Source: a bacterium | GTDB lineage: Bacteria > Hydrothermota > UBA3073 > JACQXS01 > JAGMCI01 | DNA length: 64,000 nucleotides | Direction of reading: 5' to 3' | Assembly: GCA_030018315.1 (NCBI GenBank) | Contig: JASEGA010000001.1 | Coordinates: forward strand, 12,673-76,672 | Part shown: piece by piece, positions 1 through 64,000 of the stretch | How positions within the stretch are numbered: the stretch's first letter is position 1 | Layout: the number at the start of each line of letters is the position of its first letter | Translations under genes and position numbers: made by a program | The notes under the pieces: model-generated | Seen by the model: the letters and a program-made list of their open reading frames with translations, nothing else | Database searches by the model: none | Told to the model about the DNA's origin: nothing

Positions 1-296
1 GGAGTGACTTCCACAATCACATTAGCATTACTCTCTTTTATAGTCTTTATACTATCCCATCCTTTTATCCCTTCGGTGTAGTTGTTAATACTTTTCTGCT
101 CTTTTACTAATGATAGAATTTGGTTCAACTCTAACCCTTTTGGCTGATATACCGAGCCTTTTACTGGGTCAGAGATTGCCACCACTGAATAGTCAAGATT
201 GTAATATTTCTTAAGTATGGTCTTCTTCTCTTGTAGAATTTCAGCAAACCCTTGTCCTACAACTCCAAACCCAATAAAAGCTAAATTGTAATTCAT
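1..296 (-). CDS. Partial CDS (N-terminus only; runs off the window 5' end). NAD-binding Rossmann N-terminus resembling homoserine dehydrogenase.
   Basis: The ATG is at 296 on the minus strand. The reverse-complement translation begins MNYNLAFIGFGVVGQGFAEILQEKK, a GxGxxG dinucleotide-binding motif typical of the homoserine dehydrogenase N-terminus. Confidence 0.45.
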   Translation of the reverse strand, partial: MNYNLAFIGFGVVGQGFAEILQEKKTILKKYYNLDYSVVAISDPVKGSVYQPKGLELNQILSLVKEQKSINNYTEGIKGWDSIKTIKESNANVIVEVT

Positions 297-410
297 TTTA
301 GTATTCTCTTTATATCAATAAAATTGAGATTTGTCAAGTTTTATTAATTCTACTCTTGAACGCTTATCAAATCAAAAACTTGACATCAGTATATTTCTAT
401 ATATGATTAT

Positions 411-438
411 GTAGGGGCGTATTGCAATACGCCCCTAC
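411..438. repeat. Perfect 28-bp palindrome GTAGGGGCGTATTGCAATACGCCCCTAC. It is the intergenic member of the GTAGGG...CCCTAC palindromic element family.
   Basis: Read directly. The arms gtaggggcgtattg and caatacgcccctac are exact reverse complements. The element lies between a TTGACA-like box (380-385) and the GT2 start at 462. Confidence 0.8.
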
Positions 439-461
439 ATTAAAGACGATATCTTTTCCAT

Positions 462-1319
462 ATGAAAGAGGAAATTTCTGTAATAATTGTGACCTGGAAT
501 TCAGGCGAATACATTGAAGGTTGTTTAAAAGCACTTGGTCTTGAGCCTGCCTCGCCGAGTCAAGGCGGGTATGAGATAATTCTTGTTGATAATCACTCAC
601 TTGATATAACAGTTGATTTAGTGAGAAAGAATTTTTTGGGCGTCCGTATAATTGAAAACTTCTCTAATGTTGGGCTGTCAAGGGCAATCAATCAAGGTGC
701 TAAAATATCAAATGGTAGATATCTGCTCATCCTTAACCCTGATGTTGTAGTTATGGAGGACACAGTTAAAAAGCTTTACCAATTTATGCAAGAAAGAGAA
801 GAAATTGGTGCTTGTGGACCCCGCTTTTTATGGCCTACAGGTAGAATTCAGCCATCTTGTCGTGAGTTTCCAAATTTTAGCAACTTATTTCTTGAATTTA
901 TAGGAATTGGAAGGATAATGAGATTTTCAAAGTGGAAGATGGGTTATTTCAATCACAATAGTGCGAGAGAAGTAGACCAGCCAGCAGGTTCATGTTTACT
1001 TGTTAGGAAAGAGATTTTTAATAAAGTAGGAGGAATGAATGAATCCTATCCTTTCTTTATGAATGATGTAGATTTATGTTACAAGATAAAAAGGATGGGC
1101 TATAAGCTACATTTTGTTCCAGAAGCAAATGTGATTCACTATTTAGGGGGGTCAACTCGTAAGGTACGACGAAAAATGATTCTTGAAGAACACTTAAGTA
1201 TATATAGATATCTAAGAGACCATTTCAACAATTATTTTTTAATAGCCCTATACGGCTTCTTACTTCTTATTAGCTCTTTTTATCGTATCCTTTTTAGTCT
1301 TATTTGGCATCATCGGTAA
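462..1319 (+). CDS. Glycosyltransferase family 2
   Basis: 285 aa. It carries the IIVTWNS..ILVDNHSLD and DxD-type motifs typical of GT2, and resembles the ORF at 38709-39578. Confidence 0.75.
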   Translation: MKEEISVIIVTWNSGEYIEGCLKALGLEPASPSQGGYEIILVDNHSLDITVDLVRKNFLGVRIIENFSNVGLSRAINQGAKISNGRYLLILNPDVVVMEDTVKKLYQFMQEREEIGACGPRFLWPTGRIQPSCREFPNFSNLFLEFIGIGRIMRFSKWKMGYFNHNSAREVDQPAGSCLLVRKEIFNKVGGMNESYPFFMNDVDLCYKIKRMGYKLHFVPEANVIHYLGGSTRKVRRKMILEEHLSIYRYLRDHFNNYFLIALYGFLLLISSFYRILFSLIWHHR

Positions 1320-1359
1320 TAACAAAATAAAAATAATAAGAATAACTACTTATTTTATC

Positions 1360-1388
1360 TTGACAATTGCTTAAATTTTTGTTATATT
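1360..1388 (+). promoter_or_regulatory. Sigma70-like promoter for tRNA-Val (TTGACA-17nt-TATATT)
   Basis: TTGACA at 1360-1365, a 17-nt spacer, then TATATT at 1383-1388. This places the transcription start a few nt before the tRNA at 1398. Confidence 0.55.
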
Positions 1389-1397
1389 TAAAAAAAA

Positions 1398-1471
1398 GGG
1401 CGGATAGCTCAGATGGTTAGAGCGTCGGTTTCACATACCGGAGGTCATGGGTTCGACTCCCTTTCCGCCCA
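1398..1471 (+). tRNA. tRNA-Val (anticodon CAC)
   Basis: Cloverleaf read by hand. Acceptor stem is gggcgga/tccgccc. Anticodon stem is tcggt/accgg (U-G closing pair) with 7-nt loop ttCACat. T-arm is GGTTCGACTCC. Confidence 0.8.
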
Positions 1472-1477
1472 TTTTAA

Positions 1478-2191
1478 GTGAAAGAAGAGCTAAAGACTCT
1501 CTGGAGGTTACAGAAGCTTGATACAGAAATTTCTAAATTAGAAGCACGTAAAAAGAATATTCCTCAAGAAATTCAGCAGTTAAATAAGAAGCTAAAAGCA
1601 AAGGAAAAAGAGCTCCAGAAGCAGAAAGAAACATTTCAAGAGTTTATCACACGTAGGAGGAATTTAGAACAAGACGCAGAGGAGTCAAAGGATAGGGTAA
1701 GGCGCTATAAAGCTCAACTATTGCAAGTTAAGACAAACAAAGAGTATCAGTCCATTTTACACGAGATAAGCACAGAGGAAGTTAAACTATCAGCTTACGA
1801 AGAGGAAATTATTGATGCTCTTACTCAGAGTGATGAACTATCTAAACAGATAGAAAATTTGAGTAAAGAGTTAGAAAAAGATAAAGATAAATTTTCAAAG
1901 TATGAAGAAAAACTACAAAAAGAGCTTTCTGAAGTAGAAAATGCTCTTCTTACAAAAAAGGATGAATATGAAAAGCTCACAAATAAGATTAACTCTGTAA
2001 TTCTTTCAAGATATCAGCAAATAAAAAGAAGTAGAGATGGAATTGGTGTAGTTGGAATATCGGAATCAACTTGTAAGGGCTGCAATGCTATCCTTCCTCC
2101 TCAATTTGTGGTTGAGGTAAGAAAAGGGAATAAGATATTAACTTGCGAACAATGTGGCAGGATTCTTATTTGGGAAGATGATGTGGATTAG
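1478..2191 (+). CDS. Coiled-coil protein with C-terminal C4 zinc ribbon (COG1579-like, putative nucleic-acid binding)
   Basis: 237 aa. A long heptad-rich coiled coil is followed by C4 Zn ribbon CKGC..x17..CEQC. Immediately downstream of a tRNA. Confidence 0.65.
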   Translation: MKEELKTLWRLQKLDTEISKLEARKKNIPQEIQQLNKKLKAKEKELQKQKETFQEFITRRRNLEQDAEESKDRVRRYKAQLLQVKTNKEYQSILHEISTEEVKLSAYEEEIIDALTQSDELSKQIENLSKELEKDKDKFSKYEEKLQKELSEVENALLTKKDEYEKLTNKINSVILSRYQQIKRSRDGIGVVGISESTCKGCNAILPPQFVVEVRKGNKILTCEQCGRILIWEDDVD

Positions 2192-4085
2192 TTTCCTTAT
2201 TCTAATCCCTTCGCTTAAGACTGTAGGTGATTACTTCTTCACTCATGGCGAGTATAAGAAAGCTGTAGAAATATATAATAGAGCTTATAGAGAAAAACCT
2301 TCCCCTGAGCTTAAGTTAAAAATTGGACTAAGTTTATACAGACTCGGTATTACTGCATTAAAAAAGGATAATTTTAATGAGGCTCTCTCCCAGTTTAAAT
2401 TAGGTGGAAATAAATATGGTATAGGGTTTGTGAATTACAAAGTAGGTAATAAAGAGAATGCGAAGAAAGTCTTCCACGACCTTAATGATTTTTATGCTTT
2501 GGGTGTAATCAGTTATCAAGAAAATGAGTTTAAAGAAGCCCTCCAGTATTTTAAGCTTGCCAATTCTCCTTATGGTATGGGAATATCTTTTTATAGACTC
2601 GGAGCTTATAAAGAGGCCTTAGATTATTTTAAAAAAGCAAACGATAATTTTTTAGCTGCCGAATGTTGTTATAAACTGAAAAAATTTAATGAAGCAGAAA
2701 GTTACTATCAAAAAGCGCTTCAAGAAACAAACTGGACAAGAGATGCATTGTATGGACTTGCATGGACCCATTATAAGTTAGGTAAGTTTAGCCTCTCAGC
2801 ACAGGAGTTTAAAAAATTTATAACCCAATATCCTAAAGACCCTTTAATACCTATTTCTCTCTATTATACAGCAAGAACTTTATTGAAGATTGGAGATTTA
2901 CAATCTGCGATTAAACATTTTAAAACACTTATCAATGAATATCCTGGCTCCGAGTTCATTGATGATTCTTATTATTGGATGGGTAAAGCATATTTTATCC
3001 AATCAGATTATACTGCCTGTATCAAACAACTCAACTTCCTTCTATCAAATTACCCGAACAGCAACCTTCGTTCCTACGCCTATTTGTTGATTGGTGATGT
3101 ATATTACAAGCAGAATGATTATAACTCTGCGATTAACTGGTACAAAAAGGTAAAAGGACCGTCAGATATACTTGACGACGCAAGATTTAAACTTGAAAAG
3201 TGTTATTTTGGGCTTGGTGAATATAGCTCAAGTTTAGATATTTTACACAATTTTATTCACAAGTATCCGAAGTCGCCTCGGTCACCAAAATTTGGGCTTG
3301 AACTTGCCCAGTATTGGGTTAAACAGAACAATTTTCAAAAAGCTATTGAATCGTATAACAATGTAATTTACAACTTTAGCTGGTCTTCATTAGTTGATGA
3401 AGCAAAACTTGGACTCGCTGATTGCTATTTTAGAATTGGAAAATATGATGCTGCTATAGAGACATATCGAGAGTTATTTAACACCTCTTTAGGAATGAAG
3501 GCACAATTTAGTCTTGCAAACACATACTTTTTGCTTGCTGAGTATGACCGAGCAATTCATGAATATGAAATCCTTATTAATGAGTTTCAAAATTCTGACT
3601 TTGCAAAAGATGCACAATATCAGATTGGCTTATCATATGAGCGACTTGAGAAGCCGAGGGAGGCGAGGCTTGCCTTTCAAAAATTTATAGAGAAGTATCA
3701 GAAAGATCCAAATTATTGGGATGCGGAGCTTAAACTATCAAAGACCTATAGGGATGAAGGTTTGATTGACGAATATCTTGAAGCCCTTCTCCATGTTGAA
3801 GCCAAAGGAGAGGGTAAACCAAAGCAGGAAGCTACTTTTTTGCTTGGTTCTTTGTATTTTGATAAAGAAGATTACAAGACTGCAAAAGAGTTTTATCTTA
3901 AAGCAGCTTCACAGTATGAGGACATTGATTCTAAATCAAAGTCGTTCATTTATGCGGCACGGTGTGCTGTAGCTTTAGGGAAAAAGGATGAAGCAATAGA
4001 GCTTTACAAGGCTGTACTCTCATTATTACCAAATCCAGCTTTAGAAGAGGAAGCAAAAAAAGGGATTAAACAACTCGGAGAGTAA
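2178..4085 (+). CDS. Tetratricopeptide-repeat protein with N-terminal membrane anchor
   Basis: Many TPR units (A/G, Y, A spacing, e.g. [26 protein letters not shown]). The in-frame ATG at 2178 avoids the overlap with the upstream ORF. Confidence 0.7.
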
Positions 4086-4087
4086 CT

Positions 4088-6472
4088 ATGAGGAAAGAAA
4101 TTATTCAAGTAGAGATTGAAGATGAAATGCAGCGGTCTTACCTTGATTATGCGATGAGCGTAATTGTTGGGAGAGCTCTTCCAGATGTTAGAGACGGTTT
4201 GAAGCCTGTACATCGTCGCATCCTCTACGCAATGTGGGAACTTGGGCTTACACATAATAGACCATTTAAGAAGTCAGCTGCTGTAGTAGGGGAAGTTCTT
4301 GGAAAATATCATCCGCATGGAGACATAGCTGTTTATGATGCCATGGTAAGGATGGTTCAACCATTCTCATTGAGATGTCCACTTATTCAGGGGCAAGGAA
4401 ATTTTGGCTCTGTAGATGGAGATGCTGCTGCAGCATATAGATACACAGAGGCAAGGTTATCTGAGATTGCCGAGTTTATGCTTATGGATATTGAAAAAGA
4501 AACCGTCCCATTGGTACCAAATTTTGATGGAAGACTAAAGGAGCCATTCGTGTTACCATCTAAGTTCCCAAATCTATTAGTGAATGGGAGCTCAGGAATT
4601 GCAGTTGGGATGGCAACCAATATTCCGCCACATAATTTAGGTGAAGTCGTAGACGCATTATGTGCATTAATAGATAAGCCGGATTTGGATGATTTTTCAT
4701 CTTATATAAAAGGGCCTGATTTCCCTACAGGTGGAGAAATAATAGGAACACGAGAGATAAGGAAAGCATACTTAACAGGGAGGGGCAAGCTTATTTTAAA
4801 AGCTAAAGTGCATACGGAAGAGACAAAGGAAGGTAAACAAGTTATCTATGTAACAGAGATTCCATATCAAGTAAACAAATCTGCGCTAATAGAACGGATT
4901 GCTAATCTTGTGAGATTAAAGAAATTAGAAAGTATATCAGATATAAGAGACGAGTCTGATAGAGAGGGGATAAGGATTGTTATAGAGCTCAAACGTGATG
5001 CTCAAGAGAGGGTAATTTTAAATAGGCTATTTAAACATACGCCATTACAGATAACTTATGGAATAGGACTTCTTGCCCTTCAAGATGGGGTACCAAAATT
5101 TTTGACCCTAAAAGACATACTTAAGGCGTTTCTCAGTCATCGATACGAAATAGTTAAGAAACGTACTGAATTTGACTTACGCCAGGCAGAAAAGAGAGCT
5201 CATATTCTTGAAGGGTTTAAAATTGCACTTTCACATATAGATAAAGTAGTTAAAATTATTAAGACATCAAAAAATGCTGAAAAAGCAAAAGAAAGATTAA
5301 TGAATAGTTTTAAGCTCAGTGATGTGCAATCACAAGCAATTTTGGATATGAAGCTATCTAGGCTTGTTGGACTTGAACGTGATAAAATTGAAGAAGAGTA
5401 TCTTGAGACGATAAAACTTAGAGAGAGGTTGAAAAGAATTCTTGCTACACCAAAAGGTGTAATGAGAGTAATACGAGACGAGCTCATTGAAATCAAGAAA
5501 AAATTTAACACCCCAAGAAGAACTAAGATAATTGAAGCAGAACAAAAAGAGCTTGAAATGAGAGATTTAATTCCAAATGAGCCTGTCTTAATTACTTTAA
5601 CTCAAAAAGGTTATATAAAATCTTCAAAAGCAGCCACTTACATGCGACAATATCGTGGCGGAATTGGAGCATCAGGGATAACACTTACTCCAGAAGATGA
5701 GGTAGCAAGAATTTTTGGTACTGAGACTCATTCTACTCTTGTATTTTTTACCAATACAGGAAGATGCTATTCTCTGAAGGCTTATGAGATTCCAGAGTGC
5801 GGAAGGGGGGCTCGTGGTAAGCCTCTTGTAAACTTGTTACAGCTAAGAGAAGGTGAGGGAGTAGTAGGCTGCTTACCTGTGAAAGAATTTAAAGGTATGA
5901 TTGTTTTAGCCACTAAGAAGGGTATGGTGAAGAAGTTGAAAGTTTCTGCACTTGAGCACATCAGAAGGACGGGTATAATTATTGCTACTTTAAGGAATGG
6001 TGACTCTATAATCTCGGGGATTCATGTAAATCCAAAAGATTATATTTTATTGATTACAAGAAAAGGTAAGGTTATCAGATTTAAAGAAGAGTTATTAAGA
6101 CCTCTATCACGAGTTTCACAGGGAGTGAGAGGTATAACACTTAGGGATAAGAATGAAGTTATAGGTGTAAAAGCTGTACCCGATAAGAAGCTGAGTTTAT
6201 TTTTTATAACATCCGATGGTTATGGAAAAAGGGTGCTGATATCAAAATTTAGACTCACCAACCGGCGTGGTTTAGGAGTAATTGGTGGTAAAGGAGAAAT
6301 AGTAGGCTGTGAAGTAGTAGATGACGATTCTGAAGTTATTATTATCACCCAAAAAGGTCAAACTTTAAGAACTAAAGTTCAAAATGTAAGAAAGATGGGA
6401 AGAGCTGCCAGGGGTGTAAGGCTGATAAGCTTAAGAGAAGGAGATAAGGTTACTGATCTTCATAAACTTTAA
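4088..6472 (+). CDS. gyrA: DNA gyrase subunit A
   Basis: 794 aa. The N-terminus [35 protein letters not shown] is canonical GyrA, followed by a C-terminal beta-pinwheel region. Confidence 0.95.
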
Positions 6473-6571
6473 TCCACAAACATTATAAATTTTGCATAAT
6501 TCAAAAAGGAGAAAAAATTGAAGAAAAGGGAAGAGATAGTCCATAGGTAAATAGTTACGTTATTTTAAAGC

Positions 6572-7351
6572 ATGCAGCGATTTATAGGAATTGACCTTGC
6601 ATGGTCATATAGGAACACATCGGGTATTTTTGCGCTTGAATGTAAAGACAATAAAATTTTTCAACTTACCTATAATAACTCTATTAAAAAAGATGATGAA
6701 ATTTTAGATTTTATTCAAGCGAATAAGGGCAAAGGAGGCTGTCTTGTAGCTATTGATGCGCCACTTGTAGTTCCAAATGTTAAAGGTACGAGACCAGTAG
6801 ATATTGAGATTACAAAGAGGTTTCATTCTCAAGAAGCTGGCACTTTACCTGCAAATAGAAATATACTTAAGAATAATAAAGGCGAGGTGCGAGGTGAGGT
6901 ACTTGTAGAGAAATTAGAAAAAATTGGATGTGAGCATAGCTTTGAAATTAAAAAACACGATAGAGGATTTAAGGTATTTGAAGTTTTTCCGCATCCAGCA
7001 ATGGTGGTTATTTTTGATTTATCTACTATTCTTAAATATAAAGCAAAAAAAGGGAGGACACTTAATTTTCGACTTAAAGAGTTAGACCGCTATAAGACTT
7101 ATCTCTCTAATCTTCAAAAATTTGTCCCCCCATTAGCTCAACCTCCACCTTTACAGGATTGTAGGGACACGGCATGCCGTGTTCCTACAAAATGTTACGA
7201 AGATTTGTTAGATGCCCTTTTCTGTGCTTGGCTTGCATCCTATTTCTGGTATTGGGGACCGCAAGGATTTGAAGTAGTTGGTGATATGCAAAATGGATAT
7301 ATTGTGTTGCCCAAAATGGCGGGATTCCCCGCCTGTCATTGCGACCCCTGA
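6572..7351 (+). CDS. DUF429-family protein (RNase H-like fold). The 3' end is altered by inserted repeats.
   Basis: The N-terminus FIGIDLAW is DUF429-like. The ORF contains the 28-bp palindrome at 7161-7188 in frame, and its last codons run into the family-B repeat at about 7325. Confidence 0.5.
   Translation: MQRFIGIDLAWSYRNTSGIFALECKDNKIFQLTYNNSIKKDDEILDFIQANKGKGGCLVAIDAPLVVPNVKGTRPVDIEITKRFHSQEAGTLPANRNILKNNKGEVRGEVLVEKLEKIGCEHSFEIKKHDRGFKVFEVFPHPAMVVIFDLSTILKYKAKKGRTLNFRLKELDRYKTYLSNLQKFVPPLAQPPPLQDCRDTACRVPTKCYEDLLDALFCAWLASYFWYWGPQGFEVVGDMQNGYIVLPKMAGFPACHCDP
7161..7188. repeat. GTAGGGAC...GTTCCTAC 28-bp palindromic element inserted in frame within the DUF429 CDS (one arm mismatch)
   Basis: gtagggacacggcatgccgtgttcctac. 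Encodes CRDTACRVPT in the host frame. Confidence 0.8.
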
Positions 7352-7400
7352 GATTCCTCGCCAGTCATTGCGAGGAGCAAAGCGACGAAGCAATCTCTCA
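7325..7400 (-). repeat. Family-B dispersed repeat (core GATTGCTTCG..CGCAATGAC), reverse orientation, with a partial second copy
   Basis: The reverse complement of 7340-7400 reads gattgcttcgtcgctttgctcctcgcaatgactggcgagg. An additional gtcattgcgac copy lies at 7334-7346. Confidence 0.65.
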
Positions 7401-7473
7401 ACAGGCTCAGAACAAGCTTGAAAAATTTATGATTTTCTTATAAAAACTGTGATATATCCTAATACTAACAATC

Positions 7474-8060
7474 CTATTGATACGATTTTCTCTTCTTCTG
7501 TAAATTACGCTTTAGGACAAGATATACACCTGAATGTGTAACCTTATACCCCTGACTTTGAAAATGTTTTGCAATCCTATTGCACCCGTAATTAGAATGT
7601 TTTGCTTTGTAATTTAGTATTTCAAGTTCTAAGTTTTGGGGGTCCGTCTTGCAACATACTTCGGTGCACGACAAAGCTCAAGTTGACCGTACCAATTTGG
7701 ATAATATTCGTTAATCTGCTTACTTTTGCTTCCACGGATGTATTTATAAGGAGCAATTTCCAGCTTTGATTTAATTTCCCTCCTGTACGGTCTTTTTGCC
7801 CTAAACCATAATGTCCTATTGAGATATTTTAACACCTTATTTAAAGGGTTTGAGTTTATAAATTTCCAGAATCTTTCTTCTTTTTCCTTCCAGTAATAGA
7901 ATTGACGCCGAGTAATGTTAAACTTCCTGCAAGTATCAGCTGCGGTTGCATCTCCAAGTTCGTGCTTCAATAATATAGTTTTCCTTTTTTAGCCTCTTTC
8001 CTAAAATACAACGGAGTACGTTTCTTCATTAGGTAATAAACTACCATATCCAGCATAAAA
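7474..8060 (-). mobile_element. Decayed IS481/IS3-like transposase remnant: HTH N-terminus, frameshifted at an A7G run, truncated before the DDE domain
   Basis: Minus-strand fragments: MKKRTPLYFRKEAKK, then in another frame LKHELGDATAADTCRKFNITRRQFYYWKEKEE (transposase HTH), then YGCNRIAKHFQSQGYKVTHSGVYLVLKRNL (the YGyrRI region that precedes the catalytic core in IS3/IS481 transposases). No DDE core follows. Confidence 0.6.
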
Positions 8061-8267
8061 GTCAAGATAAATTGAACATATGTTTGAAGATAAACTGAGC
8101 TCAAAGTTGCGTAGACTGTTGAATGGGGCTGTAGAGATTTTTCTTTAGAATTAGGCTTAAAACCAGTTTATTATAATATAAGAGAGCCAAATAGTGGGAT
8201 AAAAGTTATTTAGAATAGAGATTTTATTGGGTCATCACTTAACCTATAATTTTAATTAGGAGGGGCA

Positions 8268-9586
8268 ATGCAAAAGTATAAGTCTCAGGGTCAACTTTTG
8301 GATGATTGGGGTGAGTTGTTGAAGTTGAAAAGGGAGTCTTGGCGAATTAAGGATAAGGATAAAGATAAGGCAATGGAATTGGAGTATGAAATAACGAAAA
8401 GAATTAGAGCTTCGTTATTAAAAAATGTAAGTTTTCCAATTCTTGACATATTCCGAAAATATAAACTGAATGTGGATGAGCAATCTTTATTTATAACTAT
8501 ATTAACAAATACAATCACTGGAGACCACCTGTCAACTGTGCGCCAATTTCTCTTAATGCTATATCCTAAGCCCAGCGATGTTATAGATAAAATAAATTAT
8601 CTGTTTCCTTCTGGCAAGTTAATAAAAAACAAGCTTCTCGTCCTCAATGAAGAACGCTTTCCTTTTAGTAGAGATAATAGTACAATCTTAGATGCGTGTG
8701 TTGGTATCCATCCCGATGTGTTACAACAAATTTTGCATTCCCCGAAGCCACGACACAAACAAAATAAAGTGCCCTCTATATTTGAAGTTCGCAAGCCCAA
8801 AATTGATATGTCACATGTAGTCTTAAAGGAGCACCAAAAAGCTGAGCTATTGGAGATAATTAAATATTTAAATAATTACAAGTTAATCTGTAAGACCACG
8901 AATCTGGCTCAAACTTTTGAGAAAGGTAGAGGTTTTATTCTCCTTTTTTCAGGCCCTCCAGGTACTGGTAAAACCTTATCTGCCGAAGCAATAGCAAACG
9001 AGTTAAATAGGAAGTTATATACAATAAATTTTGCCCAACTTGAAAGTAAATGGGTAGGTGATACTCTGAAAAGAATATTAAAGAAGTTTTTAAGACAGTA
9101 AAAACTACTTCTGCTGTTCTCCTTATAGACGAGGCTGACACAATACTTACGAGGCGTGTCTCTGCTGATAGACATACAGATGTGTCTTATAATAGAAATG
9201 TGTTAGTTCTCATGCAAGAAATAGAGAATTTTGAAGGCATCTTAATTCTAACTACAAATCGTGTTGATATACTTGATAATGCACTTGACAGGCGAATTGC
9301 ATTTAAGATAGAATTTGATTTACCGGGTATTGCTGAGAGGGAAAAAATCTGGCAAGTCCTGGTACCTGATAAGGTGGTAATTGACACAGGGGTTGATTTC
9401 TCTGTTCTTGCTAAACGCTTTCCTTTTGCTGGTGGTAACATAAAGAATGCAGTATTTTGGGCAATTATGAAGGCAGGTGAACGCTCACCTACCTCACCAA
9501 TACTTAAAATGGAAGACTTACTAAGTGCAGGTGAAAGAGAATATAGTAAGATGAATAAAAATTCAAAAAGCAGGATAGGATTTTGA
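8268..9586 (+). pseudogene. AAA+ ATPase (classic clade, single AAA domain with about 220-aa unknown N-terminal domain). Frameshift near 9095-9105, between Walker A and Walker B.
   Basis: ORF 8268-9101 ends ...FSGPPGTGKTLSAEAIANELN..KKFLRQ*. The downstream frame continues VLLIDEADTIL...TTNRVDILDNALDRRIAFKIEF (Walker B, sensor, Arg finger). The break is in a T5 run. Confidence 0.65.
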
Positions 9587-9628
9587 TGTTGACAAAATTG
9601 ACCCAATTATTATGGGTAAGGAGGGAGT

Positions 9629-9919
9629 ATGAACAAAGATGAATGGGTAGAAGAGGCAATTAAAATTGCCAAAAGGACTCACTTAAAAATATGGGAGATA
9701 GAAGACTGTGGCAAAGAGGAGGGCAAACTAATAAGATTTGCTTCTCCTGATGACCATGAAAAAGAAGTTGGTGTCTATCTATGGTACAAAAAAGTAGAGT
9801 GCTGGCCAGAGTTTGCGAGGGAGTTGACTCCTTTAGGTTGGGATTGGGCTCCAAAGTCTATTTCACAGCGTTTGAATGATATTAATGCAAGAATTGGCGA
9901 ACTTATGAAGGCAATATAG
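9629..9919 (+). CDS. Hypothetical protein (96 aa), island gene
   Basis: ORF with an AGGAGG-like RBS (ggtaaggaggg) 8 nt upstream. No recognisable domain. Confidence 0.35.
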   Translation: MNKDEWVEEAIKIAKRTHLKIWEIEDCGKEEGKLIRFASPDDHEKEVGVYLWYKKVECWPEFARELTPLGWDWAPKSISQRLNDINARIGELMKAI

Positions 9920-9939
9920 AAAAAGCCACAGGATACAGG

Positions 9940-10233
9940 TTGGATGCAGGATATGATGGATTTGTAAAGGATATAGATACTCCTAAGGAGGCGATTAAAG
10001 AAGTAAAATTGAGAGTGAAGATGAAGACGAAGGGGAGGTATAACAGGGGGCAAGAGATTGAAAAGTTTTTATTAGAAACTTATGGTAGTGTATGTAATGA
10101 GATAAGATGTTATATGGAGGATACCTTTCGAGAACTTTCAGGAGGCCAGTGTGGTTTGGATGAACAGGAGCATGAAGGAGTTGAATTTAGAGTATATCAT
10201 AAAATACCGACAGATTTGAAGAAGAAGATATAA
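9940..10233 (+). CDS. Hypothetical protein (97 aa)
   Basis: ORF only. Confidence 0.3.
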   Translation: MDAGYDGFVKDIDTPKEAIKEVKLRVKMKTKGRYNRGQEIEKFLLETYGSVCNEIRCYMEDTFRELSGGQCGLDEQEHEGVEFRVYHKIPTDLKKKI

Positions 10234-10347
10234 GGAGGAGAGGAAAATAAAAGTAATAGATTTAGATAAAAGTAAAAGTTGACATGTAAGATTTAAGATA
10301 TAGAATTAAACAACAGTTAGTCTTACACTAAATGGCTAAAGGAGGGG

Positions 10348-10806
10348 ATGATGAAATTATTTATTGCGAATGTTGGAGTGAACACAAGTCATGTAAGTAA
10401 AGGTCTCCGGAGTCCGATATTCTCAGATAAGACCTTTGAGTTTATTCCTATTCCAGAGGAAGAAGAAAGGAAAAAAGTCTTATTTTCTCCTCGATACTGT
10501 GAAATTCGGTGTTTCAACAAGCCAAATCTAGCAATTAGCGAGTATTTATGTCCTGAAAGGCGTTCAGATATTGCTCATAATGATCCAGAGTTTAATGATC
10601 CAGAGTTTAATGATCCAGAGTTCAAGTCTTTTACTTATGGTGATATTTTTTCTCCACGAGCCGCTAATCTCAAGGAAATACAACCAGATGACCTTCTTTT
10701 CTTTCTTGCAAGGTTGTGGTTATATAAAGATGGATTTACTAATGAGAGCGATCTTTACTTCATCGGTTACTTCACGGTAGAAAAAAGATTTGCTCCAAAG
10801 ACATAA
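10348..10806 (+). CDS. Hypothetical protein (152 aa). The N-terminus is faintly reminiscent of Nmad3-type nucleotide-modification-associated domains. Contains an NDPEF x3 tandem repeat.
   Basis: RBS aaaggagggg upstream. N-terminus MMKLFIANVGVNTSHVSKGLRSPIF..FEFIPIPEE. The Nmad3 resemblance is from memory only. Confidence 0.4.
   Translation: MMKLFIANVGVNTSHVSKGLRSPIFSDKTFEFIPIPEEEERKKVLFSPRYCEIRCFNKPNLAISEYLCPERRSDIAHNDPEFNDPEFNDPEFKSFTYGDIFSPRAANLKEIQPDDLLFFLARLWLYKDGFTNESDLYFIGYFTVEKRFAPKT
10582..10626 (+). repeat. In-frame 15-bp tandem repeat x3 (gatccagagtttaat) encoding NDPEFNDPEFNDPEF
   Basis: Read directly. The third unit has 2 substitutions. Confidence 0.85.
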
Positions 10807-11217
10807 TACTACCAGAACCTCAGGATAATAGGATAAAACAGAATGCTCATTTTCGCTGTCTCCAAGAAAATATAGAGACAGATTTTTTCATTATAATAGG
10901 GAAATCAGATGCCTCTTACAGATTTAAAAAAGCGTTAAAAGTCAGTTCTAATATAGTGAAAATTCTGTATAACGCAAAAGAATATGACCAAGAGAATGAT
11001 ATTTTTATAGGAAAAGATGGTAAGATATTACGAAATAAGACAAATCCAAGGCCTCGCAGCCTCCAGCGTTTCCCCCAAGTGACAAGAACAGTTCAATCCT
11101 TCTTGGACTCTTCTAAAAATAGAGAAGGTGAAAATATAAAAAAATTAATGGGAATAGTAAAGGATTGTATTTAAAAGTGATAGAAGTTCTAAGGCAAAGA
11201 GGTAAGGTAACTAATGC

Positions 11218-11517
11218 CTGATTTTTGAGTATCATTGTGAGGAGTGTAAGCGTATTTTAGGTAAGCGGTTTGAGGGAGTTCATAAGTGGTTGGATGAATT
11301 GATGTTTGATAAAAGTATTCCATTATTGTACAGGACGCGGCACCGTAAATTTAGGCATCACAAGGAAGGGATTGAGCAAGTTAGAAAGATGTGGGGTGAT
11401 GAGGCAGCGAAGGCGGCTGAAATACATATAAGAACAGACTTAAAAAGTGACGGCTGGCCAGAACATAATCCAATCTCTTTAAATAAGGAACACTTTGAGA
11501 GAAGTGGGTTGTGGTGA
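11218..11517 (+). CDS. Hypothetical Cys/His-rich small protein (about 100 aa; start codon uncertain, ATG at 11290 or upstream CTG/ATT)
   Basis: The open frame from 11215 reads ..FEYHCEECKRILGKRFEGVHKWLDELMFDKSIPLLYRTRHRKFRHHKEG... Confidence 0.3.
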   Translation: MIFEYHCEECKRILGKRFEGVHKWLDELMFDKSIPLLYRTRHRKFRHHKEGIEQVRKMWGDEAAKAAEIHIRTDLKSDGWPEHNPISLNKEHFERSGLW

Positions 11518-11526
11518 GGAGGTAAT

Positions 11527-12627
11527 ATGAAAGGAATAGCAGTTAAGGATTTCAAAAACAAAAAGGGGGTTTCAAAGATTCTTGAAGAAAACTCAAAGTT
11601 TTGGGAAACAGACATTGTGGAAGATGTATCTAAGAATAAACTTGTTCATATTTATAGAGTATATTTTGACAAGGAAGGTAAACCGATAGTAGTTAAAACC
11701 TATGATAAAAAAGGTAGAAGCTTGAGTCGTATTGGCATTGGGATAGAAGAGTCAAATACTCCCACAACTTCAAAAGGAAGAGTAGTATACATATATCGTA
11801 AGAAGAACAAAAGAGATAAATTAGAGGATGGGATATATTATAATTTTATAGTGCATAACAAGAATGGCAAAGAATTAGAACGTGCAGAGTATTACGGGGA
11901 AAAGCTATATAAGAAATGTAAAAGAGATAGGAAGGGAAAGAAGATTGAATTAAGTTACGGCTATGATATAAATGGAACACTTGAAAACACATGTAAAAAC
12001 TATTACGACAAAAATGAGAATATAATAAAGCAAGAGTCTTCCTTTAAAGGATTATATGGTTGGGACATTGGAGAGCATAGAATATTCTATTATGACAAGA
12101 ACTCAAGGCTTATAAGGACAGAAATATTTTCAAATGGTAAACTTAGGAGTGTAGAACATCGCAAATATTCTAAAAAAGGAAACTTAATAGAGATAAAATC
12201 TAAGTGGTTAAAAGAATCTCATGCTACGATTTATCTCTGGGATGAAGAGAGCAATCTTATTCAACAAGAACTTATATATTCTAATTCCATTCTGCTCTGG
12301 AAAATAAATTATGTATACGACCAGTCGAAAAGGTTAGTTAAAAAGGACTGGTTTAATTCTGAAGGCAGTCTTAAAATATGGGAAACATATGAGTATAATG
12401 AGAATAACAGAATCGCTAAGGAGGAAAAACTGAATTCCGACCACGAAGGTGATAGATGCACTACATACGAATATGATGAGAAAGGCAGGAAAGTTAGAGA
12501 AAATTGGCTTATGAAGTTTCCTGTTGATCCTACCTGCTCTGAACAGACTAATGTGTATAAATATGATGAAAGAGGGAGATTAGTTGAAGAATTATGGGAG
12601 AGTAGAAATAACTTTCCTTTAAAATAG
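11527..12627 (+). CDS. YD-repeat / MORN-like repeat protein (366 aa, no signal peptide)
   Basis: Repeated xYxYDxxGRxV..E.W units: TTYEYDEKGRKVRENW, NVYKYDERGRLVEELWE, IFYYDKNSRLIRTEIF, YGYDINGTLEN. Confidence 0.5.
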   Translation: MKGIAVKDFKNKKGVSKILEENSKFWETDIVEDVSKNKLVHIYRVYFDKEGKPIVVKTYDKKGRSLSRIGIGIEESNTPTTSKGRVVYIYRKKNKRDKLEDGIYYNFIVHNKNGKELERAEYYGEKLYKKCKRDRKGKKIELSYGYDINGTLENTCKNYYDKNENIIKQESSFKGLYGWDIGEHRIFYYDKNSRLIRTEIFSNGKLRSVEHRKYSKKGNLIEIKSKWLKESHATIYLWDEESNLIQQELIYSNSILLWKINYVYDQSKRLVKKDWFNSEGSLKIWETYEYNENNRIAKEEKLNSDHEGDRCTTYEYDEKGRKVRENWLMKFPVDPTCSEQTNVYKYDERGRLVEELWESRNNFPLK

Positions 12628-12738
12628 AATGAAAGGAATTACAGTTATGAATATATATCAGATGAGGAAATAGATTTAATTGAAAAAGATGTAGGTATAG
12701 TTGAACAAATTTTTGACAAAACTTGGTTAGAGTGAATT

Positions 12739-12810
12739 GCCGGTGTAACTCAGTGGTAGAGTAGCTGTTTTGTAAACAGCAGGTCGTCAGTTCAATTCTG
12801 ACTACCGGCT
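12739..12810 (+). tRNA. tRNA-Thr (anticodon UGU)
   Basis: Acceptor stem is gccggtg/taccggc. Anticodon stem is gctgt/acagc with loop ttTGTaa. Short variable loop, T-arm GGTCGTCAGTTCAATTCTGAC. Confidence 0.75.
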
Positions 12811-12954
12811 TAGACAATAAGGAGGTGAAAGATGGGATGCAAAGTGACTAAGAATTTGGGATTACCAAGTATTGGATGCGTCAGGTCTAAAGAAGAACAA
12901 TGCAAAGATGGATATAGAAAAGATGCATGTTCATTCCCTTGATATTACAAATCC

Positions 12955-13200
12955 TTGCAACCAGAAGAAAATGATGATAATTGGATAAAAGATTGGAAAA
13001 AGGAGTTACTTGACAAACTCCAAAATTTTTACAAGAATGGTAAAATTAAGGGGCGGTGCAACCCACACGTACCTGAGATTGAAAAACAGATTGGGGAAAT
13101 TTTAGAAAAAGCAGGTAAAAAGAAAGAAGGATTTCCTGAATTAGAAAAGGAAGGGAAAAAGAGTATCCCAATCTTTCTACACGAACAGGAGAAAATATAA
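12955..13200 (+). CDS. Hypothetical Lys/Glu-rich small protein (81 aa)
   Basis: ORF only; low complexity. Confidence 0.2.
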   Translation: MQPEENDDNWIKDWKKELLDKLQNFYKNGKIKGRCNPHVPEIEKQIGEILEKAGKKKEGFPELEKEGKKSIPIFLHEQEKI

Positions 13201-13542
13201 TGTTGGAGTAGATTGCTTGGCTCGGACAAAAGATAATAAATTCTTGGTTATGGTTGAATTTAAAGCGTATTTTACAGATACAAACTCCATCCGTAGTGCA
13301 GTACTCCATAGAATGTTTCTTAAGGAATTGGGTGAAAAGGAAAAGATGTGTCCTTATAAAAAGATTCTATATTTACTATGTAAGTATCGATTGGAGAGAT
13401 TTTTTGAACGATTTATAGAAAGAGGAAGAGAAGAAAAAAGGCAAAAAGAAAGTGAGTCTTCCATTGATGAAATGGGCAGTTGATAAAAAGTATATAGATG
13501 GCTTCTATGGACTCAAACAAATACAAAAACTGCTAAACGACA

Positions 13543-14235
13543 TTGGGAGAAAGTACAAAAATGAGAAATAAGAATGGAAAAGAAGTGATTGAAGAAACTA
13601 AAGGGCTTTGGGATGTTTTTCATATACCGAGAGAAGAAATAAATAAGCGTACTGATGAAGCGATGAAAAATCCACCATTCAAAAAAGAAATTGAGCAATT
13701 GCTAAAGGAAGTACCATTATCAAAAGTAAATAGGGCAAAAACTTTATGGGATAAATGGTACAAAGAGTATATAAAAAATGAAGAATTGGAGCAAATTTAT
13801 CGTGCATTTTGCTCAAGTCTTAAGACAAGACACTCTTACTGGAGATTTAAGTCAGCTTCTCTCTTGTTCTTGTATATTTACGGGTATGTATCGGATGAAG
13901 AATTAGACTTAATTGAAAAGGATATAGATAACAGCGGGCAAATTTTTGATAAACATAGAGAAGACCTACAAGCAGTTAAAGAAATAAATGATACTTTTAA
14001 AGATGCAACCTTTTGGAGCCATATTCCTATGAATATATCTTGTTTAGCAATTGGTGCAAGTATTGCATTTACAAGGGCAGTGAAAGTGATTTTGGATGTG
14101 ATAGAGAGATTACACAAAAATAAGGACTATAGAGAAGGTCATTATTATGGTGGAGTAATTGATCGGGATGAAGCTATATTACTCCAGGGCTACCCATATG
14201 ATTGGCTCAAAAAAGGAGGGAAAGAGGCTTTGTGA
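13543..14235 (+). CDS. Hypothetical protein (230 aa)
   Basis: ORF with no recognisable motif. Last gene of the putative island. Confidence 0.35.
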   Translation: MGESTKMRNKNGKEVIEETKGLWDVFHIPREEINKRTDEAMKNPPFKKEIEQLLKEVPLSKVNRAKTLWDKWYKEYIKNEELEQIYRAFCSSLKTRHSYWRFKSASLLFLYIYGYVSDEELDLIEKDIDNSGQIFDKHREDLQAVKEINDTFKDATFWSHIPMNISCLAIGASIAFTRAVKVILDVIERLHKNKDYREGHYYGGVIDRDEAILLQGYPYDWLKKGGKEAL

Positions 14236-14273
14236 AAACAGAAAGAAAAAGAAAGCAAATAAAGAGTTAAAAT

Positions 14274-14325
14274 GAGGGACGAGGGGCGCTACGAATGTTT
14301 ATCTGGCTGTTCCTCTCGTTCCCTC
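14274..14325. other. Strong imperfect hairpin (13-bp stem gagggacgagggg / cctctcgttccctc, 25-nt loop) downstream of the island
   Basis: Paired by hand with one bulge and one G-U. There is no U-tract on the plus strand. Confidence 0.4.
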
Positions 14326-14462
14326 TGATAAAGTAAACGCAATCTATCAGTGTAGTTGATTATCACTCTAAATCCAATTATATCAGGTAACTCTCTGCCA
14401 GCCCAAAATGGCTTTTAACTTGACAAAGTCGGTGGTTTGACATATTTTATCTTACAAACACT

Positions 14463-16313
14463 ATGGCATATTCTATACTAACAATCTTATTAATAGGGAT
14501 TCTGGAAGAAAGTTGGCAGCCTGCATTATTTGATGCTTTAAGTTACATTAAAATGACTCCTCAAGATGTCTATATTACTTCACAACCTTCAGATACATTT
14601 TGCCTTCCATTGGTTCTTGACCTCCTAAAAAGACCTATCCAGTCTCCCAAAGTTGTTGATTCCATCGCTTTAACACTTAAAGATGCTGAACTCAGCGAGC
14701 TTGTAGATATAGCAGGTATATGTATAAATTCTACTTTATCTGATAGTAGTCGAGTTCACTTGGACTCGTTAGCGGCAAAACGAGCTCTACAACTACATAA
14801 GGAGCCACTACAATTTTTGCTTTCCCAAATTACTCTTGCAAATAATTTATTAAAGAGAACGACAGCACAACTTGATTCTTCTGAATTAAACTTCTTAAAA
14901 GAGAATTTACCTAAGATTATACTTGAAGACACTACATTTAAGGACAAAAATCCGTATGAAAAAAAGATTGCAGAGGAAGAAAGTAAAGAAATAGTTAAGA
15001 AATGCCTTAATCTTTTGAAAAAAGTGAATAGAGATGAAATTATGCTATCCGCTTATGTAATTGGAAATGCTATTACACAAACCCTTCCTGGTAGGGACAC
15101 GCCGTGGCGTGTCCCTACAATTAAATATGAAGGAAAGGTTGTAACTCCTGTTGCTACAGGTGATGTTGTCTTTGCTAAGCGTATGGAATATGGATGGATT
15201 GTGATTGGTGGCCCCGGTGAGACTATATATACTGGAGACCCTGCTGTAGTTATTGACCTCGGTGGTGATGATAAATACTATGGTAAAGTAGGAAGTGGGT
15301 CCTCCGGAGTTTCAGTGTGTATTGATTTCTCTGGTAATGACTTATATCTCTCATCTATGGATTACAATTTAGGGTCAGGCTTCTTTGGAGTAGGATTCTT
15401 ATTGGACTTTGAGGGCAATGATATATACTCCTCCGGTAACTTTTCTCATGGCTCCGGATTAGTAGGGGTAGGAATTCTATGGGATACTCAAGGTAATGAC
15501 AAGTATTTTTCTGATACCCATTCTCAAGGAGCAGGCAGTTTTGGGGTAGGAGTTTTGAAAGATTTGAGCGGTAACGATTCTTATCATGGTGCACTTTATG
15601 TACAAGGATTTGGTGGCACTTTCGGGTTTGGTGCTCTCGTGGATTCAGCTGGTAATGATGTTTATTATGCAGGCGGAAAATATAAGGATTGGCTTAGATA
15701 TGAGGACCACTTTTTGTCACTATCTCAAGGTTTTGGTTATGGGATAAGACCTTATGCATCAGGTGGTATTGGAATATTAGCAGATTTTCATGGAAATGAT
15801 TCCTATGTATCAGACATTTTTGGTCAGGGTTGCTCTTATTGGTATGCTTTGGGAGGGCTTATAGATTACGAGGGTAATGATGTGTACAGCTCATACCAAT
15901 ATGCACAAGGGGCAGGTGTCCACATTGGAATTGGTGTTCTTATTGATAAATTTGGGGATGACAGTTATTTTGCAAAAGGTGTATCACAGGGGTGTGGTCA
16001 TGATTATGCGACTGGAATCCTTATAGATGGTGGTGGAAATGACTCCTATTCAGCTTACGATTTATCTCAAGGTGCAGGTAATGCAAATGCTGTCTCAATA
16101 CTTATAGATATAGATGGCAATGATAATTATCTTATAAGAGATAAAGAAACTACACATGGATTTAGTGATTTAAGGCGAGATTTTGGTGGTATTGGAGTGA
16201 TACTCGACCTCGGAGGCAAGGATAAGTATTCAGGATATGGTGATAACAATTCAATATGGGTACACTCAACTTATGGGGTCGGTATAGATAAAGAAATAGA
16301 AAGTTTAAAATGA
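14463..16313 (+). CDS. Repeat protein with about 12 units of a 23-residue GNDxY...QG.G..G.G.L.D motif (FG-GAP-like / beta-propeller or beta-helix-like) after a 230-aa N-terminal domain
   Basis: Repeat units: GGDDKYYG, SGNDLYL, EGNDIYSS, QGNDKYFS, SGNDSYHG, AGNDVYYAG, HGNDSYVSD, EGNDVYSSY, FGDDSYFAKG, GGNDSYSAY, DGNDNYLI, GGKDKYSGYG. Contains the 28-bp palindrome in frame at 15091-15118. Confidence 0.55.
   Translation: MAYSILTILLIGILEESWQPALFDALSYIKMTPQDVYITSQPSDTFCLPLVLDLLKRPIQSPKVVDSIALTLKDAELSELVDIAGICINSTLSDSSRVHLDSLAAKRALQLHKEPLQFLLSQITLANNLLKRTTAQLDSSELNFLKENLPKIILEDTTFKDKNPYEKKIAEEESKEIVKKCLNLLKKVNRDEIMLSAYVIGNAITQTLPGRDTPWRVPTIKYEGKVVTPVATGDVVFAKRMEYGWIVIGGPGETIYTGDPAVVIDLGGDDKYYGKVGSGSSGVSVCIDFSGNDLYLSSMDYNLGSGFFGVGFLLDFEGNDIYSSGNFSHGSGLVGVGILWDTQGNDKYFSDTHSQGAGSFGVGVLKDLSGNDSYHGALYVQGFGGTFGFGALVDSAGNDVYYAGGKYKDWLRYEDHFLSLSQGFGYGIRPYASGGIGILADFHGNDSYVSDIFGQGCSYWYALGGLIDYEGNDVYSSYQYAQGAGVHIGIGVLIDKFGDDSYFAKGVSQGCGHDYATGILIDGGGNDSYSAYDLSQGAGNANAVSILIDIDGNDNYLIRDKETTHGFSDLRRDFGGIGVILDLGGKDKYSGYGDNNSIWVHSTYGVGIDKEIESLK
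15091..15118. repeat. GTAGGGACACGCC-gt-GGCGTGTCCCTAC 28-bp palindromic element, in frame (encodes GRDTPWRVPT)
   Basis: Read directly: 13-bp perfect arms and a 2-nt centre. Confidence 0.85.
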
Positions 16314-17221
16314 AAAAGTCAAAATTATTGTCCAAAATTAAAATATACCTTTGCTTCCTTCTGGTTACTATCTGTTTTCTTACTGCTTCTGCCTATCAAC
16401 TCTCACCTATGGACAGCCTATTTGTCAGGGCTTCGACTGGTGAAATAAAATATTTACAATGGAATAAGCCTGCAAGGGATAGTTTTGTTAATTTAGGTGA
16501 AACTGCTATCCCTTATCTCCTTAAGAAATTAGATACTGATGATGCAAGGGAGCAACATACATTGATTGATATACTCAAAAAAATGAAAGTGTATGCAGTA
16601 GCTCCTCTTATTTCAAAAGCAAGTGAAGGTGACAGAGGTAGCAAGCTTGCTGTTTATGTACTTGGTGAGATTGGTGATACCCTTGCTGTGTCACCATTAC
16701 TGAGTTTACTTGATAAAGGCGACTGGCAGTTAAAAGCTAATTGTTTAGTTGCATTAGGAAAAATTGGCGACATAAGGGCGACTTATAAGATTATTCCATA
16801 CGTACAGGACACTATACTTTCTATAAGAAGGAGTGCAAGTATTGCTTTATCAAAGTTAGGCGACTCTACATCAACTAAATCATTGGTTAATGCTATCTTT
16901 GATTCCTGTTATTCTGTGAGATTTGCTGCTTCATCTGGTTTGATAAAGATTGGACAATCTGCCGTTAATCCACTTATTAAAAGTCTAACTACAGCTCTTC
17001 CTCCAATAAACTACCTGATTATCTACACTCTCGGTGAAATAAAAGATAAAAAAGCTATCACTGAGCTTAGGAAGTTACTCAAATCTTCTGATTCAAAAGT
17101 TCGTGGTTTTACAGTGGAAGCACTTGGTAAGTTAGGTGATTATAAAACAATTAAAAAGTTGCATCAAGACGAACAAAATGGGTTTGTAAAAGACAAGTTA
17201 AAAGAGGCGCTTGAACATTAG
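16310..17221 (+). CDS. HEAT-repeat (PBS-lyase-like) protein with N-terminal signal/anchor. Translationally coupled to the upstream repeat protein (ATGA overlap).
   Basis: Repeated A..LG.IGD..A..PL..LL.D motifs. The start overlaps the upstream stop. Confidence 0.65.
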   Translation: MKKSKLLSKIKIYLCFLLVTICFLTASAYQLSPMDSLFVRASTGEIKYLQWNKPARDSFVNLGETAIPYLLKKLDTDDAREQHTLIDILKKMKVYAVAPLISKASEGDRGSKLAVYVLGEIGDTLAVSPLLSLLDKGDWQLKANCLVALGKIGDIRATYKIIPYVQDTILSIRRSASIALSKLGDSTSTKSLVNAIFDSCYSVRFAASSGLIKIGQSAVNPLIKSLTTALPPINYLIIYTLGEIKDKKAITELRKLLKSSDSKVRGFTVEALGKLGDYKTIKKLHQDEQNGFVKDKLKEALEH

Positions 17222-17742
17222 AGACTGGCAATTTTATTTATAATTTTAGTAGTTGAATATCCAGGTACTTTTGGTATTATGACAACTTTACCACCTTCTT
17301 TTTGCACGATCTCTCTACCAACTATTTCGTTTATTTTATAATCCCCTCCTTTTACAAGGATATCCGGCTTTATAGTCTCTATTAACTTTTGTGGTGTAGA
17401 CTCGTCAAACAAGACTATATAGTCAACAAATGAAATAGCACAAAGAACTGCTGCTCTATCTTTTTCGTTAAAAATTGGTCGTCCTTTACTTTTAAATTTT
17501 TTTATAGAATTGTCAGTATTTAATCCAACTATTAGTATATCACCAAGCTCTTTTGCTCTATGTAGACACTCAATGTGGCCACGATGAATTATATCAAAAC
17601 ATCCATTAGTAAACACAACAACCTTACCTTCCACTTTTGCCTTTTTACGAATCTTCACTATTTCCTTTATTTTAACAACAGCACAGTCATCCTTCGCCAA
17701 GTTATGCTTAATTTCGTGTTTCCTCATCTTGTCTCCTTGCAA
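17218..17742 (-). CDS. hldC: D-glycero-beta-D-manno-heptose 1-phosphate adenylyltransferase (RfaE/HldE domain II, standalone)
   Basis: VVFTNGCFDIIHRGHIECLHRAKELGDILIVGLNTD cytidylyltransferase motif. Confidence 0.8.
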   Translation of the reverse strand: MQGDKMRKHEIKHNLAKDDCAVVKIKEIVKIRKKAKVEGKVVVFTNGCFDIIHRGHIECLHRAKELGDILIVGLNTDNSIKKFKSKGRPIFNEKDRAAVLCAISFVDYIVLFDESTPQKLIETIKPDILVKGGDYKINEIVGREIVQKEGGKVVIIPKVPGYSTTKIINKIASL

Positions 17743-17763
17743 AAAATCGAACCTAATTTTTAT

Positions 17764-18409
17764 TTATATTCTGTTATTTAGAATTTCTTTTATTTTAGAT
17801 GCTTTCTTTTTACCAATTAATGGAACTTTGGCAAGTTCCTCTTGAGATGCAAGTAAAATTTCTGAAAGACTTTTATATCTTGTGAGTAGTTCGTGAGTTA
17901 ACTTTGGGCCAATACCAGGAAAGGCTTCAAGTATTCTTTCAAGTTCTTTCTTTAGAGTTAGAGCTTTGGGTTTTGGATAAATTGAGATTTCTGGTCTTAT
18001 AAGTTGTTCTTGTTTAGCAATTGTGAACAGGAATTTAGCTGTATCAGTAGTATTCATAGTGAAAAGGATTGGCATCCTGTGATTCACTGCTATCATTGAG
18101 AGCGCTCCCCTTATTCCTGCTGGATAAACTCCTTTTACTTTGTATAGATTGTAGCCTTCAATAAGTAGTAATGGACGCTCAAATGCATCTTTCAGGTCTA
18201 CAATTTACCTAAATAGCCTCTTAGTCTTAATTGAGCTAACAAAGTCAAATGCGGTCTTTCGTTCCACACATACTCTATCAGAAAGCAGGTAGTCACCTAT
18301 TTGCATAGATTGCTGAATAACATTTATTCCTTTAGCTATTAAGATATCTATAATCCCTGATGTCTTTTTCCCTAACATCAGCATAAATTGTAATAACTTT
18401 GGATTTCAT
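17764..18409 (-). pseudogene. ERCC4/XPF-Hef-type nuclease with C-terminal HhH2 domain, disrupted by a +1 frameshift (near 18355) and an internal TAA (about 18203)
   Basis: Three minus-strand fragments: MKSKVITIYADVREKD; then SGIIDILIAKGINVIQQSMQIGDYLLSDRVCVERKTAFDFVSSIKTKRLFR*IVDLKDAFERPLLLIEGY (ERCC4 GDY..ERK motifs); then MIAVNHRMPILFT..AKQEQ..HhH. Confidence 0.6.
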
Positions 18410-18432
18410 GATATATCAAGAAAAAAGTAAAT

Positions 18433-19431
18433 CTATTTAGAAAATCCCATACCGACTGCTTGGGATAATTCGTCGTAGGTAACGGGAACAGCACCAAATT
18501 TATTCACTTCAATTCCTGCAGTAAAATTTGCTATGTAGGCTGCTTCTAAGAATGACGCTCCCGCCGCCAGTGCCATTGTGGCGCCTGCAATTGCTGCATC
18601 ACCTGCTGCAGTTTCATCGTAAACTTCGCGTGCTTTAGTTGAAATCATATGTTTACCTTTAGAGTCAAAAAGTGCCATCCCATCTTTACCTAAAGTGATA
18701 AGAACAGATTTACATTTTAGTCTTTCTTTCAGCTTTTGTCCTATTTCTTTGATATTTTTTGAACTGAGTTTTACTCCTAATGCAAATTCAATCTCTCTTC
18801 TATTTGGTTTAAATAAAGTGACACCCTCGTATTCAAAGAAATGCTCAAATTTTGGGTCAGCAGTTATAATTTTGTCAGGAACTGCACAAATTATCTTTTT
18901 AATAATTCTACTATCAAGTGTTCCTTTGTCATAATCCTCAAAAAGTACAGCATCAAATTCAGCTTTTACTGAGTTTACGAACCCAATAATATTATTCACT
19001 ACCTTTTTTGATATAGGATGCTTCTTTTCTCTATCTATTCTTGCTATCTGTTGATGTAATGTTTCAACTACTAATCGTGTCTTAACTGTTGTTGGCCTTG
19101 TAGAATCAACGAATATACCAGAAATATCCATTTTCTTTTCCCTTAGTATTTCTTTTAACCTCTTCCCTGCGTTGTCATCTCCAACAACTCCCACAAGCAA
19201 AGGACTACCTTTTAAACAATAGATATTGCAAGCTACGTTAGCAGCTCCACCTGGGTTTTGTGATTCCTTTGTAACCTCTATGATAGGGACAGGTGCTTCC
19301 GGGGAGATACGGTCTACATTCCCCCAGATATACTCATCTAACATTATGTCACCAATTACTAAGATTTTTTTACCCTTAAATTTTTGAATTACGCCATTAA
19401 ATTCCATTTTTTTTATGATAAAATAACCCAC
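18433..19431 (-). CDS. hldA: D-glycero-beta-D-manno-heptose-7-phosphate kinase (RfaE/HldE domain I, PfkB-family sugar kinase)
   Basis: GDIMLDEYIWGNVDRISPEAPVP. Carries a PfkB-type GAGD signature near the C-terminus. Confidence 0.8.
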   Translation of the reverse strand: MGYFIIKKMEFNGVIQKFKGKKILVIGDIMLDEYIWGNVDRISPEAPVPIIEVTKESQNPGGAANVACNIYCLKGSPLLVGVVGDDNAGKRLKEILREKKMDISGIFVDSTRPTTVKTRLVVETLHQQIARIDREKKHPISKKVVNNIIGFVNSVKAEFDAVLFEDYDKGTLDSRIIKKIICAVPDKIITADPKFEHFFEYEGVTLFKPNRREIEFALGVKLSSKNIKEIGQKLKERLKCKSVLITLGKDGMALFDSKGKHMISTKAREVYDETAAGDAAIAGATMALAAGASFLEAAYIANFTAGIEVNKFGAVPVTYDELSQAVGMGFSK

Positions 19432-19440
19432 ATTTCCAAA

Positions 19441-19484
19441 ATTGTCAAGTTTTTGCTTGACAATGAGTGATTGGTAAATATAAT
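19441..19484 (+). promoter_or_regulatory. Divergent promoter region. Operator-like palindrome ATTGTCAAG-N6-CTTGACAAT overlaps a TTGACA -35 box; TATAAT at 19479-19484 (spacer about 15 nt).
   Basis: Read directly. 9-bp perfect inverted repeat between hldA (-) and tilS (+). Confidence 0.4.
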
Positions 19485-19511
19485 TTAATTTATTGATTTC
19501 TGTTTACATCA

Positions 19512-20906
19512 ATGAAAATGATTAATCAAGTACTACAAACTATAAAAAAATATAAACTACTCGCCCCCTATGACAGAGTTCTTATTGCTGTATCTGGTGG
19601 GCCTGACTCAATGTGTTTACTTTGGGTTCTCAAAGATATTAAAGATATTTATTCTTTGGAACTTAGTATTGCTCATCTTAATCACTGTCTAAGGAAAGAG
19701 GCAGCTCAAGAGGCAACTTTTGTTAAAAGGATAGCTCAAAAGATTGGGATTCCTTGCTATATTGAAGAAAGAGATGTTAGACATTATGCAAAAGCTTACA
19801 AACTCTCATTAGAAGAGATGGCAAGGTATGTGAGATATGCATTCTTAGAGGAAGTTGCCCTAAAATCTGGTATGAATAAGATTGCTGTCGGTCATACAGC
19901 AAACGATGAAATTGAAACTCTTATACTTAGAATTGTTAAGGGAACTGGTCTTAAAGGGCTATCGTTAATTCCACCCAAACGTGGCAAGATTATAAGACCG
20001 TTAATAGAGACGGATAGGAGTGACGTACTGAGATTTCTTGATAGCCAAAAAATACCGTATCAAGTAGATAAATCAAATTACGATATCTCATACCCACGTA
20101 ACTTTGTGAGACATAAGATTATACCTTTACTTTCTGAATTTGCGTCTGACTTATCAAAAAAGGTTATCCGATTAAGAGATATTTTAGAAGCTGATGAAGA
20201 GCTTCTTGAGCGCATCGCAAAAGAGAAGCTACAAGCTATAACATTGGAAAGTAAAAAAATGGGACGGGTTCTTGACTTGGTAAAATTCTCAACAACTGAA
20301 TTACCAATAAAAAGGAGAATTTTAAGAGAAGTCATAGAAGAGTTGAGTCCAATTCATAAGGGCCCTCCTTCTTTTGAACAAATAGAGAATACCCTTAATT
20401 ACATAGATAAGGGTAACTCTATGAGTTCGTTTAATTTACGAGGAGTAAAGATTGAAAAGAGCTACGGGAAGCTTCTTATAACACGGATGGATGCAGATGC
20501 AAAATCACTCCCGATTAAGTCGGAACACTCCATAAAAGAAACTGAATTCCTGGTTCCCGGTGAAATTGAAATAAACGGGCTAAAAATTAAATCCCGTATT
20601 TGCACTATGCGGAAAAAGTTTAATTTTGACAACCCAAACAAAGTTTATTTTGACCTTGCTAATCTAAAGCTACCACTTTTTATCAGGGGTAGAAAAAATG
20701 GTGATATATTTTATGGTCTTAATTATGCGAAAAAGTTAAAAGATGTTTTTATTGATGACAAGATACCAAGAGAAGATAGGTCAAGGATTCCATTACTTTT
20801 AGACCGTGAAGGCATTTTATGGATTATTGGCAAAAGGAGAACACGTAGAGCACTGATAGGAGAGCATACTACTCAGGTGCTTGAAGTATGGGCAGAAGAG
20901 ATTTAA
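19512..20906 (+). CDS. tilS: tRNA(Ile)-lysidine synthetase
   Basis: PP-loop SGGPDSMCLL and a TilS C-terminal domain. Confidence 0.85.
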   Translation: MKMINQVLQTIKKYKLLAPYDRVLIAVSGGPDSMCLLWVLKDIKDIYSLELSIAHLNHCLRKEAAQEATFVKRIAQKIGIPCYIEERDVRHYAKAYKLSLEEMARYVRYAFLEEVALKSGMNKIAVGHTANDEIETLILRIVKGTGLKGLSLIPPKRGKIIRPLIETDRSDVLRFLDSQKIPYQVDKSNYDISYPRNFVRHKIIPLLSEFASDLSKKVIRLRDILEADEELLERIAKEKLQAITLESKKMGRVLDLVKFSTTELPIKRRILREVIEELSPIHKGPPSFEQIENTLNYIDKGNSMSSFNLRGVKIEKSYGKLLITRMDADAKSLPIKSEHSIKETEFLVPGEIEINGLKIKSRICTMRKKFNFDNPNKVYFDLANLKLPLFIRGRKNGDIFYGLNYAKKLKDVFIDDKIPREDRSRIPLLLDREGILWIIGKRRTRRALIGEHTTQVLEVWAEEI

Positions 20907-22783
20907 GAATGCGTAATCAAAAAAACAAACCAATTAAACCCAGTCCCTCTCCGAAGGGGCCGGGTAAACCTACAAAAGTATCTTTTATTGTAGGCATAAT
21001 TTTTTGGGTTCTACTTTTTTTCTTCTTTTTCTCTATTATTTCACTTCAAAAAGGTAAAATAGGTGAATCTATGGAAATTCCCTATTCTACATTTTATACT
21101 GAGGTAGATGCAGGAAATGTAAAGAGTATAGTGATTGCAGGTAAAGATATAAGAGGAGAATTTAAAGAGGCTATTAAGTTAAAAGATAGCAGTTACAAGA
21201 AATTTAAAACTGCCATACCATTTGAGGACCCAAATTTTGTAAATGAACTTGTAAAAAAGGGAGTCATAATAGAGTCAAAATCTTCCTTTAATATATGGAG
21301 TAAGTTTTGGCCTTATCTTCCATTTGTCTTCCTAATTATAATTTGGCTTCTTATTCTTCGTCAAGCTGGTCAGGCTCCTCGTCAAGCACTCTCGTTTGGC
21401 CAGAGTAGGGCAAAACGCTTTTCTGGTGAGAAGCACAAGACTACATTTGATGATGTTGCAGGTGTAGATGAAGCAAAGGCTGAACTTAAAGAGATAGTTG
21501 AGTTTCTCAAGTCGCCACAAAAATTTGAGCGTCTTGGTGCAAAAATTCCAAAAGGTGTAATACTACTCGGCGCTCCTGGAACAGGCAAGACTTTACTTGC
21601 ACGTGCTACTGCGGGAGAGGCAGGTGTTCCATTTTTCTCAATGTCTGGGTCAGATTTTGTTGAACTCTTTGTTGGTGTCGGGGCTTCAAGAGTTAGAGAT
21701 TTATTTGAAAGAGGTAAAAAGAACAAGCCTTGCATCATATTTATTGATGAACTTGATGCAGTGGGCAGACATAGGGGAGCTGGAATTGGAGGTGGGCATG
21801 ATGAGAGGGAGCAAACTTTAAATGCATTACTTGTTGAGATGGATGGCTTTGAAGCAAATGAGGGTATCATAGTGATGGCAGCTACAAATAGACCGGATGT
21901 CCTTGACCCAGCCCTATTGAGACCCGGTAGATTTGACCGCCGTATTGTAGTTGATAGACCAGATTTACGTGGTAGAGAAGAAATCTTTAAAGTCCATACA
22001 AGAAATATTCCTCTTTCAAAAGATATAGACCTTAAGGTTATTGCACGTGCGACTCCTGGTTTTTCTGGTGCTGATATAGCAAATACAGTAAATGAAGCTG
22101 CACTTCTTGCTGCAAAGAAAGGCAGAGATAAGGTATTAATGGAAGATTTTGAGGAAGCGCGTGATAAAGTGCTTATGGGAGTGGAGCGTAGGAGTCTTAT
22201 TATACCTGAGAATGAACGTAAAAATACAGCCTGCCATGAGGCGGGTCATGTTCTTGTTTCTAAATTTATACCAGAAGCTGACCCTATCCATAAAGTTACA
22301 ATTATACCGAGAGGTATGGCGCTGGGACTTACTCAACATCTTCCTATTGATGAGCGTCGTAATTATTCAAGAGAGTATTGTCTTGCCCAGCTTGCTGTTG
22401 CATGTGGTGGAAGAGCGGCTGAACTTATTTTACTCAATACAACGACAACTGGTGCTCGTAACGATATTGAACAAGCAACAGAACTTGCAAGAAAGATGGT
22501 ATGCGAGTGGGGTATGAGTGATGCTATTGGACCATTAGCTTTTGGTGATAGGCGTGAAGAAATATTTCTAGGAAGAGAGATTGCACAACGGCGTGATTAT
22601 TCTGAAGAGACTGCTCGTCTTATAGATAAAGAGATTAATAAATTAGTGAGAGGAGCAGAGGAGAGGGCAAAGTGTATAATTAAGGACCACATTGAAGAGT
22701 TACATAAAATAATAAATAGCCTATTAGAAAAAGAGGTTTTAACTGGCTCTGAGATAGACGACATATTAAATATCAAAAATTAA
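20888..22783 (+). CDS. ftsH: ATP-dependent zinc metalloprotease FtsH
   Basis: AAA Walker [12 protein letters not shown], and HEAGH zinc site, with an N-terminal TM pair. The start could be a few codons downstream. Confidence 0.95.
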
Positions 22784-22815
22784 ATTGTAAAAATCAAAAT
22801 GACAAATCAAAAATT

Positions 22816-22932
22816 AAATACCCAAACCCCAAGAGATAAGATACAAACAACGACCAATAACCAATCACCAAATTGTTTGGGTATTGAAATTTGGAATTTG
22901 TTTGGTTATTGTGTCTTGTATCTTGGTTATTA
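22816..22932. repeat. Long imperfect inverted repeat (about 50-bp arms) between ftsH and folP
   Basis: Left arm aaatacccaaaccccaagagataagatacaaacaacgaccaataaccaatcaccaaatt. Right arm aatttggaatttgtttggttattgtgtcttgtatcttggttatt. The centre is gtttgggtatt. Confidence 0.5.
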
Positions 22933-22978
22933 TCTTTACCATTTTTGCATTTTAACATGTATTTTTGATATTTAATTT

Positions 22979-24190
22979 TTGATATTTGATTTTATTATGG
23001 TGAGACTGCTTGATATTAAGACTGCTAATGAAGCGTCTCGTGAAATCAAGGATATAGGTGCGGATTTAGAGAGTATACCAATTTTAAGCCCAAAATTTGA
23101 ACATATAGTAATTAAAATTGAAAAAGTTAACGGGCCTGCCTGTAATATTTTGAAGCAAGAAGCTCTATCAATTGGGGCAGATTGTGCTATCCCGCGTGCT
23201 GCAATACTTGGAGTCCAAACTCCTATGGAAGCAATCGTAGTTGGTAATCTTAAACAAATCAATATGCTTGCTAATAAGCTAAAAAGTCAGCCTTTTGGGT
23301 TACAAGAAATAGGAAGTGAAATAGAAGCCATTATTAATAAGCGGAATCCGTTTATTCTTAGACTTCGGTTTCATAAACTTGACCTATCCCATCCCCTTAT
23401 TTGTGGCATCTTAAATATAACACCGGATTCATTTTATGATGGCGGCAAGTGGCTTAACCCTTCCTGTGCAGTTGATAGAGCCCATAAACTATTAGAAGAA
23501 GGTGCAGACCTCATCGATATTGGAGGTGAATCAACAAGACCGGGTGCAGAGCCTCTGTCTGCTAAAGATGAGTTACATAGAGTTATTCCTGTACTTGAGC
23601 GTTTAAATCTACCAATTCCAATCTCAATTGATACTTACAAGTCTTGTGTAGCAAAAGAAGCTCTTGATGCGGGTTGTGAGCTTGTTAACGATGTCTCTGG
23701 TTTACGATACGATTCAGAGATGCCAAAAGTGATAGTAGACTACGATGCAGGCTGTGTAATTATGCATATGAAAGGTACCCCAAAGACTATGCAGATAAAT
23801 CCTATTTATGATAATAATGATGTTATAGGTGAGATAATACAGTTCTTAAGTGAAAGTATAGAGATTGCTAAGAAATCGGGTATAAATGATGACTCACTCC
23901 TTATAGACCCTGGTATTGGATTTGGTAAGCGTAACCCAGAAGATAACTTACTTATTCTACGTAAACTCAGTGAATTCAAGACTCTTAGAAAGCCAATTCT
24001 TGTAGGTGTATCAAGGAAATCATTTATTGGAAAAGTCCTTGATGTACCACTTGATGATAGATTAGAGGGGTCTCTTGCAGCATCGGTTATAGCAGTGATG
24101 AACGGTGCAAATATCATACGGACACATGATGTACTTGCCACAAAGAGAGCTGTGAAAATGGCAGATGCCATCTTAGGTTGTGAATGCTAA
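22979..24190 (+). CDS. folP: Dihydropteroate synthase with about 130-aa N-terminal extension
   Basis: ICGILNITPDSFYDGG and the downstream Pterin_bind motifs. The N-terminal 130 aa has no recognised motif. Confidence 0.85.
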   Translation: MIFDFIMVRLLDIKTANEASREIKDIGADLESIPILSPKFEHIVIKIEKVNGPACNILKQEALSIGADCAIPRAAILGVQTPMEAIVVGNLKQINMLANKLKSQPFGLQEIGSEIEAIINKRNPFILRLRFHKLDLSHPLICGILNITPDSFYDGGKWLNPSCAVDRAHKLLEEGADLIDIGGESTRPGAEPLSAKDELHRVIPVLERLNLPIPISIDTYKSCVAKEALDAGCELVNDVSGLRYDSEMPKVIVDYDAGCVIMHMKGTPKTMQINPIYDNNDVIGEIIQFLSESIEIAKKSGINDDSLLIDPGIGFGKRNPEDNLLILRKLSEFKTLRKPILVGVSRKSFIGKVLDVPLDDRLEGSLAASVIAVMNGANIIRTHDVLATKRAVKMADAILGCEC

Positions 24191-24200
24191 ATTCTAAATT

Positions 24201-24599
24201 ATGAGTGCTAAATTGGAGAAAAACATAATTAAAGAGAAAGTATATAAATTTGCTTTGCATGTTATTAATATTAAATTTGTAAATTCCTTGCCCAAAAACA
24301 TGGCAATCCCCATTCTTGGTGGACAACTTCTTCATGCAAGTACTTCTGTGGGAGCAAATGTAGAAGAGGCATTGGGTGCGGATAGCAAGAAGGACTTTTC
24401 TTATAAAATGAGCATTTAAAATGAGCATTGCTAAAAGAGAAGCGCGTGAGAGCAAGTATTGGCTTGAGTTGATAACTGACTCAAAATTAGCAAAAAGAGA
24501 TAATGACTTAATTAGGGAAGCAAGCGAGTTAGTGAGTATCTTACCGAGTATTGTTAAGACTTCGCAAAGGAACACAGAACATCGAGCTAGGGGTAACTA
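24201..24599 (+). pseudogene. Four-helix-bundle protein (23S rRNA intervening-sequence protein family) disrupted by a 13-bp tandem duplication (24405-24430)
   Basis: ..YKFALHVINI..LPKNMAIPILGGQLLHASTSVGANVEEALGADSKKDFSYKMSI*, then in the +1 frame MSIAKREARESKYWLELITDSKL... The sequence aaaatgagcattt is directly repeated. Confidence 0.6.
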
Positions 24600-24626
24600 A
24601 TTTAGCATTTAGAATTAAGAATTTTT

Positions 24627-25373
24627 TTGAAAGCTATGGGGTTCATTAAATTCAGATTCATAGATGGGCTGGATATTGTAGTAGTAACTTTAATTATTTA
24701 TTATTTTCTTTCCTTCATAAAAGGGACAAAGGCAATCCAGATGATAATAGGGCTCCTCAGTCTACTTCTTTTAGGTCTATTTGCTGACTTTTTTAAACTT
24801 GAAACCCTTTCTTTTATCACCAAAGGATTTAGTGCAGTCTGGATAATAGTCTTCGTTATCCTATTCCAGCCGGAGTTAAGGAATGCACTTGCAAGAATTG
24901 GTAGGACGAAGATTGGCAAATTCTTTACTAAAGAAAAAAATGTAATAATGGATGAACTTGTAAGTGCATTATTCACATTATCTAAAAATAAGCACGGTTG
25001 TATAATAGCTATTGAGCGAGATACTCCACTCAAAAGTTATATGGATACGGGGCGTATAATTGAGGCAAAGCTATCAAGTGAACTCATAACAACCATATTT
25101 AGTCCACATTCGTCACTCCATGATGGTGCAGTTGTTATTAAAGAAGATACAATAGTAGCAGCTGCTTGTATTCTTCCACTTTCAGAGAAGTCACTTAACA
25201 CTACAATTGGGACACGCCATCGTGCAGCCCTCGGGCTATCAGAGGAGACAGATGCTTTATGTATAATTGTTTCAGAAGAGACTGGTAAAATAAGCTTTGC
25301 AACTGGTGGTAATCTTACAATGAATATTCCAGAAAATGAGCTTAAAAGTAGACTTTTAAAGGAGCTTGGCTAA
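24627..25373 (+). CDS. cdaA: Diadenylate cyclase CdaA (c-di-AMP synthase), membrane-anchored
   Basis: 3 TM segments followed by a DAC domain: DGAVVI, TRHRAALGLSEETDALCIIVSEETGKISFA. Confidence 0.8.
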   Translation: MKAMGFIKFRFIDGLDIVVVTLIIYYFLSFIKGTKAIQMIIGLLSLLLLGLFADFFKLETLSFITKGFSAVWIIVFVILFQPELRNALARIGRTKIGKFFTKEKNVIMDELVSALFTLSKNKHGCIIAIERDTPLKSYMDTGRIIEAKLSSELITTIFSPHSSLHDGAVVIKEDTIVAAACILPLSEKSLNTTIGTRHRAALGLSEETDALCIIVSEETGKISFATGGNLTMNIPENELKSRLLKELG

Positions 25374-25390
25374 TTAGCGAGGCTAAAGCC

Positions 25391-28174
25391 TTGCGATACA
25401 TTATGAGTAAAAGAGGGTATTTATATGGGTTTATTATTATATTTGTAATAGCTTTTTGTGTATACCTTTATACAGTGGAACCAAGTCTATCATTTTGGGA
25501 TTGTGGTGAATTCATTGCATGTGGTTATTCACTTGGTGTTCCACACCCACCAGGTACTCCCCTATACACCCTTATCTGCCGTATATTTAGTCTGATTCCA
25601 TTTGGACGTGAGATAGGATTTAGGGTAAATATGAGTTCAGTGATTACCAGTGCCTTTGTTGCCGTTTTTATCTGGCTATTGATAATTAAAATAATAGAAA
25701 GAGCTAAGAAAATTGATACAAATAAAGATAAAGTTATTGCCTGGTTAAGTGGAGCTGTAGGCGCATTTATAGCCGCCTTCTCATATACTTGCTGGTGGGA
25801 TTCAGTTGAAACTGAGGTATATAGATTAGCAACACTTATACTTTTACTTTGCCTATTTTTGATATTGAAATGGGATGAAAACATTAAAAGCAAAGAGCAT
25901 AAAAAATATCTATTAATCATTGCTTATTTACTAACACTTTCTTGTGGAATTCAATTAATCCCTTTACTTGCAGTTCCCGGGATACTACTATTTGCATTTT
26001 TAAAGAATCGTGAGGGGCTTAATGATTGGGATATTTTTCGTTTCATAGCTTTAGTAATACCATTTTTTGTCCTTTCTGTTGGTGTTCCACTTCCTTTAGT
26101 TGGTGTAATTACAATCTGTATAATTGGGTTCATAATCTTTAGCTATCGTAAAGCAGCATTTGATGGCAAATTCATAGGAATTGTCCTTTTCTTACTTGTT
26201 ATTGGATTTACGACTTACGCTTATCTTATAATAAGAGCGCGCCAAAATCCTGGTATAAATGAAGTAGCTCCAACTACTATTAATAAGTTATGGGATGTAT
26301 TCACAAGGAAGCAATACGGACCGGACAAGGTGTTAGCCGTCTTCATAAGGGAGACTGCAACAAAAGAGAATGGTTACAATTTCTTTCAAGCCTTCTTTGA
26401 GCAAATTAGGTTCTTCACTACCTATCTAATCTGGCAATGGATGCCGTATCCGAGAGAAGTAAGGTGGGAAGGTGCGGTAGTATCAAACTTTACAAAGATT
26501 GGCTCCATAGCTATTAATACTATTTTTATCTGTCTTGGCTTATTTGGAATCTATGCTCATTACAAAAGGGAGAAGAAAACATTTTTACCACTATTTATAA
26601 CATTTTTTATGGTCACCATTGCACTTGTATTTTATATGAATTTTAAATTCTCACCATCTGACCCAAATCCACTTCATAGACCGACAGAGGTGAGAGAACG
26701 GCATTACTTCTTTGACCCCGCCTTTGCATTATTTGGGCTATATATTGGACTTGGGGTATGGGAACTACTTTCACGAATTAGATATGGCTGGCAGGCTATA
26801 GCGCCACTTTTTGCGATAGTGGCTTTTGTTCCAATTGCAGGTAATTTCAACTCACACGTCAATCGTCGTGGTCTATGGGTAGCAGACGATTATGGCTACA
26901 ATATGCTTATGTCATGTGACGATGGTGCGACAGTGTTTACAAATGGGGATAATGACACTTTTCCATTGTGGTTTGCACAAGAAGTGAAGCATACAAAACC
27001 AACTGTGAAGGTTGCTAACTTATCTCTATTAAATACAGAGTGGTACATAAAACAGTTGAAGAGTTGGGGAGTTCCAATCTCATTTACAGACTATGAGATT
27101 GATAACCTTATGCCACTCCCTATGATGAAGGATGGTAAACCTGACCGCAGTCGCTTCCTTTTAGTAAAAGATTTTGGTGTTAGAGATATAATAGCTACAA
27201 ATGGGGGCTATAAGTTTGAGCGTAAAGTATTTTTACCTATAAAAAGAGAAACTTTACCAAAAGAATACAGAAACAGATTCCCTAAAAATATGGAAGTTAT
27301 TCCTCCAAACTACTACGCACGTAGGCTGCCAAGCGACTACTGGGTAAGACTTCCGGAGGAATACTTTTTACCCCCTAATGAATTTGCTAATCTTGTATTA
27401 AAAGATTATAAACCTAATAGTCCGGTATATTTTGCAGTTACATGTTCAAGAGACAACACAGCTGGATTTGAGCCCTACCTTTGTATGGAAGGGCTTGTGC
27501 GTAGAGTAACTGCAGGCGGGGCAGAATTTGACATATGGAAGTCAGATTCACTATTAAATAAGGTTTACAGGTATCGTTCTATATTTGACCCAAAAGTATA
27601 TAAAGATGAAAATATAAAAAAGCTACTAACTAATTATTCAGCTGCCTACTTTGCTCTTGGGATGGCATATAAGGAAAAAGGTAGAATAGATAAAGCCATA
27701 GAGGCTTTTGAGTGTGGCAAGCGGTTCAAGACTGGTGAAACCCTTCTTCCATTTGCTTACCAACTTGCAGCTCTTTATGAAGTTATGGGAGAACACGAGA
27801 AAGCAGAATCTAATCTCAGCGAAATTCCTGAGGAGTCAAGAGGAGCTTCTGTGTGGTATGCATTAGGTGAATTTTACATAAGGAATAAGGATATAAAGAA
27901 AGCAGAATCTTCATTTATGAAGGCAATTGAGTCAGATTCAAATGACCCATCCGGGTATACAGGTCTTATTAAGCTTTACTACACTCAGCAAGATACTTAT
28001 AGACTTCGTAAGTTATTTGAAAAATGTGCCCTTGACCCTAACCTCACGGGGAGGATTGTATCCATTTTTAGATTTGAGCGTGAAAATAAGCTTGCAGCCC
28101 TCATATTAGAGAACTGGCTTTCTTATCATCCACAAGACTCTATTGCTCGTGGTATGCTTAATGAATTACGGTGA
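25391..28174 (+). CDS. Large polytopic membrane protein, DUF2723 (TMEM260-like glycosyltransferase-fold) with C-terminal TPR repeats
   Basis: N-terminus WDCGEFIACGYSLGVPHPPGTPLY, at least 10 TM segments, TPRs at the C-terminus. Confidence 0.65.
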   Translation: MRYIMSKRGYLYGFIIIFVIAFCVYLYTVEPSLSFWDCGEFIACGYSLGVPHPPGTPLYTLICRIFSLIPFGREIGFRVNMSSVITSAFVAVFIWLLIIKIIERAKKIDTNKDKVIAWLSGAVGAFIAAFSYTCWWDSVETEVYRLATLILLLCLFLILKWDENIKSKEHKKYLLIIAYLLTLSCGIQLIPLLAVPGILLFAFLKNREGLNDWDIFRFIALVIPFFVLSVGVPLPLVGVITICIIGFIIFSYRKAAFDGKFIGIVLFLLVIGFTTYAYLIIRARQNPGINEVAPTTINKLWDVFTRKQYGPDKVLAVFIRETATKENGYNFFQAFFEQIRFFTTYLIWQWMPYPREVRWEGAVVSNFTKIGSIAINTIFICLGLFGIYAHYKREKKTFLPLFITFFMVTIALVFYMNFKFSPSDPNPLHRPTEVRERHYFFDPAFALFGLYIGLGVWELLSRIRYGWQAIAPLFAIVAFVPIAGNFNSHVNRRGLWVADDYGYNMLMSCDDGATVFTNGDNDTFPLWFAQEVKHTKPTVKVANLSLLNTEWYIKQLKSWGVPISFTDYEIDNLMPLPMMKDGKPDRSRFLLVKDFGVRDIIATNGGYKFERKVFLPIKRETLPKEYRNRFPKNMEVIPPNYYARRLPSDYWVRLPEEYFLPPNEFANLVLKDYKPNSPVYFAVTCSRDNTAGFEPYLCMEGLVRRVTAGGAEFDIWKSDSLLNKVYRYRSIFDPKVYKDENIKKLLTNYSAAYFALGMAYKEKGRIDKAIEAFECGKRFKTGETLLPFAYQLAALYEVMGEHEKAESNLSEIPEESRGASVWYALGEFYIRNKDIKKAESSFMKAIESDSNDPSGYTGLIKLYYTQQDTYRLRKLFEKCALDPNLTGRIVSIFRFERENKLAALILENWLSYHPQDSIARGMLNELR

Positions 28175-28244
28175 GTGTAGCTCAATTGGTTAGAGCACTG
28201 GACTGTGGATCCAGTTGTTGGGGGTTCGAGTCCCCTCACTCACC
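28170..28244 (+). tRNA. tRNA-His (anticodon GUG) with G-1. Overlaps the stop codon of the upstream CDS.
   Basis: The extra 5' G pairs with C73. Anticodon stem is ctgga/tccag with loop ctGTGga. T-arm is GGTTCGAGTCC. Confidence 0.8.
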
Positions 28245-28289
28245 CAGTTTTTTCTTGACAATGAATAAAAATGGGGTAATATTTTAGAA

Positions 28290-28955
28290 ATGTTATATTT
28301 TATACTTTTTGTTTTCCTTTTAGCAGATTTAAAAGTTTATACTGTAACAAAAACGATTAACTCTCCTTTAACTACCAAAGAAACGCTTAAAGGAAAGAAT
28401 ATACTTATGGTGATTGCACATAATAATTTCCGTGACGATGAATATCAGATTCCAAGAGAGTTTTTTGAAGACTTGGGTGCTAAATTAGTTGTTGCCTCAT
28501 CTGATACTACTCCTGCAATAGGTATGTTTAAGCTCAAAGTAAAGCCTGATATTCTTTTAACCCAAGTTACTATAGCTGATTTTGACGCTTTAGTCTTTGT
28601 TGGTGGCTCAGGTATTACAGAGTACTGGGATAGCAAAGAAGTTCACACTCTTGTTGACATTGCATTTAAGAGTAATAAAGTTGTAGGAGCTATATGCATA
28701 GCACCGATTATTCTTGCAAGAGCTGGTATCTTAAAAGGTAAAAAGGCAACTGTTTGGGAAAGTGTAGAGACAAAGCGCATTTTTAATGAAGAGGGAGTGA
28801 AATACACAAGATTGCCAGTTGTAACGAGTGGCAATATTGTGACTGCAAATGGACCTCAGGCTGCGAAGTTATTTACAGAGTCAATTGTAAATCTTTTGAT
28901 AAAGGGAAATGAGGGTTGTAGTTCAAAGAGTAAAGAGGGCAAGTTGCGAGATTAA
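28290..28955 (+). CDS. DJ-1/PfpI-family protein with N-terminal signal/anchor
   Basis: The motif VFVGGSG..VVGAICIAP is DJ-1/PfpI-like. A TTGACA-17-AATATT promoter lies upstream (28255-28283). Confidence 0.6.
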   Translation: MLYFILFVFLLADLKVYTVTKTINSPLTTKETLKGKNILMVIAHNNFRDDEYQIPREFFEDLGAKLVVASSDTTPAIGMFKLKVKPDILLTQVTIADFDALVFVGGSGITEYWDSKEVHTLVDIAFKSNKVVGAICIAPIILARAGILKGKKATVWESVETKRIFNEEGVKYTRLPVVTSGNIVTANGPQAAKLFTESIVNLLIKGNEGCSSKSKEGKLRD

Positions 28956-29349
28956 TGAAGAAATTATCTCTCAAATTGGGAGTGGGTTTTTAATCCTTAT
29001 TGGAGTAGAAAAGGGTGACAAGCCTCAATCTGCTAAATACTTGGCTCATAAATGTGCTAATTTACGTATCTTTGAAGATTCATATGGAAAAATGAACCTC
29101 TCTCTAAAGGAGATAAAAGGGGGTGAGGTTCTTGTAATTTCTCAATTTACTTTATGTGCTGACTGTAAAAAGGGATTAAGACCAAGTTTTGATTATGCTT
29201 CTTCTCCAGATCAAGCAATCGCCCTTTATAAAAAGTTTATAGAATTCCTTCGTTCTGAAGGCGTTACAGTTAAAGAGGGTGTGTTCGGTGAGAGAATGTC
29301 TATCTCACTTATAAACGAGGGTCCGGTTACCTTTATTTTATCAACATAA
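28909..29349 (+). CDS. dtd: D-aminoacyl-tRNA deacylase
   Basis: MRVVVQRVKRASCEI..GFLILIGVEKGD..SQFTL..GPVTF matches Dtd throughout. Confidence 0.85.
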   Translation: MRVVVQRVKRASCEINEEIISQIGSGFLILIGVEKGDKPQSAKYLAHKCANLRIFEDSYGKMNLSLKEIKGGEVLVISQFTLCADCKKGLRPSFDYASSPDQAIALYKKFIEFLRSEGVTVKEGVFGERMSISLINEGPVTFILST

Positions 29350-29351
29350 AT

Positions 29352-29388
29352 TGTAGATTGCTTTGCTGTCGCTCGCAATGACAGAGGG
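29352..29388 (+). repeat. Family-B dispersed repeat (tgtagattgctttgctgtcgctcgcaatgacag) immediately 3' of dtd
   Basis: Read directly. Near-identical to the copy at 30231. Confidence 0.75.
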
Positions 29389-29394
29389 AGGGCA

Positions 29395-30216
29395 ATGATC
29401 CAGTCTATGACTGGCTATGGGGAGGCTACCTATAGCCACATTCATTGTGAGCTAAAGGCTCTAAATCATAGATTTTTTGATGCAACTCTCAGCATTCCTA
29501 CAAGTCTCTCTTGTTATGAATTTAAAATAATAACTTTATTAAAAGAGCGTATCAAAAGGGGGGCAGTCTTTTTAAAAATTTTTGTAGAGGAGACTCATAT
29601 TAAGCTTGACATTAAACGAGCTAAGGCGTATTATGATTTTATTAATAATTTAAAACTCTCTCTTGGGTTAGAGGAGAGCTCTATCCCAATTGACCTTTTT
29701 CTCAATTTTACAAAACAAGAAGCTCCTCCGTGGAGTGTAGTTAAAAAGGTTATAAACTCTTGTATTGACTGTTTAATTGAGTCAAGATTAGAGGAGGGTA
29801 AGAAATTGTTGTCAGATATTGAAACACATTTTAAAAAGATAAATAAATTGCTTCAAGTAATCGATCAGCGTGTCCCAAAACAAAAAGAGAGAAGGGAACA
29901 GTTTCTGAAAAGGATAACTCCTCTTATAAAAGATGGACTTGATGAGCACAAAATTGACGAAGAGTTTGCTTTCTTACTTATGAAAGAGGATTTCAACGAA
30001 GAGCAATCAAGATTAAAAGCCCATTTTAAGAAGTTCAAAAACATACTGTATAGTAAGAGACCTTCTGGCAAATATCTTGTGTTTCTCATTCAGGAGATGC
30101 AACGTGAGGCAAACACTATTTCTGCTAAAGTCAAGGATGTTGGTGTTTCTCAAGTTGTAGTAGAACTCAAAAAAGAACTTGAAGACTTAAGAGAGCAGGC
30201 TGAAAATGTATCATAG
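29395..30216 (+). CDS. yicC: YicC-family stress-induced protein
   Basis: MIQSMTGYGEA N-terminus and a DUF1732 C-terminus. Confidence 0.75.
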   Translation: MIQSMTGYGEATYSHIHCELKALNHRFFDATLSIPTSLSCYEFKIITLLKERIKRGAVFLKIFVEETHIKLDIKRAKAYYDFINNLKLSLGLEESSIPIDLFLNFTKQEAPPWSVVKKVINSCIDCLIESRLEEGKKLLSDIETHFKKINKLLQVIDQRVPKQKERREQFLKRITPLIKDGLDEHKIDEEFAFLLMKEDFNEEQSRLKAHFKKFKNILYSKRPSGKYLVFLIQEMQREANTISAKVKDVGVSQVVVELKKELEDLREQAENVS

Positions 30217-30230
30217 ATTTAGACTGAATG

Positions 30231-30266
30231 TAGATTGCTTTGCTGTCGCTCGCAATGACAGTGGGG
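30231..30266 (+). repeat. Family-B dispersed repeat immediately 3' of yicC
   Basis: atgtagattgctttgctgtcgctcgcaatgacagtgggg. Confidence 0.75.
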
Positions 30267-30330
30267 TAACTTATTTCGTTTTGGGCAACCACAATACCTG
30301 CCCCTACAATCAGTTCACATTAATGATAAA

Positions 30331-30942
30331 ATGTTAGGTAAAGTTACCCCATTTCCAATAGTTCTTACTGCACCCTCAGGCACAGGAAAGACAACGATAT
30401 GCAGGTGTATACTTAAAAAGAGTCCTCAAATTAGATATTCTATATCTGCTACTACTCGCAAGCCGAGGGATGGTGAAGTTGACAAGAAGGACTACTATTT
30501 TATTTCTAAGTCTACATTTAAGGATTGGATAAAAAGGGGCAAATTTTATGAGTGGGCTCAAGTTTACGGTGACCTTTACGGCACTCCAAAAGAGCCATTG
30601 CTCCAATATTTAAATACTGGTCATCATGTGCTGCTTACTTTAGATATTCAAGGTGCAAGAAGCATAAAGATGGCCTATCCGCTGTCAGTTTGTATTTTTA
30701 TTTTGCCACCCTCTATATCCGAACTTAAAGTGAGATTACTTAAGCGTGATAAGGATTCGTTCAAAGTAATTGGTGAGAGATTAAAAGCAGCTACAGCAGA
30801 ATTACATTACGCAAGTGAATTTGATTATGTTGTTGTAAATGAAAGTCTTGGGACAACAGTGAACAAGATTATGGCAATAATAGTAGCAGAGGAATGTAGC
30901 TTTAAGAGATTATATGAAAAAGCAGAAAAAAGACAAAAATAA
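30331..30942 (+). CDS. gmk: Guanylate kinase
   Basis: P-loop SGTGKTT and the GMP-binding motifs. Confidence 0.85.
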   Translation: MLGKVTPFPIVLTAPSGTGKTTICRCILKKSPQIRYSISATTRKPRDGEVDKKDYYFISKSTFKDWIKRGKFYEWAQVYGDLYGTPKEPLLQYLNTGHHVLLTLDIQGARSIKMAYPLSVCIFILPPSISELKVRLLKRDKDSFKVIGERLKAATAELHYASEFDYVVVNESLGTTVNKIMAIIVAEECSFKRLYEKAEKRQK

Positions 30943-31159
30943 AAAAGATAGAGCTTATTATCTTCCAATAGAAGATATTTGGAACAGATACGGCAATAAA
31001 TATGAGGCAATAACTAAGATAGTTGAAGAGGTGAAGCGGGTTTTAGAAATAAAAAGCGAAGGTGATAGTGATATAAGTGATATAGTTGTTAAAGTACTTA
31101 AAGATTTAGTTAAAAGTGAGACAAGAGATGAAAAAAATAGTTCTGGGAGTAACAGGTAG
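30914..31159 (+). CDS. rpoZ: DNA-directed RNA polymerase subunit omega (probable)
   Basis: Sits in the conserved gmk-rpoZ-coaBC position. Small basic protein with an N.YE...KIVEEVKR motif. Confidence 0.5.
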   Translation: MKKQKKDKNKKDRAYYLPIEDIWNRYGNKYEAITKIVEEVKRVLEIKSEGDSDISDIVVKVLKDLVKSETRDEKNSSGSNR

Positions 31160-32297
31160 TATAGCAGCTTATAAAGCATTAGAAATTGTGCGTTTATTTA
31201 AGAAAAAGGGTGAAGATATATTCTGTGTATTAACTCGGGAGGCAACAAAGTTTGTCTCCCCTCTTTCATTTTATACGCTTTCTGGCAACGAAGTTATATT
31301 TGATTTTTTTGAGTTAAAGAGGACACCAGTCCATGTTGAGCTTGCAACTCTTGATGCTATACTTGTTGCTCCTGCAACTTATAACTTAATAGGTAAAGTA
31401 GCGTCAGGAATAGCTGATGATGCGCTCTCCTGTATAATTGCTGATACTCGGTCACCTGTCATTTTTGCGCCATGCATGGATACAGGGATGTGGGAAAATT
31501 CAATACTTCAAGATAATATAAAGAAATTGAAATCACTTGGCTACCACTTTATAGAGCCAGTTATTGGTGAACTTTCTACCTTACAGATTGGGAAAGGTAG
31601 GTTTCCAACTCCTGAATTCATTGTAGAAGAGACTTATCGTATTCTTTACTCATCTAATGAACTGAATGGCAAGAAGATTCTTGTAACAGCAGGTAGGACA
31701 GAAGAAGACATTGACCCTGTGAGATGTATAACTAATAGGTCATCTGGTATAATGGGATATGCACTTGCATATGAGGCAAGGAGGCGGGGCGGCGATGTCA
31801 CCCTTATTTCAGGTCCATCAAGTAGGGACACGCCATGGCGTGTCCCTACATCTGGGGTGAAACTTGTAAATGTGAGAACTACTAATGAACTTGAGTTAGA
31901 GGTTTTATCACGAGCCTCTGCTTCTGACATACTTATAATGGCGGCTGCAGTCGCAGATTATACACCTGTTCAACAATTTGATAAAAAAGTGAAAAATGAG
32001 TATATGGATATAAAATTAAAGCGGACGCACGATATTCTCAAGCTTGTAAGGAAGAAGAATAAGGGGCTATTTATTATTGGCTTTTCTTTAGAAACCGATG
32101 AGCATATAAAATGGGCAAAAACTAAGCTTAGAGATAAAGCTCTCAATCTCATAGTTTCTAATGATGTAGCTTCAATTGGCTCAAATGAGGCTCGAGTTAG
32201 TCTTATCAATTGCAATTTAAAAATAAAAAAATTGCCACTACTTCCAAAGTCTGAAGTTGCAAAGAAGATAATTGATTATGTGGTAGCCAGTATTTGA
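31116..32297 (+). CDS. coaBC: Bifunctional phosphopantothenoylcysteine decarboxylase / phosphopantothenate-cysteine ligase. Carries an in-frame palindromic element insert.
   Basis: Flavoprotein N-terminus KIVLGVTGSIAAYKA and a DFP C-terminal domain. The insert SRDTPWRVPTS lies at 31822-31849. Confidence 0.9.
   Translation: MRQEMKKIVLGVTGSIAAYKALEIVRLFKKKGEDIFCVLTREATKFVSPLSFYTLSGNEVIFDFFELKRTPVHVELATLDAILVAPATYNLIGKVASGIADDALSCIIADTRSPVIFAPCMDTGMWENSILQDNIKKLKSLGYHFIEPVIGELSTLQIGKGRFPTPEFIVEETYRILYSSNELNGKKILVTAGRTEEDIDPVRCITNRSSGIMGYALAYEARRRGGDVTLISGPSSRDTPWRVPTSGVKLVNVRTTNELELEVLSRASASDILIMAAAVADYTPVQQFDKKVKNEYMDIKLKRTHDILKLVRKKNKGLFIIGFSLETDEHIKWAKTKLRDKALNLIVSNDVASIGSNEARVSLINCNLKIKKLPLLPKSEVAKKIIDYVVASI
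31822..31849. repeat. Perfect 28-bp palindrome GTAGGGACACGCCATGGCGTGTCCCTAC inserted in frame in coaBC
   Basis: Read directly; the centre is CCATGG. Confidence 0.9.
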
Positions 32298-32326
32298 ACT
32301 TAAAGTAAACCCGGATAAAACTCAAC

Positions 32327-32956
32327 ATGGATGAGTTTAAAACAAGATTTATTTCGTGGATTGGTAAATTACTACTTATTGTGATAGGTAGAAGTCTTAG
32401 GATAAGCAATGTAGGATACGGTTTTACCTTTATAACTAATAGAGAAAGGGCAATTTATGCATTTTGGCATGACTGTTTTTTCCCTCTTATATATTTTTTC
32501 AGACCCAAAACTAACAGATTTCGAAATACTGCTGTTCTTGTGAGCGAGCATAGGGATGGCGAATGTTTGGCAAGAATAATAAAGCCATTTGGATATAGAA
32601 TAGTGAAAGCTACAAGTACAGATACGGGTAGAAAAGGGTTATTTGAGCTTCTTAAATTAGACGAAAGTTCACTTGCTATTGCACCGGATGGTCCTAAAGG
32701 ACCGAGGCATAAGGTAAAAGATGGAGTTTTGAGAATCGCCAAACACACGGGGTTACCTATTATACCTATAGGGATTGGTATTTCAAATAAAATAACATTT
32801 GGAAGTTGGGATAGGTTTAACCTGCCGATCCCATTTTCGCGGTGTGTAATTTATTGGGATTCCCCTATATGGGTTGAAGAGATAGATGAGTATGTAAGAG
32901 AGTACCTTGAGACTACTTTGACAAAAATTAACACTCGTGCATCTGCATTACTTTAA
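32327..32956 (+). CDS. DUF374-domain protein (lysophospholipid-acyltransferase-like)
   Basis: FWHDCFFPLIY...IAPDGPKGPRH..GLPIIPIGI. Confidence 0.6.
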   Translation: MDEFKTRFISWIGKLLLIVIGRSLRISNVGYGFTFITNRERAIYAFWHDCFFPLIYFFRPKTNRFRNTAVLVSEHRDGECLARIIKPFGYRIVKATSTDTGRKGLFELLKLDESSLAIAPDGPKGPRHKVKDGVLRIAKHTGLPIIPIGIGISNKITFGSWDRFNLPIPFSRCVIYWDSPIWVEEIDEYVREYLETTLTKINTRASALL

Positions 32957-33021
32957 AGATGTTCTATTTAAGTAGGTCTTTTTACTTGACATAAGTGTGT
33001 ATTTGATGTAATAGTATTCTA

Positions 33022-33816
33022 ATGAATCATAATGAATTAAATGGACTTATCCGAAAATGGCTTCAGAATGAAAAATTGTTGGGTAAAGATGTGATTGAGT
33101 TAGAGGGTGGATGGCAATTTTTACGCTTCTCTAAAAATATTACCGGAGAGGAAACGGCTACGTCAATATTAAAGGGTGCATCTATAAAAAAATGTAATGA
33201 GGATATAGCTACAAAGAAAGCCAGTGAACTTGAAGATTATTACTATGCTATAAAGAATTGCAATAAGTGTAATTTATATAGGACGAGAAATAACCTTGTA
33301 TTTGGAGAGGGCAATCCTTGTAGCAAACTTGTTTTTATAGGCGAGGCACCTGGTAGAGAAGAAGACATGTCAGGACGTCCATTTGTTGGTGAAGCCGGTA
33401 AATTATTAACAAAGTTAATAAAAGAAATGGGGTTAGATAGGAGTGAAGTCTACATAACTAATATAATCAAATGTCGTCCTCCAGATAATAGGGACCCTTT
33501 ACCAGAAGAAATTGAGAATTGTCGTATCTATCTTGAACATCAGCTTGAGATAATAAAGCCAAGTATATTATGTACTTTAGGTAGATATTCTACTTACTAT
33601 TTGCTTGGCCTATCCGGACCATTTTCGAGTATAAGGGGTAAAGTTTATAAATATAAAGATGCATTAGTAATCCCAACTTATCATCCTGCAGCTTTACTTT
33701 ATCACCCTGGATGGAGTGGCGATGTTAAGAGGGATTTAAAATTGGTTATGGAGGTGTATGATGGCAAATTCGCAGAATCCTGTGGACAAGGCAAAACAGG
33801 AACCACAAGCATTTGA
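33022..33816 (+). CDS. Uracil-DNA glycosylase, family 4 (4Fe-4S) with about 80-aa N-terminal extension
   Basis: [48 protein letters not shown]. Confidence 0.8.
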
Positions 33817-35137
33817 GGCTGAGCAATCGGTTTTGGGGGCAATGCTCATTGATAGGGAAGCCATATCACGCGTAATAGAAATTTTGACTGATAAATCATT
33901 TTATACGGATGAACATCAAAAAATTTATCGCACAATAGTTGAGCTTTATGACAAAAATATTCCTATAGATCTTGTAATTCTCACGGAGGAGTTAAAAAAG
34001 AAGGACGAACTCGATGCAGTGGGTGGGGCAAGTTATCTAACTACTTTACTTGATAGAGTGGTATCCTCAGCAAATGTTACTCATTATGCAAAGATTGTAA
34101 AAGACAAGGCTACTCTTCGTGATATGATAAAATCGTGCAATCGTATTATTGAATCCGGGTATAATGGAAGTTCAGATGTAGACGAGATTCTTGATCAGGC
34201 TGAGCAACTTATATTTAACATAAAAGAAAAACGTGTAGAAAAGGGTTTTACTCATGTAAAGTCTGTTTTAAAGTCAAGCTTCGAGTTAATTGAAGAGCTC
34301 TCTGAAAAGAAGAAATACATTACAGGTATTCCATCTGGCTTTCCTGATCTTGACCGTTTGACAGCTGGCTTTCAGACATCTGATTTCATTATTGTAGCAG
34401 GCAGGCCTTCTATGGGTAAGACTGCTTTTTGCCTAAATGTAGCAGAATACACAGGAATAACTCAGGGATTAGGTGTAGGTATATTTAGTTTAGAGATGGC
34501 AAAGGAGCAGGTAGTGATGCGGATGCTTTGTTCACAGGCGAGAGTGTCTTCTCACAAGGTACGGACTGGTTTTGTAAAGAAAACAGATTGGCCTAAGTTG
34601 ACAACAGCGGCTGGTTTACTCTCCAATGCGCCAATCTTTATTGATGATACTCCTGGGATTCCAATTCTTGAGTTACGTGCAAAAGCAAGGAGATTAAAAT
34701 CAATGTACGATATTAAGCTTTTAATTGTAGATTACTTACAGCTTGTCGTAGGTCCGCGGTCTGATACTCGGCAGCAAGAAATTTCAGCTATATCACAGTC
34801 ACTAAAGGGGTTAGCTAAGGAGCTTAATATTCCTGTCATAGCTGTATCTCAGCTTTCAAGGGCTGTTGAGGCTCGTGTAGATAGGCGACCTGTACTTTCT
34901 GACCTTCGTGAGTCAGGCGCTATTGAGCAGGATGCGGATGTAGTTTTGTTCATTTATCGTGAAGAGCGATACCGACACACACCAGAGAATGAAGGGCTTG
35001 CTGAAATCACTATTGGTAAGCAGCGTAATGGCCCTATTGGGAAGATTCCATTAACATTTATCAAAGAATACACACGGTTTGAGAGTTGTGCAAAGGGTGA
35101 AGTAAGTATGTTAGATGAGGAAGCAGTTGAAGGATGA
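33758..35137 (+). CDS. dnaB: Replicative DNA helicase DnaB
   Basis: The DnaB N-terminal domain, Walker A GRPSMGKTAF and the remaining RecA-like motifs. Confidence 0.9.
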   Translation: MMANSQNPVDKAKQEPQAFEAEQSVLGAMLIDREAISRVIEILTDKSFYTDEHQKIYRTIVELYDKNIPIDLVILTEELKKKDELDAVGGASYLTTLLDRVVSSANVTHYAKIVKDKATLRDMIKSCNRIIESGYNGSSDVDEILDQAEQLIFNIKEKRVEKGFTHVKSVLKSSFELIEELSEKKKYITGIPSGFPDLDRLTAGFQTSDFIIVAGRPSMGKTAFCLNVAEYTGITQGLGVGIFSLEMAKEQVVMRMLCSQARVSSHKVRTGFVKKTDWPKLTTAAGLLSNAPIFIDDTPGIPILELRAKARRLKSMYDIKLLIVDYLQLVVGPRSDTRQQEISAISQSLKGLAKELNIPVIAVSQLSRAVEARVDRRPVLSDLRESGAIEQDADVVLFIYREERYRHTPENEGLAEITIGKQRNGPIGKIPLTFIKEYTRFESCAKGEVSMLDEEAVEG

Positions 35138-35871
35138 AGGGTACATTTGAATACATAGGGGATGTGGCACTTTTTGTTAAGGATGTTTTTCGGACTATTC
35201 CAAGATTTTATAAATCAACTCACCTGATAATAGAGCAAATTGTATTTATAGGGGTGGGGTCGCTCCTAATTGTTTTGGTAACTAACTTCTTTGGTGGTGC
35301 CGTAACTGCTTATCAAGCTGCATTTCAAGGCCGTGAATATCTTCCAGATGTGTATGTTGGGATGAGTGTGATAAAGGCTTATATGATAGAATTGGGACCG
35401 CTACTGACTGGTCTAATTGTTGGTGGTAGAGTAGGCTCATCAATAACAGCTGAGATTGGCTCTATGAGGATAACAGAACAAATAGATGCTTTAGAGACAC
35501 TCGCTATTGACCCTATACGATATTTAGTACTTCCTAGAGTGATAGGAGGGGCGATTGCATTACCATTACTTACAGTGGCGGCTGAATTTATAGCTTGTGT
35601 TGGTGGAGGAGTCTGTTCAGTATTTCTTTTACATATAAAGCCCTTGGTTTACCTTGAAGGATTAAGATTTCAGTTTATGCAGCATATACTTTGGGGTGGT
35701 CTTCTCAAGGCATTTGTGTTTGGTATAATAATTGGATTAATGGGTTCGTATCATGGATTTAGAGCTACTGGTGGTGCTGAAGGAGTGGGTAAGGCAACAA
35801 CATATGCAGTTGTTTCTATATTCATACTTGTACTGATTTTTGATTTTGTTATTGCACAGATTGTATTTTAA
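35134..35871 (+). CDS. mlaE: MlaE-family ABC transporter permease
   Basis: MlaE signature EQIDALETLAIDPIRYLVLPRVIGG. Confidence 0.8.
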   Translation: MKGTFEYIGDVALFVKDVFRTIPRFYKSTHLIIEQIVFIGVGSLLIVLVTNFFGGAVTAYQAAFQGREYLPDVYVGMSVIKAYMIELGPLLTGLIVGGRVGSSITAEIGSMRITEQIDALETLAIDPIRYLVLPRVIGGAIALPLLTVAAEFIACVGGGVCSVFLLHIKPLVYLEGLRFQFMQHILWGGLLKAFVFGIIIGLMGSYHGFRATGGAEGVGKATTYAVVSIFILVLIFDFVIAQIVF

Positions 35872-35872
35872 G

Positions 35873-36604
35873 ATGGTAAGTATTTCAAATCTTACGAAAT
35901 CTTTTGGTAATAATAAAGTACTTCAAGGAGTTAATCTTGAGATTCCTGATGGTACCACAACAGTAATTATTGGGAGTTCCGGTTGCGGCAAGACTGTTCT
36001 CTTGAAGCATATAGTGGGATTGATACGACCTGATGCTGGCAAGGTAGTAATAGATGGTAAGGATGTAACAACTCTTTATGGACAGCCTCTTTTTGAATTA
36101 CGTCGTCGTATAGGAGTAGTATTTCAAGGGTCTGCTTTATTGGATTCACTTACTGTAGCTGATAATATAACTCTTGGTATACGTGAGCATACAAGGGTTT
36201 TAGAAAAAGAATTAAATAGAATTGTTAAGGAGAAGTTGGCATTGGTCCATCTTGATGGTGCTGAGAGGTTAACTCCTTCTGAGTTATCGGGTGGCATGAA
36301 GAAAAGAGTAGCAATAGCGAGGGCACTTGCTATGAACCCTGACTATATACTTTATGATGAACCAACTACAGGACTCGACCCTGTAACAGCAAAAAAAATA
36401 GATGAACTAATATGTGACCTACAAAAAGAGCTTTCAATTACTACAATTGCTGTAACTCATGACCTAACCTCTGCTTATAAAATAGGTAATAAAATTGCAA
36501 TGCTATCACATGGCAGGATTATTTTTGAAGGTACTCCTGATGAGATAAAGAATTCTGAGAATAAAGAGATTGATGAATTTGTTAAAGGGAGGGTATATGA
36601 ATAA
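35873..36604 (+). CDS. mlaF: MlaF-family ABC transporter ATP-binding protein
   Basis: Walker A GSSGCGKT, LSGGMKKRVAIARAL, Walker B ILYDEPTTGLD. Start placed at the in-frame ATG after the mlaE stop. Confidence 0.8.
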   Translation: MVSISNLTKSFGNNKVLQGVNLEIPDGTTTVIIGSSGCGKTVLLKHIVGLIRPDAGKVVIDGKDVTTLYGQPLFELRRRIGVVFQGSALLDSLTVADNITLGIREHTRVLEKELNRIVKEKLALVHLDGAERLTPSELSGGMKKRVAIARALAMNPDYILYDEPTTGLDPVTAKKIDELICDLQKELSITTIAVTHDLTSAYKIGNKIAMLSHGRIIFEGTPDEIKNSENKEIDEFVKGRVYE

Positions 36605-37388
36605 AGGATTAAAGGCAGGTATTTTTGTAGTCGCTATCGTTGTGATATTGATTGTAGGCTGGATTTGGTTAGCACAGATTGAGTTTGGTGCAAAAAATTA
36701 CGAGGTGAGTATTAGCTTTCCCGATGTTACAGGACTTAAGGTTAACGACCCAGTTAAAGTTTGGGGAGTAGAAAAGGGTAGAGTTAAAAGTATTGAATTT
36801 AAGAAAGGATATATAGAAGTTAAAGTATTATTAAGTAAAGATGTTAAACTTTACAGTGATGCATACTCAGAAATACTTGATGTAGCTATGATATCTGGGA
36901 CAAAGTATGTTAAACTTGACCCCGGGACATCTGATATTCCATTTGATACTAAAAATTTAATCCCCGGTGAGCCGAGCCTCGGTATACCTTTTTCGTTAAT
37001 AGGTAATTTAGGGGATAAGGTTAACAAGTTATTTACAGTTGCAGAGAATGCAAATTTAATGAAATCTTTTACTATAATTTTGCAAAATTTACAAGAAACT
37101 ACTACTTACTTATTGCAAATAGTCAAAGAGAATGAAAGCGATTTAAAAAGTATTACCAAAGGATTAAAAGATGATTTTGATAAGTTAAGGAAAGCAGGTG
37201 ACAATCTATCATCTGCTGCTTCTCATGTAGATTCTCTCGTTTACGATATGAGGTATGGGAAAGGGACGATAAGTAAGCTTGTAAATGAAGATAGCTTATA
37301 TTTAGAGCTCAAAACGACCCTCTCTGCAATAAAAGGGCTTGCTGAGGATATAAAAGAGAATCCTAGCCGCTATTTAAAGATTTTCTGA
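36597..37388 (+). CDS. mlaD: MlaD-family MCE-domain protein
   Basis: N-terminal TM segment followed by an MCE domain. Confidence 0.75.
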   Translation: MNKGLKAGIFVVAIVVILIVGWIWLAQIEFGAKNYEVSISFPDVTGLKVNDPVKVWGVEKGRVKSIEFKKGYIEVKVLLSKDVKLYSDAYSEILDVAMISGTKYVKLDPGTSDIPFDTKNLIPGEPSLGIPFSLIGNLGDKVNKLFTVAENANLMKSFTIILQNLQETTTYLLQIVKENESDLKSITKGLKDDFDKLRKAGDNLSSAASHVDSLVYDMRYGKGTISKLVNEDSLYLELKTTLSAIKGLAEDIKENPSRYLKIF

Positions 37389-38740
37389 TGGCAAAGCAAC
37401 AAAAGAGATACTTATGTGAGGAGTGTGGCTATTCTTCACCCCAATGGCTTGGTAAGTGTCCAAATTGTGGTAAGTGGGAAACATTTATTGAGGAAGTGAT
37501 AACACCCAAATTCAAGAGTGTCACTAAGGTTAAGCCAAAACTGCTATCTGAAATTGAAATCTTAAAGACAGTCCGAATTTCCACAGGAATAAATGAATTT
37601 GACAGAGTTCTTGGGGGCGGTATTGTAGAGGGGTCAATAGTTCTTGTTGGGGGCGAACCCGGAATTGGCAAATCTACACTTTTACTACAATCTACTGATA
37701 TGTTTGCAAGAAATGGGATAAGCGTTCTTTATGTTTCAGGTGAGGAGTCGCCTGTTCAGATTAAATTAAGGGCAAAACGACTTCAGGTAGCTGAGAATAA
37801 GATTTATATGTTAGCTCAAACAGATATAGAAGAAATTGTAAAAGAGATTGAATTGCTGTCGCCCGATATTGTTATTATAGACTCTATTCAGACAGTATAT
37901 CACACAGAAATTGATGCCCTCCCCGGGAGTGTAACACAAGTTAGGGGTTGTGCATTGAAGCTGATGGAGATAGCTAAATCAAATGGGATTCCAGTATTTA
38001 TAATAGGGCATGTGACAAAGGAGGGAACAATTGCAGGTCCAAAGACACTTGAACATATGGTTGATGCTGTACTTTATCTTGAGGGAGATAAGAATCATTA
38101 TTATAGAATTTTAAGAGCAGCTAAAAATAGATTCGGCTCTACACAGGAGATCGGTGTATTTGAGATGAAAGAGGAAGGTCTTTCTGAGGTTAAGGACCCT
38201 TCGTTTATTTTCTTAGGTGAAAGGCATGAGAATCCACCAGGGACTGTGGTAACTTGTGCTATGGAGGGGTCTCGTCCATTTCTTGTCGAAATTCAAGCCC
38301 TACTTGCACCTTGTGGATACAGGATGCCTCAAAGGGTGAGTGCAGGTATAGATTACAAGAGACTTACAATGCTTTTAGCAGTTGTAGAACGGAGAGTCGG
38401 CGTTAAAGTGAGTACACAGGATGTCTTTATCAATGTAGTTGGTGGGCTTCATATAGAGGAGACAGCGAGTGATTTAGCTGTTATTTTGGCAATAGTTTCA
38501 GGTGCAAGAAATACCCCTGTAGCTGAGCAGACTGCAGCATTAGGGGAGGTAGGACTTACTGGTGAAGTTAGGCCTGTAGGACTTATTGAGAAGAGAGTAA
38601 AAGAGGCAGAAAGGCTTGGGCTTACTCGATGCATAGTGCCTTCAAAATATAGCAAGATTTCTTCGGGTATAAAAATTATTGGTGTTAAGAGTGTAGGTGA
38701 AGCAATTCATGAAACTCTCCATTATCATAGTAAATTATAA
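37388..38740 (+). CDS. radA: DNA repair protein RadA/Sms
   Basis: C4 zinc finger, GGEPGIGKSTLLLQ, KNRFG motif and a Lon-like C-terminus. Confidence 0.9.
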   Translation: MAKQQKRYLCEECGYSSPQWLGKCPNCGKWETFIEEVITPKFKSVTKVKPKLLSEIEILKTVRISTGINEFDRVLGGGIVEGSIVLVGGEPGIGKSTLLLQSTDMFARNGISVLYVSGEESPVQIKLRAKRLQVAENKIYMLAQTDIEEIVKEIELLSPDIVIIDSIQTVYHTEIDALPGSVTQVRGCALKLMEIAKSNGIPVFIIGHVTKEGTIAGPKTLEHMVDAVLYLEGDKNHYYRILRAAKNRFGSTQEIGVFEMKEEGLSEVKDPSFIFLGERHENPPGTVVTCAMEGSRPFLVEIQALLAPCGYRMPQRVSAGIDYKRLTMLLAVVERRVGVKVSTQDVFINVVGGLHIEETASDLAVILAIVSGARNTPVAEQTAALGEVGLTGEVRPVGLIEKRVKEAERLGLTRCIVPSKYSKISSGIKIIGVKSVGEAIHETLHYHSKL

Positions 38741-39578
38741 TACTAAGAATTTCTTACACAGAACTTTGTCCTCAATTTATTCTACTCCACCAGGATTTGA
38801 ATTTGAGACAATAGTTGTTGATAACGCATCTACGGATGGCAGCGTAAATCTATTAAGAGAAGAGTTTCCATATGTAAGGCTAATTAAGAATGTGAGTAAT
38901 GTAGGATTTGCGAGGGCAAGCAATCAAGCTATATCAAGGAGTCGTGGTGAATACATATTATTTTTAAATCCGGATGCTGTCCCAGAATCAGGGGCTCTGG
39001 AGCGGATAGTTAAATTTATGGAGCAAAAACCTCATGCAGGATGTGTGGGTGGTAAATTACTTAATCCTGATGGCAGTCTACAGCTGTCGTGTCGTAGCTT
39101 TCCGACTTATATAAGTATCTTCTTTGGCAGACTTTCCCTTATAAGAAGGATTTTTCCCGGTAACCCATTTTCTAAGGGGTTTTTGTTAACTGACCTTGAT
39201 TACAATAAGGAACAAAAAGTGGATTGGATAATAGGAGCCTGTATGCTTACAAAGCGTGAAATATTGGAAACATTTGGATATTTTGACGAAGATTTCTTCA
39301 TTTTTGTAGAGGATTTAGATTTTTGTTATAGATTGAAAAAAGGGGGGCTTGATATTTATTACTTTCCTGGTGCAGTGTTTTACCATCAACTTGGAGCCAG
39401 TACAAGTAAATATTGGCTAAACTCAATTGTACACCATAATTTTGGGATGTATAAATTTTTTAAAAAGCAGTATCAGCTACCGTTAATTTTTGCAGTAATT
39501 GCAAGTCTTGGGCTTGTTCTAAGGGTATTTTTTATTGTTTTGTCCAAGTTAGTTATAAAAAGTGTAAAAAAATGTTAA
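38709..39578 (+). CDS. Glycosyltransferase family 2 (paralog of 462-1319)
   Basis: LSIIIVNYN..VVDNASTD..DED motifs. Confidence 0.75.
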   Translation: MKLSIIIVNYNTKNFLHRTLSSIYSTPPGFEFETIVVDNASTDGSVNLLREEFPYVRLIKNVSNVGFARASNQAISRSRGEYILFLNPDAVPESGALERIVKFMEQKPHAGCVGGKLLNPDGSLQLSCRSFPTYISIFFGRLSLIRRIFPGNPFSKGFLLTDLDYNKEQKVDWIIGACMLTKREILETFGYFDEDFFIFVEDLDFCYRLKKGGLDIYYFPGAVFYHQLGASTSKYWLNSIVHHNFGMYKFFKKQYQLPLIFAVIASLGLVLRVFFIVLSKLVIKSVKKC

Positions 39579-40906
39579 AAGAGAGGCTGCAAGTATTTGC
39601 AAAAGTAAATCTGCTAATAGACTTATTACTTACTTGCTTATCTTTCATTTTAGCATTTTATTTAAGGGCATCACTGCATCTGCCGGGTGAGATTAGCTTG
39701 AGATTTGACACAGTAAGTTGGCTACTTTTAGTTATTATTCCCGTATGGTGTATTTTGTTTGTTTACGAGAAAGCATATGATGTACTTGGCGAACGCAATG
39801 TTTATCTTTCAAGCTTTAAAGCAATTGCAGAGGGTATGGGAATACTATTTGCCGTGCTTTTCTTTAGGAGAGCATATATTCAATCAAGGCTATTTCTTGT
39901 ATTTTTTGGCGTTATCAATACTATATTTATCCTTCTTTCAAGAAAGGTTGGGACTCTACTATTAGGAGAACAATCGGTCTTTATAATAGGAGGAGGAGAA
40001 AAGGCGACGATATTTTACAACTTCTTAACACGCCATTCTCCTTTAAAGTTTAAGCCAATTGGAACTTTAGAATTGAACTCCAATTTTAGTGATATGAGTA
40101 AGTTAGAATATACTATATCAACTACTCCTATAGACTGGGTAGTTTCTATAGTTGACAATTCTGATTTCAATTTGAGACTTATAGAATTATGTAAGAAAGT
40201 GGGTATTCCTATATCATGGGCGATCCCAACTACAGATGCAAGGGTAGATGTAGAAGCTTATGGTGGGATATCATTTTTTACTTTCTCCACAGCACCAGTG
40301 GTGTCTGTTGCACTTATATTTAAATATACTATGGATAGGATAATTGCCTTTTTATTGCTTTTGTTAACTTCACCATTGTTTTTTTTGATAGTTTGCATTA
40401 TAAAATTAAGCTCTAAAGGGAGCGTATTTTTTATACAAGAGAGAGCCGGATTAAATGGAAAGAAGTTTAGATTCTACAAATTTAGGACAATGGTAGAAGG
40501 GGCTGAATCTATGCAACAAGAGTTTATTCCGTTAAATATTATGGCAGGTGCAGTATTTAAGATACCAGACGACCCAAGAGTTACAAAGCTTGGTAAATTC
40601 TTGAGGCGAATGAGTCTTGATGAATTACCTCAACTTCTCAACATATTACACGGTGATATGAGTTTAGTCGGTCCCCGTCCACCACTGCCATCTGAAATAG
40701 AGAAATATGAAAGATGGCAAAGGCGTAGATTATCAATGAAACCCGGCCTAACCTGTATATGGCAAGTATCGGGGAGGAATGAAATAGATTTTGACAAGTG
40801 GATGGATTTAGACCTTAAGTATATTGATAACTGGGGAATTTGGCTTGACTTCAAAATACTTTTACGTACAATACCGGCTGTCATTTCTCAAAAGGGAGCG
40901 TATTAA
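39572..40906 (+). CDS. Polyprenyl-phosphate sugar-1-phosphate transferase (WbaP/WcaJ-like bacterial sugar transferase)
   Basis: C-terminus SLDELPQLLNILHGDMSLVGPRP; 4-5 N-terminal TM segments. Confidence 0.8.
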   Translation: MLKERLQVFAKVNLLIDLLLTCLSFILAFYLRASLHLPGEISLRFDTVSWLLLVIIPVWCILFVYEKAYDVLGERNVYLSSFKAIAEGMGILFAVLFFRRAYIQSRLFLVFFGVINTIFILLSRKVGTLLLGEQSVFIIGGGEKATIFYNFLTRHSPLKFKPIGTLELNSNFSDMSKLEYTISTTPIDWVVSIVDNSDFNLRLIELCKKVGIPISWAIPTTDARVDVEAYGGISFFTFSTAPVVSVALIFKYTMDRIIAFLLLLLTSPLFFLIVCIIKLSSKGSVFFIQERAGLNGKKFRFYKFRTMVEGAESMQQEFIPLNIMAGAVFKIPDDPRVTKLGKFLRRMSLDELPQLLNILHGDMSLVGPRPPLPSEIEKYERWQRRRLSMKPGLTCIWQVSGRNEIDFDKWMDLDLKYIDNWGIWLDFKILLRTIPAVISQKGAY

Positions 40907-40974
40907 AATAATATTAAATATCAAAAATCAAATACCAAAAAATTAAAAATTCACCGCTTACCCTGTTTACATCA

Positions 40975-42075
40975 ATGATAGAAATTAGAGAACTTAAAGG
41001 GAATGTTATACACGATTTTCCGTATCCTAAAGCTCGCAGGAAATGTCCACATACTGCACTTATATCTGTAACACACTCAGGAGCCTGTATCCATAAGTGC
41101 CCAATGTGCTATGCGAGAGCATACCCATGGTCAGTTGAAGATGAGCTTGTAATTTATGAAAATGTGCCAGATAAATTGGAAAAAGAAATACAGAAGGCAA
41201 AAGTTTTGCCCCCATTTTATATATCACAAGTAAGTGATGCACTCCAACCAGTGTCTGAAGTGAGAGAGCTTACATTTAAAGTAATAAAAATAATTATCAA
41301 ATACAAACTAAGTTTCCATATACTGACTAAATCTGCAGATGGGGCATTAGAACTTATCAACAATATACCAGAACTTATACTGTATCCTTACTGGTATCTA
41401 GCAATGACTGTAGAAGCTACACCTGAGAAGCATGAAATCACATCTCCTTATGCATCCCCTATTGAGGAAAGGTTTAAAGCAATTAAAAAATTAACCCGAT
41501 ATGGAATACCAGTTGTGGGACGAGTAGACCCTACAATACTTGGATTTGTTGAACTTGATGAAGTGTGCTGGATTATAAACAGACTTGCAGATAGTGGTGT
41601 ACAACATATAATTGGATCGCTTGGCTACTATAATACTTTAGCTATGAAGAGATTACTTGATGCCATCTTGCACTCAAATTGGAAAGATTGCATCCCAAAA
41701 GTAGAAAAAATTTATGGCTGTAGGGGTTTGATTAATCAAACCCCTACAATAAATGATTATCCTAAAAGTAAACGATTTATGGCATCTCTTGATACAAGAA
41801 TTAAATTTCATTCAATATTGAGGAGAGAAGCCGAAAAATATGGGCTATCTTATGCTGTATGCTTAGAACTACCCAAAGAATACGATTCAAAAGGAATACC
41901 GTCATGCGAAGGTATAAAAAGGAATTTTGTCCACATTAAAGGAGAAGATGGAGATTTTCACCTTGTGAATTGTTGTGGTGATTGTCTGCACTCTTGCCCT
42001 AATGAGAGCAACCCACCGTGTGGTAAGAAAGAACTACAGATACAATATCCGTATAAACTAAGAACATTAAGTTAA
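40975..42075 (+). CDS. Radical SAM domain protein with C-terminal Cys cluster
   Basis: CIHKCPMC (CX3CX2C) at the N-terminus and CCGDCLHSCPNESNPPC at the C-terminus. Confidence 0.55.
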   Translation: MIEIRELKGNVIHDFPYPKARRKCPHTALISVTHSGACIHKCPMCYARAYPWSVEDELVIYENVPDKLEKEIQKAKVLPPFYISQVSDALQPVSEVRELTFKVIKIIIKYKLSFHILTKSADGALELINNIPELILYPYWYLAMTVEATPEKHEITSPYASPIEERFKAIKKLTRYGIPVVGRVDPTILGFVELDEVCWIINRLADSGVQHIIGSLGYYNTLAMKRLLDAILHSNWKDCIPKVEKIYGCRGLINQTPTINDYPKSKRFMASLDTRIKFHSILRREAEKYGLSYAVCLELPKEYDSKGIPSCEGIKRNFVHIKGEDGDFHLVNCCGDCLHSCPNESNPPCGKKELQIQYPYKLRTLS

Positions 42076-42107
42076 CACCACCTTAAATTACCTGAGTTTG
42101 ACAGCTG

Positions 42108-43439
42108 TTATTTTTGAAGTATCAATTTACCGTATTTAAATAAGTGGATCAGATTTCTGTTTGCTGGGCATACCCATGCACAGCTCCCGCACTCTATGCA
42201 ATCAAGTATTCCGTACTCTTTTGCTCTATCAATTTTTTTATTTGCTACATAGTCTCCTATTGTGCATGGCAATAGTCCCATTGGACACACTTCAACACAA
42301 GAGCCGCATCTTATACAGACCTCTTCCTTAAAAATAGAAACACTATCCTTCCCTTTCCCGATAAATCTGGATTTCCGCTTCGCTCCAAGAACTAATATAC
42401 CTGTAGTTGCCTTTATTACAGGAGCTTCATCGTTTGGCTGTGCTATCCCCATCATTGGACCGCCCATTATAATTTTATCTGGCTCACCATTATAACCACC
42501 ACAAAATTCAATCAAGTCTTTAAAAGGAGTCCCAATCTTTACTCTTAAATTTTTGGGCTCCTTTACTTTACCTGTAACAGTTATTATCCTTTGAATGAGT
42601 GGTTTTCCATGCTTACATGCTTCATAGATTGCAAACGCTGTACCAACATTTTGGACATATACTCCAATATCAAATGGTAGCCCACCGGATGGCACTTCCC
42701 TCTTTGTAATTGCCTTTATAAGTTGCTTTTCTCCCCCTTGTGGGTATTTTGTGTGCATAATGCAAAGTTTGAATTTAAATTCAGGTGCAATTTGCACGAA
42801 TTTCTCTATTGCATCTGGTTTATTCTCCTCTATAGCAATGTATCCTATTTTAGCATTAAGAGCTTTTAATATAAGTTTACCACCTTCAAGTATCTCTTTT
42901 GGATGCTCAACCATAAGTCTATGGTCTGCAGTAAGGTATGGCTCACATTCAGCACCGTTTAAAATAACTGTGTCAACAGGTTTATCTTTAGGTGGTGATA
43001 ATTTTACATGTGTAGGAAAAGCTGCGCCTCCAAGCCCAACAATTCCAGCTTTTTTAACTATATTGACAATTTGGGATGGAGTAAGTGAGTCATAATCTTT
43101 AAGTTCTATAGGTTTATCATATTCGTTTTTGTTATTTGATTCAATAATTGCTGAAAGCGTAGTAATTCCAGCTGGACTGTATCTCGGTTCAATACTCTTT
43201 ACAACACCTGATATACTTGAGTGTACTGAAGCAGATATACGACCTTGTATATCACCAATTTTAGTTCCTATCTTGACTTCATCTTTTGGCTTTACTAATG
43301 GTTTAGCAGGTGCTCCCGTATGCTGTGCTAATGGAATGACCGCAATTTTAGGGGTAGGAGCTTCCTCTATGGGCTTACCTTGAGTTAAATTCTTACACTG
43401 TGATGGATGGACACCACCTCTAAATGTATAGAGGCGCAT
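42108..43439 (-). CDS. RnfC-like electron-transport protein (two 4Fe-4S ferredoxin motifs), standalone
   Basis: RnfC N-terminal and SLBB-like region. CIRCGSCVEVCP and CIECGSCAWVCP. No rnfDGEAB genes nearby. Confidence 0.65.
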   Translation of the reverse strand: MRLYTFRGGVHPSQCKNLTQGKPIEEAPTPKIAVIPLAQHTGAPAKPLVKPKDEVKIGTKIGDIQGRISASVHSSISGVVKSIEPRYSPAGITTLSAIIESNNKNEYDKPIELKDYDSLTPSQIVNIVKKAGIVGLGGAAFPTHVKLSPPKDKPVDTVILNGAECEPYLTADHRLMVEHPKEILEGGKLILKALNAKIGYIAIEENKPDAIEKFVQIAPEFKFKLCIMHTKYPQGGEKQLIKAITKREVPSGGLPFDIGVYVQNVGTAFAIYEACKHGKPLIQRIITVTGKVKEPKNLRVKIGTPFKDLIEFCGGYNGEPDKIIMGGPMMGIAQPNDEAPVIKATTGILVLGAKRKSRFIGKGKDSVSIFKEEVCIRCGSCVEVCPMGLLPCTIGDYVANKKIDRAKEYGILDCIECGSCAWVCPANRNLIHLFKYGKLILQK

Positions 43440-45340
43440 TAATCGGGCTCCTTTTCCAAAGGATTCTGCGAACCAATTGCCTCCCTAGTGATTTTTCGCA
43501 CAAATGGGTCTTTATCATTTATAAATTTTTTGATTCTATCATCTCCAAGTTTTGACAGTGCCTCAATAGCGGCTATCCTTATTTCTCTTGACTTACCTGT
43601 AGAAAATATAGTCTTAGGTGACGTCATTTTAAATAGTATAGGAATTGAACTTGGATTACCAATTTTACCCAAAGATTTACATGCCTCTACCTGGACTGTT
43701 TCTTTTTCCTCTTTGGACTCGATTAGTTTAATTAGTTTTGGGACTGCAGGTTCATATTTCATATCACCCAAAAATTCAATTGCCCTCTCCTTGATGATGT
43801 AGGATTCATCATCAACTGCTTCAAGCAATACCTCCTTTGCAGGCTCTGTCCCTATTTGGCAGAGGATATCAAGCGTCTTTCTACGGACTTGAAAATTTGG
43901 GTTAGCTAATTCTTTATGGAGTCCCTCAACAACCTGTGCTTCATGCCCAATCCCATCTAACACATCTAAAATCCTTAATGATGGTGTGAGCGATGTATCT
44001 GCTTCAAGTTCTTTAATTAATTGATTCACAGCTTCATTGCCAATTTTTACTAAAAGGTCAGCAACACTTTTGCGTAGTCTGAGGTCTGATGTTTCTTTAA
44101 TCTTCTGAATAAGTGGAGAAGCACAAGATTCTCCAAGGTCTAATAGGATTGAAGATGCTTTACTTTGTTTAGACTCATCAGTTGACGATAAGTCATCTAC
44201 AAGCAGTCTTGTAAGTTCGCTACTTACTAATCTATCAATTGTAGCTCTTGCATGTTTCTTTCGCTCTTCAAACTCCATAGATTTTACATGTTCACTAAAC
44301 ATACCTGTAATAGCATGGGTTTTGGCATAATCTCCTTCTTTTAAATATCGATTAGCTGCATGCTCAAGCAGGCTTGCTAACTCTTGGTAAATTTGACTGT
44401 TTGTTTCTTTACGCCCAGTTTCAATAAATTTCTCATCAACTCGCTCAACAATTTTTTTATCAGTTAAAGATTCAATTATTGAGTATAACTTTTTAAATGA
44501 TATTACTGTTTTCAATCTTACATCTGTAATAGATGCCTCAAGATTAGCGGCTAACTTATCGCATAACTCACTGGCGAGTTCTAACTCATTTGGCGAGCGA
44601 AGGCTTTGAAGCAATGTTGGTATTTTTTGAAGTACTTCATCCTTAAGTAGAAAACTTGTGTCTTTCTTAAGAAAAGTTTTTACTTCCTCTACTGGTGAAA
44701 TCTGAACACTGGGCGCTACGGCCGTAGGCGCCTCTTCTTTTACTTCACCAAATAAATCAGCACTAATCTCTGGTTTTGATTTGAGTAATTCAGATAAGAT
44801 TTCAGAGTCATCGAGTGAAAACCTCTTTACGACTTCTAATTTTATTCTCTTTTTTATCTCTTTGTTATCAATTGAATTCATAAGGCTGGAAAGCTCACCA
44901 AGAGTTTGTAGTATCTTTTCCTGTGGAGCTATACCCTCTTTCCCTTTTTCAATAACAATGTCTTTTTCACCTATTGATACATATACTTTTTCGTTTATCT
45001 CAATATGGGGAAGTCCCTTAGGTTCAGCTTTTTGTTTTTCTGATAAATTACGAAGAAAAGTGTACAACTCTCCTTGAGTGAATCCGGGTTTAAATGTTAT
45101 ACTTTTAATATTGCATGCGTATAGGGAATCAAGAAATATACCTCCTTGAGCCTCAATTGGCTTACCATTAGCAAGAATTTTGCCTTCAGATTCACTTATA
45201 ATGAATGTCTTTTCCTTTTTGAGTGCATCGGATAAAATTTTGTGGCAAGTAGTCAGAGAGTCTTTAATAAGACGGCTCTCAGGTGGATACAATAATATAT
45301 TGCTGATAGCAATTCTGAATTCTTTTATTAAATCTTCCAT
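43439..45340 (-). CDS. HEAT-repeat protein (633 aa). Translationally coupled to the RnfC-like gene.
   Basis: C-terminal PBS-lyase-type HEAT units (VRRKTLDILCQIG..ERAIEFLGDM..). Confidence 0.55.
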   Translation of the reverse strand: MEDLIKEFRIAISNILLYPPESRLIKDSLTTCHKILSDALKKEKTFIISESEGKILANGKPIEAQGGIFLDSLYACNIKSITFKPGFTQGELYTFLRNLSEKQKAEPKGLPHIEINEKVYVSIGEKDIVIEKGKEGIAPQEKILQTLGELSSLMNSIDNKEIKKRIKLEVVKRFSLDDSEILSELLKSKPEISADLFGEVKEEAPTAVAPSVQISPVEEVKTFLKKDTSFLLKDEVLQKIPTLLQSLRSPNELELASELCDKLAANLEASITDVRLKTVISFKKLYSIIESLTDKKIVERVDEKFIETGRKETNSQIYQELASLLEHAANRYLKEGDYAKTHAITGMFSEHVKSMEFEERKKHARATIDRLVSSELTRLLVDDLSSTDESKQSKASSILLDLGESCASPLIQKIKETSDLRLRKSVADLLVKIGNEAVNQLIKELEADTSLTPSLRILDVLDGIGHEAQVVEGLHKELANPNFQVRRKTLDILCQIGTEPAKEVLLEAVDDESYIIKERAIEFLGDMKYEPAVPKLIKLIESKEEKETVQVEACKSLGKIGNPSSIPILFKMTSPKTIFSTGKSREIRIAAIEALSKLGDDRIKKFINDKDPFVRKITREAIGSQNPLEKEPD

Positions 45341-45366
45341 TAGGCTAATAAATTATATCCTAATTA

Positions 45367-46215
45367 TTACAAATTGTCAAGTATTTGAAAGCTCTTTTTT
45401 CTAATCACAATTAATGAAATGATAAAAGTTAGCATTCCACAACCACCGATAAACCCTAATATAAAATTAACTGGTAAAAAAGTAACCCAACCTGCTATCT
45501 TTACTAAAACAAATTTGTAAATGTAATAAATTGCAAGCATGGCTATTCCACTCAAAAGTACGCCTTCAATAAAGTTTCTTAAACTAAATTTCCATCTGTA
45601 ACCATTGAATTGATATACTGTTTGAGTTTGTTCAGCCTTCATAGGCTTATCAGGCGTAGTGTTTACCTTAAGTGATGCTAATTTATTCTTTAAAGTGGAT
45701 GCCCTCTCTTTCAAAGTCACAGCAAGTGTAAATATAAGCGAGAGAAATAATAAGCCACCTATTCCAGATGAAATCTGTTTAAAGTAACTTGAGATTGCAC
45801 ATACACTTTGAGTGTATCCTTTACCATAAACAACTTCTTTGATTCCTTGCAAAGCCTTAATTGAGTGCCTTATTGAATCAATGTATTCAGTTGTTCTACA
45901 CTCTGGTCTTAAGATAATTTTAAATGAGGCAGGTAGCGGATTTTCATCCATTTCTCTAAGGAATGGAGTGCTATCTTTAAAGTCTCTTTTAAACTCTTGA
46001 AGTGCTTGCTCTTTAGAAACAAATATGATTTCTTTAACCCCATCTAACTTTTCAATTTTTGAACTTAATGAATAATAGTTTGCGTCATCCTCTAAAAATG
46101 CCTTGACCTCTATCTTGTTCTTAAGGACTTTGATATATAAGTATGAATTAAATTCTAATAGCAAAAAAATTCCAATAATGAGAAAAGTCAAAAAATTCAA
46201 TCCTTTACTTATCAT
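45367..46215 (-). CDS. ftsX: FtsX-like permease (no adjacent ftsE)
   Basis: 4 TM segments and an extracytoplasmic loop KIEVKAFLEDDANYYSLSSKIEKLDGVKEIIFVSKEQALQEF typical of FtsX. Confidence 0.6.
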   Translation of the reverse strand: MISKGLNFLTFLIIGIFLLLEFNSYLYIKVLKNKIEVKAFLEDDANYYSLSSKIEKLDGVKEIIFVSKEQALQEFKRDFKDSTPFLREMDENPLPASFKIILRPECRTTEYIDSIRHSIKALQGIKEVVYGKGYTQSVCAISSYFKQISSGIGGLLFLSLIFTLAVTLKERASTLKNKLASLKVNTTPDKPMKAEQTQTVYQFNGYRWKFSLRNFIEGVLLSGIAMLAIYYIYKFVLVKIAGWVTFLPVNFILGFIGGCGMLTFIISLIVIRKKSFQILDNL

Positions 46216-46346
46216 ATCATATATGTTTTTAATTATAAAATAAATTTCCCATAAATCAAGTTTTAATTACTGGAGTTTTCCCCTTTTTTATTTTTCCAGC
46301 ACACTCAGACTGCTTAACCTTTCAACTGACGCTAATTAAAAAATCC

Positions 46347-46375
46347 TTGACAACTTTTATTAAAGATAGTATATT
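46347..46375 (+). promoter_or_regulatory. Sigma70-like promoter (TTGACA-17-TATATT) for the tRNA-Lys/tRNA-Glu pair
   Basis: Read directly. The predicted transcription start is about 10 nt upstream of tRNA-Lys. Confidence 0.55.
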
Positions 46376-46385
46376 AAAATAAAAT

Positions 46386-46458
46386 GGGCCGTTAACTCAG
46401 GCGGTAGAGTACTGGATTTTTAATCCAGGAGTCGCGGGTTCGAATCCCGCACGGCCTA
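46386..46458 (+). tRNA. tRNA-Lys (anticodon UUU)
   Basis: Acceptor stem is gggccgt/acggcct. Anticodon stem is ctgga/tccag with loop ttTTTaa. T-arm is GGTTCGAATCC. Confidence 0.8.
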
Positions 46459-46460
46459 AT

Positions 46461-46532
46461 GTCCTCATCGTCTAGGGGTTAGGACACCACTCTTTCAAGG
46501 TGGTAACACGGGTTCGACTCCCGTTGGGGACA
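46461..46532 (+). tRNA. tRNA-Glu (anticodon UUC)
   Basis: gtcctcatcgtctaggggttagga... Anticodon stem is ccact/ggtgg with loop ctTTCaa. T-arm is GGTTCGACTCC. Confidence 0.75.
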
Positions 46533-46548
46533 TTGAATTATAAAATAT

Positions 46549-46614
46549 GATTACACAGATGGAAATAGCGATTTATGTTTTAATCTGTGCAATCTCAAAT
46601 AAATCTGTGTAATC
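46549..46614. repeat. 12-bp perfect inverted repeat gattacacagat / atctgtgtaatc (46549-46560 and 46603-46614), with a third degenerate copy between them, directly downstream of the tRNA pair
   Basis: Read directly. Confidence 0.6.
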
Positions 46615-46621
46615 AGGTATT

Positions 46622-47956
46622 ATGCAAATAATCCTAATTATTGCCTTTCTTGTATATCCTGTTAATCCTGATAACAAAGGGTTATTCCACAGTGTATCTC
46701 CTTATTTTTACAAAGAGAAGACACTCTACCTATTTAGCGATGTATTTGGGACTTATGGCCCGAGACCTGATATATTGCGTGATAGACATTGGTATGGCGA
46801 TGGGTTATATGGGGTTGGGTACACAATTTTACCGCAATTGGAGCTGTTCTTGGCAAATCATGGATATGTAAAGTATATAGAGCGGGTAATACTTGGGGAT
46901 ACACGATTTGTGGATATGCCGCAAATCTTACTTGGTGTTAAAACAGGATTCCCGTTGAAGGTTGGTAAATATTCCTTGGCTAACGGATTTATAATATGGG
47001 TTAATCAATGGGTAAGTCGATTAGCAGCAAAAGAAATCCCCAGTGATATTGTAGATGAATTTAAGCCGACAAAACTTTATGATTTAGAGACTGGTATTAG
47101 ATGGCTTCTCGGATTTGAATCCTCAATTGGTACATCTTATTTTAACATTGGATACACGCAAGTCTCTCACTTCCACAATGGTTATCAAAAAGGACTTATC
47201 GCATTGGGAGGAGGTACAGAATTTAATTTTCTACCTTATCTTCATCCGGGAATAGAATTTTCAAAAGATGACATAATAACTTCTGTTACTCCACAGATAA
47301 AGTTCTTATTTAAAGACATATTAAATCTAAATTTTGGCCTCGATTTTCCAATTTCTGACTTTGACTGGGTTCCAGATGATACGCTTGTAAAAACGCCAAG
47401 ATTGATGCTTTCTATGAATTTAAACTTTAATTTAAAGAGACCGGCCATACCAAGTGCAAATATATTAGTTAAAGGAAGTGTGTGTGACTTACTATCAAAA
47501 AAGCCTATCCCTGGGACGATTACCTTTATAGGGCCGGTTTCTGGAACGATAAAAAGTAAAGGTGGAGTTTATGAGCTTGTTCTAAAAAAAGCCGGTGCAT
47601 ATAGGATAAAGGCAGATTGTCCCAGTTATAAGTGGGAGGAGAAAGTTATTAGGGTGATGGACTGCGATTTAGTAAATTTAGATTTTCAATTGTTAAGGGC
47701 AGTGGATTGGTCAATTACTGGCAGAATATTAGATAAAAAGACAGAAAAACCAGTTTATGCAACCATCAAATTAGTTGGCGATGAGGATGCATCAACTTAT
47801 TCGGATTCCTTATCCGGAGAGTATAGACTATGGGTGCAAGCTGGTTCTTATTATTTACATATTAAAGCACCGGGTTACATAAGTAAAAAGATTCCAATTT
47901 TTATTTCAAATGCAACTATTTTACAACAAGATGTACGGTTAGAGCCAAAAAAGTAA
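46622..47956 (+). CDS. Secreted/outer-membrane hypothetical protein with C-terminal carboxypeptidase-regulatory-like (CarbopepD_reg) beta-sandwich
   Basis: Hydrophobic N-terminus. C-terminus ..GRILDKKTEKPVYATIKLVGD..GEYRLWVQAGSYYLHIKAPGY. Confidence 0.4.
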   Translation: MQIILIIAFLVYPVNPDNKGLFHSVSPYFYKEKTLYLFSDVFGTYGPRPDILRDRHWYGDGLYGVGYTILPQLELFLANHGYVKYIERVILGDTRFVDMPQILLGVKTGFPLKVGKYSLANGFIIWVNQWVSRLAAKEIPSDIVDEFKPTKLYDLETGIRWLLGFESSIGTSYFNIGYTQVSHFHNGYQKGLIALGGGTEFNFLPYLHPGIEFSKDDIITSVTPQIKFLFKDILNLNFGLDFPISDFDWVPDDTLVKTPRLMLSMNLNFNLKRPAIPSANILVKGSVCDLLSKKPIPGTITFIGPVSGTIKSKGGVYELVLKKAGAYRIKADCPSYKWEEKVIRVMDCDLVNLDFQLLRAVDWSITGRILDKKTEKPVYATIKLVGDEDASTYSDSLSGEYRLWVQAGSYYLHIKAPGYISKKIPIFISNATILQQDVRLEPKK

Positions 47957-48079
47957 CCATTAGAGTTAAAAAGAAATTTAAAGTAAAGTATGGAATGCGG
48001 ATTGCCCAGCCTGTAATTGCAAAGTCATACCGTGTTAAAATAACAGAGAGAGAAATTTCGTCTACAAAACGAGGTTCAC

Positions 48080-49156
48080 ATGGATTTGGGTCAACAGGTA
48101 TCTAACCTGACTGCTGTCAGGCCTACCTTGCCGTCAAGCAGGCAAGTAAAGATTCTTGTATCGGTTTGGCCTGGATTAGGCGACGTTGTATTTGCGACTC
48201 CAGTATTCAGGATATTGCGTAAAAAGTTCCCGGATGCCAAAATTGCAGTCTTAACTCAGTCTAAAGGTGGAAAAGAGTTATTAAGCCATACTCCGTACAT
48301 TGACGAAATTGTATACTCTCCTCTTTTATCAATACCTGCACTTGTTTTAAAGTTTAAAGGATATGATATTGGACTTCAATGTTCAGGTCCTATCCAGTTA
48401 TTTTTTATACTTTGTAGGATTAAGAAAAGAGTGAGCTTTAGTGGAAATCCATTTTGGTGGCTTTATCCTGTGAGTGATAATAACTATCACTCTACAGAGT
48501 ATTATCTAAGAGCGGTAGATAAGATAGATGGAGTAAAGTTAAGAGATACAAATGGGTGTGAACTCTTTATTGGAGAAAAAGGAAAGAGGTTTGCACAAGC
48601 TATGTTAAAAAATATCCCTCACCCAATTGTAGCTGTACATCCTGGGGCAAGATGCAATAAGAATAAACAATGGGGAGCCAAAAATCTTGTTAAGCTTTGT
48701 AACTCCATCATTGAAAAATTTAACGCCCAAATATTGCTAATTGGAGGTAAAAGTGATGTAAAATTATGTAACTATATCCAGAATCATATCCATACAAAAG
48801 CTTTAAATCTTGCAGGAATGACGACACTACTCCAATCAGCCGCTATTATTGAGGAGTGTGACTTGTTTATAGGACATGCATCCGGGCCTACTCATATAGC
48901 AGCTGCACTTGGCACTCCTGTAGTTGCAATATACGGTGCAGATAACCCAAAAAATTTCGCCCCATTAGGGAGAAGTGTGATAGTTGTGACACCAAAACTT
49001 AGATGTGCACCATGCTTCCACTTTTACAGAAACTTTTTATGGGGTCTTAGGCTAAGATATATCCCAGTTTGCAAAGCTATTCAAACAATTAAGGTGGAAG
49101 ATGTATTTAATGCATGCGCTCAAGTTTTAAAAAATGAGGAAAAAGAAAGAAAGTAA
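48080..49156 (+). CDS. Glycosyltransferase family 9 (LPS heptosyltransferase-like)
   Basis: ILVSVWPGLGDVVFATPVFRILRKKFPDAKIAVL. The C-terminal half is GT-B. Confidence 0.8.
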   Translation: MDLGQQVSNLTAVRPTLPSSRQVKILVSVWPGLGDVVFATPVFRILRKKFPDAKIAVLTQSKGGKELLSHTPYIDEIVYSPLLSIPALVLKFKGYDIGLQCSGPIQLFFILCRIKKRVSFSGNPFWWLYPVSDNNYHSTEYYLRAVDKIDGVKLRDTNGCELFIGEKGKRFAQAMLKNIPHPIVAVHPGARCNKNKQWGAKNLVKLCNSIIEKFNAQILLIGGKSDVKLCNYIQNHIHTKALNLAGMTTLLQSAAIIEECDLFIGHASGPTHIAAALGTPVVAIYGADNPKNFAPLGRSVIVVTPKLRCAPCFHFYRNFLWGLRLRYIPVCKAIQTIKVEDVFNACAQVLKNEEKERK

Positions 49157-49859
49157 AATAAAGTATTTTTTAATATCATTCTTCACTTCTCTCATAGTAG
49201 CCGCTTGTGTTTCATACGGAATTTTTCAATTCTTTTTTAAATTCAAATGGGTTGAAGTACCAAAAATTGATGGAACAACACTTTCGGAAGCAATAACTAC
49301 ACTTGAGAAAAGCGGTCTTGAAATTATAGTAGAAGAAGAGCGCGCTGATACCATCGTCCCTGAAGGTAAGATAATATCACAACAACCACTTCCGTGGAGC
49401 ATAGTAAGAAAGGGAACATTAATTAGAGTAGTGTTGAGCAAAGGGCCGTTGAAGATAAAAATGCCAAATCTTATAGGAATGCCACTGGACGAGGCAGAAT
49501 TTAAACTAAATGAAATTGGTCTATCGGTTGGTGAAGTCAAATATGAAATTTCTGATTCAGCTCCTAATTCTATTATATTAAGCTCTCCCGGCCCAAATGA
49601 GTTTGTAGAGAAAGGTAAAATTGTAGACCTCATTGTAAGTAGAGGAGCATATTTAATCACTGTCCCAAACTTATTTGGAAAGACATTATGGCAAGCAAGG
49701 AAGATTTTAGCGGAGAAAGGACTTAAAATTGGAGATATTTATTATACATGCGATGAAGAATATAGATTTGGTATAATTATACGCCAGGACCCACCTGCTA
49801 ATACCAAAGTGAGTAAAGAAACTCCTATCTATTTTACTATAAATAGGGAAGAGAAATGA
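49134..49859 (+). CDS. Membrane-anchored protein with three PASTA domains
   Basis: N-terminal TM segment; three ~65-aa units each containing G..L.EA...L...GL. Confidence 0.65.
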   Translation: MRKKKESKIKYFLISFFTSLIVAACVSYGIFQFFFKFKWVEVPKIDGTTLSEAITTLEKSGLEIIVEEERADTIVPEGKIISQQPLPWSIVRKGTLIRVVLSKGPLKIKMPNLIGMPLDEAEFKLNEIGLSVGEVKYEISDSAPNSIILSSPGPNEFVEKGKIVDLIVSRGAYLITVPNLFGKTLWQARKILAEKGLKIGDIYYTCDEEYRFGIIIRQDPPANTKVSKETPIYFTINREEK

Positions 49860-50569
49860 AGACATTTGGGATTGTAATTTTGATAATTGTTGTATCTTTT
49901 GCACTTGGTGTGATTGGATTTAATTTCATCGTTATGCCCCTATGGGTGGGACTACATGAGGAAACAACTGTCCCAGATGTTTGCGGTAAAACATTAGAAG
50001 ACGCAAAAAATACGCTATCTAAACTTGAGCTTAAAAGTGAAGTAAAAGCTCAAAAATTTAGCAATATGCCGGAAGGTGTTGTTATCTCTCAAATCCCTTT
50101 ACCTACAAGGCGCGTAAGGAAGGGAAGGATTGTAGAGTTATGCATCTCAAAAGGGATAGAGAAAGTTAAAGTTCCATGGGTTCAAGGGTTGCTGGTCTCT
50201 CAAGCACAAAATTTAATTGAAAGAACAGGATTTAAGTTAGGCGAATTAAATTACGAATACTCAACTACAGTCCCTGAGGGCAAAGTAATTTATACCATAC
50301 CATCCACAGATTCACTTGTTCCTAAAGGATATAAGATTGACATCTTTGTAAGTGGAGTAGTGAAACAAAGCACTATGCCCGAACTTACAGGAAGAAGCTT
50401 AAAAGAGGTAAAAGAAGAGGTAGATAAACTTGGCTTAGATTTAGTAGTTAAGTATGCTGCAGAACCCTCTTCATTAGGAATAGTTATACTCCAATCCCCA
50501 CCAGCTGGGGCCACAGTAAAGGCGGGCGATTCGCTATATTTGATAGTTGGGAGACCGTCTCAAAAGTAA
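49856..50569 (+). CDS. Second membrane-anchored triple-PASTA protein (translationally coupled)
   Basis: Same architecture as the preceding gene. ATGA overlap. Confidence 0.65.
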   Translation: MKTFGIVILIIVVSFALGVIGFNFIVMPLWVGLHEETTVPDVCGKTLEDAKNTLSKLELKSEVKAQKFSNMPEGVVISQIPLPTRRVRKGRIVELCISKGIEKVKVPWVQGLLVSQAQNLIERTGFKLGELNYEYSTTVPEGKVIYTIPSTDSLVPKGYKIDIFVSGVVKQSTMPELTGRSLKEVKEEVDKLGLDLVVKYAAEPSSLGIVILQSPPAGATVKAGDSLYLIVGRPSQK

Positions 50570-50599
50570 AAATAGTAGAATTTAGGGTTTAGGTACTTA

Positions 50600-50800
50600 A
50601 CGCAGCAAAATAAGTTTTTCTGCCTTTATGCAATCTTTTGATACAAATTTTGCAAAATAGACGCCAGATGGAAAGCCTTTGGTAGACCAGTTCACATTAT
50701 AATACTCAGGTTCCTTCTCTCCGTTGACCGTTGTCTCTACCATACAATATAGGAATAGGAAAATATGGGGTCTGTCCTTTGTCCCTTTCTTGTCCTTGTT
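50600..50800 (-). pseudogene. Remnant of a T9SS (Por) C-terminal sorting domain. No intact upstream cargo; split across frames.
   Basis: Minus-strand frame reads ..MVETTVNGEKEPEYYNVNWSTKGFPSGVYFAKFVSKDCIKAEKLILLR*, matching the second half of a type-A CTD. Another frame upstream reads GQTPYFPIPILYG (NPFNP-like). Confidence 0.5.
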
Positions 50801-50817
50801 ATCTTAATCACCTTTGC

Positions 50818-51603
50818 TCAATATTTTTGTATTTTAGCCGTTGTAGTTGGTGAGTAGCCAATTTTGTTATTATAGAAGAATAAATATATAATAAAGTCAT
50901 CTAGTCTATTGAGTTTAGTAGATATGGTGATGTAAGCTTTTCCGTCTCCTCTTTTAGCAATAGGTGTAATTGTGTTTTTGCTTTCTCCACTGTTCCATAT
51001 TTTGATTGTAGTCCACGGTTTAGCATCTGGTATCTCATCTTTTTCGTTTATAGTCCATTGTATAATTATGAGATAAGCCTCATCTTCTTGTTTACCGTTA
51101 AAGTAGCATTCAGTTTTCCATTGTAATTCTATTTTTCCATTTAAATAATTAGCTTTAGTAATTTGAGCTGTTTCAAGTCTTCCCTGGGTGAGTGTTAGTA
51201 CTTTAATATCTGGCATATTTTTGCTTCCATATAGTTTGTCTTTATCAGGTATTGATTGATATAAAGGGGTAATATTGTATTTCATAAACAGGTTATGTCC
51301 ACTCATTGCAACTCTTTTAGCTCTGCATATAGGCTCCCACACAGGTACTATAATGGGTTCAAACAGTTCCTTTCCTATCCAGCTGACTGCGGCAAATACC
51401 ATTTTAGCATTTATCTCTTTAACTGGTATTTTAGCCATCTCAAGTTCATCCCTTTTAGCTTTTTTAACCATCTCAATTGATGCATAGCTTTTTCTTTCTC
51501 TATTTCTTTTTTTAACGACTCGTATTCCTTTATAATTGGAGAATACGAATTCTCCAATACTTCCGTATATTGTTCCAATTATGGATCCTATATATTTAGC
51601 CAT
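50818..51603 (-). CDS. Hypothetical basic protein (261 aa)
   Basis: ORF only, no recognisable motif. Overlaps the upstream gene by 8 nt. Confidence 0.4.
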   Translation of the reverse strand: MAKYIGSIIGTIYGSIGEFVFSNYKGIRVVKKRNRERKSYASIEMVKKAKRDELEMAKIPVKEINAKMVFAAVSWIGKELFEPIIVPVWEPICRAKRVAMSGHNLFMKYNITPLYQSIPDKDKLYGSKNMPDIKVLTLTQGRLETAQITKANYLNGKIELQWKTECYFNGKQEDEAYLIIIQWTINEKDEIPDAKPWTTIKIWNSGESKNTITPIAKRGDGKAYITISTKLNRLDDFIIYLFFYNNKIGYSPTTTAKIQKY

Positions 51604-52270
51604 GTCTATATTTAGGCACTATTGCTGTAGATGTAGAGTATTCGTTGTTCTGTTTAAAATACACATATAGGATTGGGTGATGTAAAAACTGTTTAACCTT
51701 TATCCTAATTTCAGTCTCTGTATTGTATTGTTTTGGTTCAATATGTATGAGTTCAAAGTTTTTAGTATCAAGCACTCCAATTCCTATTTCTTTGTTTTCA
51801 CTTTTGCTATGCTGTCTTGCTTCAATTTTCATTTTTATTGTTTTATTTGAGTATGTACTGTATAAAACTTCTGGTGGTGCTAGTTTTCCTATAGTAATGA
51901 GCATATTTTTCCAATCTGGTGGTATTCCTATCCCCTTCATATTGAGACTGACAAACATATTAAATCCTGATATGTACTTGTGGTGAGTCCTATTCTTGTT
52001 TCTCTCTTTTGTCCATATTGGGTCGATTAAGTCTTGCATATGTCTACTTCCTATTTTTGATATAAAGCTCATTTTTTTCTCCCTCATTTGTTGCATTTTA
52101 GTATTAACCCGTGTTTTAGGCATCAAGCTTCTAATAAATATCCTATTTTTTCTTCTCTGTAGCACTATTCCCTTAGCTCCCTGTTTCATATTGTATCCAA
52201 ACATAAGGTTTGCCTGTTCTCTTGTGAGCGACAGTTTACCAATTATTTGTATTATATGCTTAAGCCACAT
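51596..52270 (-). CDS. Hypothetical basic protein (224 aa)
   Basis: ORF only. Followed upstream by a 280-bp AT-rich non-coding stretch. Confidence 0.4.
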   Translation of the reverse strand: MWLKHIIQIIGKLSLTREQANLMFGYNMKQGAKGIVLQRRKNRIFIRSLMPKTRVNTKMQQMREKKMSFISKIGSRHMQDLIDPIWTKERNKNRTHHKYISGFNMFVSLNMKGIGIPPDWKNMLITIGKLAPPEVLYSTYSNKTIKMKIEARQHSKSENKEIGIGVLDTKNFELIHIEPKQYNTETEIRIKVKQFLHHPILYVYFKQNNEYSTSTAIVPKYRHG

Positions 52271-52552
52271 CTCTCAATAAAAACTCCAAATTTCAGATTT
52301 CAAATTTCATCCTATAATAATATATTTTCTACACTTTTCTTTTTCATTCTATATTTTTCTATTTTTTTTACATCAAGTCCTTATTGGTTTTACATCATCC
52401 TAAAAAGTCAAAAAACTTTTCATTGTTCAAACTCCAATCTTGGCGGTTAAATCGAATGGCATCGACTAAAATAAATATCTTTGATTATGTAGATTCTTTA
52501 TTTTACTCAGGATAACAAGGATAGGTAGTATCCGCAGATTACAAATTACAGA

Positions 52553-55198
52553 TTACAATTTGATTAAATTAATATGCTCTTGTAGTTTAAGTAACTTTTG
52601 TTCATATTCTTTTACCTTTTCTCTTGTCTTTTTTACTATCTCTCGTGGTGCTTTTGAAAGGAAATCGGGTGAACTCAGACGGGCTTGAATGCTTTTGAGA
52701 AGCGAGCTAACTTCTAACTGCTCTGTTTCAAGTTTTTTGAGTTCTGCTTTTAAGTCTATAAGACCTGAGAGCGGTATAAATATTTCTACTCCTTTTGTGA
52801 GTTTAATGGTGCATCCCTTAGGCACAGACTCTGTAAATTCAATTGCCTTAACTTTACCTAATTTCTCAATGTATAATTTATTTTCATCAATAATTGAGCG
52901 TTCACGAGTTCCACACTTTACTAAAAGTCTTATCAATTTAGTTTTAGGAATATTCATAGTAGCTCTTGTATTTCTGCATGTTATTATAATATTTTTGATA
53001 ATTTCAAATCCTTTTTCGGCATCTGAATCAAAGTAACCCGTCTCCGCCTCCGGCCATTTACTTACCATAATTGATGGTTCTTTATGTGTTATCATTTGCC
53101 ACACTTCTTCTGTTACAAATGGCATAAATGGGTGTAATAACTTCAAACTACGGTCAAGAATCTCCAATGCAATTCCTTTACACTTCTTTATTTTAATAAT
53201 TTCAAGGTACCAGTCACAAAAGTCGTGCCATAAGAAGTCGTAAATCCGCATAAGTGGCTCTTGTAATTTATATCTTGAAAGTAATTCAGTCACATCCTTA
53301 GTAAGTTTATGTATCCGTGATAATATCCAGCGGTCAGCAAGACTAAGAGGCAAGTCAGGAGACCTGCCTCTACCCGGTTTTTCTTCTGCGTCCGGTAGTG
53401 ATGCAATAAGTCTGTACGCATTCCAAATTTTGTTCGTAAAATTCCTACCACTTTCAAATGTATTAGTTGCAATATGAGGGTCTTGACCTTCACCAGCCGC
53501 AGTTATAAGTGAAAAACGCATCGCATCTGTTCCGTAGTCCTTTATAATATCTCTCGGGTCTATCCCATTACCTAACGATTTTGACATCTTCCTACCCTGT
53601 GCATCTCTCACAGTTCCGTGTATATACACATCTTTGAAAGGCGGCTTTCCAGTAAATTCGTAGCCCGCCATAATCATGCGTGCAACCCAGAAAAAGATTA
53701 TCTCTGATGCAGTACTAAGCATAGAAGTGGGATAAAAATAATTAAGTTCATCTGTCTCCTCTGGCCACCCAAATGTAGAGAATGGCCATAGCCAGGATGA
53801 GAACCAAGTATCAAGTACATTAGTATCTTGAACTAATGTCTTTGATTCGCAGTAAGGACAATTTTCCGGCCTCTTAGTAGAAACAATAACCCCATTTTGC
53901 ATTTTACATTTTTCATTTAGCATTTCCTTGCAATACCATACAGGGATGCGATGTCCCCACCATATCTGTCTTGATATACACCAGTCTTTGATATTATACA
54001 TCCAGTTCAAATAAACACCTTTCCACCTATCTGGATAAAACTTAATTATGCCATTCTCAACTGCTTCTATTGCTGGCTTAGCCATCTCCTTCATCTTAAC
54101 AAACCATTGTTCAGATAGGATTGGCTCAACTACAGTATTGCACCTGTAACAGTGACCTAATGAGTAACGATAAGGTGTAGTCTTTGCAAGAAGCCCAATA
54201 GTTTTGAGTTCAGATAGAATCTTCTTCCTTGCATCAAATCTATCGAGCCCATTATATTTACCACCATTTTCATTAATCACTCCCCGCTTATCCATAATAA
54301 GTATTTTCGGTAAATTATGACGAATAGAAAGCTCAAAATCAATTGGGTCATGAGCGGGTGTAACCTTAACCACTCCGGTACCAAATTTTGGGTCAACTAC
54401 ATCGTCTGAAATAACGGGTATTTCACGATTCATAAGTGGGAGTATTGCCGTGCATTTAATAAACTTAGCATTCTTTTTATCTTTTGGATTAACTGCACAA
54501 GCAGTATCACCGAGCATTGTTTCAGGTCGAGTAGTAGCTACTTGTATAAATTTATTTTTACCTTTTACCTGTCCGTCGACAGGCAAGATTGGATAATTGA
54601 TATAGTAAAGTTTACCATTAATTTCTTTATGTTCTACTTCCTCGTCAGCAAGTGCAGTCTCACACCTCGGGCACCAGTTAACAATGTAATCCCCTTTGTA
54701 AATCATCCTCTTTTTATAAAGTCTAACAAAAGCCTCATAAACCGCATTGGATAGCCCTTCATCAAGTGTAAACCTTGTCCGCGTCCAGTCACATGAGCAT
54801 CCAATATCTTTAAGTTGCGCAATGATAGTATCCTTTTTTTCATGCACCCACTTCCACACAAGTTCAATGAATTTCTCTTTACCTATTTTTTCTTTTGATT
54901 CGCCCTTCAGTATTTCTTTCTCAACTATAACTTCAGTAGCAATCCCTGCATGGTCGACTCCTGGTAGCCATTCAGCTTCAAATCCCTGCATCCGCTTCCA
55001 TCTAATGAATATATCCTGTATTGTGTTATTTAGAGCTTGCCCAAGATGCAGGACATCAGTTACATTTGGTGGTGGTATTACAATTGAAAATGGCTTAAGT
55101 TCAGGATTAGGGCTTGCATTAAAATAGCCGTTATCAAGCCAAAACTTGTACCACTTACCCTCTACTTCCTTTGGATTGTATATTTTATGAATTTGCAT
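52553..55198 (-). CDS. valS: Valine--tRNA ligase
   Basis: HIGH-type PPPNVTDVLHLGQ, KMSKS, and a C-terminal coiled coil. 881 aa. Confidence 0.95.
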   Translation of the reverse strand: MQIHKIYNPKEVEGKWYKFWLDNGYFNASPNPELKPFSIVIPPPNVTDVLHLGQALNNTIQDIFIRWKRMQGFEAEWLPGVDHAGIATEVIVEKEILKGESKEKIGKEKFIELVWKWVHEKKDTIIAQLKDIGCSCDWTRTRFTLDEGLSNAVYEAFVRLYKKRMIYKGDYIVNWCPRCETALADEEVEHKEINGKLYYINYPILPVDGQVKGKNKFIQVATTRPETMLGDTACAVNPKDKKNAKFIKCTAILPLMNREIPVISDDVVDPKFGTGVVKVTPAHDPIDFELSIRHNLPKILIMDKRGVINENGGKYNGLDRFDARKKILSELKTIGLLAKTTPYRYSLGHCYRCNTVVEPILSEQWFVKMKEMAKPAIEAVENGIIKFYPDRWKGVYLNWMYNIKDWCISRQIWWGHRIPVWYCKEMLNEKCKMQNGVIVSTKRPENCPYCESKTLVQDTNVLDTWFSSWLWPFSTFGWPEETDELNYFYPTSMLSTASEIIFFWVARMIMAGYEFTGKPPFKDVYIHGTVRDAQGRKMSKSLGNGIDPRDIIKDYGTDAMRFSLITAAGEGQDPHIATNTFESGRNFTNKIWNAYRLIASLPDAEEKPGRGRSPDLPLSLADRWILSRIHKLTKDVTELLSRYKLQEPLMRIYDFLWHDFCDWYLEIIKIKKCKGIALEILDRSLKLLHPFMPFVTEEVWQMITHKEPSIMVSKWPEAETGYFDSDAEKGFEIIKNIIITCRNTRATMNIPKTKLIRLLVKCGTRERSIIDENKLYIEKLGKVKAIEFTESVPKGCTIKLTKGVEIFIPLSGLIDLKAELKKLETEQLEVSSLLKSIQARLSSPDFLSKAPREIVKKTREKVKEYEQKLLKLQEHINLIKL

Positions 55199-55343
55199 GT
55201 GAAACTTTAATAGATTAAAAGAAGCATGTTACTTCATCTTTTTATTTATACTCCAATATTACTCTTTTGTCAACTAATTTTTATTTTTTGTTTGACAGTA
55301 AAGGGAAAGCAAAGTATTATAAGTAAATGGTCATTAACCCAAA

Positions 55344-56090
55344 GTGGAAAATTTAGCCAAAAAAGTTTCCAACTCTAAATTTGTAGTGACACTAACAGGA
55401 GCTGGCGTTTCAGCAGAGAGTGGCATTTCTACATTTAGAGATAAAGATGGGCTCTGGAAAACCTATCGTGTCGATGAGCTTGCTACTCCTAATGCATTTG
55501 CAAGGAATCCTAAATTAGTATGGGAATGGTATGAATGGCGCAGAAATATAATCCGCAACGCCTCTCCTAACCCAGCCCATTATGCAATTGCAAAATTAGA
55601 AAGAACTCTACAAAATTTCCTACTCATCACCCAAAATGTAGACAATCTACATAAAGTAGCGGGTTCAGAAAAAATAATAGAGTTACATGGTAATATATTT
55701 AAGAATAAATGCTCAAGGTGTGGCAAAATTTACGATGCAACTAAAGGGCCAGTCCCTTTGGGACAGTCCCTTGAAAATCTGCAGTGTGATTGTGGTGGTC
55801 TTTTACGTCCCGATGTCGTATGGTTTGGTGAATCTATTCCCCATATTGAAGCTGCATTTAATGCAAGTTCAACTTGTGATTTTATGTTAGTTGTAGGCAC
55901 CTCTGGAACAGTGGAGCCAGCTGCTTCTCTTCCCTATATTGCTAAAAGGGCTGGTGCCTTTATCCTTGAGATTAACCTGAATGAGACTCCGCTCACTCAG
56001 GTTGCTGATTATTCTATATTTGGTAAAGCAGGAGAAATACTACCAACTTTAGTGCAAAATTTATTGACAGTTCAAAAATTTAAAGTATAA
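55344..56090 (+). CDS. cobB: NAD-dependent protein deacylase (Sir2 family)
   Basis: GAGVSAESGISTFRD, a Zn Cys pair (CSRCG..CDCGG) and VVWFGE. Confidence 0.85.
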   Translation: MENLAKKVSNSKFVVTLTGAGVSAESGISTFRDKDGLWKTYRVDELATPNAFARNPKLVWEWYEWRRNIIRNASPNPAHYAIAKLERTLQNFLLITQNVDNLHKVAGSEKIIELHGNIFKNKCSRCGKIYDATKGPVPLGQSLENLQCDCGGLLRPDVVWFGESIPHIEAAFNASSTCDFMLVVGTSGTVEPAASLPYIAKRAGAFILEINLNETPLTQVADYSIFGKAGEILPTLVQNLLTVQKFKV

Positions 56091-56100
56091 TTTAAAGAGT

Positions 56101-56183
56101 AAAATTATGAATTATAAATGCTGAATGCTAAATTAAGAAATTCATAATTGAGCATTAAGAATTTAGCATTTCTAAAGTGAAGA
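56101..56183 (+). repeat. 83-bp interleaved-inverted-repeat element (copy 1) forming the leader and GTG-AAG start of tpiA
   Basis: aaaattatgaattataaatgctgaatgctaaattaagaaattcataattgagcattaagaatttagcatttctaaaGTGaag. Interleaved inverted repeats: aattatgaatt/aattcataatt and aatgctaaatt/aatttagcatt. Confidence 0.8.
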
Positions 56184-56965
56184 GGCGTTATCTAATTGCA
56201 GGAAATTGGAAGATGAACAAAACAATTGGAGAAGCAGTAGAGTTAGCAACTAAAATAAAAACTGGACTCACCGAGATAGACGATATAGATATAGCCATAT
56301 TCCCACCATTTACTGCTCTATATCCTGTTTATGAAGTAATAAAGGAGTCAAATATTAATTTAGGGGCTCAAAATTTATGGTACGAATCTAATGGTGCCTA
56401 TACAGGTGAGATTTCACCTATCTTCATTGTAGATGTAGGCTGTAAGTATGTGATTATAGGACATTCAGAGCGTAGACAATACTGTGGTGAAACAGCTGAA
56501 CTTGTAAACCGTAAGCTTAAGACAGCACTCAAATATGGACTTATCTCCATTGTTTGTATAGGTGAAACAATAGAAGAAAGAGAGAATGGAAAAACATACG
56601 AATTAGTTGAGCGTGAATTCAATGTTGCATTTGATGGCCTTCTACCGGGGACAGTCCCCATACGGGGACAGTCCCCTTTTCTACCTATAACTATAGCTTA
56701 TGAGCCAATCTGGGCAATTGGAACTGGGTTTACAGCAACTCCTAAAATTGCAGAAGAAGTGCATAAGTTTATAAGGAAATTGGTGGAAACTAAATATGGT
56801 TACAAAGTAGCAGAAGAGTTTCGCATCCTTTATGGTGGTAGTGTGAACTCTGAAACCATATCTGGACTCCTCCGTGAGCCTGACATAGATGGCGTCCTTG
56901 TAGGAGGGGCGAGTTTGGATGCAAAATCATTCATAGAAATAGTTAAGAAAGCAAACAGTATATGA
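56177..56965 (+). CDS. tpiA: Triosephosphate isomerase with a 13-residue in-frame insertion near the active-site Glu
   Basis: AGNWKMN and AYEPIWAIGTG. GTG start. The insertion at 56647-56685 encodes GTVPIRGQSPFLP. Confidence 0.9.
   Translation: MKRRYLIAGNWKMNKTIGEAVELATKIKTGLTEIDDIDIAIFPPFTALYPVYEVIKESNINLGAQNLWYESNGAYTGEISPIFIVDVGCKYVIIGHSERRQYCGETAELVNRKLKTALKYGLISIVCIGETIEERENGKTYELVEREFNVAFDGLLPGTVPIRGQSPFLPITIAYEPIWAIGTGFTATPKIAEEVHKFIRKLVETKYGYKVAEEFRILYGGSVNSETISGLLREPDIDGVLVGGASLDAKSFIEIVKKANSI
56642..56685 (+). repeat. 39-bp insertion: 2 x GGGGACAGTCCCC palindromic units plus 5-bp direct repeat CTACC (target-site-duplication-like), inside tpiA
   Basis: CTACCggggacagtccccatacggggacagtccccttttCTACC. 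Removing 39 bp restores ..DGLLPITIAYEPIW. Confidence 0.75.
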
Positions 56966-57047
56966 AAATTATGAATTATAAATGCTGAATGCTAAATTAA
57001 GAAATTCATAATTGAGCATTAAGAATTTAGCATTTCTAATGTGAAGA
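56965..57047 (+). repeat. 83-bp element copy 2 (1 mismatch from copy 1) forming the leader and GTG-AAG start of pdxA
   Basis: Same sequence as 56101-56183 except A-to-T 3 nt before the GTG. It begins at the tpiA stop codon. Confidence 0.8.
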
Positions 57048-58015
57048 TTGGTATAACAATAGGCGACCCATCTGGGATTGGACCTGAGGTAACACTAAAA
57101 GCTTTACAATCTCTTAAAACCATAAATGAGGTGCGACCTCAAGAGGTGCAACCTCAAGCTGTTGTAATAGGAGCCCAGTCTATAATTGATGAGACAATAG
57201 AAAGATTTGGCATTCAATGGGATGGCGAAGTAATAAATTGTAGCGAGCTCAAAAGAGTGGATGTAGGCTATGGGAAGCTATCAGCGTTAGCTGGTAGGGC
57301 AGCTTATAGTTTTATTTTAAAAGGATACGAGCTTATAAACGATAAAAAAATTGACGCCTTAGTGACAGCTCCAATTTGTAAAGCTTCGCTAAATCTTGCC
57401 GGTTTTAACTTTCCAGGTCATACTGAGTTGCTTGCAAATCTATCAAATACAAAACGGTTTGCAATGATGCTTTGTGGTGATGAAATTAGAGTAACACTTG
57501 TGACAACACATATTCAACTTAAAAGAGTTCCTGAGGTACTAACAAAAGAGCAAATTGTTGAAAAAATAGAACTAACATATGAGTTTTTGAGTACCCGTTT
57601 TAACATCCATTCACCCAAAATTGGCATTTGTGCTTTAAATCCACATGGGGGTGAGGGTATTTTTGGTAACGAAGAAGCTCTAATAATAAAACCAGCAATA
57701 GATGATGCAAAGAAAAAAGGAATTCTTGTTGATGGTCCCTATGCAGCAGATACTTTATTTACACGTACTGATTTTGATGCAATAATAGCTATGTATCATG
57801 ACCAAGGTTTAATTCCTATTAAACTCAAGGAATTTGGTCATGCAGTAAATGTGACTATAGGACTACCTTTTGTTCGTACATCTCCAGACCATGGTACAGC
57901 TTTTGATATAGCAGGAAAAGGGATAGCAAATCCTGAGAGTATGATTCGGGCAATAAAGCTGGCAGTCCGGCTGGCTCAACTGAAGCCAGAAAGATTAGCT
58001 GAGGGTAGGACATAA
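57041..58015 (+). CDS. pdxA: 4-hydroxythreonine-4-phosphate dehydrogenase
   Basis: KIGITIGDPSGIGPEV and the PdxA metal-site motifs. GTG start. Contains an in-frame 15-bp tandem duplication at 57128-57157. Confidence 0.85.
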   Translation: MKIGITIGDPSGIGPEVTLKALQSLKTINEVRPQEVQPQAVVIGAQSIIDETIERFGIQWDGEVINCSELKRVDVGYGKLSALAGRAAYSFILKGYELINDKKIDALVTAPICKASLNLAGFNFPGHTELLANLSNTKRFAMMLCGDEIRVTLVTTHIQLKRVPEVLTKEQIVEKIELTYEFLSTRFNIHSPKIGICALNPHGGEGIFGNEEALIIKPAIDDAKKKGILVDGPYAADTLFTRTDFDAIIAMYHDQGLIPIKLKEFGHAVNVTIGLPFVRTSPDHGTAFDIAGKGIANPESMIRAIKLAVRLAQLKPERLAEGRT

Positions 58016-58026
58016 TTCAATTTCTT

Positions 58027-58851
58027 ATGGATGAGTTAAAAGAGATTGCAAAAGATGTAAGAAAGGATATAATTAAGATGCTTACTAAAGCGGGCTCAGG
58101 CCACCCCGGGGGTTCGCTTTCCTGTGTTGAGATTCTAGTCACTCTTTATTTTAAAGTGCTGCGTCATAATCAAGCAAATCCTAAATGGGAGGATAGGGAC
58201 AGATTCGTCCTCTCCAAAGGTCATGCGGCACCCACCCTTTACGCTGTTCTTTCGAGAGTTGGCTATTTTCCGCGTGACTGGCTGTGGGAGTTAAGGAAGT
58301 GTGGTGCAAGGCTACAAGGCCATCCTTACTCATTATCTACCCCAGGAGTAGAGGCATCAACAGGGTCACTTGGCCAAGGGTTATCAATTGCAAATGGGAT
58401 AGCATTAGCTGGTAAGATTGACAAGAAAGATTACCGTGTATATGTGCTCATTGGGGATGGTGAAATTGACGAAGGTGAAATATGGGAGGCAAGTCTAACT
58501 GCGTCCAGGTTTAAACTTGATAACCTTTGTGCTATACTTGACCACAATAGATTTCAGATAGATGGCTCAATAAAGGAAATAAAAGACCCTTATCCATTAA
58601 AAGAAAAGTGGCAATCATTTGGGTGGGAAGTCTTTGAGGTAGATGGTCATAATTTTAATGCGCTCCCGGATGTATTTTCTAATGCAAAGCATATAAAAGG
58701 GAAACCAACAATAATAATTGCAAATACTATAAAGGGAAAGGGAGTCTCATTTATGGAGAATGCTATAGAGTGGCATGGCAAGGCGCCAAATGAAGTGGAA
58801 GCAAAAAAGGCGATTGAGGAGATAGAGAGGGGTGAGTCCTCAAATGGATGA
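58027..58851 (+). CDS. Transketolase, N-terminal (TPP-binding) subunit
   Basis: GSGHPGGSLS and GDGE..EG motifs. Split-type transketolase. Confidence 0.85.
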   Translation: MDELKEIAKDVRKDIIKMLTKAGSGHPGGSLSCVEILVTLYFKVLRHNQANPKWEDRDRFVLSKGHAAPTLYAVLSRVGYFPRDWLWELRKCGARLQGHPYSLSTPGVEASTGSLGQGLSIANGIALAGKIDKKDYRVYVLIGDGEIDEGEIWEASLTASRFKLDNLCAILDHNRFQIDGSIKEIKDPYPLKEKWQSFGWEVFEVDGHNFNALPDVFSNAKHIKGKPTIIIANTIKGKGVSFMENAIEWHGKAPNEVEAKKAIEEIERGESSNG

Positions 58852-59776
58852 CCTTATTTCACTCAGGGAAGCTTATGGTGAAACACTGATAGAACTCGGT
58901 AAAGTTAATCCAAACATTATAGTATTGGATGCAGACCTATCGTTTTCTACAAAGACCCATTTGTTTAAAGATGCCTTTCCTGATAGATTTTTTGACCTCG
59001 GCATTTCAGAGGCTGATATGATGGGTACAGCGGCTGGTTTAGCTTCTTGTGGCAAGACAGTTTTTGTATCCACTTTTGCAGTGTTTGCAACTGGTAGAGC
59101 ATGGGACCAGATAAGATTAGGGATTGCTTATCAAAAACTACCAGTTAAAATAGTTGCCTCCCATGGTGGGATTGGGATTGGTGAAGACGGGTACTCACAT
59201 CAAGCTGTCGAAGATATAGCTCTCATGAGAGTTCTACCCAGTATGAGAGTGATAGTTCCCTGTGACGTAGTTCAGACACGTGCAGTTATCCGATTAGTAG
59301 CTAATGAAGAAGGTCCATTTTATGTCAGGCTTGTAAAACAGAGGTTGCCAATAATTTATAAATATGGCTGTAATTTTGAACTTGGCAAATCCATAACACT
59401 GAGAGCTGGTAATGACATTACTATCGGAGCTATAGGCTCTTTGGTGTATGAAGCATTACAATCATACGAAATTTTAAAATCAAATAAAATAGAGGCAAGG
59501 GTAATTGACTTTGCATCAGTTAAGCCAATAGATAAAGAGGCAATAAAAAGGGCTTGTGATGAAACACAAGGTATTATAACCTGTGAAGACCATACAGTAA
59601 TAGGTGGACTTGGCGATGCAGTAGCTGAAGTAATTTTATCCTATCGACCGATTCCTCATAGGAGAGTTGGGATTCAAGATATTTATGGAGAATCTGGTTC
59701 AACTAAAGATTTATATGAAAAATACGGCTTAAGTTCACACCATATAGTAGAGAAAGCAATGGAGTTGTTGAAATGA
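58832..59776 (+). CDS. Transketolase, C-terminal (pyrimidine-binding) subunit
   Basis: Follows the N-terminal subunit with a 20-nt overlap. Typical Pyr and C-terminal domains. Confidence 0.85.
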   Translation: MSPQMDDLISLREAYGETLIELGKVNPNIIVLDADLSFSTKTHLFKDAFPDRFFDLGISEADMMGTAAGLASCGKTVFVSTFAVFATGRAWDQIRLGIAYQKLPVKIVASHGGIGIGEDGYSHQAVEDIALMRVLPSMRVIVPCDVVQTRAVIRLVANEEGPFYVRLVKQRLPIIYKYGCNFELGKSITLRAGNDITIGAIGSLVYEALQSYEILKSNKIEARVIDFASVKPIDKEAIKRACDETQGIITCEDHTVIGGLGDAVAEVILSYRPIPHRRVGIQDIYGESGSTKDLYEKYGLSSHHIVEKAMELLK

Positions 59777-59787
59777 CAGTAGTATGT

Positions 59788-59840
59788 GTATAGATTGCTT
59801 CGCTATCGCTCGCAATGACAGTGGGTAGGTTCACAATGAC
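59788..59840 (+). repeat. Family-B dispersed repeat immediately 3' of the transketolase C subunit, with an extra caatgacag half-copy
   Basis: gtatagattgcttcgctatcgctcgcaatgacagtgggtaggttcacaatgacagc. Confidence 0.75.
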
Positions 59841-59848
59841 AGCTCAAA

Positions 59849-60529
59849 TTATCTAACTATCATTGCTATCACTCTATTGCCTGCATTCTCCATATGGTTT
59901 GCGAGTGCCCCAATTAAGCGAGTAGCTTTTAATAAATGGTAAACAGAAACTGCATCAATAGAGAGCTCGAAAATCTTCTTTCCTAATTTATGTTCTATAA
60001 GGTCTGCTTCTCTCTCTTTTTCGTGTATCGCCTCCATTGCACGAATTGTAGCTTCTCTGCTAATCTTCCTTAAAGACAGTCTTACTATGTCTTTCAAATT
60101 CACTATAGCTTCTCCATATTCTTTTATACTCTCAAGTACCTTATAGAAGTGCTGCAGGAATAGTTCCTTAACTTCATCTGCTAACTTTGTATGTTTAAGT
60201 GTAAGCCATATAGCAATATCCTCTGCAAAATCGAGTACTGTATCCTGTTCACTTAAGCAAGTGAGAAAATCAGTTTTATCTACTGACATGAATATATTCC
60301 TTGGGAGCGATTTTCTAATCTCTATTTTCAAAGTATCAGCTTCCTGTTCAAATTCTACAATCTTTGGAACTATACTTTCACATTTCTCATAATTTCCATT
60401 ACAGTAACATTCTATAAGTTCTTTCAGCACCTTAACGCATTCCTCAACTTTTGCTGCGTGTGCAAGAAGTCCATCAAATGGTGACTTCTTAATTATGTCT
60501 TTCATTGGTGTCCTTATGTGCTCGTCCAT
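59849..60529 (-). CDS. DUF47 / PhoU-like (TIGR00153) family protein
   Basis: All-helical 226-aa protein with the DUF47-type motifs (..FEQEADTLKIEIR.., ..EREADLIEHKL..). No adjacent phosphate transporter. Confidence 0.55.
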   Translation of the reverse strand: MDEHIRTPMKDIIKKSPFDGLLAHAAKVEECVKVLKELIECYCNGNYEKCESIVPKIVEFEQEADTLKIEIRKSLPRNIFMSVDKTDFLTCLSEQDTVLDFAEDIAIWLTLKHTKLADEVKELFLQHFYKVLESIKEYGEAIVNLKDIVRLSLRKISREATIRAMEAIHEKEREADLIEHKLGKKIFELSIDAVSVYHLLKATRLIGALANHMENAGNRVIAMIVR

Positions 60530-60719
60530 TTTTCACCTCCTAATCATTGAGAGGCTGTTTAGCATTCTATAGATACTTATCTACCAGGAATCTATAAGCA
60601 CCAATAAAAATGCTATCACCTCCTGTTTTCATTTGACCTCCTCTCTATTGTATAATATAATTTGTTACAAAAGAGGCCAACATAATTTAAAACCAAAAAA
60701 CAACTTTCCTTTGCACTCC

Positions 60720-61480
60720 TCCCTGCTATTCAAAAGATTAAATCCAGTGACCCCTTAAAGATTATATTTGACTCCATTGGCTGGTCCTTTATTCTACCAC
60801 TTGTAGAGAAATCATATTCAATACAAGGAAATGAAGCTTATAATCCAATCTCTATCTTCAAATGTTTTCTCTTGCCTTACCTTAGAGAGATGACACTTTC
60901 TATCGCATTATGCGACTTCTTATAGCTCAGCTTGTTACAATCGGTATTATAAAAGGCAAGAAAATAGCTATTGATTCTTCTCATATCTCCGCTTATTCCA
61001 ATCCAAAAAAGCATTCAGATCCTGATGCACAATAGGGTTGTAAAAGTGAGGACTACTATTTCTTTGGATACAAAATCCACCTCGTAGTTGACACAGAATC
61101 ACAATTGCCTATTGATGTTATAGTTACGCCTAGCAATAAAGCAGATAGTCCTTATGCCCGACCCCTCATTGAGAAAACTAAAGAACTTGTCTCACCAAAA
61201 TTAGCTGCAATGGATGCTGCTTACGATTCGCACGATAACTACCAACTTTGTAATAGCTCTGATATAATCCCAATCATCGACTTAGGAGTGGAAACTCTTT
61301 TATAATCTCAGGACAAGTGTAGAGAGATGTTTTTCAGAACTCAAGGGTCAGCATTTACTTGAAGACCCAAAGGTACGAGGAATTGTAGGAATATCAATTC
61401 ATACATTTTTAAGCATAATAGCACTAATTATCAAACGAATCAAGGACTTCATTTTCATAGGAGTACATACTTTTACTCAA
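60720..61480 (+). mobile_element. Heavily decayed IS5/IS1182-family transposase remnant: N-terminal InsH-like domain, then DDE core with multiple stops/frameshifts and internal deletion
   Basis: Fragments: DSIGWSFILPLVEKSYSIQGNEAYNPISIFKCFLLPYLREMTLS; IAIDSSHISAYSNPK; GYKIHLVVDTESQLPIDVIVTPSNKADSPYARPLIEK; RCFSELKGQHLLEDPKVRGIVGISIHTFLSIIALIIKRI. Inverted repeat CAGCACATAAtTTATGTGCTG at 61474-61494. Confidence 0.6.
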
Positions 61481-61824
61481 TCCAGCACATAATTTATGTG
61501 CTGTGTAGTTCTTTCACATATTTGAATTTCAAAGAGCGTAGTTTTTATCCACTTGAAGTGGATTTAAAATTTCACCTCACAGAACTTTTACCAGAAAAAC
61601 TGCTCATTTCTAAACAGCCTCTTGAAATTAAAATCATTGCAAAATGATTATTTTGCTTATAGGTTCGAATTCGCTTGCTTTTAATATGCAGAAGTACACA
61701 CCGCTTGCAACCCTCTTACCATCATCTGAACATTCATCCCATTTGACAGTATGTTTTCCCGCGGGCATTGGCTTATCTACCAAAGTCTGTACCAGTTTAC
61801 CTGTGACATTGTATATCTTTAAGG

Positions 61825-62770
61825 TTACACGACTTCTTTTAGAGAGTATATATTGAATATTGACTTCTTTAAAACAAGGGATTGGGATAGGTTTGTAGTA
61901 ATCTTGGATTTAACATCAAGCATTCTGTATTTTGCGTTTTTCTCTTCTGCACCGGTGGTAGAATAGCGAAGTATTAGACCAAGGTCTCCAACAGCCCAGC
62001 CCTCATCTTTGCTTATAAAATAGACAGAACACGGAATGATAAAATGTAGCCCGGGCGTAGTATGCCACTGGTTGTCGTAGAAGTGCAGTATTTTTAGAGA
62101 ATCCGGCGTGTCCTCAATACCATATCCCACTGCCCAACCTTCCTCTTCAACAGGGAAATGTACACAGTGAAGGTAAAGCTCAAAAGATGGAGGGGGACTC
62201 CATACTATACTCCACTCATTTCCATCCCAATGAATTACCTCTCCTCCAACTGCCCAGCCATTAGTAGAGCTTGTGAAATGAACCGAATGCAAACATCCTC
62301 CAGTTGGGCTACTTACTTCACTCCAACTTTCACCATCCCAATGGAGTATAACACCGGGTCCATTAACTACCCAACCAACTGCCCACCCATTGGTGGGAGA
62401 GATAAAAAAAAACTGAGTATAGATGTTCAGTTGTCGGACTTGTGAATGTGTTCCATATTTCTCCATCGTACTGGAGTATAGTACCAAAGTTACCAACTGC
62501 CCAGCCAGTATCTGGACTTGTAAAATAAACGGACCAAAGTACATTACCAGTCGGGGACCCAACAATACTCCAATTATTGCCATCGTAATGAATTATTATT
62601 CCATCGTCGCCAACTGCCCACCCATCATCTTTGGCCACAAAATATACAAAACACAACCTACTTGTAGTCGGACTTGCCACTTGTTCCCAAATTCCATCCG
62701 TAAACCCAAATACACTTATATTTATAGATAATAAGATAATCACTGTTACTACTGACCTACTTAACTTCAT
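61825..62770 (-). pseudogene. Secreted BNR/Ycf48-like repeat protein (GWAVG..WDG repeats), frameshifted at a 9-nt homopolymer (62401-62409)
   Basis: ORFs 62363-62770 (signal peptide MKLSRSVVTVIILLSINISVFG, ..GWAVGDDGIIIHYDGNNW..) and 61825-62583 (..NGWAVGGEVIHWDGNEW..) overlap in different frames around an A9/T9 run. Confidence 0.55.
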
Positions 62771-63155
62771 TTTACGCCTCCCGGTGTAATATTTTTACTT
62801 ATTTTCTCTAATAGGTAAAATAAGAACCGTCTACTTTGAATACCCATCCGCACAATATGCTAATACTTATGGCTAACATTGTAAATACTCTCTTATGCAT
62901 AATTCCCTCCTACTACTTAAGATTATATCCTACCATTGCCCCCAATGGTGGAAAGCCAAAGAAACAAATACATAGTCCTACTTTCTCTAAAGAATTGGGA
63001 GTGCGTTCTCCTACATAATTCATGATCACACAATATCCTCCTATACCTGTGATATATCCTTCTATTACTCCAACTGCAGATTTCCAGAAAGACCCTTCTT
63101 GTCCCAAAAGTTTCCCAGTTCCCCACACCGTAGTTGCAGTCAAAGGTATACTTGC

Positions 63156-63551
63156 TCACATAAAAGAAGTGTATATTATAAAAGGCAAAGGGGTCTCAAG
63201 ATGAGATTTGTAAGCACTCTCGTATCCCTGAAGTAGCCAGAGAGTATTCACAATCTCTCCTGAAAGAAACTCGATCCCATAAATTCCCGCTTTCTTCCAC
63301 CTCGATATATTGTTATTTCCGCTCATTTTTGAACCCTGTAAAGATGAATTACTGAAATAAAGATAATCACTCGCGTGTGAATATTGTGAACCCGCTCTGT
63401 AGGAAGAAACAGGGAAAGCAAAAGTATTTGTAACCGATGAAGAGGAATATTTTCCAAACACATCACAGGTATAAGAAGCTTCTATTTGGAACACCCATCC
63501 TAGCATACCAATACTCACAACTAACATTATAAAAAATTTCTTTTTGTTCAT
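63156..63551 (-). CDS. Hypothetical small secreted protein (131 aa)
   Basis: Signal-peptide-like N-terminus MNKKKFFIMLVVSIGMLGWVFQ. Confidence 0.3.
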   Translation of the reverse strand: MNKKKFFIMLVVSIGMLGWVFQIEASYTCDVFGKYSSSSVTNTFAFPVSSYRAGSQYSHASDYLYFSNSSLQGSKMSGNNNISRWKKAGIYGIEFLSGEIVNTLWLLQGYESAYKSHLETPLPFIIYTSFM

Positions 63552-63616
63552 ACTTCCCCCTTTTTCTTAAGTATAATATTTATTTATAATCCATTTTTCC
63601 AATTTTGCAAGTTATT

Positions 63617-64000
63617 TTTACACTTCCTTGTAACTTGCATCGTCACTGGAATCAAGAAATCTTATTCCATACCAATCTTCCACACCGGGAGTTTCAGTCG
63701 CCGAAGTAAATCTTATTGGATCACTCTCAGTTCCCACTACCAAAAGTGCACCATTTACTATTATTTCACATCTACTAGTATCTACTCCACCTCTCTGGTC
63801 ATCACTCCAAGGTGAAGCCCAAATCTTAACACCCGGTTTTATTGTGAGCGTGACACCACTATCAATTATTACATCGCCTGTGATATAAACATCACGGTGA
63901 AATTGGTGTCGTTTCTCATTTTTCTGTCTTGCTGGCTTGTCAATGAAAAATCAGACCTGACACCATTTTCCGACACCATTTTCCCAACTTTTGGCACAAT
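63617..64000 (-). CDS. Partial CDS (C-terminus only; continues beyond the window 3' end). Beta-helix-like secreted protein.
   Basis: Minus-strand translation reads ..HRDVYITGDVIIDSGVTLTIKPGVKIWASPWSDDQRGGVDTSRCEIIVNGALLVVGTESDPIRFTSATETPGVEDWYGIRFLDSS..*, a parallel beta-helix-type repeat pattern. Confidence 0.4.

Follow-up and report, generated by a model that had tools for sequence, protein, structure and literature searches.

Palindromes carried in frame within genes of an uncultured WOR-3-like bacterium are probably double-foot REPs of TnpA-REP subclass 2.4

Five palindromes in a 64-kb window

The window, as the whole 64-kb stretch of DNA analyzed here is called, contains five 28-bp palindromes with GTAGGG and CCCTAC ends, starting at positions 411, 7161, 15091, 31822, and 41720 (Table 1). 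These are also its five best inverted repeats, and chance would supply 0.00 matches to the specific pattern and 0.01 to GTAGGG-N-CCCTAC. A preceding sequence-only reading had recorded four copies of one palindrome. All four are present where it placed them, but a fifth, at 41720–41747, was overlooked, and the copy at 411–438 has nothing except the GTAGGG/CCCTAC ends and the length in common and represents a different subfamily. By interior sequence the five copies fall into four subfamilies, each of which is also found, with unique flanks, in unrelated genomes or metagenome contigs. The copy at 15091–15118 differs from the perfect palindrome at 31822 by one central base (CCGTGG), and that at 7161–7188 corresponds to a widespread variant with a GCATGC centre rather than to a three-mismatch copy of the CCATGG type.

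Folding as single-stranded DNA demonstrates a common hairpin anatomy, with a stem of 12–14 bp and a 4-nt loop in all five copies (−12.8 to −15.3 kcal/mol; z −6 to −8.5). Every copy has GTAG at its 5′ end and CTAC at its 3′ end, and these two feet pair with each other; the stem base next to the foot is GGG/CCC in four copies and GGG/TCC, a single mismatch, in copy 7161. Because GTAG pairs with CTAC, each unit is identical to its reverse complement over its full length and has no defined orientation.

The copies are singles, 7–17 kb apart, rather than regularly spaced arrays, and CRISPR repeats were rejected on this basis. An adaptor or assembly artefact was also rejected, since an independent Logan assembly (SRR23186779) matches window positions 411–7393 identically, copies 411 and 7161 included. 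At gathering thresholds, Rfam finds five tRNAs only in the window and has no match at the palindromes, and a literature search with the exact palindrome sequences returned only chance primer matches.

Table 1. Palindromes (REP, numbered by start position), host genes, and neighboring features in the window.
Feature	Position	Strand	Description
Sigma-70-like promoter match	380..407	+	TTGACA-16-TATGAT; 11/12 positions, consensus match only; 3 nt upstream of REP 411
REP 411	411..438	.	GTAGGGGCGTATTGCAATACGCCCCTAC; subfamily GCGTATTG/CAATACGC; perfect palindrome; intergenic
Glycosyltransferase ORF	462..1319		Start 23 nt downstream of REP 411
DUF429 protein gene (MDI6839257.1)	6572..7351	+	Hosts REP 7161
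REP 7161	7161..7188	.	GTAGGGACACGGCATGCCGTGTTCCTAC; ACACG arms, GCATGC centre, one arm mismatch; in frame in the DUF429 gene
QMD71_00170 (MDI6839269.1)	14463..16313	+	616-aa GNDxY-repeat hypothetical protein without Pfam match; hosts REP 15091
REP 15091	15091..15118	.	ACACGCC arms, centre CCGTGG; in frame in QMD71_00170
coaBC (MDI6839286.1)	31116..32297	+	NCBI start at 31128; hosts REP 31822
REP 31822	31822..31849	.	GTAGGGACACGCCATGGCGTGTCCCTAC; perfect palindrome, CCATGG centre; in frame in coaBC
Radical SAM protein gene (MDI6839296.1)	40975..42075	+	Hosts REP 41720
REP 41720	41720..41747	.	GTAGGGGTTTGATTAATCAAACCCCTAC; subfamily GTTTGATT/AATCAAAC; perfect palindrome; in frame in the radical SAM gene

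In-frame copies and their encoded peptides

Four of the five palindromes are intragenic, and all four are in frame, including the one in the essential coaBC gene. Copy 7161 encodes CRDTACRVPT (residues 197–206 of the DUF429 protein), copy 15091 GRDTPWRVPT (residues 210–219 of QMD71_00170), copy 31822 SRDTPWRVPT (CoaBC residues 232–241), and copy 41720 CRGLINQTPT (residues 249–258 of the radical SAM protein), the last being stop-free in its host phase only. Each is read in the phase xGT AGG ... CCT ACA. The shared phase remarked upon in the sequence-only reading thus holds for the coding copies of the window but not across the family, in which copies elsewhere are split between GTA GGG (18) and xGT AGG (7), and a universal reading-phase rule was rejected for that reason. 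Copies inside genes for REP-associated tyrosine transposases (RayT) are read in phase GTA GGG.

For the intergenic copy, the promoter-like match would, if consensus similarity is a guide, give the glycosyltransferase mRNA the REP 411 hairpin at its 5′ end. The 7-kb Logan contig begins exactly at this palindrome.

Acquisition relative to orthologs

Ortholog comparisons demonstrate that palindromes were acquired in two of the host genes, as the CoaBC peptide is missing from 24 of 24 orthologs and the radical SAM peptide from 23 of 23. A syntenic WOR-3 relative contains no palindromes in 21 kb and has different codons at both sites. These alignments, and the presence of the same 28-mers at unrelated loci in many phyla, bear out for CoaBC and the radical SAM protein the initial proposal of insertion as opposed to ancestral sequence. 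Similar peptides, (R)DT(P/A)(W/C)RVPT, encoded in the same phase in three window genes could instead reflect ancestral or convergent coding sequence in which the peptide is selected and the palindrome is incidental. That explanation is refuted for CoaBC and the radical SAM protein by the orthologs and by the codons of the syntenic relative; with a chance expectation of ~0, and with the same DNA lying elsewhere between genes or in another phase, its overall probability is negligible.

Within CoaBC, the insert lies in a low-confidence loop of the AF2 model, between strands 223–228 and 245–248 (pLDDT ~55 versus a mean of 88.9). Sequence searches of the PDB with the radical SAM and DUF429 proteins gave no match, and QMD71_00170 has no homolog among the collected palindrome loci.

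The junctions reveal that less is gained than the element itself would add. Relative to the WOR-3 relative, coaBC contains 27 nt in place of 12 nt, and the radical SAM gene contains 30 nt in place of 15 nt relative to its syntenic counterpart, a net change of +15 nt in both of these well-anchored genes. The net gain is therefore 5 aa in CoaBC, and likewise 5 aa in the radical SAM protein relative to its 10 closest orthologs, rather than the ~10 residues originally supposed; in DUF429, the loop is similar in length to that of its homologs (net ~0), which are distant (≤48% identity). Net gains elsewhere are 0, ~0, +4, +5, +5, +6, +6 to +11, and +9 residues, and in the closest comparisons the gain is always below the full 10 residues. 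Nor can simple in-frame insertion be upheld, because a 28-bp element alone cannot insert in frame. The host sequence replaced in the anchored cases partly resembles a REP arm, and the REPs at these sites are presumably recent because they are perfect palindromes.

Distribution in other genomes and metagenomes

The palindromes belong to families that span many genomes. The ACACG family is represented by at least 120 loci in GTDB genomes, all with unique flanks, from Chloroflexi, Planctomycetota, Bacteroidota, Cyanobacteria, Firmicutes, Patescibacteria, WOR-3, Stahlbacteria, and other hosts, and the subfamilies of copies 411 and 41720 by at least 120 metagenome loci. A 28-mer identical to REP 411 occurs 94 times among the 120 metagenome loci listed and is also present in a Brocadiaceae MAG (L010), and one identical to REP 41720 occurs nine times among the metagenome loci listed, with compensatory variants alongside. 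REPs are usually lineage-specific; here the same 28-mers are present in >15 phyla, which implies either frequent horizontal transfer or strong constraint. Together with the absence of the peptides from orthologs, this recurrence at unrelated loci substantiates the view of the palindromes as a mobile family. The ACACG palindrome is present on only four IMG/VR contigs, so phages are not obvious carriers and were rejected as such.

Unit length is nearly constant (28 bp, n=139; 29 bp, n=4; 30 bp, n=7), and interiors vary by compensatory changes that preserve self-pairing. Among the matches listed for a 1024-fold degenerate pattern, ~115 of 126 are perfectly palindromic, several of them being variants altered on both arms. 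Fourteen of 123 copies are inserted into the centre of other palindromes, compared to ~0.5 expected. Multiple copies are found within one 995-codon open reading frame of a Chloroflexi MAG (five palindromes), in pheT of a Patescibacteria MAG (three), and in hsdM (two); related loci also exhibit doublets ~47–48 bp apart, and some loci contain tandem half-site arrays. Clustering of the ORFs around 123 copies yielded no recurrent neighbor gene, and GIY-YIG genes, a candidate for palindrome companions, were dropped on this evidence.

Compensated differences in the interior point to a hairpin rather than a sequence-specific duplex site. Sites recognized as double-stranded DNA and kept by selection, whether by a dimeric regulator, a tyrosine recombinase with an 11-6-11 organization like that of dif, or a restriction-modification enzyme, would fit the perfect two-fold symmetry, the 28-bp length, which is that of dif, and the location of REP 411 3 nt downstream of a promoter-like match; moreover, a RayT-like gene lies within a type I restriction-modification operon in two other genomes. 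Such sites are nevertheless a very improbable explanation, given that the interiors differ and are always compensated, that four of the five copies lie within unrelated coding loops, that the same 28-mers extend over so many phyla, and that no neighbor gene recurs except RayT. The central 6 bp is palindromic too, a symmetry that a recombinase core does not need. The palindromic centres, the compensating arm variation, and the lack of a recurrent recombinase neighbor led to rejection of a dif/Xer site, and the compensatory interiors, the unique flanks, and RayT as the sole recurrent neighbor speak against the restriction-modification or DNA-binding site suggested at the outset.

Association with RayT genes

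The 28-mers are associated with RayT genes in other genomes. RayT profile matches identify ORFs that contain a palindrome or lie ≤300 bp from one at L018, L120, and 8 of the 120 metagenome loci listed, which were chosen by DNA pattern alone; the link extends to L122–L124, and the RayT gene at L122 contains the very 28-mer that is found in coaBC. The palindrome-associated proteins carry NHVH, WQ, and YIINNP motifs, corresponding to the published NH[IFV]H / WQ / YIxNNP signature, their only NCBIfam match is REP-associated tyrosine transposase, and their JGI name is RayT. Approximately 4–5% of pattern-sampled copies are in or adjoin a RayT gene, and such a gene makes up ~0.02% of a genome. The 64-kb window itself contains no RayT/Y1 ORF.

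This last result, and the net gain in the two anchored genes, +15 nt or roughly the length of one arm, could be accommodated by an origin independent of RayT. Template-switch or fold-back repair, or the footprints of another transposon, would then have generated the palindromes, and their overlap with RayT genes would be secondary, RayT loops being tolerant. The partial likeness of the replaced sequence to a REP arm, the tandem half-site arrays, and a symmetry that stays perfect across the centre, although the loop of a hairpin does not require pairing there, are in keeping with this idea. We regard it as improbable, as local sequence cannot be the source of 28-mers that recur unchanged at hundreds of unrelated sites and in distant phyla. 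The over-representation of copies at RayT genes also argues against it, and the GTAG foot is a known TnpA-REP recognition element (PMC3479197, PMC6006769).

Comparison with known palindromic repeats

The REPs of TnpA-REP subclass 2.4, which include double-foot and canonical long REPs, have a 5′ GT[AG]G foot, C[TC]AC at the 3′ end, and three G-C pairs at the bottom of a long, fully paired stem, and are reported from Bacteroidetes, Cyanobacteria "and various phyla" (Quentin et al. 2018, BMC Genomics 19:475; PMC6006769). The same authors note that a double-foot unit could come from central deletion of an inverted dimer. The window copies match these REPs in the foot, its reverse complement, the G-C stem base, and the long paired stem, and they resemble them in occurring across phyla and in the signature of the RayT proteins next to or around identical 28-mers. 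They differ in their host, an uncultured WOR-3/Stahlbacteria-like lineage, in the lack of a RayT within 64 kb, in being intragenic in four of five cases, and in junctions that resemble a 12–15 nt replacement rather than a plain insertion.

GTAG-tagged REPs, including SMAGs and the intragenic REPs of Opitutus terrae, were described by Di Nocera et al. (2013, BMC Genomics 14:522; PMC3733652), with in-frame copies in replication, repair, and tRNA metabolism genes; in-frame intragenic REPs are thus already known. Both kinds have GTAG beside a short stem-loop rich in G+C, occur clustered and in many copies, and nest in the centres of other palindromes. However, in those elements GTAG forms a tail that is unpaired and confined to one end, whereas it pairs with CTAC in the window copies.

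The comparison with Rickettsia palindromic elements (RPEs) made in the sequence-only reading is apt for behavior only. Palindromes are tolerated in frame inside ORFs, as seen relative to the CoaBC and radical SAM orthologs, and both kinds of repeat add peptide in a surface region. RPEs are restricted to Rickettsia, and RPE-1 is ~100–150 bp long; the window unit is 28 bp, GTAG-tagged, resident in a WOR-3-like MAG, and unrelated in sequence. RPE-4 and RPE-6 are classed as CGTC-tagged rather than GTAG-tagged (Di Nocera et al., PMC3733652). The window elements are not a new RPE analogue, as the system to which they correspond has already been described, in-frame intragenic copies included (PMC6006769, PMC3733652).

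REPINs (Bertels and Rainey 2011, PMC3116915) are non-autonomous elements whose mobilization in trans is attributed to a single-copy RAYT. They consist of two inverted REPs and a spacer, whereas each window copy is one self-complementary unit on its own; the doublets in related loci are the closest likeness. The subterminal hairpins of IS200/IS605 and PATE elements are similar in that a Y1 HUH transposase binds them as single-stranded DNA and insertion occurs without target duplication. Those hairpins are imperfect and terminal to a longer element, with cleavage at a tetranucleotide that a guide defines; no IS body is present at the window palindromes.

Proposed origin of the palindromes

It is highly likely that the five palindromes are double-foot REPs of a TnpA-REP/RAYT subclass 2.4 system (RAYT group 4 of Bertels). 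Each unit has mirror feet, GTAG and CTAC, and a stem of 12–14 bp whose base consists of three G-C pairs, and its hairpin, formed on single-stranded DNA, would be a substrate of REP-associated tyrosine (HUH/Y1) transposases. RayT would nick and rejoin single-stranded DNA beside the GTAG foot, scattering copies in trans around the genome. We infer that a RayT present now or formerly in this genome catalyzed these events, and the reaction presumably proceeded on single-stranded DNA, as for E. coli TnpA-REP and IS200/IS605. To our knowledge, no subclass 2.4 RayT has been reported to act on a double-foot REP. The genome is densely coding, so most REP landings would be inside genes, and a copy would survive only if the frame is kept, the TAG-reading phase is avoided, and a tolerant surface loop is hit. 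The four interior subfamilies in one 64-kb stretch would require either several different RayTs or an enzyme whose recognition extends little beyond the foot and stem.

Against the double-foot REP reading stand the lack of a RayT in the window, the four subfamilies, the sharing of identical 28-mers by >15 phyla, and the junctions, for which a plain 28-bp insertion does not account (+15 nt twice, ~0 in DUF429). These replacement-like junctions are the sole loose end. That REP arrival is a replacement reaction rather than an insertion is conceivable, although we consider it doubtful. RayT might exchange a short stretch between two nearby single-stranded nicks ("cut and replace"), or the hairpin might be copied in by a template switch that uses GT and CA as microhomology. 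If general, such junctions would be informative about REP integration by HUH transposases, which is still not understood; if not, the palindromes are an ordinary repeat family. Replacement combined with in-frame REPs within a RayT gene would, if true, amount to a self-contained unit that moves between phyla and edits protein loops.

The palindromes extend the described but little-studied subclass 2.4 double-foot REP class to an uncultured WOR-3-like lineage, with the same 28-mers common to very distant phyla. They provide clean examples of hairpins tolerated in essential enzymes, namely CoaBC in the window and PheT in the Patescibacteria MAG. For annotation, they account for recurrent peptides of the VGTRHGVSL and RDTPWRVPT types in metagenomic proteins, as well as for some contig breaks.

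Anatomy of the palindromes

The sequence-only reading had listed four copies of one palindrome, and all four were found at the positions it gave. A pattern search of the window with GTAGGG-N(10-26)-CCCTAC matched copies 411, 15091 and 31822 (named by window start) together with a fifth, copy 41720, that was absent from that list (0.01 matches expected); GTAGGGACACGCCNNGGCGTGTCCCTAC, at up to three mismatches, matched copies 7161, 15091 and 31822 (0.00 expected). These five palindromes are also the top inverted repeats of the 64-kb window, in which no decayed copies of the 28-bp palindrome were seen. The feature is thus real and beyond chance. All five copies are 28 bp long and fully self-complementary, with GTAGGG at one end and CCCTAC at the other. 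Even so, they do not represent a single palindrome: their interiors fall into four subfamilies, all present in the window. Folded as single-stranded DNA, each copy forms a 12–14 bp stem with a 4-nt loop (-12.8 to -15.3 kcal/mol, z -6 to -8.5). The Logan assembly of run SRR23186779 contains the same sequence as window 411–7393, its first base being the first of copy 411; therefore, the elements are not artefacts of a single assembly.

Copy 411 is intergenic, and a glycosyltransferase gene begins 23 nt downstream. Because a promoter-like site ends 3 nt upstream, transcripts of the glycosyltransferase gene may begin with its hairpin at their 5' end. The other four copies lie within open reading frames.

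Positions of the REP copies and of further features in the window and in comparison loci
Source	Position	Feature
Window	380–407	Sigma-70-like TTGACA-16-TATGAT, 11/12 positions, 3 nt upstream of REP 411
Window	411 (start)	REP copy, intergenic
Window	7161 (start)	REP copy in DUF429 protein gene
Window	15091 (start)	REP copy in gene for 616-aa repeat protein without Pfam hit
Window	31822 (start)	REP copy in coaBC
Window	41720–41747	Fifth REP copy, in radical-SAM protein gene; GTAGGGGTTTGATTAATCAAACCCCTAC
		REP unit types besides ACACG: GCGTATTG, GTTTGATT
Window	7335–7395	GTCATTGCGA twice, the second running on as ...GGAGCAAAGCGACGAAGCAATCTC; overlaps DUF429 stop codon
Window	10000–16300	Repeat-protein cluster; unusually high GC skew (0.29–0.31), also AT skew
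Window	11527–12627	RHS-repeat ORF of the cluster
Window	14463–16313	GNDxY-repeat ORF of the cluster
Window	55744–55772, 56647–56676	G+C-rich imperfect palindromes, common core GGGACAGTCCC, in neighbouring ORFs 55344–56090 and 56177–56965
Window	56101–56183, 56965–57047	83-nt intergenic repeat, two copies, 99% identical, ending just within GTG-start ORFs 56177–56965 and 57041–58015
L122 (Bacteroidota)	7142–15387	RayT-like gene inside type I restriction-modification operon, hsdM to hsdS/hsdR
L122	10289–10330	Half-REP tandem array, 18-bp period, adjoining full REP
L122 (MAG)		Two degenerate in-frame copies in hsdM
L123 (Bacteroidota)	8401–15984	RayT-like gene inside type I restriction-modification operon, hsdM to hsdS/hsdR; second Y1_Tnp gene present
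L124	8805–10355	One REP pair repeated four times, spacing ~490–510 bp, in region 8800–10680
L124	9007–9411, 9494–9898	134-aa ORFs, truncated RayT copies just upstream of full gene
L095	3928–3990	Half-REP tandem array, 15-bp period, adjoining full REP, enters assembly gap of Ns
Chloroflexi MAG		Five in-frame copies in a single 995-codon open reading frame
Patescibacteria MAG		Three in-frame copies in pheT

Acquisition by host genes

Alignment with orthologs shows that the copies in coaBC and the radical-SAM gene, the two well-testable cases, are acquired. First, all 24 CoaBC orthologs compared (up to 69% identity) have a loop of equal length, which the window protein exceeds by five residues (SGPS-SRDTPWRVPT-SGV against SGPS-ALTPP-YGV), and solved CoaBC/CoaB chains aligned to it agree. 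Second, the radical-SAM protein is exactly five residues longer than its 10 closest orthologs (GCRGLINQTPTIND against GYH-----LDSIDN). Third, a syntenic locus from a candidate division WOR-3 genome (L125, GCA_023129325.1) carries orthologs of both genes and is free of any such palindrome over 21 kb; at the codon level, 27 window nt stand in place of 12 nt in coaBC, and 30 in place of 15 in the radical-SAM gene. Predicted proteins of the MAG to which the window belongs (locus-tag prefix QMD71_) have homologs from WOR-3/Stahlbacteria. The DUF429 protein has homologs of at most 48% identity, in which the loop is variable, and the loop of the window protein is not clearly longer than theirs. The sequence-only reading had advised a structural check, and the AlphaFold2 prediction for CoaBC, whose mean pLDDT is 88.9, places the REP-encoded residues 232–241 in a loop between strands 223–228 and 245–248, with pLDDT ~55 across the peptide and below 50 at residues 237–239.

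The suggested in-frame addition of ~10 residues did not hold, since the gain is five residues and a 28-bp unit alone cannot keep frame. Net gains are +5 in coaBC, +5 in the radical-SAM gene and ~0 in the DUF429 gene; elsewhere they are +6 and +9 in hsdM and, measured against distant structures, 0, +4 and +6 to +11 in pheT. For both coaBC and the radical-SAM gene, the ortholog has bases in common with the window at the joints, namely GT or T on the left and CA on the right. These comparisons suggest, as a lead, that host nucleotides may be lost at the junctions when a REP arrives.

A shared reading phase had also been claimed. It stands within the window, where all four coding copies read xGT AGG ... 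CCT ACA (the sole open phase of copy 41720), but not across the family. About one-fifth of 123 copies from a genome scan lie inside long ORFs, and among the matches listed 18 read GTA GGG and seven xGT AGG; thus, the phase seen in the window is not a family rule.

Relatives in other genomes and metagenomes

The genome scan, with GTAGGRACACG-N6-CGTGTYCCTAC against one genome per GTDB species, returned at least 120 loci. Carriers include Chloroflexi, Planctomycetota, Bacteroidota (including Ignavibacteria and Rhodothermales), Cyanobacteria, Firmicutes, Thermodesulfobacteriota, Gammaproteobacteria, Acidobacteriota, Gemmatimonadota, Patescibacteria, WOR-3, Stahlbacteria, Poribacteria and others, with cultured isolates such as Longimonas halophila among them. 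Longimonas, Ruminococcus and Flavobacterium filum are REP-carrying lineages for which many close genomes exist. Among the matches listed, flanks are unique, the 6-nt centre is in most cases a palindrome and is characteristic of each genome, GTAG...CTAC palindromes measure 28 bp (n=139), 29 bp (n=4) or 30 bp (n=7), and no recurrent gene was found within 1.5 kb. Fourteen of 123 listed copies are centred in a larger unrelated palindrome (~0.5 expected), and REPs landing in other palindromes have been reported earlier (Di Nocera et al. 2013, PMC3733652). Further interior types also occur at these loci, and several in-frame copies per gene are common in other genomes.

A metagenome scan with a 1024-fold degenerate pattern that covers the interior sequence of both copy 411 and copy 41720 likewise returned at least 120 loci. 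The 126 matches listed comprise 94 with the exact 411 sequence, nine with the exact 41720 sequence and a remainder of mostly perfect palindromes altered in both arms, a covariation that favours self-pairing. Half-REP arrays adjoin full REPs in L122 and L095, a pattern that hints at slippage, or at abortive events, where the hairpin lies.

Association with RayT genes

Sequences modelled on IS200 and E. coli YafM, serving as probes only, match ORFs at comparison loci L018, L120 and L082. Pfam Y1_Tnp is assigned to all three, above cut-off for L082 only. The palindromes of L018 and L120 fall inside the ORF itself, directly after the HUH motif (MPNHVHGIIEL..VGTSHGMSL..VGTRHGVSL..NQFGKP). The L018 protein retrieved 6795 homologs; JGI annotates several of them as 'REP element-mobilizing transposase RayT', and the sole NCBIfam hit of the family is REP-associated tyrosine transposase, under the equivalog cut-off. 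Among the best 120 of the 6795, 91 contain one or more VG.....[STPA]L units encoded by the palindrome, and the HUH motif is separated from QFGKP by 17–100 residues. The RayT gene of L122 contains GTAGGGACACGCCATGGCGTGTCCCTAC, the same 28-mer as the coaBC copy, and perfect palindromes related to it occur in L123 and L124. A RayT profile search of the 120 metagenome loci listed, which had been picked by DNA pattern alone before that search, placed a RayT ORF around the palindrome, or no more than 300 bp away from it, in eight; none was found in the 64-kb window.

GTAG beside a hairpin is the hallmark of REPs recognised by REP-associated tyrosine transposases (PMC6006769, PMC3733652). TnpA-REP subclass 2.4, equivalent to group 4 in the RAYT scheme of Bertels et al., occurs in Cyanobacteria, Bacteroidetes and scattered phyla; its proteins average 194 aa and carry NH[IFV]H, WQ and YIxNNP motifs, and its REPs are of two types, long REPs with three G-C pairs at the stem bottom and 'double foot' REPs with 5' GT[AG]G and 3' C[TC]AC (Quentin et al. 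2018, PMC6006769). The window elements have the same anatomy, and RayT proteins from the other loci have the same three motifs; thus, the window elements belong to this described class. REPs inside tnpAREP genes with the frame kept are already described (PMC6006769), and several species were already reported to have GTAG REPs within coding sequence (Di Nocera et al. 2013, PMC3733652). The sequence-only reading was correct in proposing a family of mobile palindromes that genes tolerate in frame. Its comparison with Rickettsia palindromic elements is apt for behaviour but not for identity, as RPE-4 and RPE-6 are classed as CGTC-tagged REPs (Di Nocera et al. 2013, PMC3733652) and the window elements are GTAG-tagged.

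Other repeats in the window

In each copy of the 83-nt repeat, one inverted repeat, AATTATGAATT/AATTCATAATT, is interleaved with another, AATGCTAAATT/AATTTAGCATT, and the copy therefore has pseudoknot-like potential; it may act as a cis-regulatory RNA. The GGGACAGTCCC-core palindromes lack the GTAG foot and were ruled out as REP family members. The independent Logan contig ends at window 7393, in the GTCATTGCGA repeat, which suggests another short repeat family, and no further good copy of this motif was found in the window.

Possible horizontal spread

A Brocadiaceae MAG carries a 28-mer identical to copy 411. The ACACG-type 28-mer is present in four of 2.9 million IMG/VR viral contigs (L246–L249), twice in one of them; phage contigs are thus rare carriers. 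Identical 28-mers over many phyla appear to imply horizontal spread, and REPs carried within the RayT ORF would be a candidate aid to it.

Follow-up and report, generated by a model that had tools for sequence, protein, structure and literature searches.

In Neisseria, a family of short repeats is bound and cut solely as single-stranded DNA (ssDNA) by SsnA, a GIY-YIG nuclease of 94 aa with the catalytic residues Y6, Y17 and E64 (Chenal et al., Nat Commun 2025, PMC11893778). SsnA acts on ssDNA and does not bind RNA; the three bases that lie upstream of the palindrome are critical for cleavage, and the C right after it is critical for binding (PMC11893778). In the survey of Ssn-related motifs (SRMs), an SsnA homolog is missing from 19% of the genomes that contain over 200 SRMs (PMC11893778). 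A second group of hairpin repeats is the CGTC-tagged REP superfamily, whose members carry a CGTC (also TGTC or CCTC) terminal tag, a continuous stem of 8–9 bp, a loop of 4–5 nt and a tail with the consensus CCA (Di Nocera, De Gregorio and Rocco, BMC Genomics 2013, PMC3733652). That study found CGTC repeats to have no associated transposase. The four repeat sites considered here are likely to be orphan copies of a small dispersed element that forms DNA hairpins; it would belong to the CGTC/TGTC-tagged REP superfamily, be of one kind with the Neisseria NTS/dRS3 repeats and serve as the site of an SsnA-like ssDNA nuclease.

Copies in the 64-kb window

The window (the whole 64-kb stretch of contig JASEGA010000001.1 that was analysed, with a GC content of 36%) contains the four repeat sites reported in the first-pass annotation, and they lie just past stop codons as it had stated. 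A covariance model trained on unrelated family members and then run on the window returned exactly four full copies (Table 1); the next match scored 11 bits (E = 0.5). The core CGCTCGCAATGACAG has nine matches in the window at up to three mismatches, against 0.54 expected, and none of 100 shuffles reaches nine. Core matches at 18090, 19562 and 32532 are at chance level and fall outside the family.

Table 1. Full and half copies of the element in the window
Feature	Positions	Strand	Sequence	Context	Match
Full copy 1	29354-29383	+	TAGATTGCTTTGCTGTCGCTCGCAATGACA	45-nt dtd-yicC spacer	31.0 bits, E 4e-7 (covariance model)
Full copy 2	30231-30260	+		15 nt past yicC stop	31.0 bits (covariance model)
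Full copy 3	59791-59820	+	TAGATTGCTTCGCTATCGCTCGCAATGACA		36.1 bits (covariance model)
Full copy 4	7363-7397	-	GAGATTGCTTCGTCGCTTTGCTCCTCGCAATGACT (common 33-nt class)		36.6 bits, E 8e-9 (covariance model)
Half copy	59828-59842	+	GGTTCACAATGACAG	Tag-proximal half only	3 mismatches to core
Half copy	7333-7347	-	GGGTCGCAATGACAG	Overlaps last codons of DUF429 ORF (6572-7351)	

The 27-nt cores of copies 1 and 2 are identical, copy 3 is an exact match to a pan-phylum 29-mer, and the core of copy 4 has the same letters as that of a viral locus (L007). Copy 1 begins 5 nt past the dtd stop and ends 11 nt ahead of the yicC ATG. Copy 3 begins 15 nt past the stop of the gene for the transketolase C-terminal subunit, which converges on a PhoU_div/DUF47 gene on the other side of the copy (ORFs and Pfam), and copy 4 follows, at a distance of 77 nt, the stop of a minus-strand ORF for a transposase fragment. 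The tag reads CTGTC in three window copies and CAGTC in one. The YGTC strand, presumed to be the active one, is the plus strand for copy 4 and the minus strand for the three plus-strand copies. Both half copies carry only the TCRCAATGACAG end, and a half-copy tail like that at 59828-59842 recurs in many other loci. The repeat had also been said to replace the last codons of the DUF429 gene, and the half copy there does supply them. A Logan contig with the same genes (L001) ends about 40 nt past the DUF429 stop, inside the 7325-7400 repeat cluster, which is degenerate; the repeats explain this assembly break and why the DUF429 ORF has an odd C-terminus. The window also holds a family of GTAG-headed palindromes (7161, 15091 and 31822), and transposase fragments at 7474-7970 and 61105-61305 lie near two of the copies.

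The window copies are lineage-specific insertions, and the same spacers in WOR-3 relatives are empty of the element. In these relatives (L242, L244 and L246), yicC and gmk overlap without any spacer, whereas copy 2 occupies this site in the window; their dtd-yicC spacers do not contain the element either.

Anatomy and genomic arrangement of the element

On its functional strand, the element has the consensus 5'-Y-GTC-ATTGC-GAG-(variable hairpin)-CG(A/T)(A/G)-GCAAT-C-Y-C-3', with conserved ends and a variable middle (172 copies from 120 viral stretches). An outer stem of 5 bp (ATTGC/GCAAT) is followed by an internal loop (GAG on one side and CG(A/T)(A/G) on the other) and then by an inner helix of 2–9 bp or more. 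Both helices are real, as the inner one co-varies within the family and the outer one between sibling families. In the inner helix, six of the seven pairs change on both sides, and double-change cells number 73, against 25.5 in shuffles and 11–27 in slid controls; its pairs are almost exclusively Watson-Crick, with three G-U cells among about 240 paired ones. In sibling families, the outer helix reads ATTCT/AGAAT, ACTGC/GCAGT, ATTCC/GGAAT or ATCCT/AGGAT, while GTC, GAG and the 3' C are kept. Hardly any variation is seen in the unpaired GTC, GAG and CG or in the C that follows the palindrome. When copies in loci selected by the partner protein (see below) were anchored solely on ATTGC-GAG...GCAAT, the tag upstream of the palindrome had G in 234, T in 235 and C in 233 of 240 copies, and the tail after it had C (99%), T or C (97%) and C (83%). 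The positions critical for SsnA are the very ones kept here, namely GTC (each base in 97–98%) and the 3' C. Position -4 is T in 71% and C in 23% of these copies, and the tail is mostly CTC, or CCC, with CCA found mainly in alphaproteobacterial loci. The 29-nt variant of the window, with its AT-rich 5-bp outer stem and 2-bp inner stem, folds weakly even as DNA (-4 kcal/mol).

Across the family, the element occurs as dimers with tags outward (HH, 110), tags inward (TT, 33) or in tandem (HT, 33), and 246 of 567 copies are singletons. With the window excluded and genes called crudely as longest ORFs, so that many copies fell "inside" possibly spurious ORFs, co-directional genes flank 173 intergenic copies, convergent genes 57 and divergent genes 29. 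Family-wide, the distance to the upstream stop is shorter than that to the following start. In either orientation the element favours a position within a few tens of bases past a stop codon, and it under-uses divergent (promoter) spacers. Of the singletons that lie between co-directional genes, 31 are sense and 40 antisense (p = 0.34), so the placement "in transcription orientation" that the first-pass annotation had proposed is not a rule of the family. Within the window, each of the four copies points the same way as the gene upstream of it, an outcome with a chance of 1/16 under random orientation; this carries no significance, because 40 of the 52 long ORFs lie on the plus strand. Of the random orientation and random position that had been named as counter-evidence, the family as a whole displays the former and not the latter.

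These data bear on whether the repeat acts in RNA, as a REP-like element whose transcribed 3'-end hairpin blocks 3' exonucleases, weakly terminates transcription or binds an RNA-binding protein. E. coli REPs stabilise upstream mRNA, and the position of the four window copies just past stops, in the sense of the upstream gene, would suit such a role, as would the family's closeness to upstream stops and its rarity in divergent spacers. Together with its flank, copy 2 reaches a folding energy of -11.8 kcal/mol, and a terminator consensus scan of 29200-30450 gave one weak match across this copy (30235-30269), with the T-rich tail CTTATTTCGT. The remark that the copies have no U-tract holds for copies 1 and 3 and is qualified by this match at copy 2. 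Intrinsic (Rho-independent) termination was rejected on the lack of a T-run after copies 1 and 3, the random orientation of the family and the weakness of that single match. Against an RNA-level role in general, singletons have no orientation preference and most clustered copies are inverted pairs, the opposite strand gives the better RNA fold in 222 of 230 variants, and no Rfam family matches the element. The window copies fold no better than shuffled sequences (z from -1.4 to +1.6), Watson-Crick pairing maintains the helix almost by itself, and the invariant unpaired bases match the determinants of an ssDNA nuclease that does not bind RNA (PMC11893778). The characterised SsnA/NTS system, too, acts on ssDNA and not on RNA. 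A stabiliser of mRNA 3' ends is unlikely, and an RNA-level role of any of these kinds is improbable. What endures of the first-pass annotation is its "REP-like" label and its suggestion of a protein-binding site, both supported by the CGTC/TGTC-tagged REP anatomy and by the tight link to a GIY-YIG gene.

The predominance of inverted pairs also raises the question of a MITE derived from an insertion sequence with a DDE transposase, with terminal inverted repeats starting TGTCATTGCGAG. Tags-outward pairs do look like two terminal inverted repeats around a spacer, the ends read TG...CA, and transposase fragments are close to two window copies. However, no target-site duplication of 2–9 bp was found beyond chance at any of four boundary offsets in 100 inverted pairs, the many singletons and the co-varying hairpin in each arm do not fit a terminal repeat, and no DDE gene lies between the arms in the loci examined. 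An origin as a MITE is therefore extremely unlikely.

The GIY-YIG partner gene

Members of the family are physically linked to a gene for a single-domain GIY-YIG nuclease of ~95 aa, which typically lies between two tags-outward copies. In loci selected by the element, six of six small GIY-YIG genes (Pfam GIY-YIG E-values from 3e-11 to 9e-18) are flanked by copies and lie within 45 nt of them. In a reciprocal test, 80 metagenome loci were picked by the ~95-aa protein alone, and 73 of them contain the element within 120 nt of the gene. A copy is found upstream in 52 of 70 loci, downstream in 65 of 73 and on both sides in 52, with the upstream copy usually presenting the YGTC strand (38 of 52) and the downstream copy the complementary one (48 of 65). 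The density of the element is 9.65 per kb near the gene versus 0.77 per kb farther off, and two further loci (L327 and L335) display the same arrangement. The partner protein has 95–104 aa and the catalytic residues Y8, Y19 and E66; its closest solved structure is a UPF0213 protein (E = 2e-7), and no Neisseria proteins are among the best 120 of at least 8000 matches. The 64-kb window contains no GIY-YIG gene by tblastn, and the best match to the profile HMM has E = 0.41; hence the window copies are orphans.

The identity of the partner bears on a classical REP/REPIN origin, in which the repeats would be moved by a RAYT, that is, a Y1 (IS200/IS605-type) transposase. The short imperfect palindrome, the inverted doublets, the extragenic position and the missing target-site duplications are all features of such repeats, and the GTAG-headed palindromes share the window with the element. 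Yet the tag here is YGTC and not GTAG, the recurrent neighbour is the GIY-YIG protein, and the 1853 ORFs flanking 240 loci include no recurrent transposase or Y1 cluster; CGTC repeats were found to have no associated transposase (Di Nocera 2013, PMC3733652). Mobilisation by a RAYT is thus very improbable.

The orphan copies could instead be inert relics, whose cognate nuclease was lost or was never present and which merely occupy spacers and break assemblies. This is a possibility of some weight, though not the favoured one. Besides the lack of a GIY-YIG gene, the window has only four copies per 64 kb, which occur as singletons or with half copies and represent a minimal, weakly folding variant; the 7325-7400 cluster is degenerate, and genomes rich in SRMs that lack an SsnA homolog are known from the survey cited above. 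Conversely, the identical cores of copies 1 and 2 and the exact 29-mer of copy 3, in a genome of 36% GC, speak for a recent origin or continued constraint, and 64 kb is a small part of the genome.

By analogy with SsnA and NTS, the element is probably a site recognised in ssDNA, as opposed to a signal for mRNA 3' ends. Whenever the DNA becomes single-stranded (during replication, repair, transformation or conjugation, or as phage DNA), the YGTC strand would fold, and the nuclease would bind the hairpin and the 3' C and cut a few bases to the 5' side of the GTC tag, as in the Neisseria system (PMC11893778). The outcome may be the restriction or trimming of incoming ssDNA that bears the element, or a nick that allows copying of the element into new sites, as has been proposed for REP/RAYT. 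If the transcripts of dtd-yicC-gmk or transketolase were affected at all, this would be a by-product. The Watson-Crick-only covariation and the absence of a bias relative to transcription lend indirect support to recognition of one strand, solely as ssDNA. For the annotation of the window, the repeats would not be regulatory RNA signals for dtd, yicC or transketolase.

The exact 29-mer is present in at least 120 genome stretches (species-representative genomes) from at least 18 phyla, including the isolates Epilithonimonas pallida DSM 18015 and Dapis sp. BLCC M229; phage contigs, too, carry members of the family. Most hosts belong to environmental lineages (anammox Planctomycetota, Chloroflexota, Cyanobacteria, Desulfobacterota, Patescibacteria, WOR-3 and others). 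Base-for-base conservation of one 29-nt variant over so many phyla, AT-rich genomes such as that of the window included, points to very strong recognition constraints or to frequent horizontal spread. A tentative extension is that the ATTGCGAG hairpin and the ~95-aa GIY-YIG nuclease might form a self-propagating unit that spreads horizontally in a transposition-like manner, with GIY-YIG in place of Y1 or DDE chemistry; phages could be its vehicles, or the hairpins could be ssDNA marks of self and non-self in phage-host conflict. If so, such a unit would be the source of the hairpins that share one sequence in phage genomes and in at least 18 bacterial phyla, Patescibacteria among them.

Comparison with described hairpin repeats

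The closest likeness is to the SRMs (NTS/dRS3) and SsnA. Both families are directional hairpin repeats with hundreds of extragenic copies, an unpaired (C/T)GTC 5' of a palindrome that begins with AT, and a conserved C 3' of it, and both form a repeat-gene-repeat arrangement around a single-domain GIY-YIG gene of ~94–95 aa. The partner protein and SsnA are of similar length and have equal spacings of 11 and 58 residues in the Y/Y/E triad. In contrast, the palindrome is ATTCCC...GGGAAT in NTS/dRS3 and ATTGC...GCAAT in the present family, which in addition has a 3 x 4-nt internal loop rich in purines (GAG / CGAA) and, as a second hairpin, an inner one of 3–40 nt that varies freely. The published SRM string HGTCWYN(0-2)YYVSBRHN(0-5)WNVSBRGN(0-2)RNCYNB matches none of 920 copies and nothing in the window, whereas the NTS positive control matches; it fails because the YY stem positions read TG here. 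The family is thus outside the formally described SRM set. Whereas SRMs have been studied in symbionts and pathogens, the present family belongs to environmental lineages and phage contigs. The pairing of an Ssn-type nuclease with a hairpin would thereby be extended to an architecture wholly missed by the published search pattern and, far from symbionts and pathogens, to environmental and candidate phyla and phage contigs. It may also offer a new candidate enzyme/site pair to those who seek site-specific ssDNA nucleases.

With the CGTC-tagged REPs, the element has in common the unpaired CGTC/TGTC tag, the first two stem pairs (A-T and T-A), a 3-nt tail, a predominance of HH dimers and the absence of an associated transposase. 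Both sit between unidirectional or convergent ORFs, near the upstream stop, and occasionally inside ORFs. Where those repeats have a continuous 8–9-bp stem and a 4–5-nt loop, the 5-bp stem of the present element leads through an internal loop into a second helix that varies, and its tail is mostly CTC instead of CCA. One of the described variants, for example Bradyrhizobium CGTC-1 ("loops of different length"), might nevertheless be the present family.

The REP/BIME and REPIN-RAYT systems of Enterobacteria and Pseudomonas are likewise short extragenic palindromes in inverted doublets without target-site duplications. As in REPIN-RAYT, a single-copy gene for the cognate enzyme lies between the repeats, and a hairpin in ssDNA is recognised, which for the present family is presumed by analogy. 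The REPIN-RAYT pair has a GTAG tag and a Y1 HUH transposase, whereas the present family has a YGTC tag and a GIY-YIG nuclease. REPIN families are confined to particular lineages and pass on vertically; the present element, by contrast, is sequence-identical across phyla.

Hairpin copies and neighbouring repeats in the window

Inspection of the sequence bore out the four repeat sites of the first-pass annotation, whose hairpins are called TGTCATTGCGAG. The 15-nt core occurs nine times in the window at up to three mismatches, against 0.54 expected by chance, in a sequence of 35–38% GC. A covariance model trained on foreign family members alone and then run on the window returned exactly four full copies at 31–37 bits, and everything else scored 11 bits or less. 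The cores of copies 1 and 2 are identical, and copy 3 is the 29-mer found across phyla.

Hairpin copies, other repeats and gene fragments in the window
Feature	Position	Strand	Remark
Full copy 4	7363-7397	-	Covariance model; 77 nt after transposase-fragment ORF on minus strand
Full copy 1	29354-29383	+	Covariance model; 5 nt after dtd stop codon
Full copy 2	30231-30260	+	Covariance model; 15 nt after yicC stop codon
Full copy 3	59791-59820	+	Covariance model; 15 nt after stop of transketolase C-terminal subunit gene
Half copy, ...TCRCAATGACAG end alone kept	59828-59842	+	
Half copy, ...TCRCAATGACAG end alone kept	7333-7347	-	Last codons of DUF429 ORF come from it
Palindromic repeat GTAGGGACACGCC(G/A)TGGCGTGTCCCTAC	7161-7189, 15091-15119, 31822-31850		GTAG head; 86–97% identity among copies
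Possible remnant of GTAG-headed family (cctgcccctacaa)	near 30298-30310		Just after copy 2
83-nt AT-rich direct repeats	56101-56183, 56965-57047		99% identical; around ORF 56177-56965
Shorter relatives of AATGCTAAATT/TTAGCATTT motif of the 83-nt repeats	24183-24214, 24594-24624		Both orientations
Transposase fragment, HTH_28-type N-terminal piece	7474-7970	-	Split over two ORFs
Transposase fragment, DDE_Tnp_1	61105-61305	+	66 aa
ORFs resembling halves of one AAA+ ATPase	8268-9101, 9182-9586	+	Consecutive; first with Walker A motif GPPGTGKT, second with sensor/arginine-finger region
Degenerate periodic repeats, ~117–130 nt	61988-62630		63–78% identical; overlap minus-strand ORF 61825-62583 and extend ~50 nt past it

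The GTAG-headed family resembles the classical REPs with a GTAG tag, which are linked to RAYT transposases, and the AT-rich 83-nt repeats with their shorter relatives are a third dispersed repeat family. The division of the ATPase motifs between two ORFs points to a frameshift or stop inside the gene. Overlap with an ORF makes a repeated protein domain the probable identity of the periodic repeats, rather than a DNA element.

The YicC protein of the window shares 56–65% identity with its nearest relatives, one of them named candidate division WOR-3. Where WOR-3 relatives share the DJ-1/dtd/yicC/gmk/coaBC gene order, their yicC and gmk genes overlap, and the dtd–yicC spacers hold no copy of the window family. 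Hence the copies in the window are insertions specific to the lineage, an insertion polymorphism at deep divergence. The dtd–yicC spacer of one WOR-3 relative (L246, 1620-1650) carries a sibling ACCCT/AGGGT element with a swapped outer helix and CTGTCACCCTGAGTGGAGCGAAGGGTC on the opposite strand, in the same spacer and orientation as copy 1.

An independent assembly of the same region (L001, Logan contig SRR23186779_6897) ends ~40 nt past the DUF429 stop codon, inside the repeat cluster at window positions 7300-7400. In Logan, only one 7-kb contig has the left-end gene of the window, and the right-end ORF is without a record. Many homologs of the partner nuclease described below lie on contigs of just 0.5–2 kb. 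The hairpins seem to break short-read assemblies.

Hairpin architecture, spread and arrangement of the family

In IMG/VR, at least 120 stretches with at least 172 copies match a loose pattern (AGATTGC, 10–25 nt, CTCGCAATGAC). Two constant blocks, common to the copies, flank a middle segment that varies between copies and is always self-complementary. Among the variants whose core is 32 nt long (42 distinct ones), six of the seven inner-helix pairs change on both sides; double-change cells number 73, compared with 25.5 ± 3.7 for shuffles and 11–27 for slid controls, and G-U accounts for only three of ~240 paired cells. Within the family the outer helix, ATTGC/GCAAT over 5 bp, does not vary. Sibling families carry other outer helices (ATTCT/AGAAT, ACTGC/GCAGT, ATTCC/GGAAT, ATCCT/AGGAT and others) and retain the unpaired GTC, GAG and 3' C. 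On the strand with the unpaired YGTC tag, opposite to that of the first-pass annotation, the element reads Y-GTC / ATTGC / GAG / variable hairpin / CG(A/T)(A/G) / GCAAT / C-Y-C. These data show both the hairpin architecture and its invariant unpaired bases.

The exact 29-mer of the first-pass annotation, with two degenerate positions, was searched against GTDB representatives (one genome per species) and matched at least 120 stretches. Taxa in the record titles comprise Stahlbacteria, Alpha- and Gammaproteobacteria, Planctomycetota (Brocadiaceae, Scalinduaceae), Chloroflexota, Cyanobacteriota including Melainabacteria, Patescibacteria (Saccharibacteria, Uhrbacteria, Parcubacteria), Bacillota, Bacteroidota including Ignavibacteriaceae, Spirochaetota, Desulfobacterota, Nitrospirota, Omnitrophota, Zixibacteria, Latescibacterota, Dadabacteria, Schekmanbacteria, Aminicenantes and Armatimonadota. 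Isolates in culture account for two of the matches listed, Epilithonimonas pallida DSM 18015 and Dapis sp. BLCC M229. As ~1e-4 chance matches are expected in 596 Gb, the 29-mer is one conserved element, neither a lineage-specific repeat nor an assembly artefact. Its sequence identity extends across phyla. Complete genomes rich in copies include those of a Zixibacteria member (CP070839.1), Gloeotrichia (CP170511.1) and E. pallida DSM 18015.

In three groups the 29-mer sits within longer, lineage-specific repeat units. In cyanobacteria (L152, L183, L185, L195, L218, L221), it lies within the inverted repeat caggacttacgca...tgcgtaagtcctg. Brocadiaceae and other Planctomycetota (L126, L128, L135, L151, L187, L192, L205, L206, L232, L237) form a group with lineage-specific flanks, which in Brocadiaceae are gagagaaa and gcaagacaagactttttgcacagactcttta. 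In a third group, mostly Desulfobacterales (L147, L157, L166, L169, L173, L176, L211, L225, L228, L233), it is followed by gaatggtaacgattttcaaatagc..ttgcgaaattcgggat. One cluster of major-capsid-like proteins, together with other structural genes, is common to 29 of the 120 IMG/VR matches listed (L014 and 28 others), so one phage group seems especially rich in hairpins.

Across 567 copies at 240 loci, 246 are singletons. Tags point outward in 110 dimers and inward in 33, and another 33 dimers are tandem. Half copies are frequent, as are tandem runs of the tag-proximal half. Whole or half elements form tandem arrays in the Gloeotrichia echinulata chromosome (CP170511.1; L335, 1300-1500) and at L106, L178, L165 and L264; examples include cGTCATTGCGAGGCACGAAGCAATCCC four times head-to-tail upstream of a nuclease gene, and ...gggctcgcaatgacaa half copies in runs. 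Such arrays suggest a local amplification that starts at the tag end. A DDE-transposase MITE was weighed as an origin of the family: both transposase fragments of the window lie near hairpin copies; no such association was found at the other loci, and no target-site duplication was found at any boundary offset tried.

Gene position was analysed with crude longest-ORF calls. The median distance to the upstream stop is 26–28 nt, against 42–69 nt to the next start, in either orientation, so the earlier description of the repeats as lying just past stop codons holds for the whole family. Occupancy of convergent spacers is about double that of divergent spacers. The claim in that description that the repeats follow the direction of transcription does not extend to the family, in which singletons between co-directional genes are sense in 31 cases and antisense in 40 (p = 0.34). 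The co-orientation of all four window copies is unremarkable because 40 of the 52 long ORFs in the window are on the plus strand.

Coupling to a small GIY-YIG nuclease gene

When 1853 flanking ORFs of at least 90 aa were clustered all against all, only phage structural proteins emerged. The partner escaped this clustering because ORF selection kept the longest non-overlapping ORFs and so lost most of the small ones that encode it. A scan for GIY-YIG motifs down to 55 aa, followed by tblastn, identified six small GIY-YIG genes at loci selected by the element (L088, L136, L140, L189, L197, L238), all within 45 nt of hairpin copies and mostly between two of them; the Pfam GIY-YIG domain was confirmed in all four of the six that were scanned. 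At the viral locus L088, the gene is thus found alongside hairpin copies.

In the reciprocal test, 80 metagenome loci were picked solely by similarity to the GIY-YIG proteins, and in 73 of them a copy of the family lies no more than 120 nt from the gene. A copy lies upstream in 52 of 70 and downstream in 65 of 73, with copies on both sides in 52, and density is 9.65 per kb adjoining the gene versus 0.77 per kb farther off. The usual order is the YGTC strand, the gene and then the complement. The seven apparent negatives mostly carry long-insert or sibling variants missed by the search pattern, and two more loci retrieved by exact protein have the same arrangement. The element and the GIY-YIG gene are therefore coupled. 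At these protein-selected loci, a count anchored on ATTGC-GAG...GCAAT alone found each base of the upstream GTC kept in 97–98% of copies and the downstream C in 99%.

The partner clade is very large (at least 8000 clusters at 90% identity), and its source names are only 'GIY-YIG nuclease family protein' or 'putative endonuclease'. Ca. Kuenenia is the source of one partner protein (P0126). PADLOC did not find the partner protein, and PHROG matches it marginally to a family of unknown function. The gene appears to be single-copy where this could be checked; a multi-copy, IS-like gene was rejected, the 24 contigs of one partner protein (P0207) being one locus across many samples. A RAYT–REP pairing was also weighed, and the gene flanked by these hairpins encodes a GIY-YIG protein. 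Within the window, tblastn found no GIY-YIG gene and the best profile HMM match had E = 0.41, so its four copies are orphans. Inert relics are a further, less likely reading of these window copies.

Level of action and relation to CGTC-tagged REPs

A rival reading of the repeats as RNA-level signals at mRNA 3' ends, a stabiliser or a terminator, has the position after stop codons and a weak terminator-like consensus match, at copy 2 only, on its side. Rfam gave no family at the gathering threshold for the whole window, nor at permissive E-values for two copies. Neither as RNA nor as DNA do the window copies fold better than shuffles, and in 222 of 230 variants the opposite strand would be the more stable RNA. 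Together with upkeep of the helices almost entirely by Watson–Crick pairs, with G-U near absent, and orientation unrelated to transcription, these results favour an element that acts at the DNA level over the RNA reading. UUCG/GNRA-type loops, an initial hint of an RNA element, proved mixed, the common ones being GNA/GNNA on the opposite strand. For a sigma-54 promoter, attC, dif, CRISPR and a ribozyme, the defining consensus or arrangement is missing from the sequences examined. Core sequence strings matched only unrelated primers in the full-text literature, and the supplements of two key papers hold no matching sequence.

The kind of element is already published, as a CGTC-tagged REP or Ssn-related hairpin. 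As defined by Di Nocera et al. (2013; PMC3733652), the CGTC-tagged REP superfamily has an unpaired CGTC/TGTC tag, stems starting A-T, T-A and a 3-nt tail, forms dimers mostly with tags outward, has no associated transposase, and lies between unidirectional or convergent ORFs near the upstream stop; Neisseria dRS3 and Rickettsia RPE-4/6 are members. The window family shares all of these features, but differs from the continuous 8–9-bp stem with a 4–5-nt loop described there. SsnA, a single-domain GIY-YIG protein of 94 aa, binds and cuts one strand of the Neisseria member NTS, CGTCATTCCCGCGMAVGCGGGAATCYRG, solely in the form of ssDNA and neither as RNA nor as dsDNA; cleavage is governed by the three bases before the palindrome and binding by the C after it, and hairpins of this kind bracket ssnA homologs across bacteria (Chenal et al., 2025; PMC11893778). 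The conserved GTC and downstream C of our family correspond to these determinants, and the partner proteins (95–104 aa) have Tyr-Tyr-Glu spacings of 11 and 58 residues, identical to those of SsnA. Neisseria SsnA is absent from the best 120 of at least 8000 matches among partner homologs. By analogy, the YGTC strand would fold when single-stranded, and the partner nuclease would bind it and nick 5' of the tag; element-bearing ssDNA may be trimmed as a result, as in Neisseria transformation, and/or the element may be copied into new locations. The published search string for the Ssn-related motif (SRM) matched none of 920 family copies, which places the family outside the net of that survey. This family extends the published work by its architecture, by escaping the published pattern, by its occurrence across environmental and candidate phyla and in phage contigs, and by the base-perfect 29-mer.

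Follow-up and report, generated by a model that had tools for sequence, protein, structure and literature searches.

The window analysed here, a stretch of 64,000 nucleotides from an uncultured WOR-3 bacterium (the best non-self match of its GyrA, at 69% identity, belongs to candidate division WOR-3), carries five broken genes within about 7 kb. Outside 7.4-14.4 kb most of the window is taken up by densely spaced long ORFs, and within the window gene decay is confined to the 7.4-14.4 kb block. Every element that a preliminary description had listed for this block was found in the sequence where it had been placed. The left edge is formed by a tandem repeat (7323..7393, direct repeat D13), composed of two copies of a 22-nt unit, GATTCCyCGCCwGTCATTGCGA, followed by a tail. 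It overlaps the final codons of the DUF429 gene, and a contig of the independent Logan assembly stops exactly at 7393. GC-rich palindromes at 7161 and 15091 lie one on each side of the block. The block shows no break in G+C content, which stays flat, so that any acquisition was not recent or involved a donor of similar composition.

At the left of the block, the minus strand (7474..7970) holds the 5′ remnant of an IS481/IS3-type transposase, in two frames. The similarity of fragments 7474-7674 and 7629-7970 to transposases is limited to the HTH part (Pfam HTH_28, 5.6e-5; HTH_21, 0.017). When they are joined, the best NCBIfam match is IS481 (3.6e-7, profile positions 53-106 of 284), and IS3 is matched as well (1e-5, profile positions 13-181 of 369). 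The DDE (rve) catalytic domain was sought in the remnant without a match, and the repeat search gave no convincing terminal inverted repeats for an IS481/IS3 element. The IS481-like remnant noticed earlier at this place is indeed present, as an N-terminal HTH stub devoid of DDE.

The AAA+ ATPase gene (8268..9586; this and all genes described below lie on the plus strand) is interrupted by a single frameshift, which splits it into ORFs 8268-9101 and 9182-9586. The lesion is an extra CT at 9066-9067, outside any homopolymer, and removal of these 2 bp restores a full-length protein of 438 aa, in agreement with the frameshift first proposed. The repaired product carries a classical-clade AAA domain that matches PF00004 (6e-31, profile positions 1-130 of 131) and VCP-like ATPase (6e-42); apart from the frameshift, Walker A, Walker B, sensor-1 and Arg-finger are intact and the motif ALDRR is present. 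The N-terminal domain had been regarded as novel. Structure prediction models it instead as a winged helix, and orthologues have precomputed PF22977 matches, so that this domain is predicted to be a winged helix and not a new fold. Full-length orthologues are rare, with only six clusters among 5.8 billion.

Downstream of this gene, two ORFs of 96 and 97 aa are the halves of one frameshifted gene of about 200 aa (9629..10233), hereafter called the partner. It was recognised by tblastn, the queries being the genes of 191-201 aa found directly behind the AAA+ orthologues at loci L056/57/62, L060/61 and L063 (E 1e-15 to 9e-23). The frameshift falls at about 9890-9915, again outside a homopolymer. 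The partner has no match in Pfam, NCBIfam, PADLOC or PHROG, and its family is tiny (seven non-self representatives among 1.84 billion). The AAA+/partner pair thus also occurs in three other lineages, represented by these same loci, and the partner is directly 3′ of the AAA+ gene in all cases observed. The genes that follow the pair elsewhere are variable: in L060 a 348-aa homologue of the YD-repeat protein described below lies two genes past it (E 1e-22 to 1e-24), and in L056 the pair is followed, about 6 kb further on, by a homologue of the 230-aa ORF. RelB-like, ScoMcrA_N-like, PDDEXK_3, ORF6N and GmrSD genes are found nearby at the orthologous loci.

The following gene (10348..11174) is related to Nmad3 and carries two lesions. 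ORF 10348-10806 matches PF18754 (3e-16), with a score of 60-64 bits, above the gathering cut-off of 27, which bears out the Nmad3-like N-terminus suspected before. The threefold NDPEF noted at the same time corresponds to a 15-nt in-frame tandem repeat, present three times at 10578-10625, which gives three copies of the invariant HNDPEF motif and an insertion of 10 aa. The 72-aa ORF 10956-11174 is the C-terminal half of the same gene; one nucleotide lost from the A run 10781-10786 sets it apart from the N-terminal half. The restored protein of 275 aa is about 43% identical to homologues of 265-272 aa over 99% of their length, and the motifs NVGVN, SPIF, FEFIPI, HNDPEF and TYGD are all retained. 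Because HNDPEF is triplicated and the ORF frameshifted, the gene is, as judged from its sequence, a pseudogene member of PF18754. Elsewhere (L003, L004-7 and L064) Nmad3 is immediately preceded by a gene for a protein of about 275 aa, with overlapping stop and start codons; tblastn found no counterpart of this neighbour in the window. Plasmid copies of Nmad3 adjoin either QueC and a kinase, or ParDE and a restriction endonuclease. With high confidence, Nmad3 is predicted to contain a PUA-like modified-base-reader fold (EVE/ASCH/YTH).

The small Cys/His-rich protein could be given a family, DUF6915 (PF21866; 11214..11517). Its start codon was lost when the T run 11222-11226 gained one nucleotide, the extra T cutting the ATG off from the remaining ORF, which holds the HCEEC motif. 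With its 5′ end restored the protein has 100 aa and scores 31.7 bits against a gathering cut-off of 27 (27.6 bits as encoded). The three unrecognised ORFs of 96, 97 and 72 aa are pieces of two broken genes, which is useful to know in annotation. Three further small ORFs lie at 12832..13483, namely a 36-aa Cys-rich ORF (12832-12942) preceded by a strong AGGAGG site, an 81-aa ORF (12955-13200) and an 88-aa ORF (13217-13483), for which family searches gave no matches and no relatives could be recognised.

Two larger genes are intact. The first (11527..12627, 366 aa) encodes a YD/RHS-repeat protein, scoring 33.1 bits with RHS_repeat PF05593 (cut-off 22) and 23.4 bits with TIGR01643 (cut-off 15.8). 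It had been called a YD/MORN-repeat protein; the YD part holds, whereas no MORN family reached E 0.1 with the protein of the window. It has no sequence match in the PDB. The second is a 230-aa ORF (13543..14235) with no family or PDB match, whose homologue in L056 is 54% identical (E 1e-63). A 27-codon relic of a paralogue of this ORF occurs at 12640..12720, with 74% DNA identity to 13873-13953 (direct repeat D1) and 67% identity by tblastn (E 2.5e-5); no further relics were found. This relic is immediately 5′ of a tRNA-Thr gene (anticodon UGU, 12739..12810), whose presence inside the block was confirmed by ARAGORN and Rfam (68.8 bits).

Four consecutive genes, encoding the AAA+ ATPase, the partner, Nmad3 and DUF6915, thus carry one frameshift each, and a single correction restores each of them to the full length of its homologues. 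Decay is more extensive than had been described, and on the reading frames at least four genes of the block appear to be inactivated here. Were the frameshifts sequencing or consensus artefacts, the encoded proteins would be intact and the block could function as an accessory or defence island. In favour of this, homopolymer runs hold two of the four indels (A6 10781-10786 and T5 11222-11226), no stop codon otherwise interrupts the genes, their catalytic motifs are preserved, and a single run, SRR23186779, is probably the source of both the MAG and the Logan contigs, so that a read-level error is possible at A6 and T5. But the lesions of the AAA+ and partner genes are not in homopolymers, and two assemblers agree: the sequence is identical to the independent Logan assembly wherever both overlap, and truncated AAA+ and Nmad3 products are also recorded there. 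About 50 other genes of the window are uninterrupted, so that errors would need to cluster in four neighbours, alongside a 10-aa triplication in Nmad3, a degraded transposase and a paralogue relic. We therefore consider the artefact explanation unlikely.

The accessory status of the block is supported by synteny. Comparison was made with three WOR-3 relatives whose GyrA is 60-69% identical, none of them of the same genus or species. Upstream of gyrA, tRNA-Val, CT398-like, TPR/YfiO and gyrA itself are kept in all three; downstream, each relative has different genes, and neither DUF429 nor any island gene is found within 10 kb of gyrA. The same genes are not in the same context in these relatives, and they are rare, in line with an accessory block. 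The flat G+C would agree with another reading, in which the block is a lineage-specific locus passed on vertically, whose ordinary role in the cell is being lost in this one genome. An old shared arrangement is also hinted at by other lineages, in which the AAA+/partner pair is linked with the YD protein or the 230-aa ORF; if the loci bearing orthologues come from related organisms, as they may, part of it is possibly vertical. Against this reading stand the extreme rarity of the gene families, their absence near gyrA in the three relatives, the variable content between conserved genes, and neighbours elsewhere that are toxin-antitoxin and restriction-type genes; we find it quite improbable.

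Alternatively, an integrative mobile element (a prophage or a genomic island that targets tRNA genes) could have inserted at the tRNA-Thr, which had indeed been proposed as the integration target, and the block would be what is left of it. A tRNA gene inside the block, a transposase stub at its edge, the repeat elements at 7323-7393 and the flanking palindromes are what such an element might leave. However, a search of the whole window for direct repeats of the tRNA 3′ end gave none with at most 3 mismatches in 28 nt, and no integrase, recombinase or phage structural gene is present in the block. PHROG yielded no match with known function and only one below 1e-3, and no relatives of the island genes were found in IMG/VR or phage records. 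The tRNA moreover lies in the middle of the block and not at its end, and the AAA+/partner loci elsewhere have no tRNA. Integration at tRNA-Thr is thus very unlikely.

A defence or conflict role had also been put forward, and the PADLOC search lent it no named system. With PADLOC-DB v2 no complete system gene set was found in the block, and no ORF reached the threshold of any defence family. Meaningful matches were limited to the AAA+ protein (IetA, TRIP13), all of them through its ATPase domain. The best PADLOC match of this protein is IetA (2e-36) and its best NCBIfam match IteA, but its score with NF042959 (IetA/IteA) is 110.9 bits against a cut-off of 510, close to its scores with proteasome and FtsH models. 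No gene for the serine protease IetS is adjacent, and no ORF in 7.4-14.4 kb matches any peptidase family. The Iet (IetA-IetS) system was rejected on these two grounds, the sub-threshold ATPase and the missing IetS gene. A flanking 616-aa protein showed a marginal PADLOC match to DrmC (E 0.007). A conflict role of the block genes is nevertheless suggested by IetA as the best defence-database match of the AAA+ protein, by the defence-type neighbours at orthologous loci, by the genes that adjoin plasmid copies of Nmad3 and by the reader-fold model of Nmad3, although no known system was recognised.

Taken together, the data are probably best explained by a decaying, non-core, conflict-flavoured gene neighbourhood that has recently lost its function and is not a working system. 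Its backbone would be a rare two-gene module, a winged-helix classical-clade AAA+ ATPase followed by the partner of about 200 aa, and the variable slot would here be occupied by an orphan Nmad3, deprived of its usual neighbour of about 275 aa, and DUF6915. Each of the four genes would have lost its function to one small indel; a slippage triplication in an invariant motif would have further inactivated Nmad3. An insertion sequence presumably landed at the left edge and was then itself reduced to a stub, and the fragment of the 230-aa paralogue beside tRNA-Thr may record another rearrangement. Ancestrally, the winged helix and the partner might have directed an AAA+ hexamer to a protein or nucleoprotein, which it would have unfolded or remodelled, possibly within a conflict or addiction module, and Nmad3 may have been a reader of a modified nucleotide or an enzyme acting on it.

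Taken alone, the finding is routine: an uncultured bacterium has a small accessory region in decay. A bolder proposal, which we hold to be rather doubtful, is that the block preserves dead copies of two conflict modules so far undescribed, the winged-helix AAA+/partner pair and Nmad3; if so, functional versions would be represented by the intact orthologues of other metagenomes. The pair recurs in at least four lineages, where it would head a slot with variable defence-like cargo. Nmad3 and its translationally coupled neighbour would be compatible with a system that senses modification, resembles type IV restriction or modifies nucleotides. For defence mining, the AAA+/partner pair is relevant as a rare, conserved and unannotated module beside variable defence-type genes, while Nmad3, until now only a Pfam name, gains a predicted reader fold and a conserved neighbour of about 275 aa with which it is predicted to act. 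Both points are testable through the intact orthologues identified.

Several known systems resemble parts of the block. The tRNA-associated genomic islands likewise bring together rare genes, a tRNA gene and an IS fragment; the block differs from them by the lack of an integrase and of tRNA-derived repeats, by the internal position of its tRNA and by its unbroken composition. RHS/YD-repeat proteins share the YD signature, above family cut-offs in the block protein too, but the latter has only 366 aa and, since no family matches outside the repeats, no recognisable N-terminal delivery or C-terminal toxin domain. The Nmad3 model resembles the PUA-like readers EVE, ASCH and YTH, the sensor domain of VcaM4I and the N-terminal domain of Thermococcus McrB, although identity is only 10-16% and the shared fold takes in only about half of the 268-aa protein; the block copy has no fused nuclease, misses its neighbour and is broken twice. 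IetAS, a two-gene defence and plasmid-stability system, is organised like the block pair, a single-domain classical AAA+ followed by a small-to-medium partner. The IetAS partner, however, is the subtilisin-like protease IetS, whereas that of the block belongs to an unrelated, unannotated family of about 200 aa, and the block AAA+, a frameshifted copy, scores with IetA at the level of a generic AAA. The predicted domain order of the block AAA+ is that of the WHD-AAA proteins (PF22977 and PF00004; 'SpoVK/Ycf46/Vps4 family AAA+-type ATPase'); listed members of that group mostly have 690-760 aa, whereas the subgroup of the block has 440-453 aa and a small partner of its own.

Four consecutive genes of the block at 7393–14460, encoding an AAA+ ATPase, its partner, an Nmad3 protein and a DUF6915 protein, each carry exactly one frameshift, and they are flanked by an insertion sequence stub and a gene relic. 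The preliminary description had called the region decayed; the decay is more systematic than was described, with additional lesions in the Nmad3, DUF6915 and partner genes and the relic of a paralogue. The stub, on the minus strand at 7474–7970, consists of two overlapping reading-frame fragments matching helix-turn-helix (HTH) regions only (HTH_28, 5.6e-5; HTH_21, 0.017). When joined, the fragments match IS481 at 3.6e-7 (profile positions 53–106 of 284) and IS3 at 1e-5, both far below the family cut-offs, and family profile searches of the joined fragments found no catalytic domain downstream of the HTH segments. 'IS481-like remnant' is therefore a fair label. The AAA+ gene (8268–9586) is indeed frameshifted: it is split at 9101/9182, with the Walker B region legible in the third frame, and removal of a duplicated CT at 9066–9067 restores a protein of 438 aa, in which the PF00004 match is complete (6e-31). 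Only six clusters of full-length orthologues of this restored ATPase were found in a database of 5.8 billion clusters (441–453 aa, 44–49% identity, 100% coverage). The other AAA+ matches listed are WHD-AAA proteins (winged-helix N-terminal domain plus AAA domain) of 635–762 aa, which align over about half of the query. The earlier view of its N-terminal domain as novel was not supported; the domain is probably a winged helix.

The two ORFs of 96 and 97 aa that follow had been listed among orphan small ORFs. Both are present but they are not separate orphans: they are the halves of one split partner gene (9629–10233) and match, in order, residues 10–78 and 95–151 of 191–201-aa proteins (E 1e-15 to 9e-23) whose genes come immediately after AAA+ orthologues at other loci. 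This succession of AAA+ orthologue and 191–201-aa homologue was observed at loci of other genomes or contigs (GCA_002366725.1 and ENA/Logan contigs) designated L056/L057/L062, L060/L061 and L063; at L058/59, one AAA+ orthologue is followed by other small genes, with GmrSD encoded close to the L058 copy. HMMER, run in full against 1.84 billion representatives, gave seven non-self relatives of the partner, and a JGI metagenome scan one further locus. Genes downstream of the pair vary between loci. At L060 it is followed by an ORF6N protein and then by a 348-aa homologue (E 1e-22 to 1e-24) of the YD-repeat protein that in the window has 366 aa. At L056/57 come a 565-aa protein, in which ScoMcrA_N/DUF7255 signals are weak, proteins of membrane and Zn-ribbon type, a PDDEXK_3 fragment and, beyond it, a homologue of the window's 230-aa ORF (54% identical, E 1e-63), with a RelB-like antitoxin upstream of the pair at L056. 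At L063 the pair is followed by a Zn-ribbon membrane protein. The unannotated AAA+/partner pair is a useful lead.

The resemblance of the next gene (10348–11174) to Nmad3 proved to be a solid Pfam match (PF18754, 3e-16). Its ORF ends at profile position 143 of 247, and a downstream 72-aa ORF encodes the C-terminal half in another frame; the truncated product is GenBank protein QMD71_00135. Lengthening the A6 run at 10781–10786 by one A restores a 275-aa protein with ∼43% identity over 99% of the length of 265–272-aa homologues. The threefold NDPEF is a 15-nt triplication within the invariant H-x-D-P-x-F motif of the family and adds 10 residues compared with every homologue. Elsewhere, in three lineages, Nmad3 lies behind a conserved gene for a ∼275-aa protein, with overlapping stop and start codons (L003, 639–2694; L004, 2891–4909; L064, 5186–6807), and a ∼135-aa gene often precedes, as in two of these lineages. 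The ∼275-aa protein has no profile similarity to Nmad3, and no Pfam or PDB relatives were found for either neighbour. Both were searched for in the window and are absent, so its Nmad3 gene is not only broken but also an orphan. Distant copies on plasmids have QueC and a PfkB kinase as neighbours in Halorientalis pHOS300, and in C. necator pHG1 they adjoin ParDE as well as a restriction endonuclease; this setting fits the family name. The predicted PUA-like fold of Nmad3 is a further useful lead. The Cys/His-rich protein reported earlier is also present and corresponds to DUF6915 (PF21866, 11214–11517). It starts with MPDF, after which a T5 run shifts the frame; with one T removed, a protein of 100 aa that contains the HCEEC motif is recovered, and its Pfam score rises from 27.6 to 31.7 bits.

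Downstream of these genes, the YD-repeat protein (11527–12627) passes the RHS_repeat and TIGR01643 thresholds, and tRNA-Thr(UGU) at 12739–12810 was recovered by both ARAGORN and Rfam, the Rfam scan returning tRNAs only. Just 5′ of the tRNA, a stretch of 27 codons (12640–12720) is what remains of a paralogue of the 230-aa ORF (13543–14235), with 74% DNA identity and 67% protein identity (E 2.5e-5). PDB sequence searches with DUF6915, the YD protein and the 230-aa ORF were empty, and a promoter/terminator scan gave nothing above chance. Directly after the tRNA, a 36-aa Cys-rich ORF at 12832–12942 (MGCKVTKNLGLPSIGCVRSKEEQCKDGYRKDACSFP) has a strong AGGAGG ribosome-binding site upstream and no family match. 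Outside the block, an ERCC4/XPF-type nuclease gene on the minus strand (17764–18384) is apparently split into a 59-aa ERCC4 piece (18205–18384) and a 110-aa HhH piece (17764–18096), ∼108 nt apart, and may be another pseudogene. The 1.3 kb at 60530–61824 lack any ORF of at least 100 aa and hold a 66-aa ORF (61105–61305; …DAAYDSHDNY…) that looks by eye like a putative DDE transposase fragment; if so, the window would hold two IS remnants.

The genomic context was drawn from a search for GyrA homologues and the contigs of the matches, relatives that are too distant to give an empty site or a right boundary. GyrA (4088–6472) is identical to a protein of a GenBank MAG and has its best non-self match in candidate division WOR-3 (69% identity), followed by further WOR-3 and Stahlbacteria MAGs (56–65%). 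Three WOR-3 relatives (L052, L054 and L055; GyrA 60–69% identical) share with 1398–6472 of the window the order tRNA-Val(CAC), CT398-like (a coiled-coil/Zn-ribbon gene), TPR/YfiO-like, gyrA. In all three, synteny stops at the gyrA 3′ end and different genes lie downstream in each; DUF429, the block genes and the 616-aa repeat protein were not found within 10 kb. A contig scan with the GyrA C-terminal domain returned only GyrA of unrelated phyla (at most 41% identity) and no syntenic relatives. Since the relatives' downstream genes differ and the gene families are rare, these comparisons support the earlier view that the block is accessory, and not core. They also suggest that the variable region may begin at the end of gyrA (6472), not at 7393. 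G+C is flat across the block, ∼35%.

The proposal that tRNA-Thr was an integration target was not borne out: the tRNA lies in the interior of the block, related loci carry no tRNA, no repeat of its 3′ end and no att repeats occur in the window, and there is no integrase in the block. PHROG matches are weak, none with known function, phage records hold no relatives of block genes, and a BFVD fold search gave nothing significant. The partner, Nmad3, DUF6915 and the AAA+ N-terminal domain have no relatives in IMG/VR, and on these grounds a phage or plasmid origin was rejected.

Repeats were also observed around the block. Three copies of a 28-nt GC-rich palindrome (GTAGGGACACGnCnTGnCGTGTCCCTAC) are present in the window (7161–7188, 15091–15118 and 31822–31849; chance expectation, none). 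At least the first two copies, ∼7.9 kb apart and bracketing the decayed block, are in frame within coding sequence, in DUF429 (...RDTACRVPT...) and the 616-aa repeat protein (...GRDTPWRVPT...). At 7323–7393, a tandem 22-nt repeat, GATTCCyCGCCwGTCATTGCGA, is followed by GGAGCAAAGCGACGAAGCAATCTC and forms the 3′-terminal codons of the DUF429 ORF; it resembles a dispersed REP/MITE-type repeat, in single copy in the window, and an independent assembly breaks there. Run SRR23186779 supplies two Logan contigs that agree base for base with the window, over 6,983 and 12,035 bases; the end of one falls precisely on 7393, where the block as first described begins, and the other begins at 10593, within a 15-nt tandem repeat.

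The main rival to genuine decay is that the frameshifts stem from read-level error. This explanation is weakened by two lesions lying outside homopolymers, by the restriction of the damage to neighbouring genes and by the clear relics alongside. Long uninterrupted ORFs tile most of the window beyond 7.4–14.4 kb, which argues for local damage and not for a general assembly problem. Programmed frameshifting or transcriptional slippage is unlikely for AAA+ and Nmad3, given that neither shift site is a slippery sequence: the AAA+ shift point reads GAT-ACT-CTG, the Nmad3 run has only six A, and neither site is an X-XXY-YYZ heptamer.

Genuine decay is the preferred reading, and one indel per gene with motifs otherwise intact points to recent inactivation. 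In the simplest account, a rare conflict-type gene set would have turned dispensable in this lineage and be in the course of erosion, by small indels and slippage as well as by deletion and IS insertion. Ancestrally, the AAA+ protein may have been a remodelling motor directed by its winged helix and dedicated partner, and Nmad3 a reader of, or enzyme for, a modified nucleotide. NMAD domains are listed among predicted defence domains (PMC13092281); in the literature searched, Nmad3 was not discussed under that name and DUF6915 was not mentioned. Of the earlier likening to a defence island, the conflict-type character stays only suggestive, and the genes are non-functional here. Compared with known systems, the best defence match of the AAA+ protein is IetA/IteA; membership in Iet was rejected because this match scores 111 bits where the cut-off is 510 and because the window differs from IetAS, a two-gene AAA+ ATPase/protease system, in that the IetS protease has no counterpart beside its AAA+ gene.

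Follow-up and report, generated by a model that had tools for sequence, protein, structure and literature searches.

Between two bacterial genes for ADP-heptose synthesis lies the broken frame of a nuclease whose family the literature places in archaea and eukaryotes. The locus raises the question of whether this is a foreign gene that decayed after landing there, an error of assembly, a gene still read by unusual means, or a resident of the bacterium that was lost. We analyzed the gene within a 64,000-nucleotide stretch of DNA (called the window here). The locus is very probably a genuine pseudogene: a short XPF/Hef-type nuclease gene, resident in the bacterial lineage, whose copy here was inactivated very recently.

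The nuclease remnant occupies positions 17764–18409 on the minus strand and would comprise approximately 215 codons if repaired. It opens with an ATG at 18409–18407, and its present stop is at 17766–17764. The repaired protein matches the Pfam ERCC4 family (PF02732) over residues 11–128 with an E-value of 1.2e-28 (100.2 bits, cut-off 24). Residues 159–212 form a C-terminal tandem (HhH)2 that is recognized by HHH_5 (39 bits, cut-off 27), HHH_2 (28.8 bits, cut-off 27) and HHH (29.7 bits, cut-off 24), and the same stretch can be aligned with the HhH2 domain of Aeropyrum pernix XPF (ApXPF). The catalytic signature GDXnERKX3D is still encoded (G38-D39, E49-R50-K51 and D55), and these residues are invariant across 18 aligned homologs. 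In NCBIfam, the repaired remnant matches the C-terminal nuclease part of the Hef nuclease (3.9e-61) and the archaeal Xpf (1.4e-39), with scores below the equivalog cut-offs of both (207.1 bits against 610 for NF010337 Hef; 135.9 bits against 300 for NF040956 Xpf). Because it scores under both curated cut-offs, the nuclease is, as judged by these profiles, a separate bacterial branch and an equivalog of neither archaeal protein. The clade has a conserved C-terminal tail, ...REY(K). The host genome itself is bacterial, as seen from the TilS, FtsH, DnaB, MlaE/D and RF-1 context. The Pfam, NCBIfam and PDB matches bear out an earlier note on this DNA, which had described an ERCC4-HhH2 nuclease of the archaeal XPF/Hef type. 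Its remark that such nucleases are uncommon in bacteria agrees with the literature, where the distribution of XPF/ERCC4 is given as Archaea and Eukaryota with no HGT observed (PMC3424549), and the XPF family is said to lack direct bacterial orthologs (PMC6320978).

The flanking genes resemble hldA and hldC, the separately encoded halves of the heptose pathway enzyme. The heptose-7-P kinase gene hldA spans 18433–19431 on the minus strand when read from a GTG start; the likely start is the ATG at 19407, giving 324 residues, and the same call is made in the gene prediction for the Logan assembly. The product matches PfkB (4.2e-40) and is intact. It aligns with HldE residues 5–312 in TIGR02198 (rfaE_dom_I) at 343.2 bits, 1.8 bits under the cut-off of 345, and the next best NCBIfam family, ribokinase, reaches only 78 bits. 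The adenylyltransferase gene hldC (17218–17727, minus strand) is also intact. It matches CTP_transf_like (6e-23), carries the HxGH motif, and exceeds the TIGR02199 (rfaE_dom_II) cut-off with 201.3 bits against 181.5. Its start is more likely the ATG at 17727, which is preceded by AAGGAG, with TTG at 17742 as an alternative upstream start; the 169-residue product was recovered exactly in the Logan assembly. Both heptose genes are presumably functional. The open reading frames confirm the earlier description of kinase and adenylyltransferase as two separate genes on the same strand, and the position and strand given for the nuclease between them were also correct. The three genes run head to tail in the order hldA, nuclease remnant, hldC. 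A promoter-like site (TTGACA-17-TATTTT; 19420–19448, minus strand) lies upstream of hldA. Neither interval between the genes showed a terminator-like site, and the three therefore probably form one transcription unit. A GT9 heptosyltransferase encoded elsewhere in the window (48080–49156) fits the use of ADP-heptose.

Intact orthologs of the nuclease, 214–215 residues long, are present in related bacteria. The closest is a 215-residue protein on a JGI metagenome contig (L010), 90 % identical in amino acid sequence and encoded directly after hldA, with a small unrelated open reading frame just downstream. In a second relative (L001, 73 %), the order is hldA, intact ERCC4 gene, UPF0758_N and a type IIG R-M gene, then hldC. 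A third (L006, 70 %) has hldA, intact ERCC4 gene, hldC, prfA and prmC, with overlaps of 26 nt and 4 nt. In both L001 and L006, stop and start codons overlap within the unit running from hldA to hldC. More distant relatives (L011/L090 and L014, 57–62 %) show the order hldC-ERCC4. The closest named relative is a Candidatus Stahlbacteria MAG, and the host is a low-GC bacterium. Among GTDB species representatives, the only matches were one MAG each from Stahlbacteria (73 %) and Armatimonadetes (40 %); further homologs are found in MAGs of TA06 and Armatimonadetes. Metagenomes contain roughly 300 relatives of the nuclease. Outside the close clade, the nearest matches have approximately 40 % identity, and one of them is from an archaeon (Marsarchaeota).

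Relative divergence against L001 and L006 was uninformative about relaxed constraint, the remnant being as conserved as its neighbors, hence a comparison with the closer L010 by the Nei–Gojobori method. Over 210 codons, the window and L010 differ with dN 0.053 and dS 0.689. The resulting ω of 0.077 (0.126 for the adjacent kinase) indicates that purifying selection acted on the gene up to the very recent past. By this estimate, the neutral share of the divergence between the window and L010 can be only a few per cent at most.

These comparisons bear directly on the origin of the gene. The earlier note had suggested that it was inserted into an hldE region, or arose with the fission of hldE, and then decayed; this is not supported, given the intact orthologs in the same slot at 90, 73 and 70 % identity. 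A recent arrival of a foreign archaeal-type gene that split hldE or landed in its region and decayed as non-functional cargo would suit a family classically regarded as archaeal and eukaryotic (PMC3424549, PMC6320978) and the Marsarchaeota protein among the matches beyond the close clade. The slot downstream of the nuclease also accepts foreign DNA in relatives, as shown by the R-M and UPF0758_N genes of L001 and the unrelated frame in L010. However, the orthologs keep the same position even where amino acid identity has fallen to 70 %, with stop and start codons that overlap or nearly abut, and the low ω against the closest of them speaks for selection rather than cargo. The GC content is uniform (0.32–0.36), and no direct or inverted repeats surround the gene. 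Since hldA and hldC are separate in many bacteria with no nuclease between them (PMC10221265), a fission caused by the nuclease is not needed. If the gene did come from archaea, it must have been acquired long ago and maintained for a long time since. We consider recent insertion highly improbable. No closely related genome (>90 % ANI) with hldA abutting hldC or with a fused hldE was seen, nor any placement of this copy within a recent archaeal donor clade. Insertion by a mobile element was considered separately and ruled out, as there are no notable flanking repeats and no discontinuity in GC or skew. The intact orthologs in the same slot, the even composition and the dN/dS value together indicate that, on the comparative evidence, the nuclease gene is a long-standing resident of the Stahlbacteria-like lineage that decayed only in this genome.

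When the remnant was aligned at the DNA level with the intact orthologs, three lesions could be defined, of which one creates a stop codon and two insert a single nucleotide. The first is an extra A in GAAAAAG[A]C (18362–18369, minus strand), most simply placed at 18363, beside an A5 run at 18365–18369. Intact relatives read GAAAAAG-CT (L010) and GAAAA-GGCA (L001) at this site. The insertion throws translation out of frame beyond codon 15, and the new frame ends after 25 residues; removing the extra A restores REKASG, matching both relatives. The second lesion is a TAA at 18205–18207 (minus strand) that replaces Q68 of the conserved KTKRLFRQ through a C→T change at 18207. This codon is CAA in L010 and L001 and CAG in L006, and Q68 is invariant in 18 sequences. 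The third lesion lies in the R212 codon, six codons before the end, where AGG has become AACA by a 1-nt insertion with substitutions (17770–17775, minus strand). It rewrites the last four residues from ...ILNREYK* to ...ILNNRI*, and the stop codon of the ancestral frame can still be recognized at 17760–17762. Both R212 and Y214 are at least 90 % conserved among homologs. The earlier note was right about the +1 frameshift and the in-frame TAA; its count of two lesions missed the insertion near the 3′ end, which the ortholog alignments revealed. Two open reading frames are left on the minus strand, and both are called as separate genes in the Logan assembly. One of 59 residues (18205–18384) covers the GD...ERK...D part of the ERCC4 domain, and one of 110 residues (17764–18096) spans the last part of the nuclease domain together with the (HhH)2. 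Other broken frames in the window belong to an IS transposase remnant, a repeat/T9SS surface protein, an Nmad3 gene and an AAA gene.

The A5 run at the shift site, together with the fact that both residual frames have an ATG of their own, raises the idea that the locus still functions, either by recoding (with the A-run causing a ribosomal +1 shift or transcriptional slippage, and the TAA being read through) or by assembly of separately translated fragments. Recoding would have to overcome both frameshifts and the stop. The 90 %-identical ortholog requires nothing of the kind, and so there is no conserved recoding signal. The two fragments lack residues 69–104, including the invariant P79, E84 and G85. 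TAA is the standard stop in the window, and the five tRNAs are ordinary. We regard residual function as extremely improbable. Rfam and tRNA scans of the window gave only these five tRNAs, with nothing in the focal region. An alternative genetic code was rejected: TAA ends 36 of the 59 long open reading frames in the window, the remnant itself among them, and as the commonest stop it is not a recoded sense codon in the second lesion.

A more serious challenge to a true pseudogene is a sequencing or assembly artefact, in which the organism itself carries an unbroken gene and the metagenome-assembled sequence is wrong at all three lesions. The source looks metagenome-derived, and every one of its closest relatives is a MAG or a metagenome contig. 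Apart from the lesions, the remnant is perfectly conserved, with its catalytic residues in place and an ω of 0.077. Its 90 % amino acid identity, against 74 % for the neighboring kinase, is also what would be expected of an intact gene with assembly errors. The first lesion adjoins the A5 run. Window positions 13218–21727 (8.5 kb) recur with 100 % identity in the Logan assembly of SRR23186779, lesions and gene split included; this assembly possibly derives from the same reads as the source of the window, which leaves room for a systematic read-level error. The Logan contig (18.8 kb) nevertheless comes from an independent assembler. None of the three lesions requires a simple miscount of homopolymer length: they are a G[A]C insertion, a substitution and a compound change, and the latter two are not typical indel artefacts. 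All three fall within 645 nt, whereas no breaks occur in the adjoining hldA (975 nt) and hldC (510 nt) or in approximately 50 housekeeping genes across the 64 kb. Full-length Pfam matches in the window include GyrA, FtsH, TilS, DnaB, RadA-like, ValRS, TIM, PdxA, both transketolase halves, DHPS and CdaA. Lesions in the window are confined to dispensable genes. By a rough estimate, at least seven lesions placed at random over approximately 52 kb of coding sequence would all land in the approximately 4.5 kb made up of dispensable genes with a probability of about 0.086^7=3e-8. An artefact is thus quite unlikely, and the locus is very probably an ordinary pseudogene. The earlier note had named two findings that would speak against its reading, sequencing errors and a bacterial family in this gene context; the second was found, and no evidence suggests the first.

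In this lineage, the nuclease gene, hldA and hldC normally lie close together and point in the same direction, as one unit. From homology to Aeropyrum pernix XPF (2BGW) and Pyrococcus furiosus Hef (1J22), intact orthologs should be structure-specific endonucleases active as dimers, and the predicted form is a homodimer that cleaves branched structures, 3′ flaps and forks among them. In the present genome, the insertion in codon 16, the CAA→TAA change and the insertion in the C-terminal tail would together block the full-length protein, and translation from the start codon of the remnant would stop after 25 residues. The loss was presumably tolerated because the enzyme is dispensable, and the pseudogene points to dispensability in at least one lineage.

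The locus itself is of very little consequence: the genome has several decaying accessory genes, and this is another. The wider interest is modest and lies in a short XPF-like gene under strong purifying selection (ω approximately 0.08) in Stahlbacteria-like bacteria, against descriptions of the family as archaeal and eukaryotic only. We think it likely that a vertically maintained, selected and uncharacterized bacterial branch of this family exists. Five or more diverged lineages, with two gene orders between them, show the nuclease in translationally coupled placement beside hldA or hldC. That this placement reflects a functional or regulatory coupling to ADP-heptose and envelope synthesis, with an adaptive rather than neutral loss here, is very unlikely, and far less likely than the plain existence of the branch. 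To our knowledge, Stahlbacteria-like bacteria have no PCNA, and an intact ortholog (that of L010 or MBI4722310.1) is therefore a simple test case for a nuclease of this type working without the archaeal clamp partner.

Among known systems, the short XPF of crenarchaea (A. pernix, PDB IDs: 2BGW and 2BHN; Sulfolobus) has the same two-domain layout of approximately 215–230 residues, with an ERCC4 GDXnERKX3D nuclease followed by (HhH)2 and no helicase. The repaired remnant matches the A. pernix structures over its full length (residues 8–210, 1.9e-29). The bacterial clade differs in ending with ...REY(K); the repaired remnant scores 136 bits against the NCBIfam cut-off of 300, and the present copy is a pseudogene. 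The best family-level match is to the euryarchaeal Hef of P. furiosus (PDB IDs: 1J22–1J25 and 1X2I; 1.9e-26 for 1J22), at profile positions 569–777 of 781. Unlike Hef, the bacterial gene lacks the whole N-terminal SF2 helicase part (positions 1–568), and its 207 bits fall short of the cut-off of 610. Eukaryotic XPF/ERCC4, MUS81 and FANCM share a homologous ERCC4 and HhH2 module (human XPF 6SXA, 1.8e-12; FANCM, 7e-5), but they are large heterodimer subunits with helicase-like domains, and the similarity is distant. The heptose genes follow a known organization, in which Neisseria, Ralstonia, Burkholderia and Fusobacterium encode hldA and hldC separately instead of as a fused hldE (PMC10221265). 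Here and in the nearest relatives, in contrast, an unrelated nuclease gene lies between or beside the two.

The interval 17218-19431 on the minus strand holds three genes in one direction: a kinase, an ERCC4-(HhH)2 nuclease remnant and an adenylyltransferase. The upstream gene, hldA (18433-19431 from a GTG, with an ATG at 19407), encodes a PfkB-family kinase. Only the model for rfaE domain I, the heptose-7-phosphate kinase, matches it strongly, with a score of 343.2 bits (1.8 bits below the curated cut-off); ribokinase, the second-best family, scores 78 bits. The product of the downstream gene, hldC, clears the rfaE domain II model (201.3 bits against a cut-off of 181.5). The ORFs and these scores agree with the earlier note, which had the two activities on separate genes of the same strand. 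For hldC, the start given there, 17742, is an upstream TTG; the more likely start is an ATG with AAGGAG in front of it, which places the gene at 17218-17727. A motif scan of the locus placed a promoter-like site 5' of hldA, and no terminator-like site was found between the three genes. In the 80-nt hldA/tilS intergenic region, promoter-like sites lie back to back (window 19420-19484); the plus-strand site toward tilS is a perfect 12/12 TTGACA-16-TATAAT. Among the window ORFs scanned, gmhA, gmhB and hldD were not recognised. A family-9 glycosyltransferase (heptosyltransferase-type) gene lies at 48080-49156 (+), which fits genuine use of ADP-heptose by the organism.

The remnant (17764-18409, minus strand) is spread over two reading frames and has a TAA within it. 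Alignment of the DNA with intact orthologs confirmed the frameshift and in-frame TAA noticed earlier and added a third lesion that had not been listed. The first lesion, an insertion of 1 nt, follows codon 15 (18362-18369, GAAAAAG[A]C). Dropping the A at 18363 gives back REKASG, an exact match to L010 (JGI metagenome contig Ga0315280_10120822) and L001 (a Candidatus Stahlbacteria MAG contig); the exact position of the extra base is ambiguous because an A5 run adjoins. The second is the TAA at 18205-18207, which is CAA in L010 and L001 and CAG in a further relative, L006; glutamine is invariant here across 18 homologs. At 17770-17775, AGG has become AACA, and the last four codons change from REYK-stop to NRI-stop. 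The ancestral-frame stop persists at 17760-17762, and R212 and Y214 are conserved at 90% or more within the clade. Without repair, translation from the ATG ends after 25 residues. The residual ORFs of 59 and 110 aa lack residues 69-104 and thus the invariant P79, E84 and G85. The remnant retains the codons for every signature residue (G38-D39, E49-R50-K51 and D55).

The lesions could in principle be errors of sequencing or assembly, which we consider improbable. The adenylyltransferase product has an exact match in the Logan assembly of run SRR23186779, where a locus of 8,510 bp matches window 13218-21727 at 100% identity and the gene caller divided the nuclease gene likewise. The Logan contig is 18.8 kb long and the window 64 kb, so the assemblies are separate, though possibly from the same reads. 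All housekeeping genes examined gave full-length profile matches (GyrA, FtsH, TilS, DnaB, RadA-like, ValRS, TIM, PdxA, both transketolase halves, DHPS, CdaA, CoaBC, Gmk, Dtd, MlaE/F/D and UDG). By a rough estimate, the chance of random errors sparing the approximately 48 kb of essential coding sequence is about 3e-8. TAA is the usual stop here, terminating 36 of 59 long ORFs. The lesions do not look like homopolymer miscounts: one places an extra base between G and C, another is a transition, and the third is a compound change. The nuclease remnant is thus very probably a real pseudogene.

The remaining broken frames in the window are confined to dispensable genes. A surface-protein gene with GWAVG repeats and a T9SS-type C-terminal sorting domain (61634-62770, minus) lies in three frame segments with two frameshifts and is a decayed accessory gene. 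DDE transposase remnants with IS4/IS5-like motifs such as AAMDAAYDS (~60630-61500, plus; two frames, internal stops) sit within 1.3 kb that contain no long ORF. An Nmad3-domain ORF with a triple NDPEF repeat (10348-10806 in the region 10348-11527, plus) covers only profile positions 3-143 of 247, is followed by approximately 720 nt of short ORFs only, and is probably truncated. A truncated AAA ORF (8268-9101) ends after 50 of 131 domain positions. The region from 6.5 to 13 kb has the look of an accessory island in decay. At 49134-50569 (+), two adjoining ORFs (241 and 237 aa, 4-nt overlap) carry three PASTA domains each; they represent tandem paralogs or one gene that has been split.

A word-indexed protein search returned 44 relatives of the repaired protein, the best of them intact at 214-235 aa, and a metagenome scan more than 300, L010 among them. 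Named relatives include the Stahlbacteria MAG (73%), candidate division TA06 (~56%), and an Armatimonadetes MAG and a Marsarchaeota archaeon (~40%). L010 carries an intact 215-aa ortholog (90% aa and 89% nt identity) immediately 3' of hldA and followed by an unrelated small ORF. In L006 (70%), the order is hldA-ERCC4-hldC-prfA-prmC, with overlaps of 26 and 4 nt. In L001 (JACQXS010000043.1, 1049-5747), hldA is followed by an intact ERCC4 gene and then hldC, but two genes, UPF0758_N and a type IIG R-M gene of 1143 aa, are inserted between the latter two. Only residues 54-166 of that hldC frame align, and the N-terminal HxGH nucleotide-binding motif is lost. The site 3' of the nuclease gene seems open to foreign DNA, as in L001 and L010. 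Orthologs at 62% (L011/L090/L092) and 57% (L014) show the reversed order, hldC then ERCC4, then an ECF sigma/anti-sigma pair, so the nuclease gene neighbours heptose genes in a second gene order too. Elsewhere, homologs at 53-65% identity have unrelated surroundings.

Nei-Gojobori comparison of the window with L010 gave dN 0.053, dS 0.689 and omega 0.077 for the remnant (210 codons), and dN 0.166, dS 1.317 and omega 0.126 for the kinase. Assuming omega of ~0.05 while functional and 1 afterwards, no more than a few per cent of the divergence arose after inactivation, in keeping with a small number of neutral changes, the three disabling lesions among them. On this evidence the nuclease gene was a long-standing, selected resident of the slot, lost only recently and only in this lineage. 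The earlier proposal of insertion into an hldE region, or of fission of hldE, thus finds no support: intact orthologs occupy the same slot, the window locus shows neither a composition shift nor flanking repeats, omega is low, and split hldA and hldC are an established alternative to fused hldE (PMC10221265). Between L010 15-1577 and window 17764-19431, the ERCC4 gene is 89% identical in nucleotides and the abutting kinase 75%. Recombination or exchange involving the nuclease segment might explain this gap, as might differing constraint.

The remnant belongs to a known nuclease family and occupies a conserved position; as a pseudogene it is recent and ordinary. The ERCC4 family has been described as confined to Archaea and Eukaryota with no HGT observed (PMC3424549) and as having no direct orthologs in bacteria (PMC6320978); bacterial proteins of this kind already carry the label 'ERCC4 domain-containing' in public databases. 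That bacteria have a conserved XPF-like clade, and that its genes are repeatedly found beside heptose genes, is a minor curiosity. The repaired protein (~215 aa) matches Pfam ERCC4 (1.2e-28) as well as HHH_5, HHH_2 and HHH, and the identification of an ERCC4-HhH2 nuclease between the heptose genes stands on the Pfam, NCBIfam and PDB matches together. The protein matches the C-terminal 209 positions of the NCBIfam 'Hef nuclease' profile (3.9e-61) and the archaeal Xpf profile (1.4e-39), far under the equivalog cut-off of each. Since both thresholds are missed, it is most suitably regarded as a bacterial branch of the family in its own right. Among PDB entries, A. pernix XPF (2BGW/2BHN) matches residues 8-210 at 1.9e-29; the nuclease domain of P. 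furiosus Hef matches at 1.9e-26. The repaired protein shares the design of the crenarchaeal 'short XPF' in architecture and sequence, and is equivalent to the nuclease and HhH2 end of euryarchaeal Hef.
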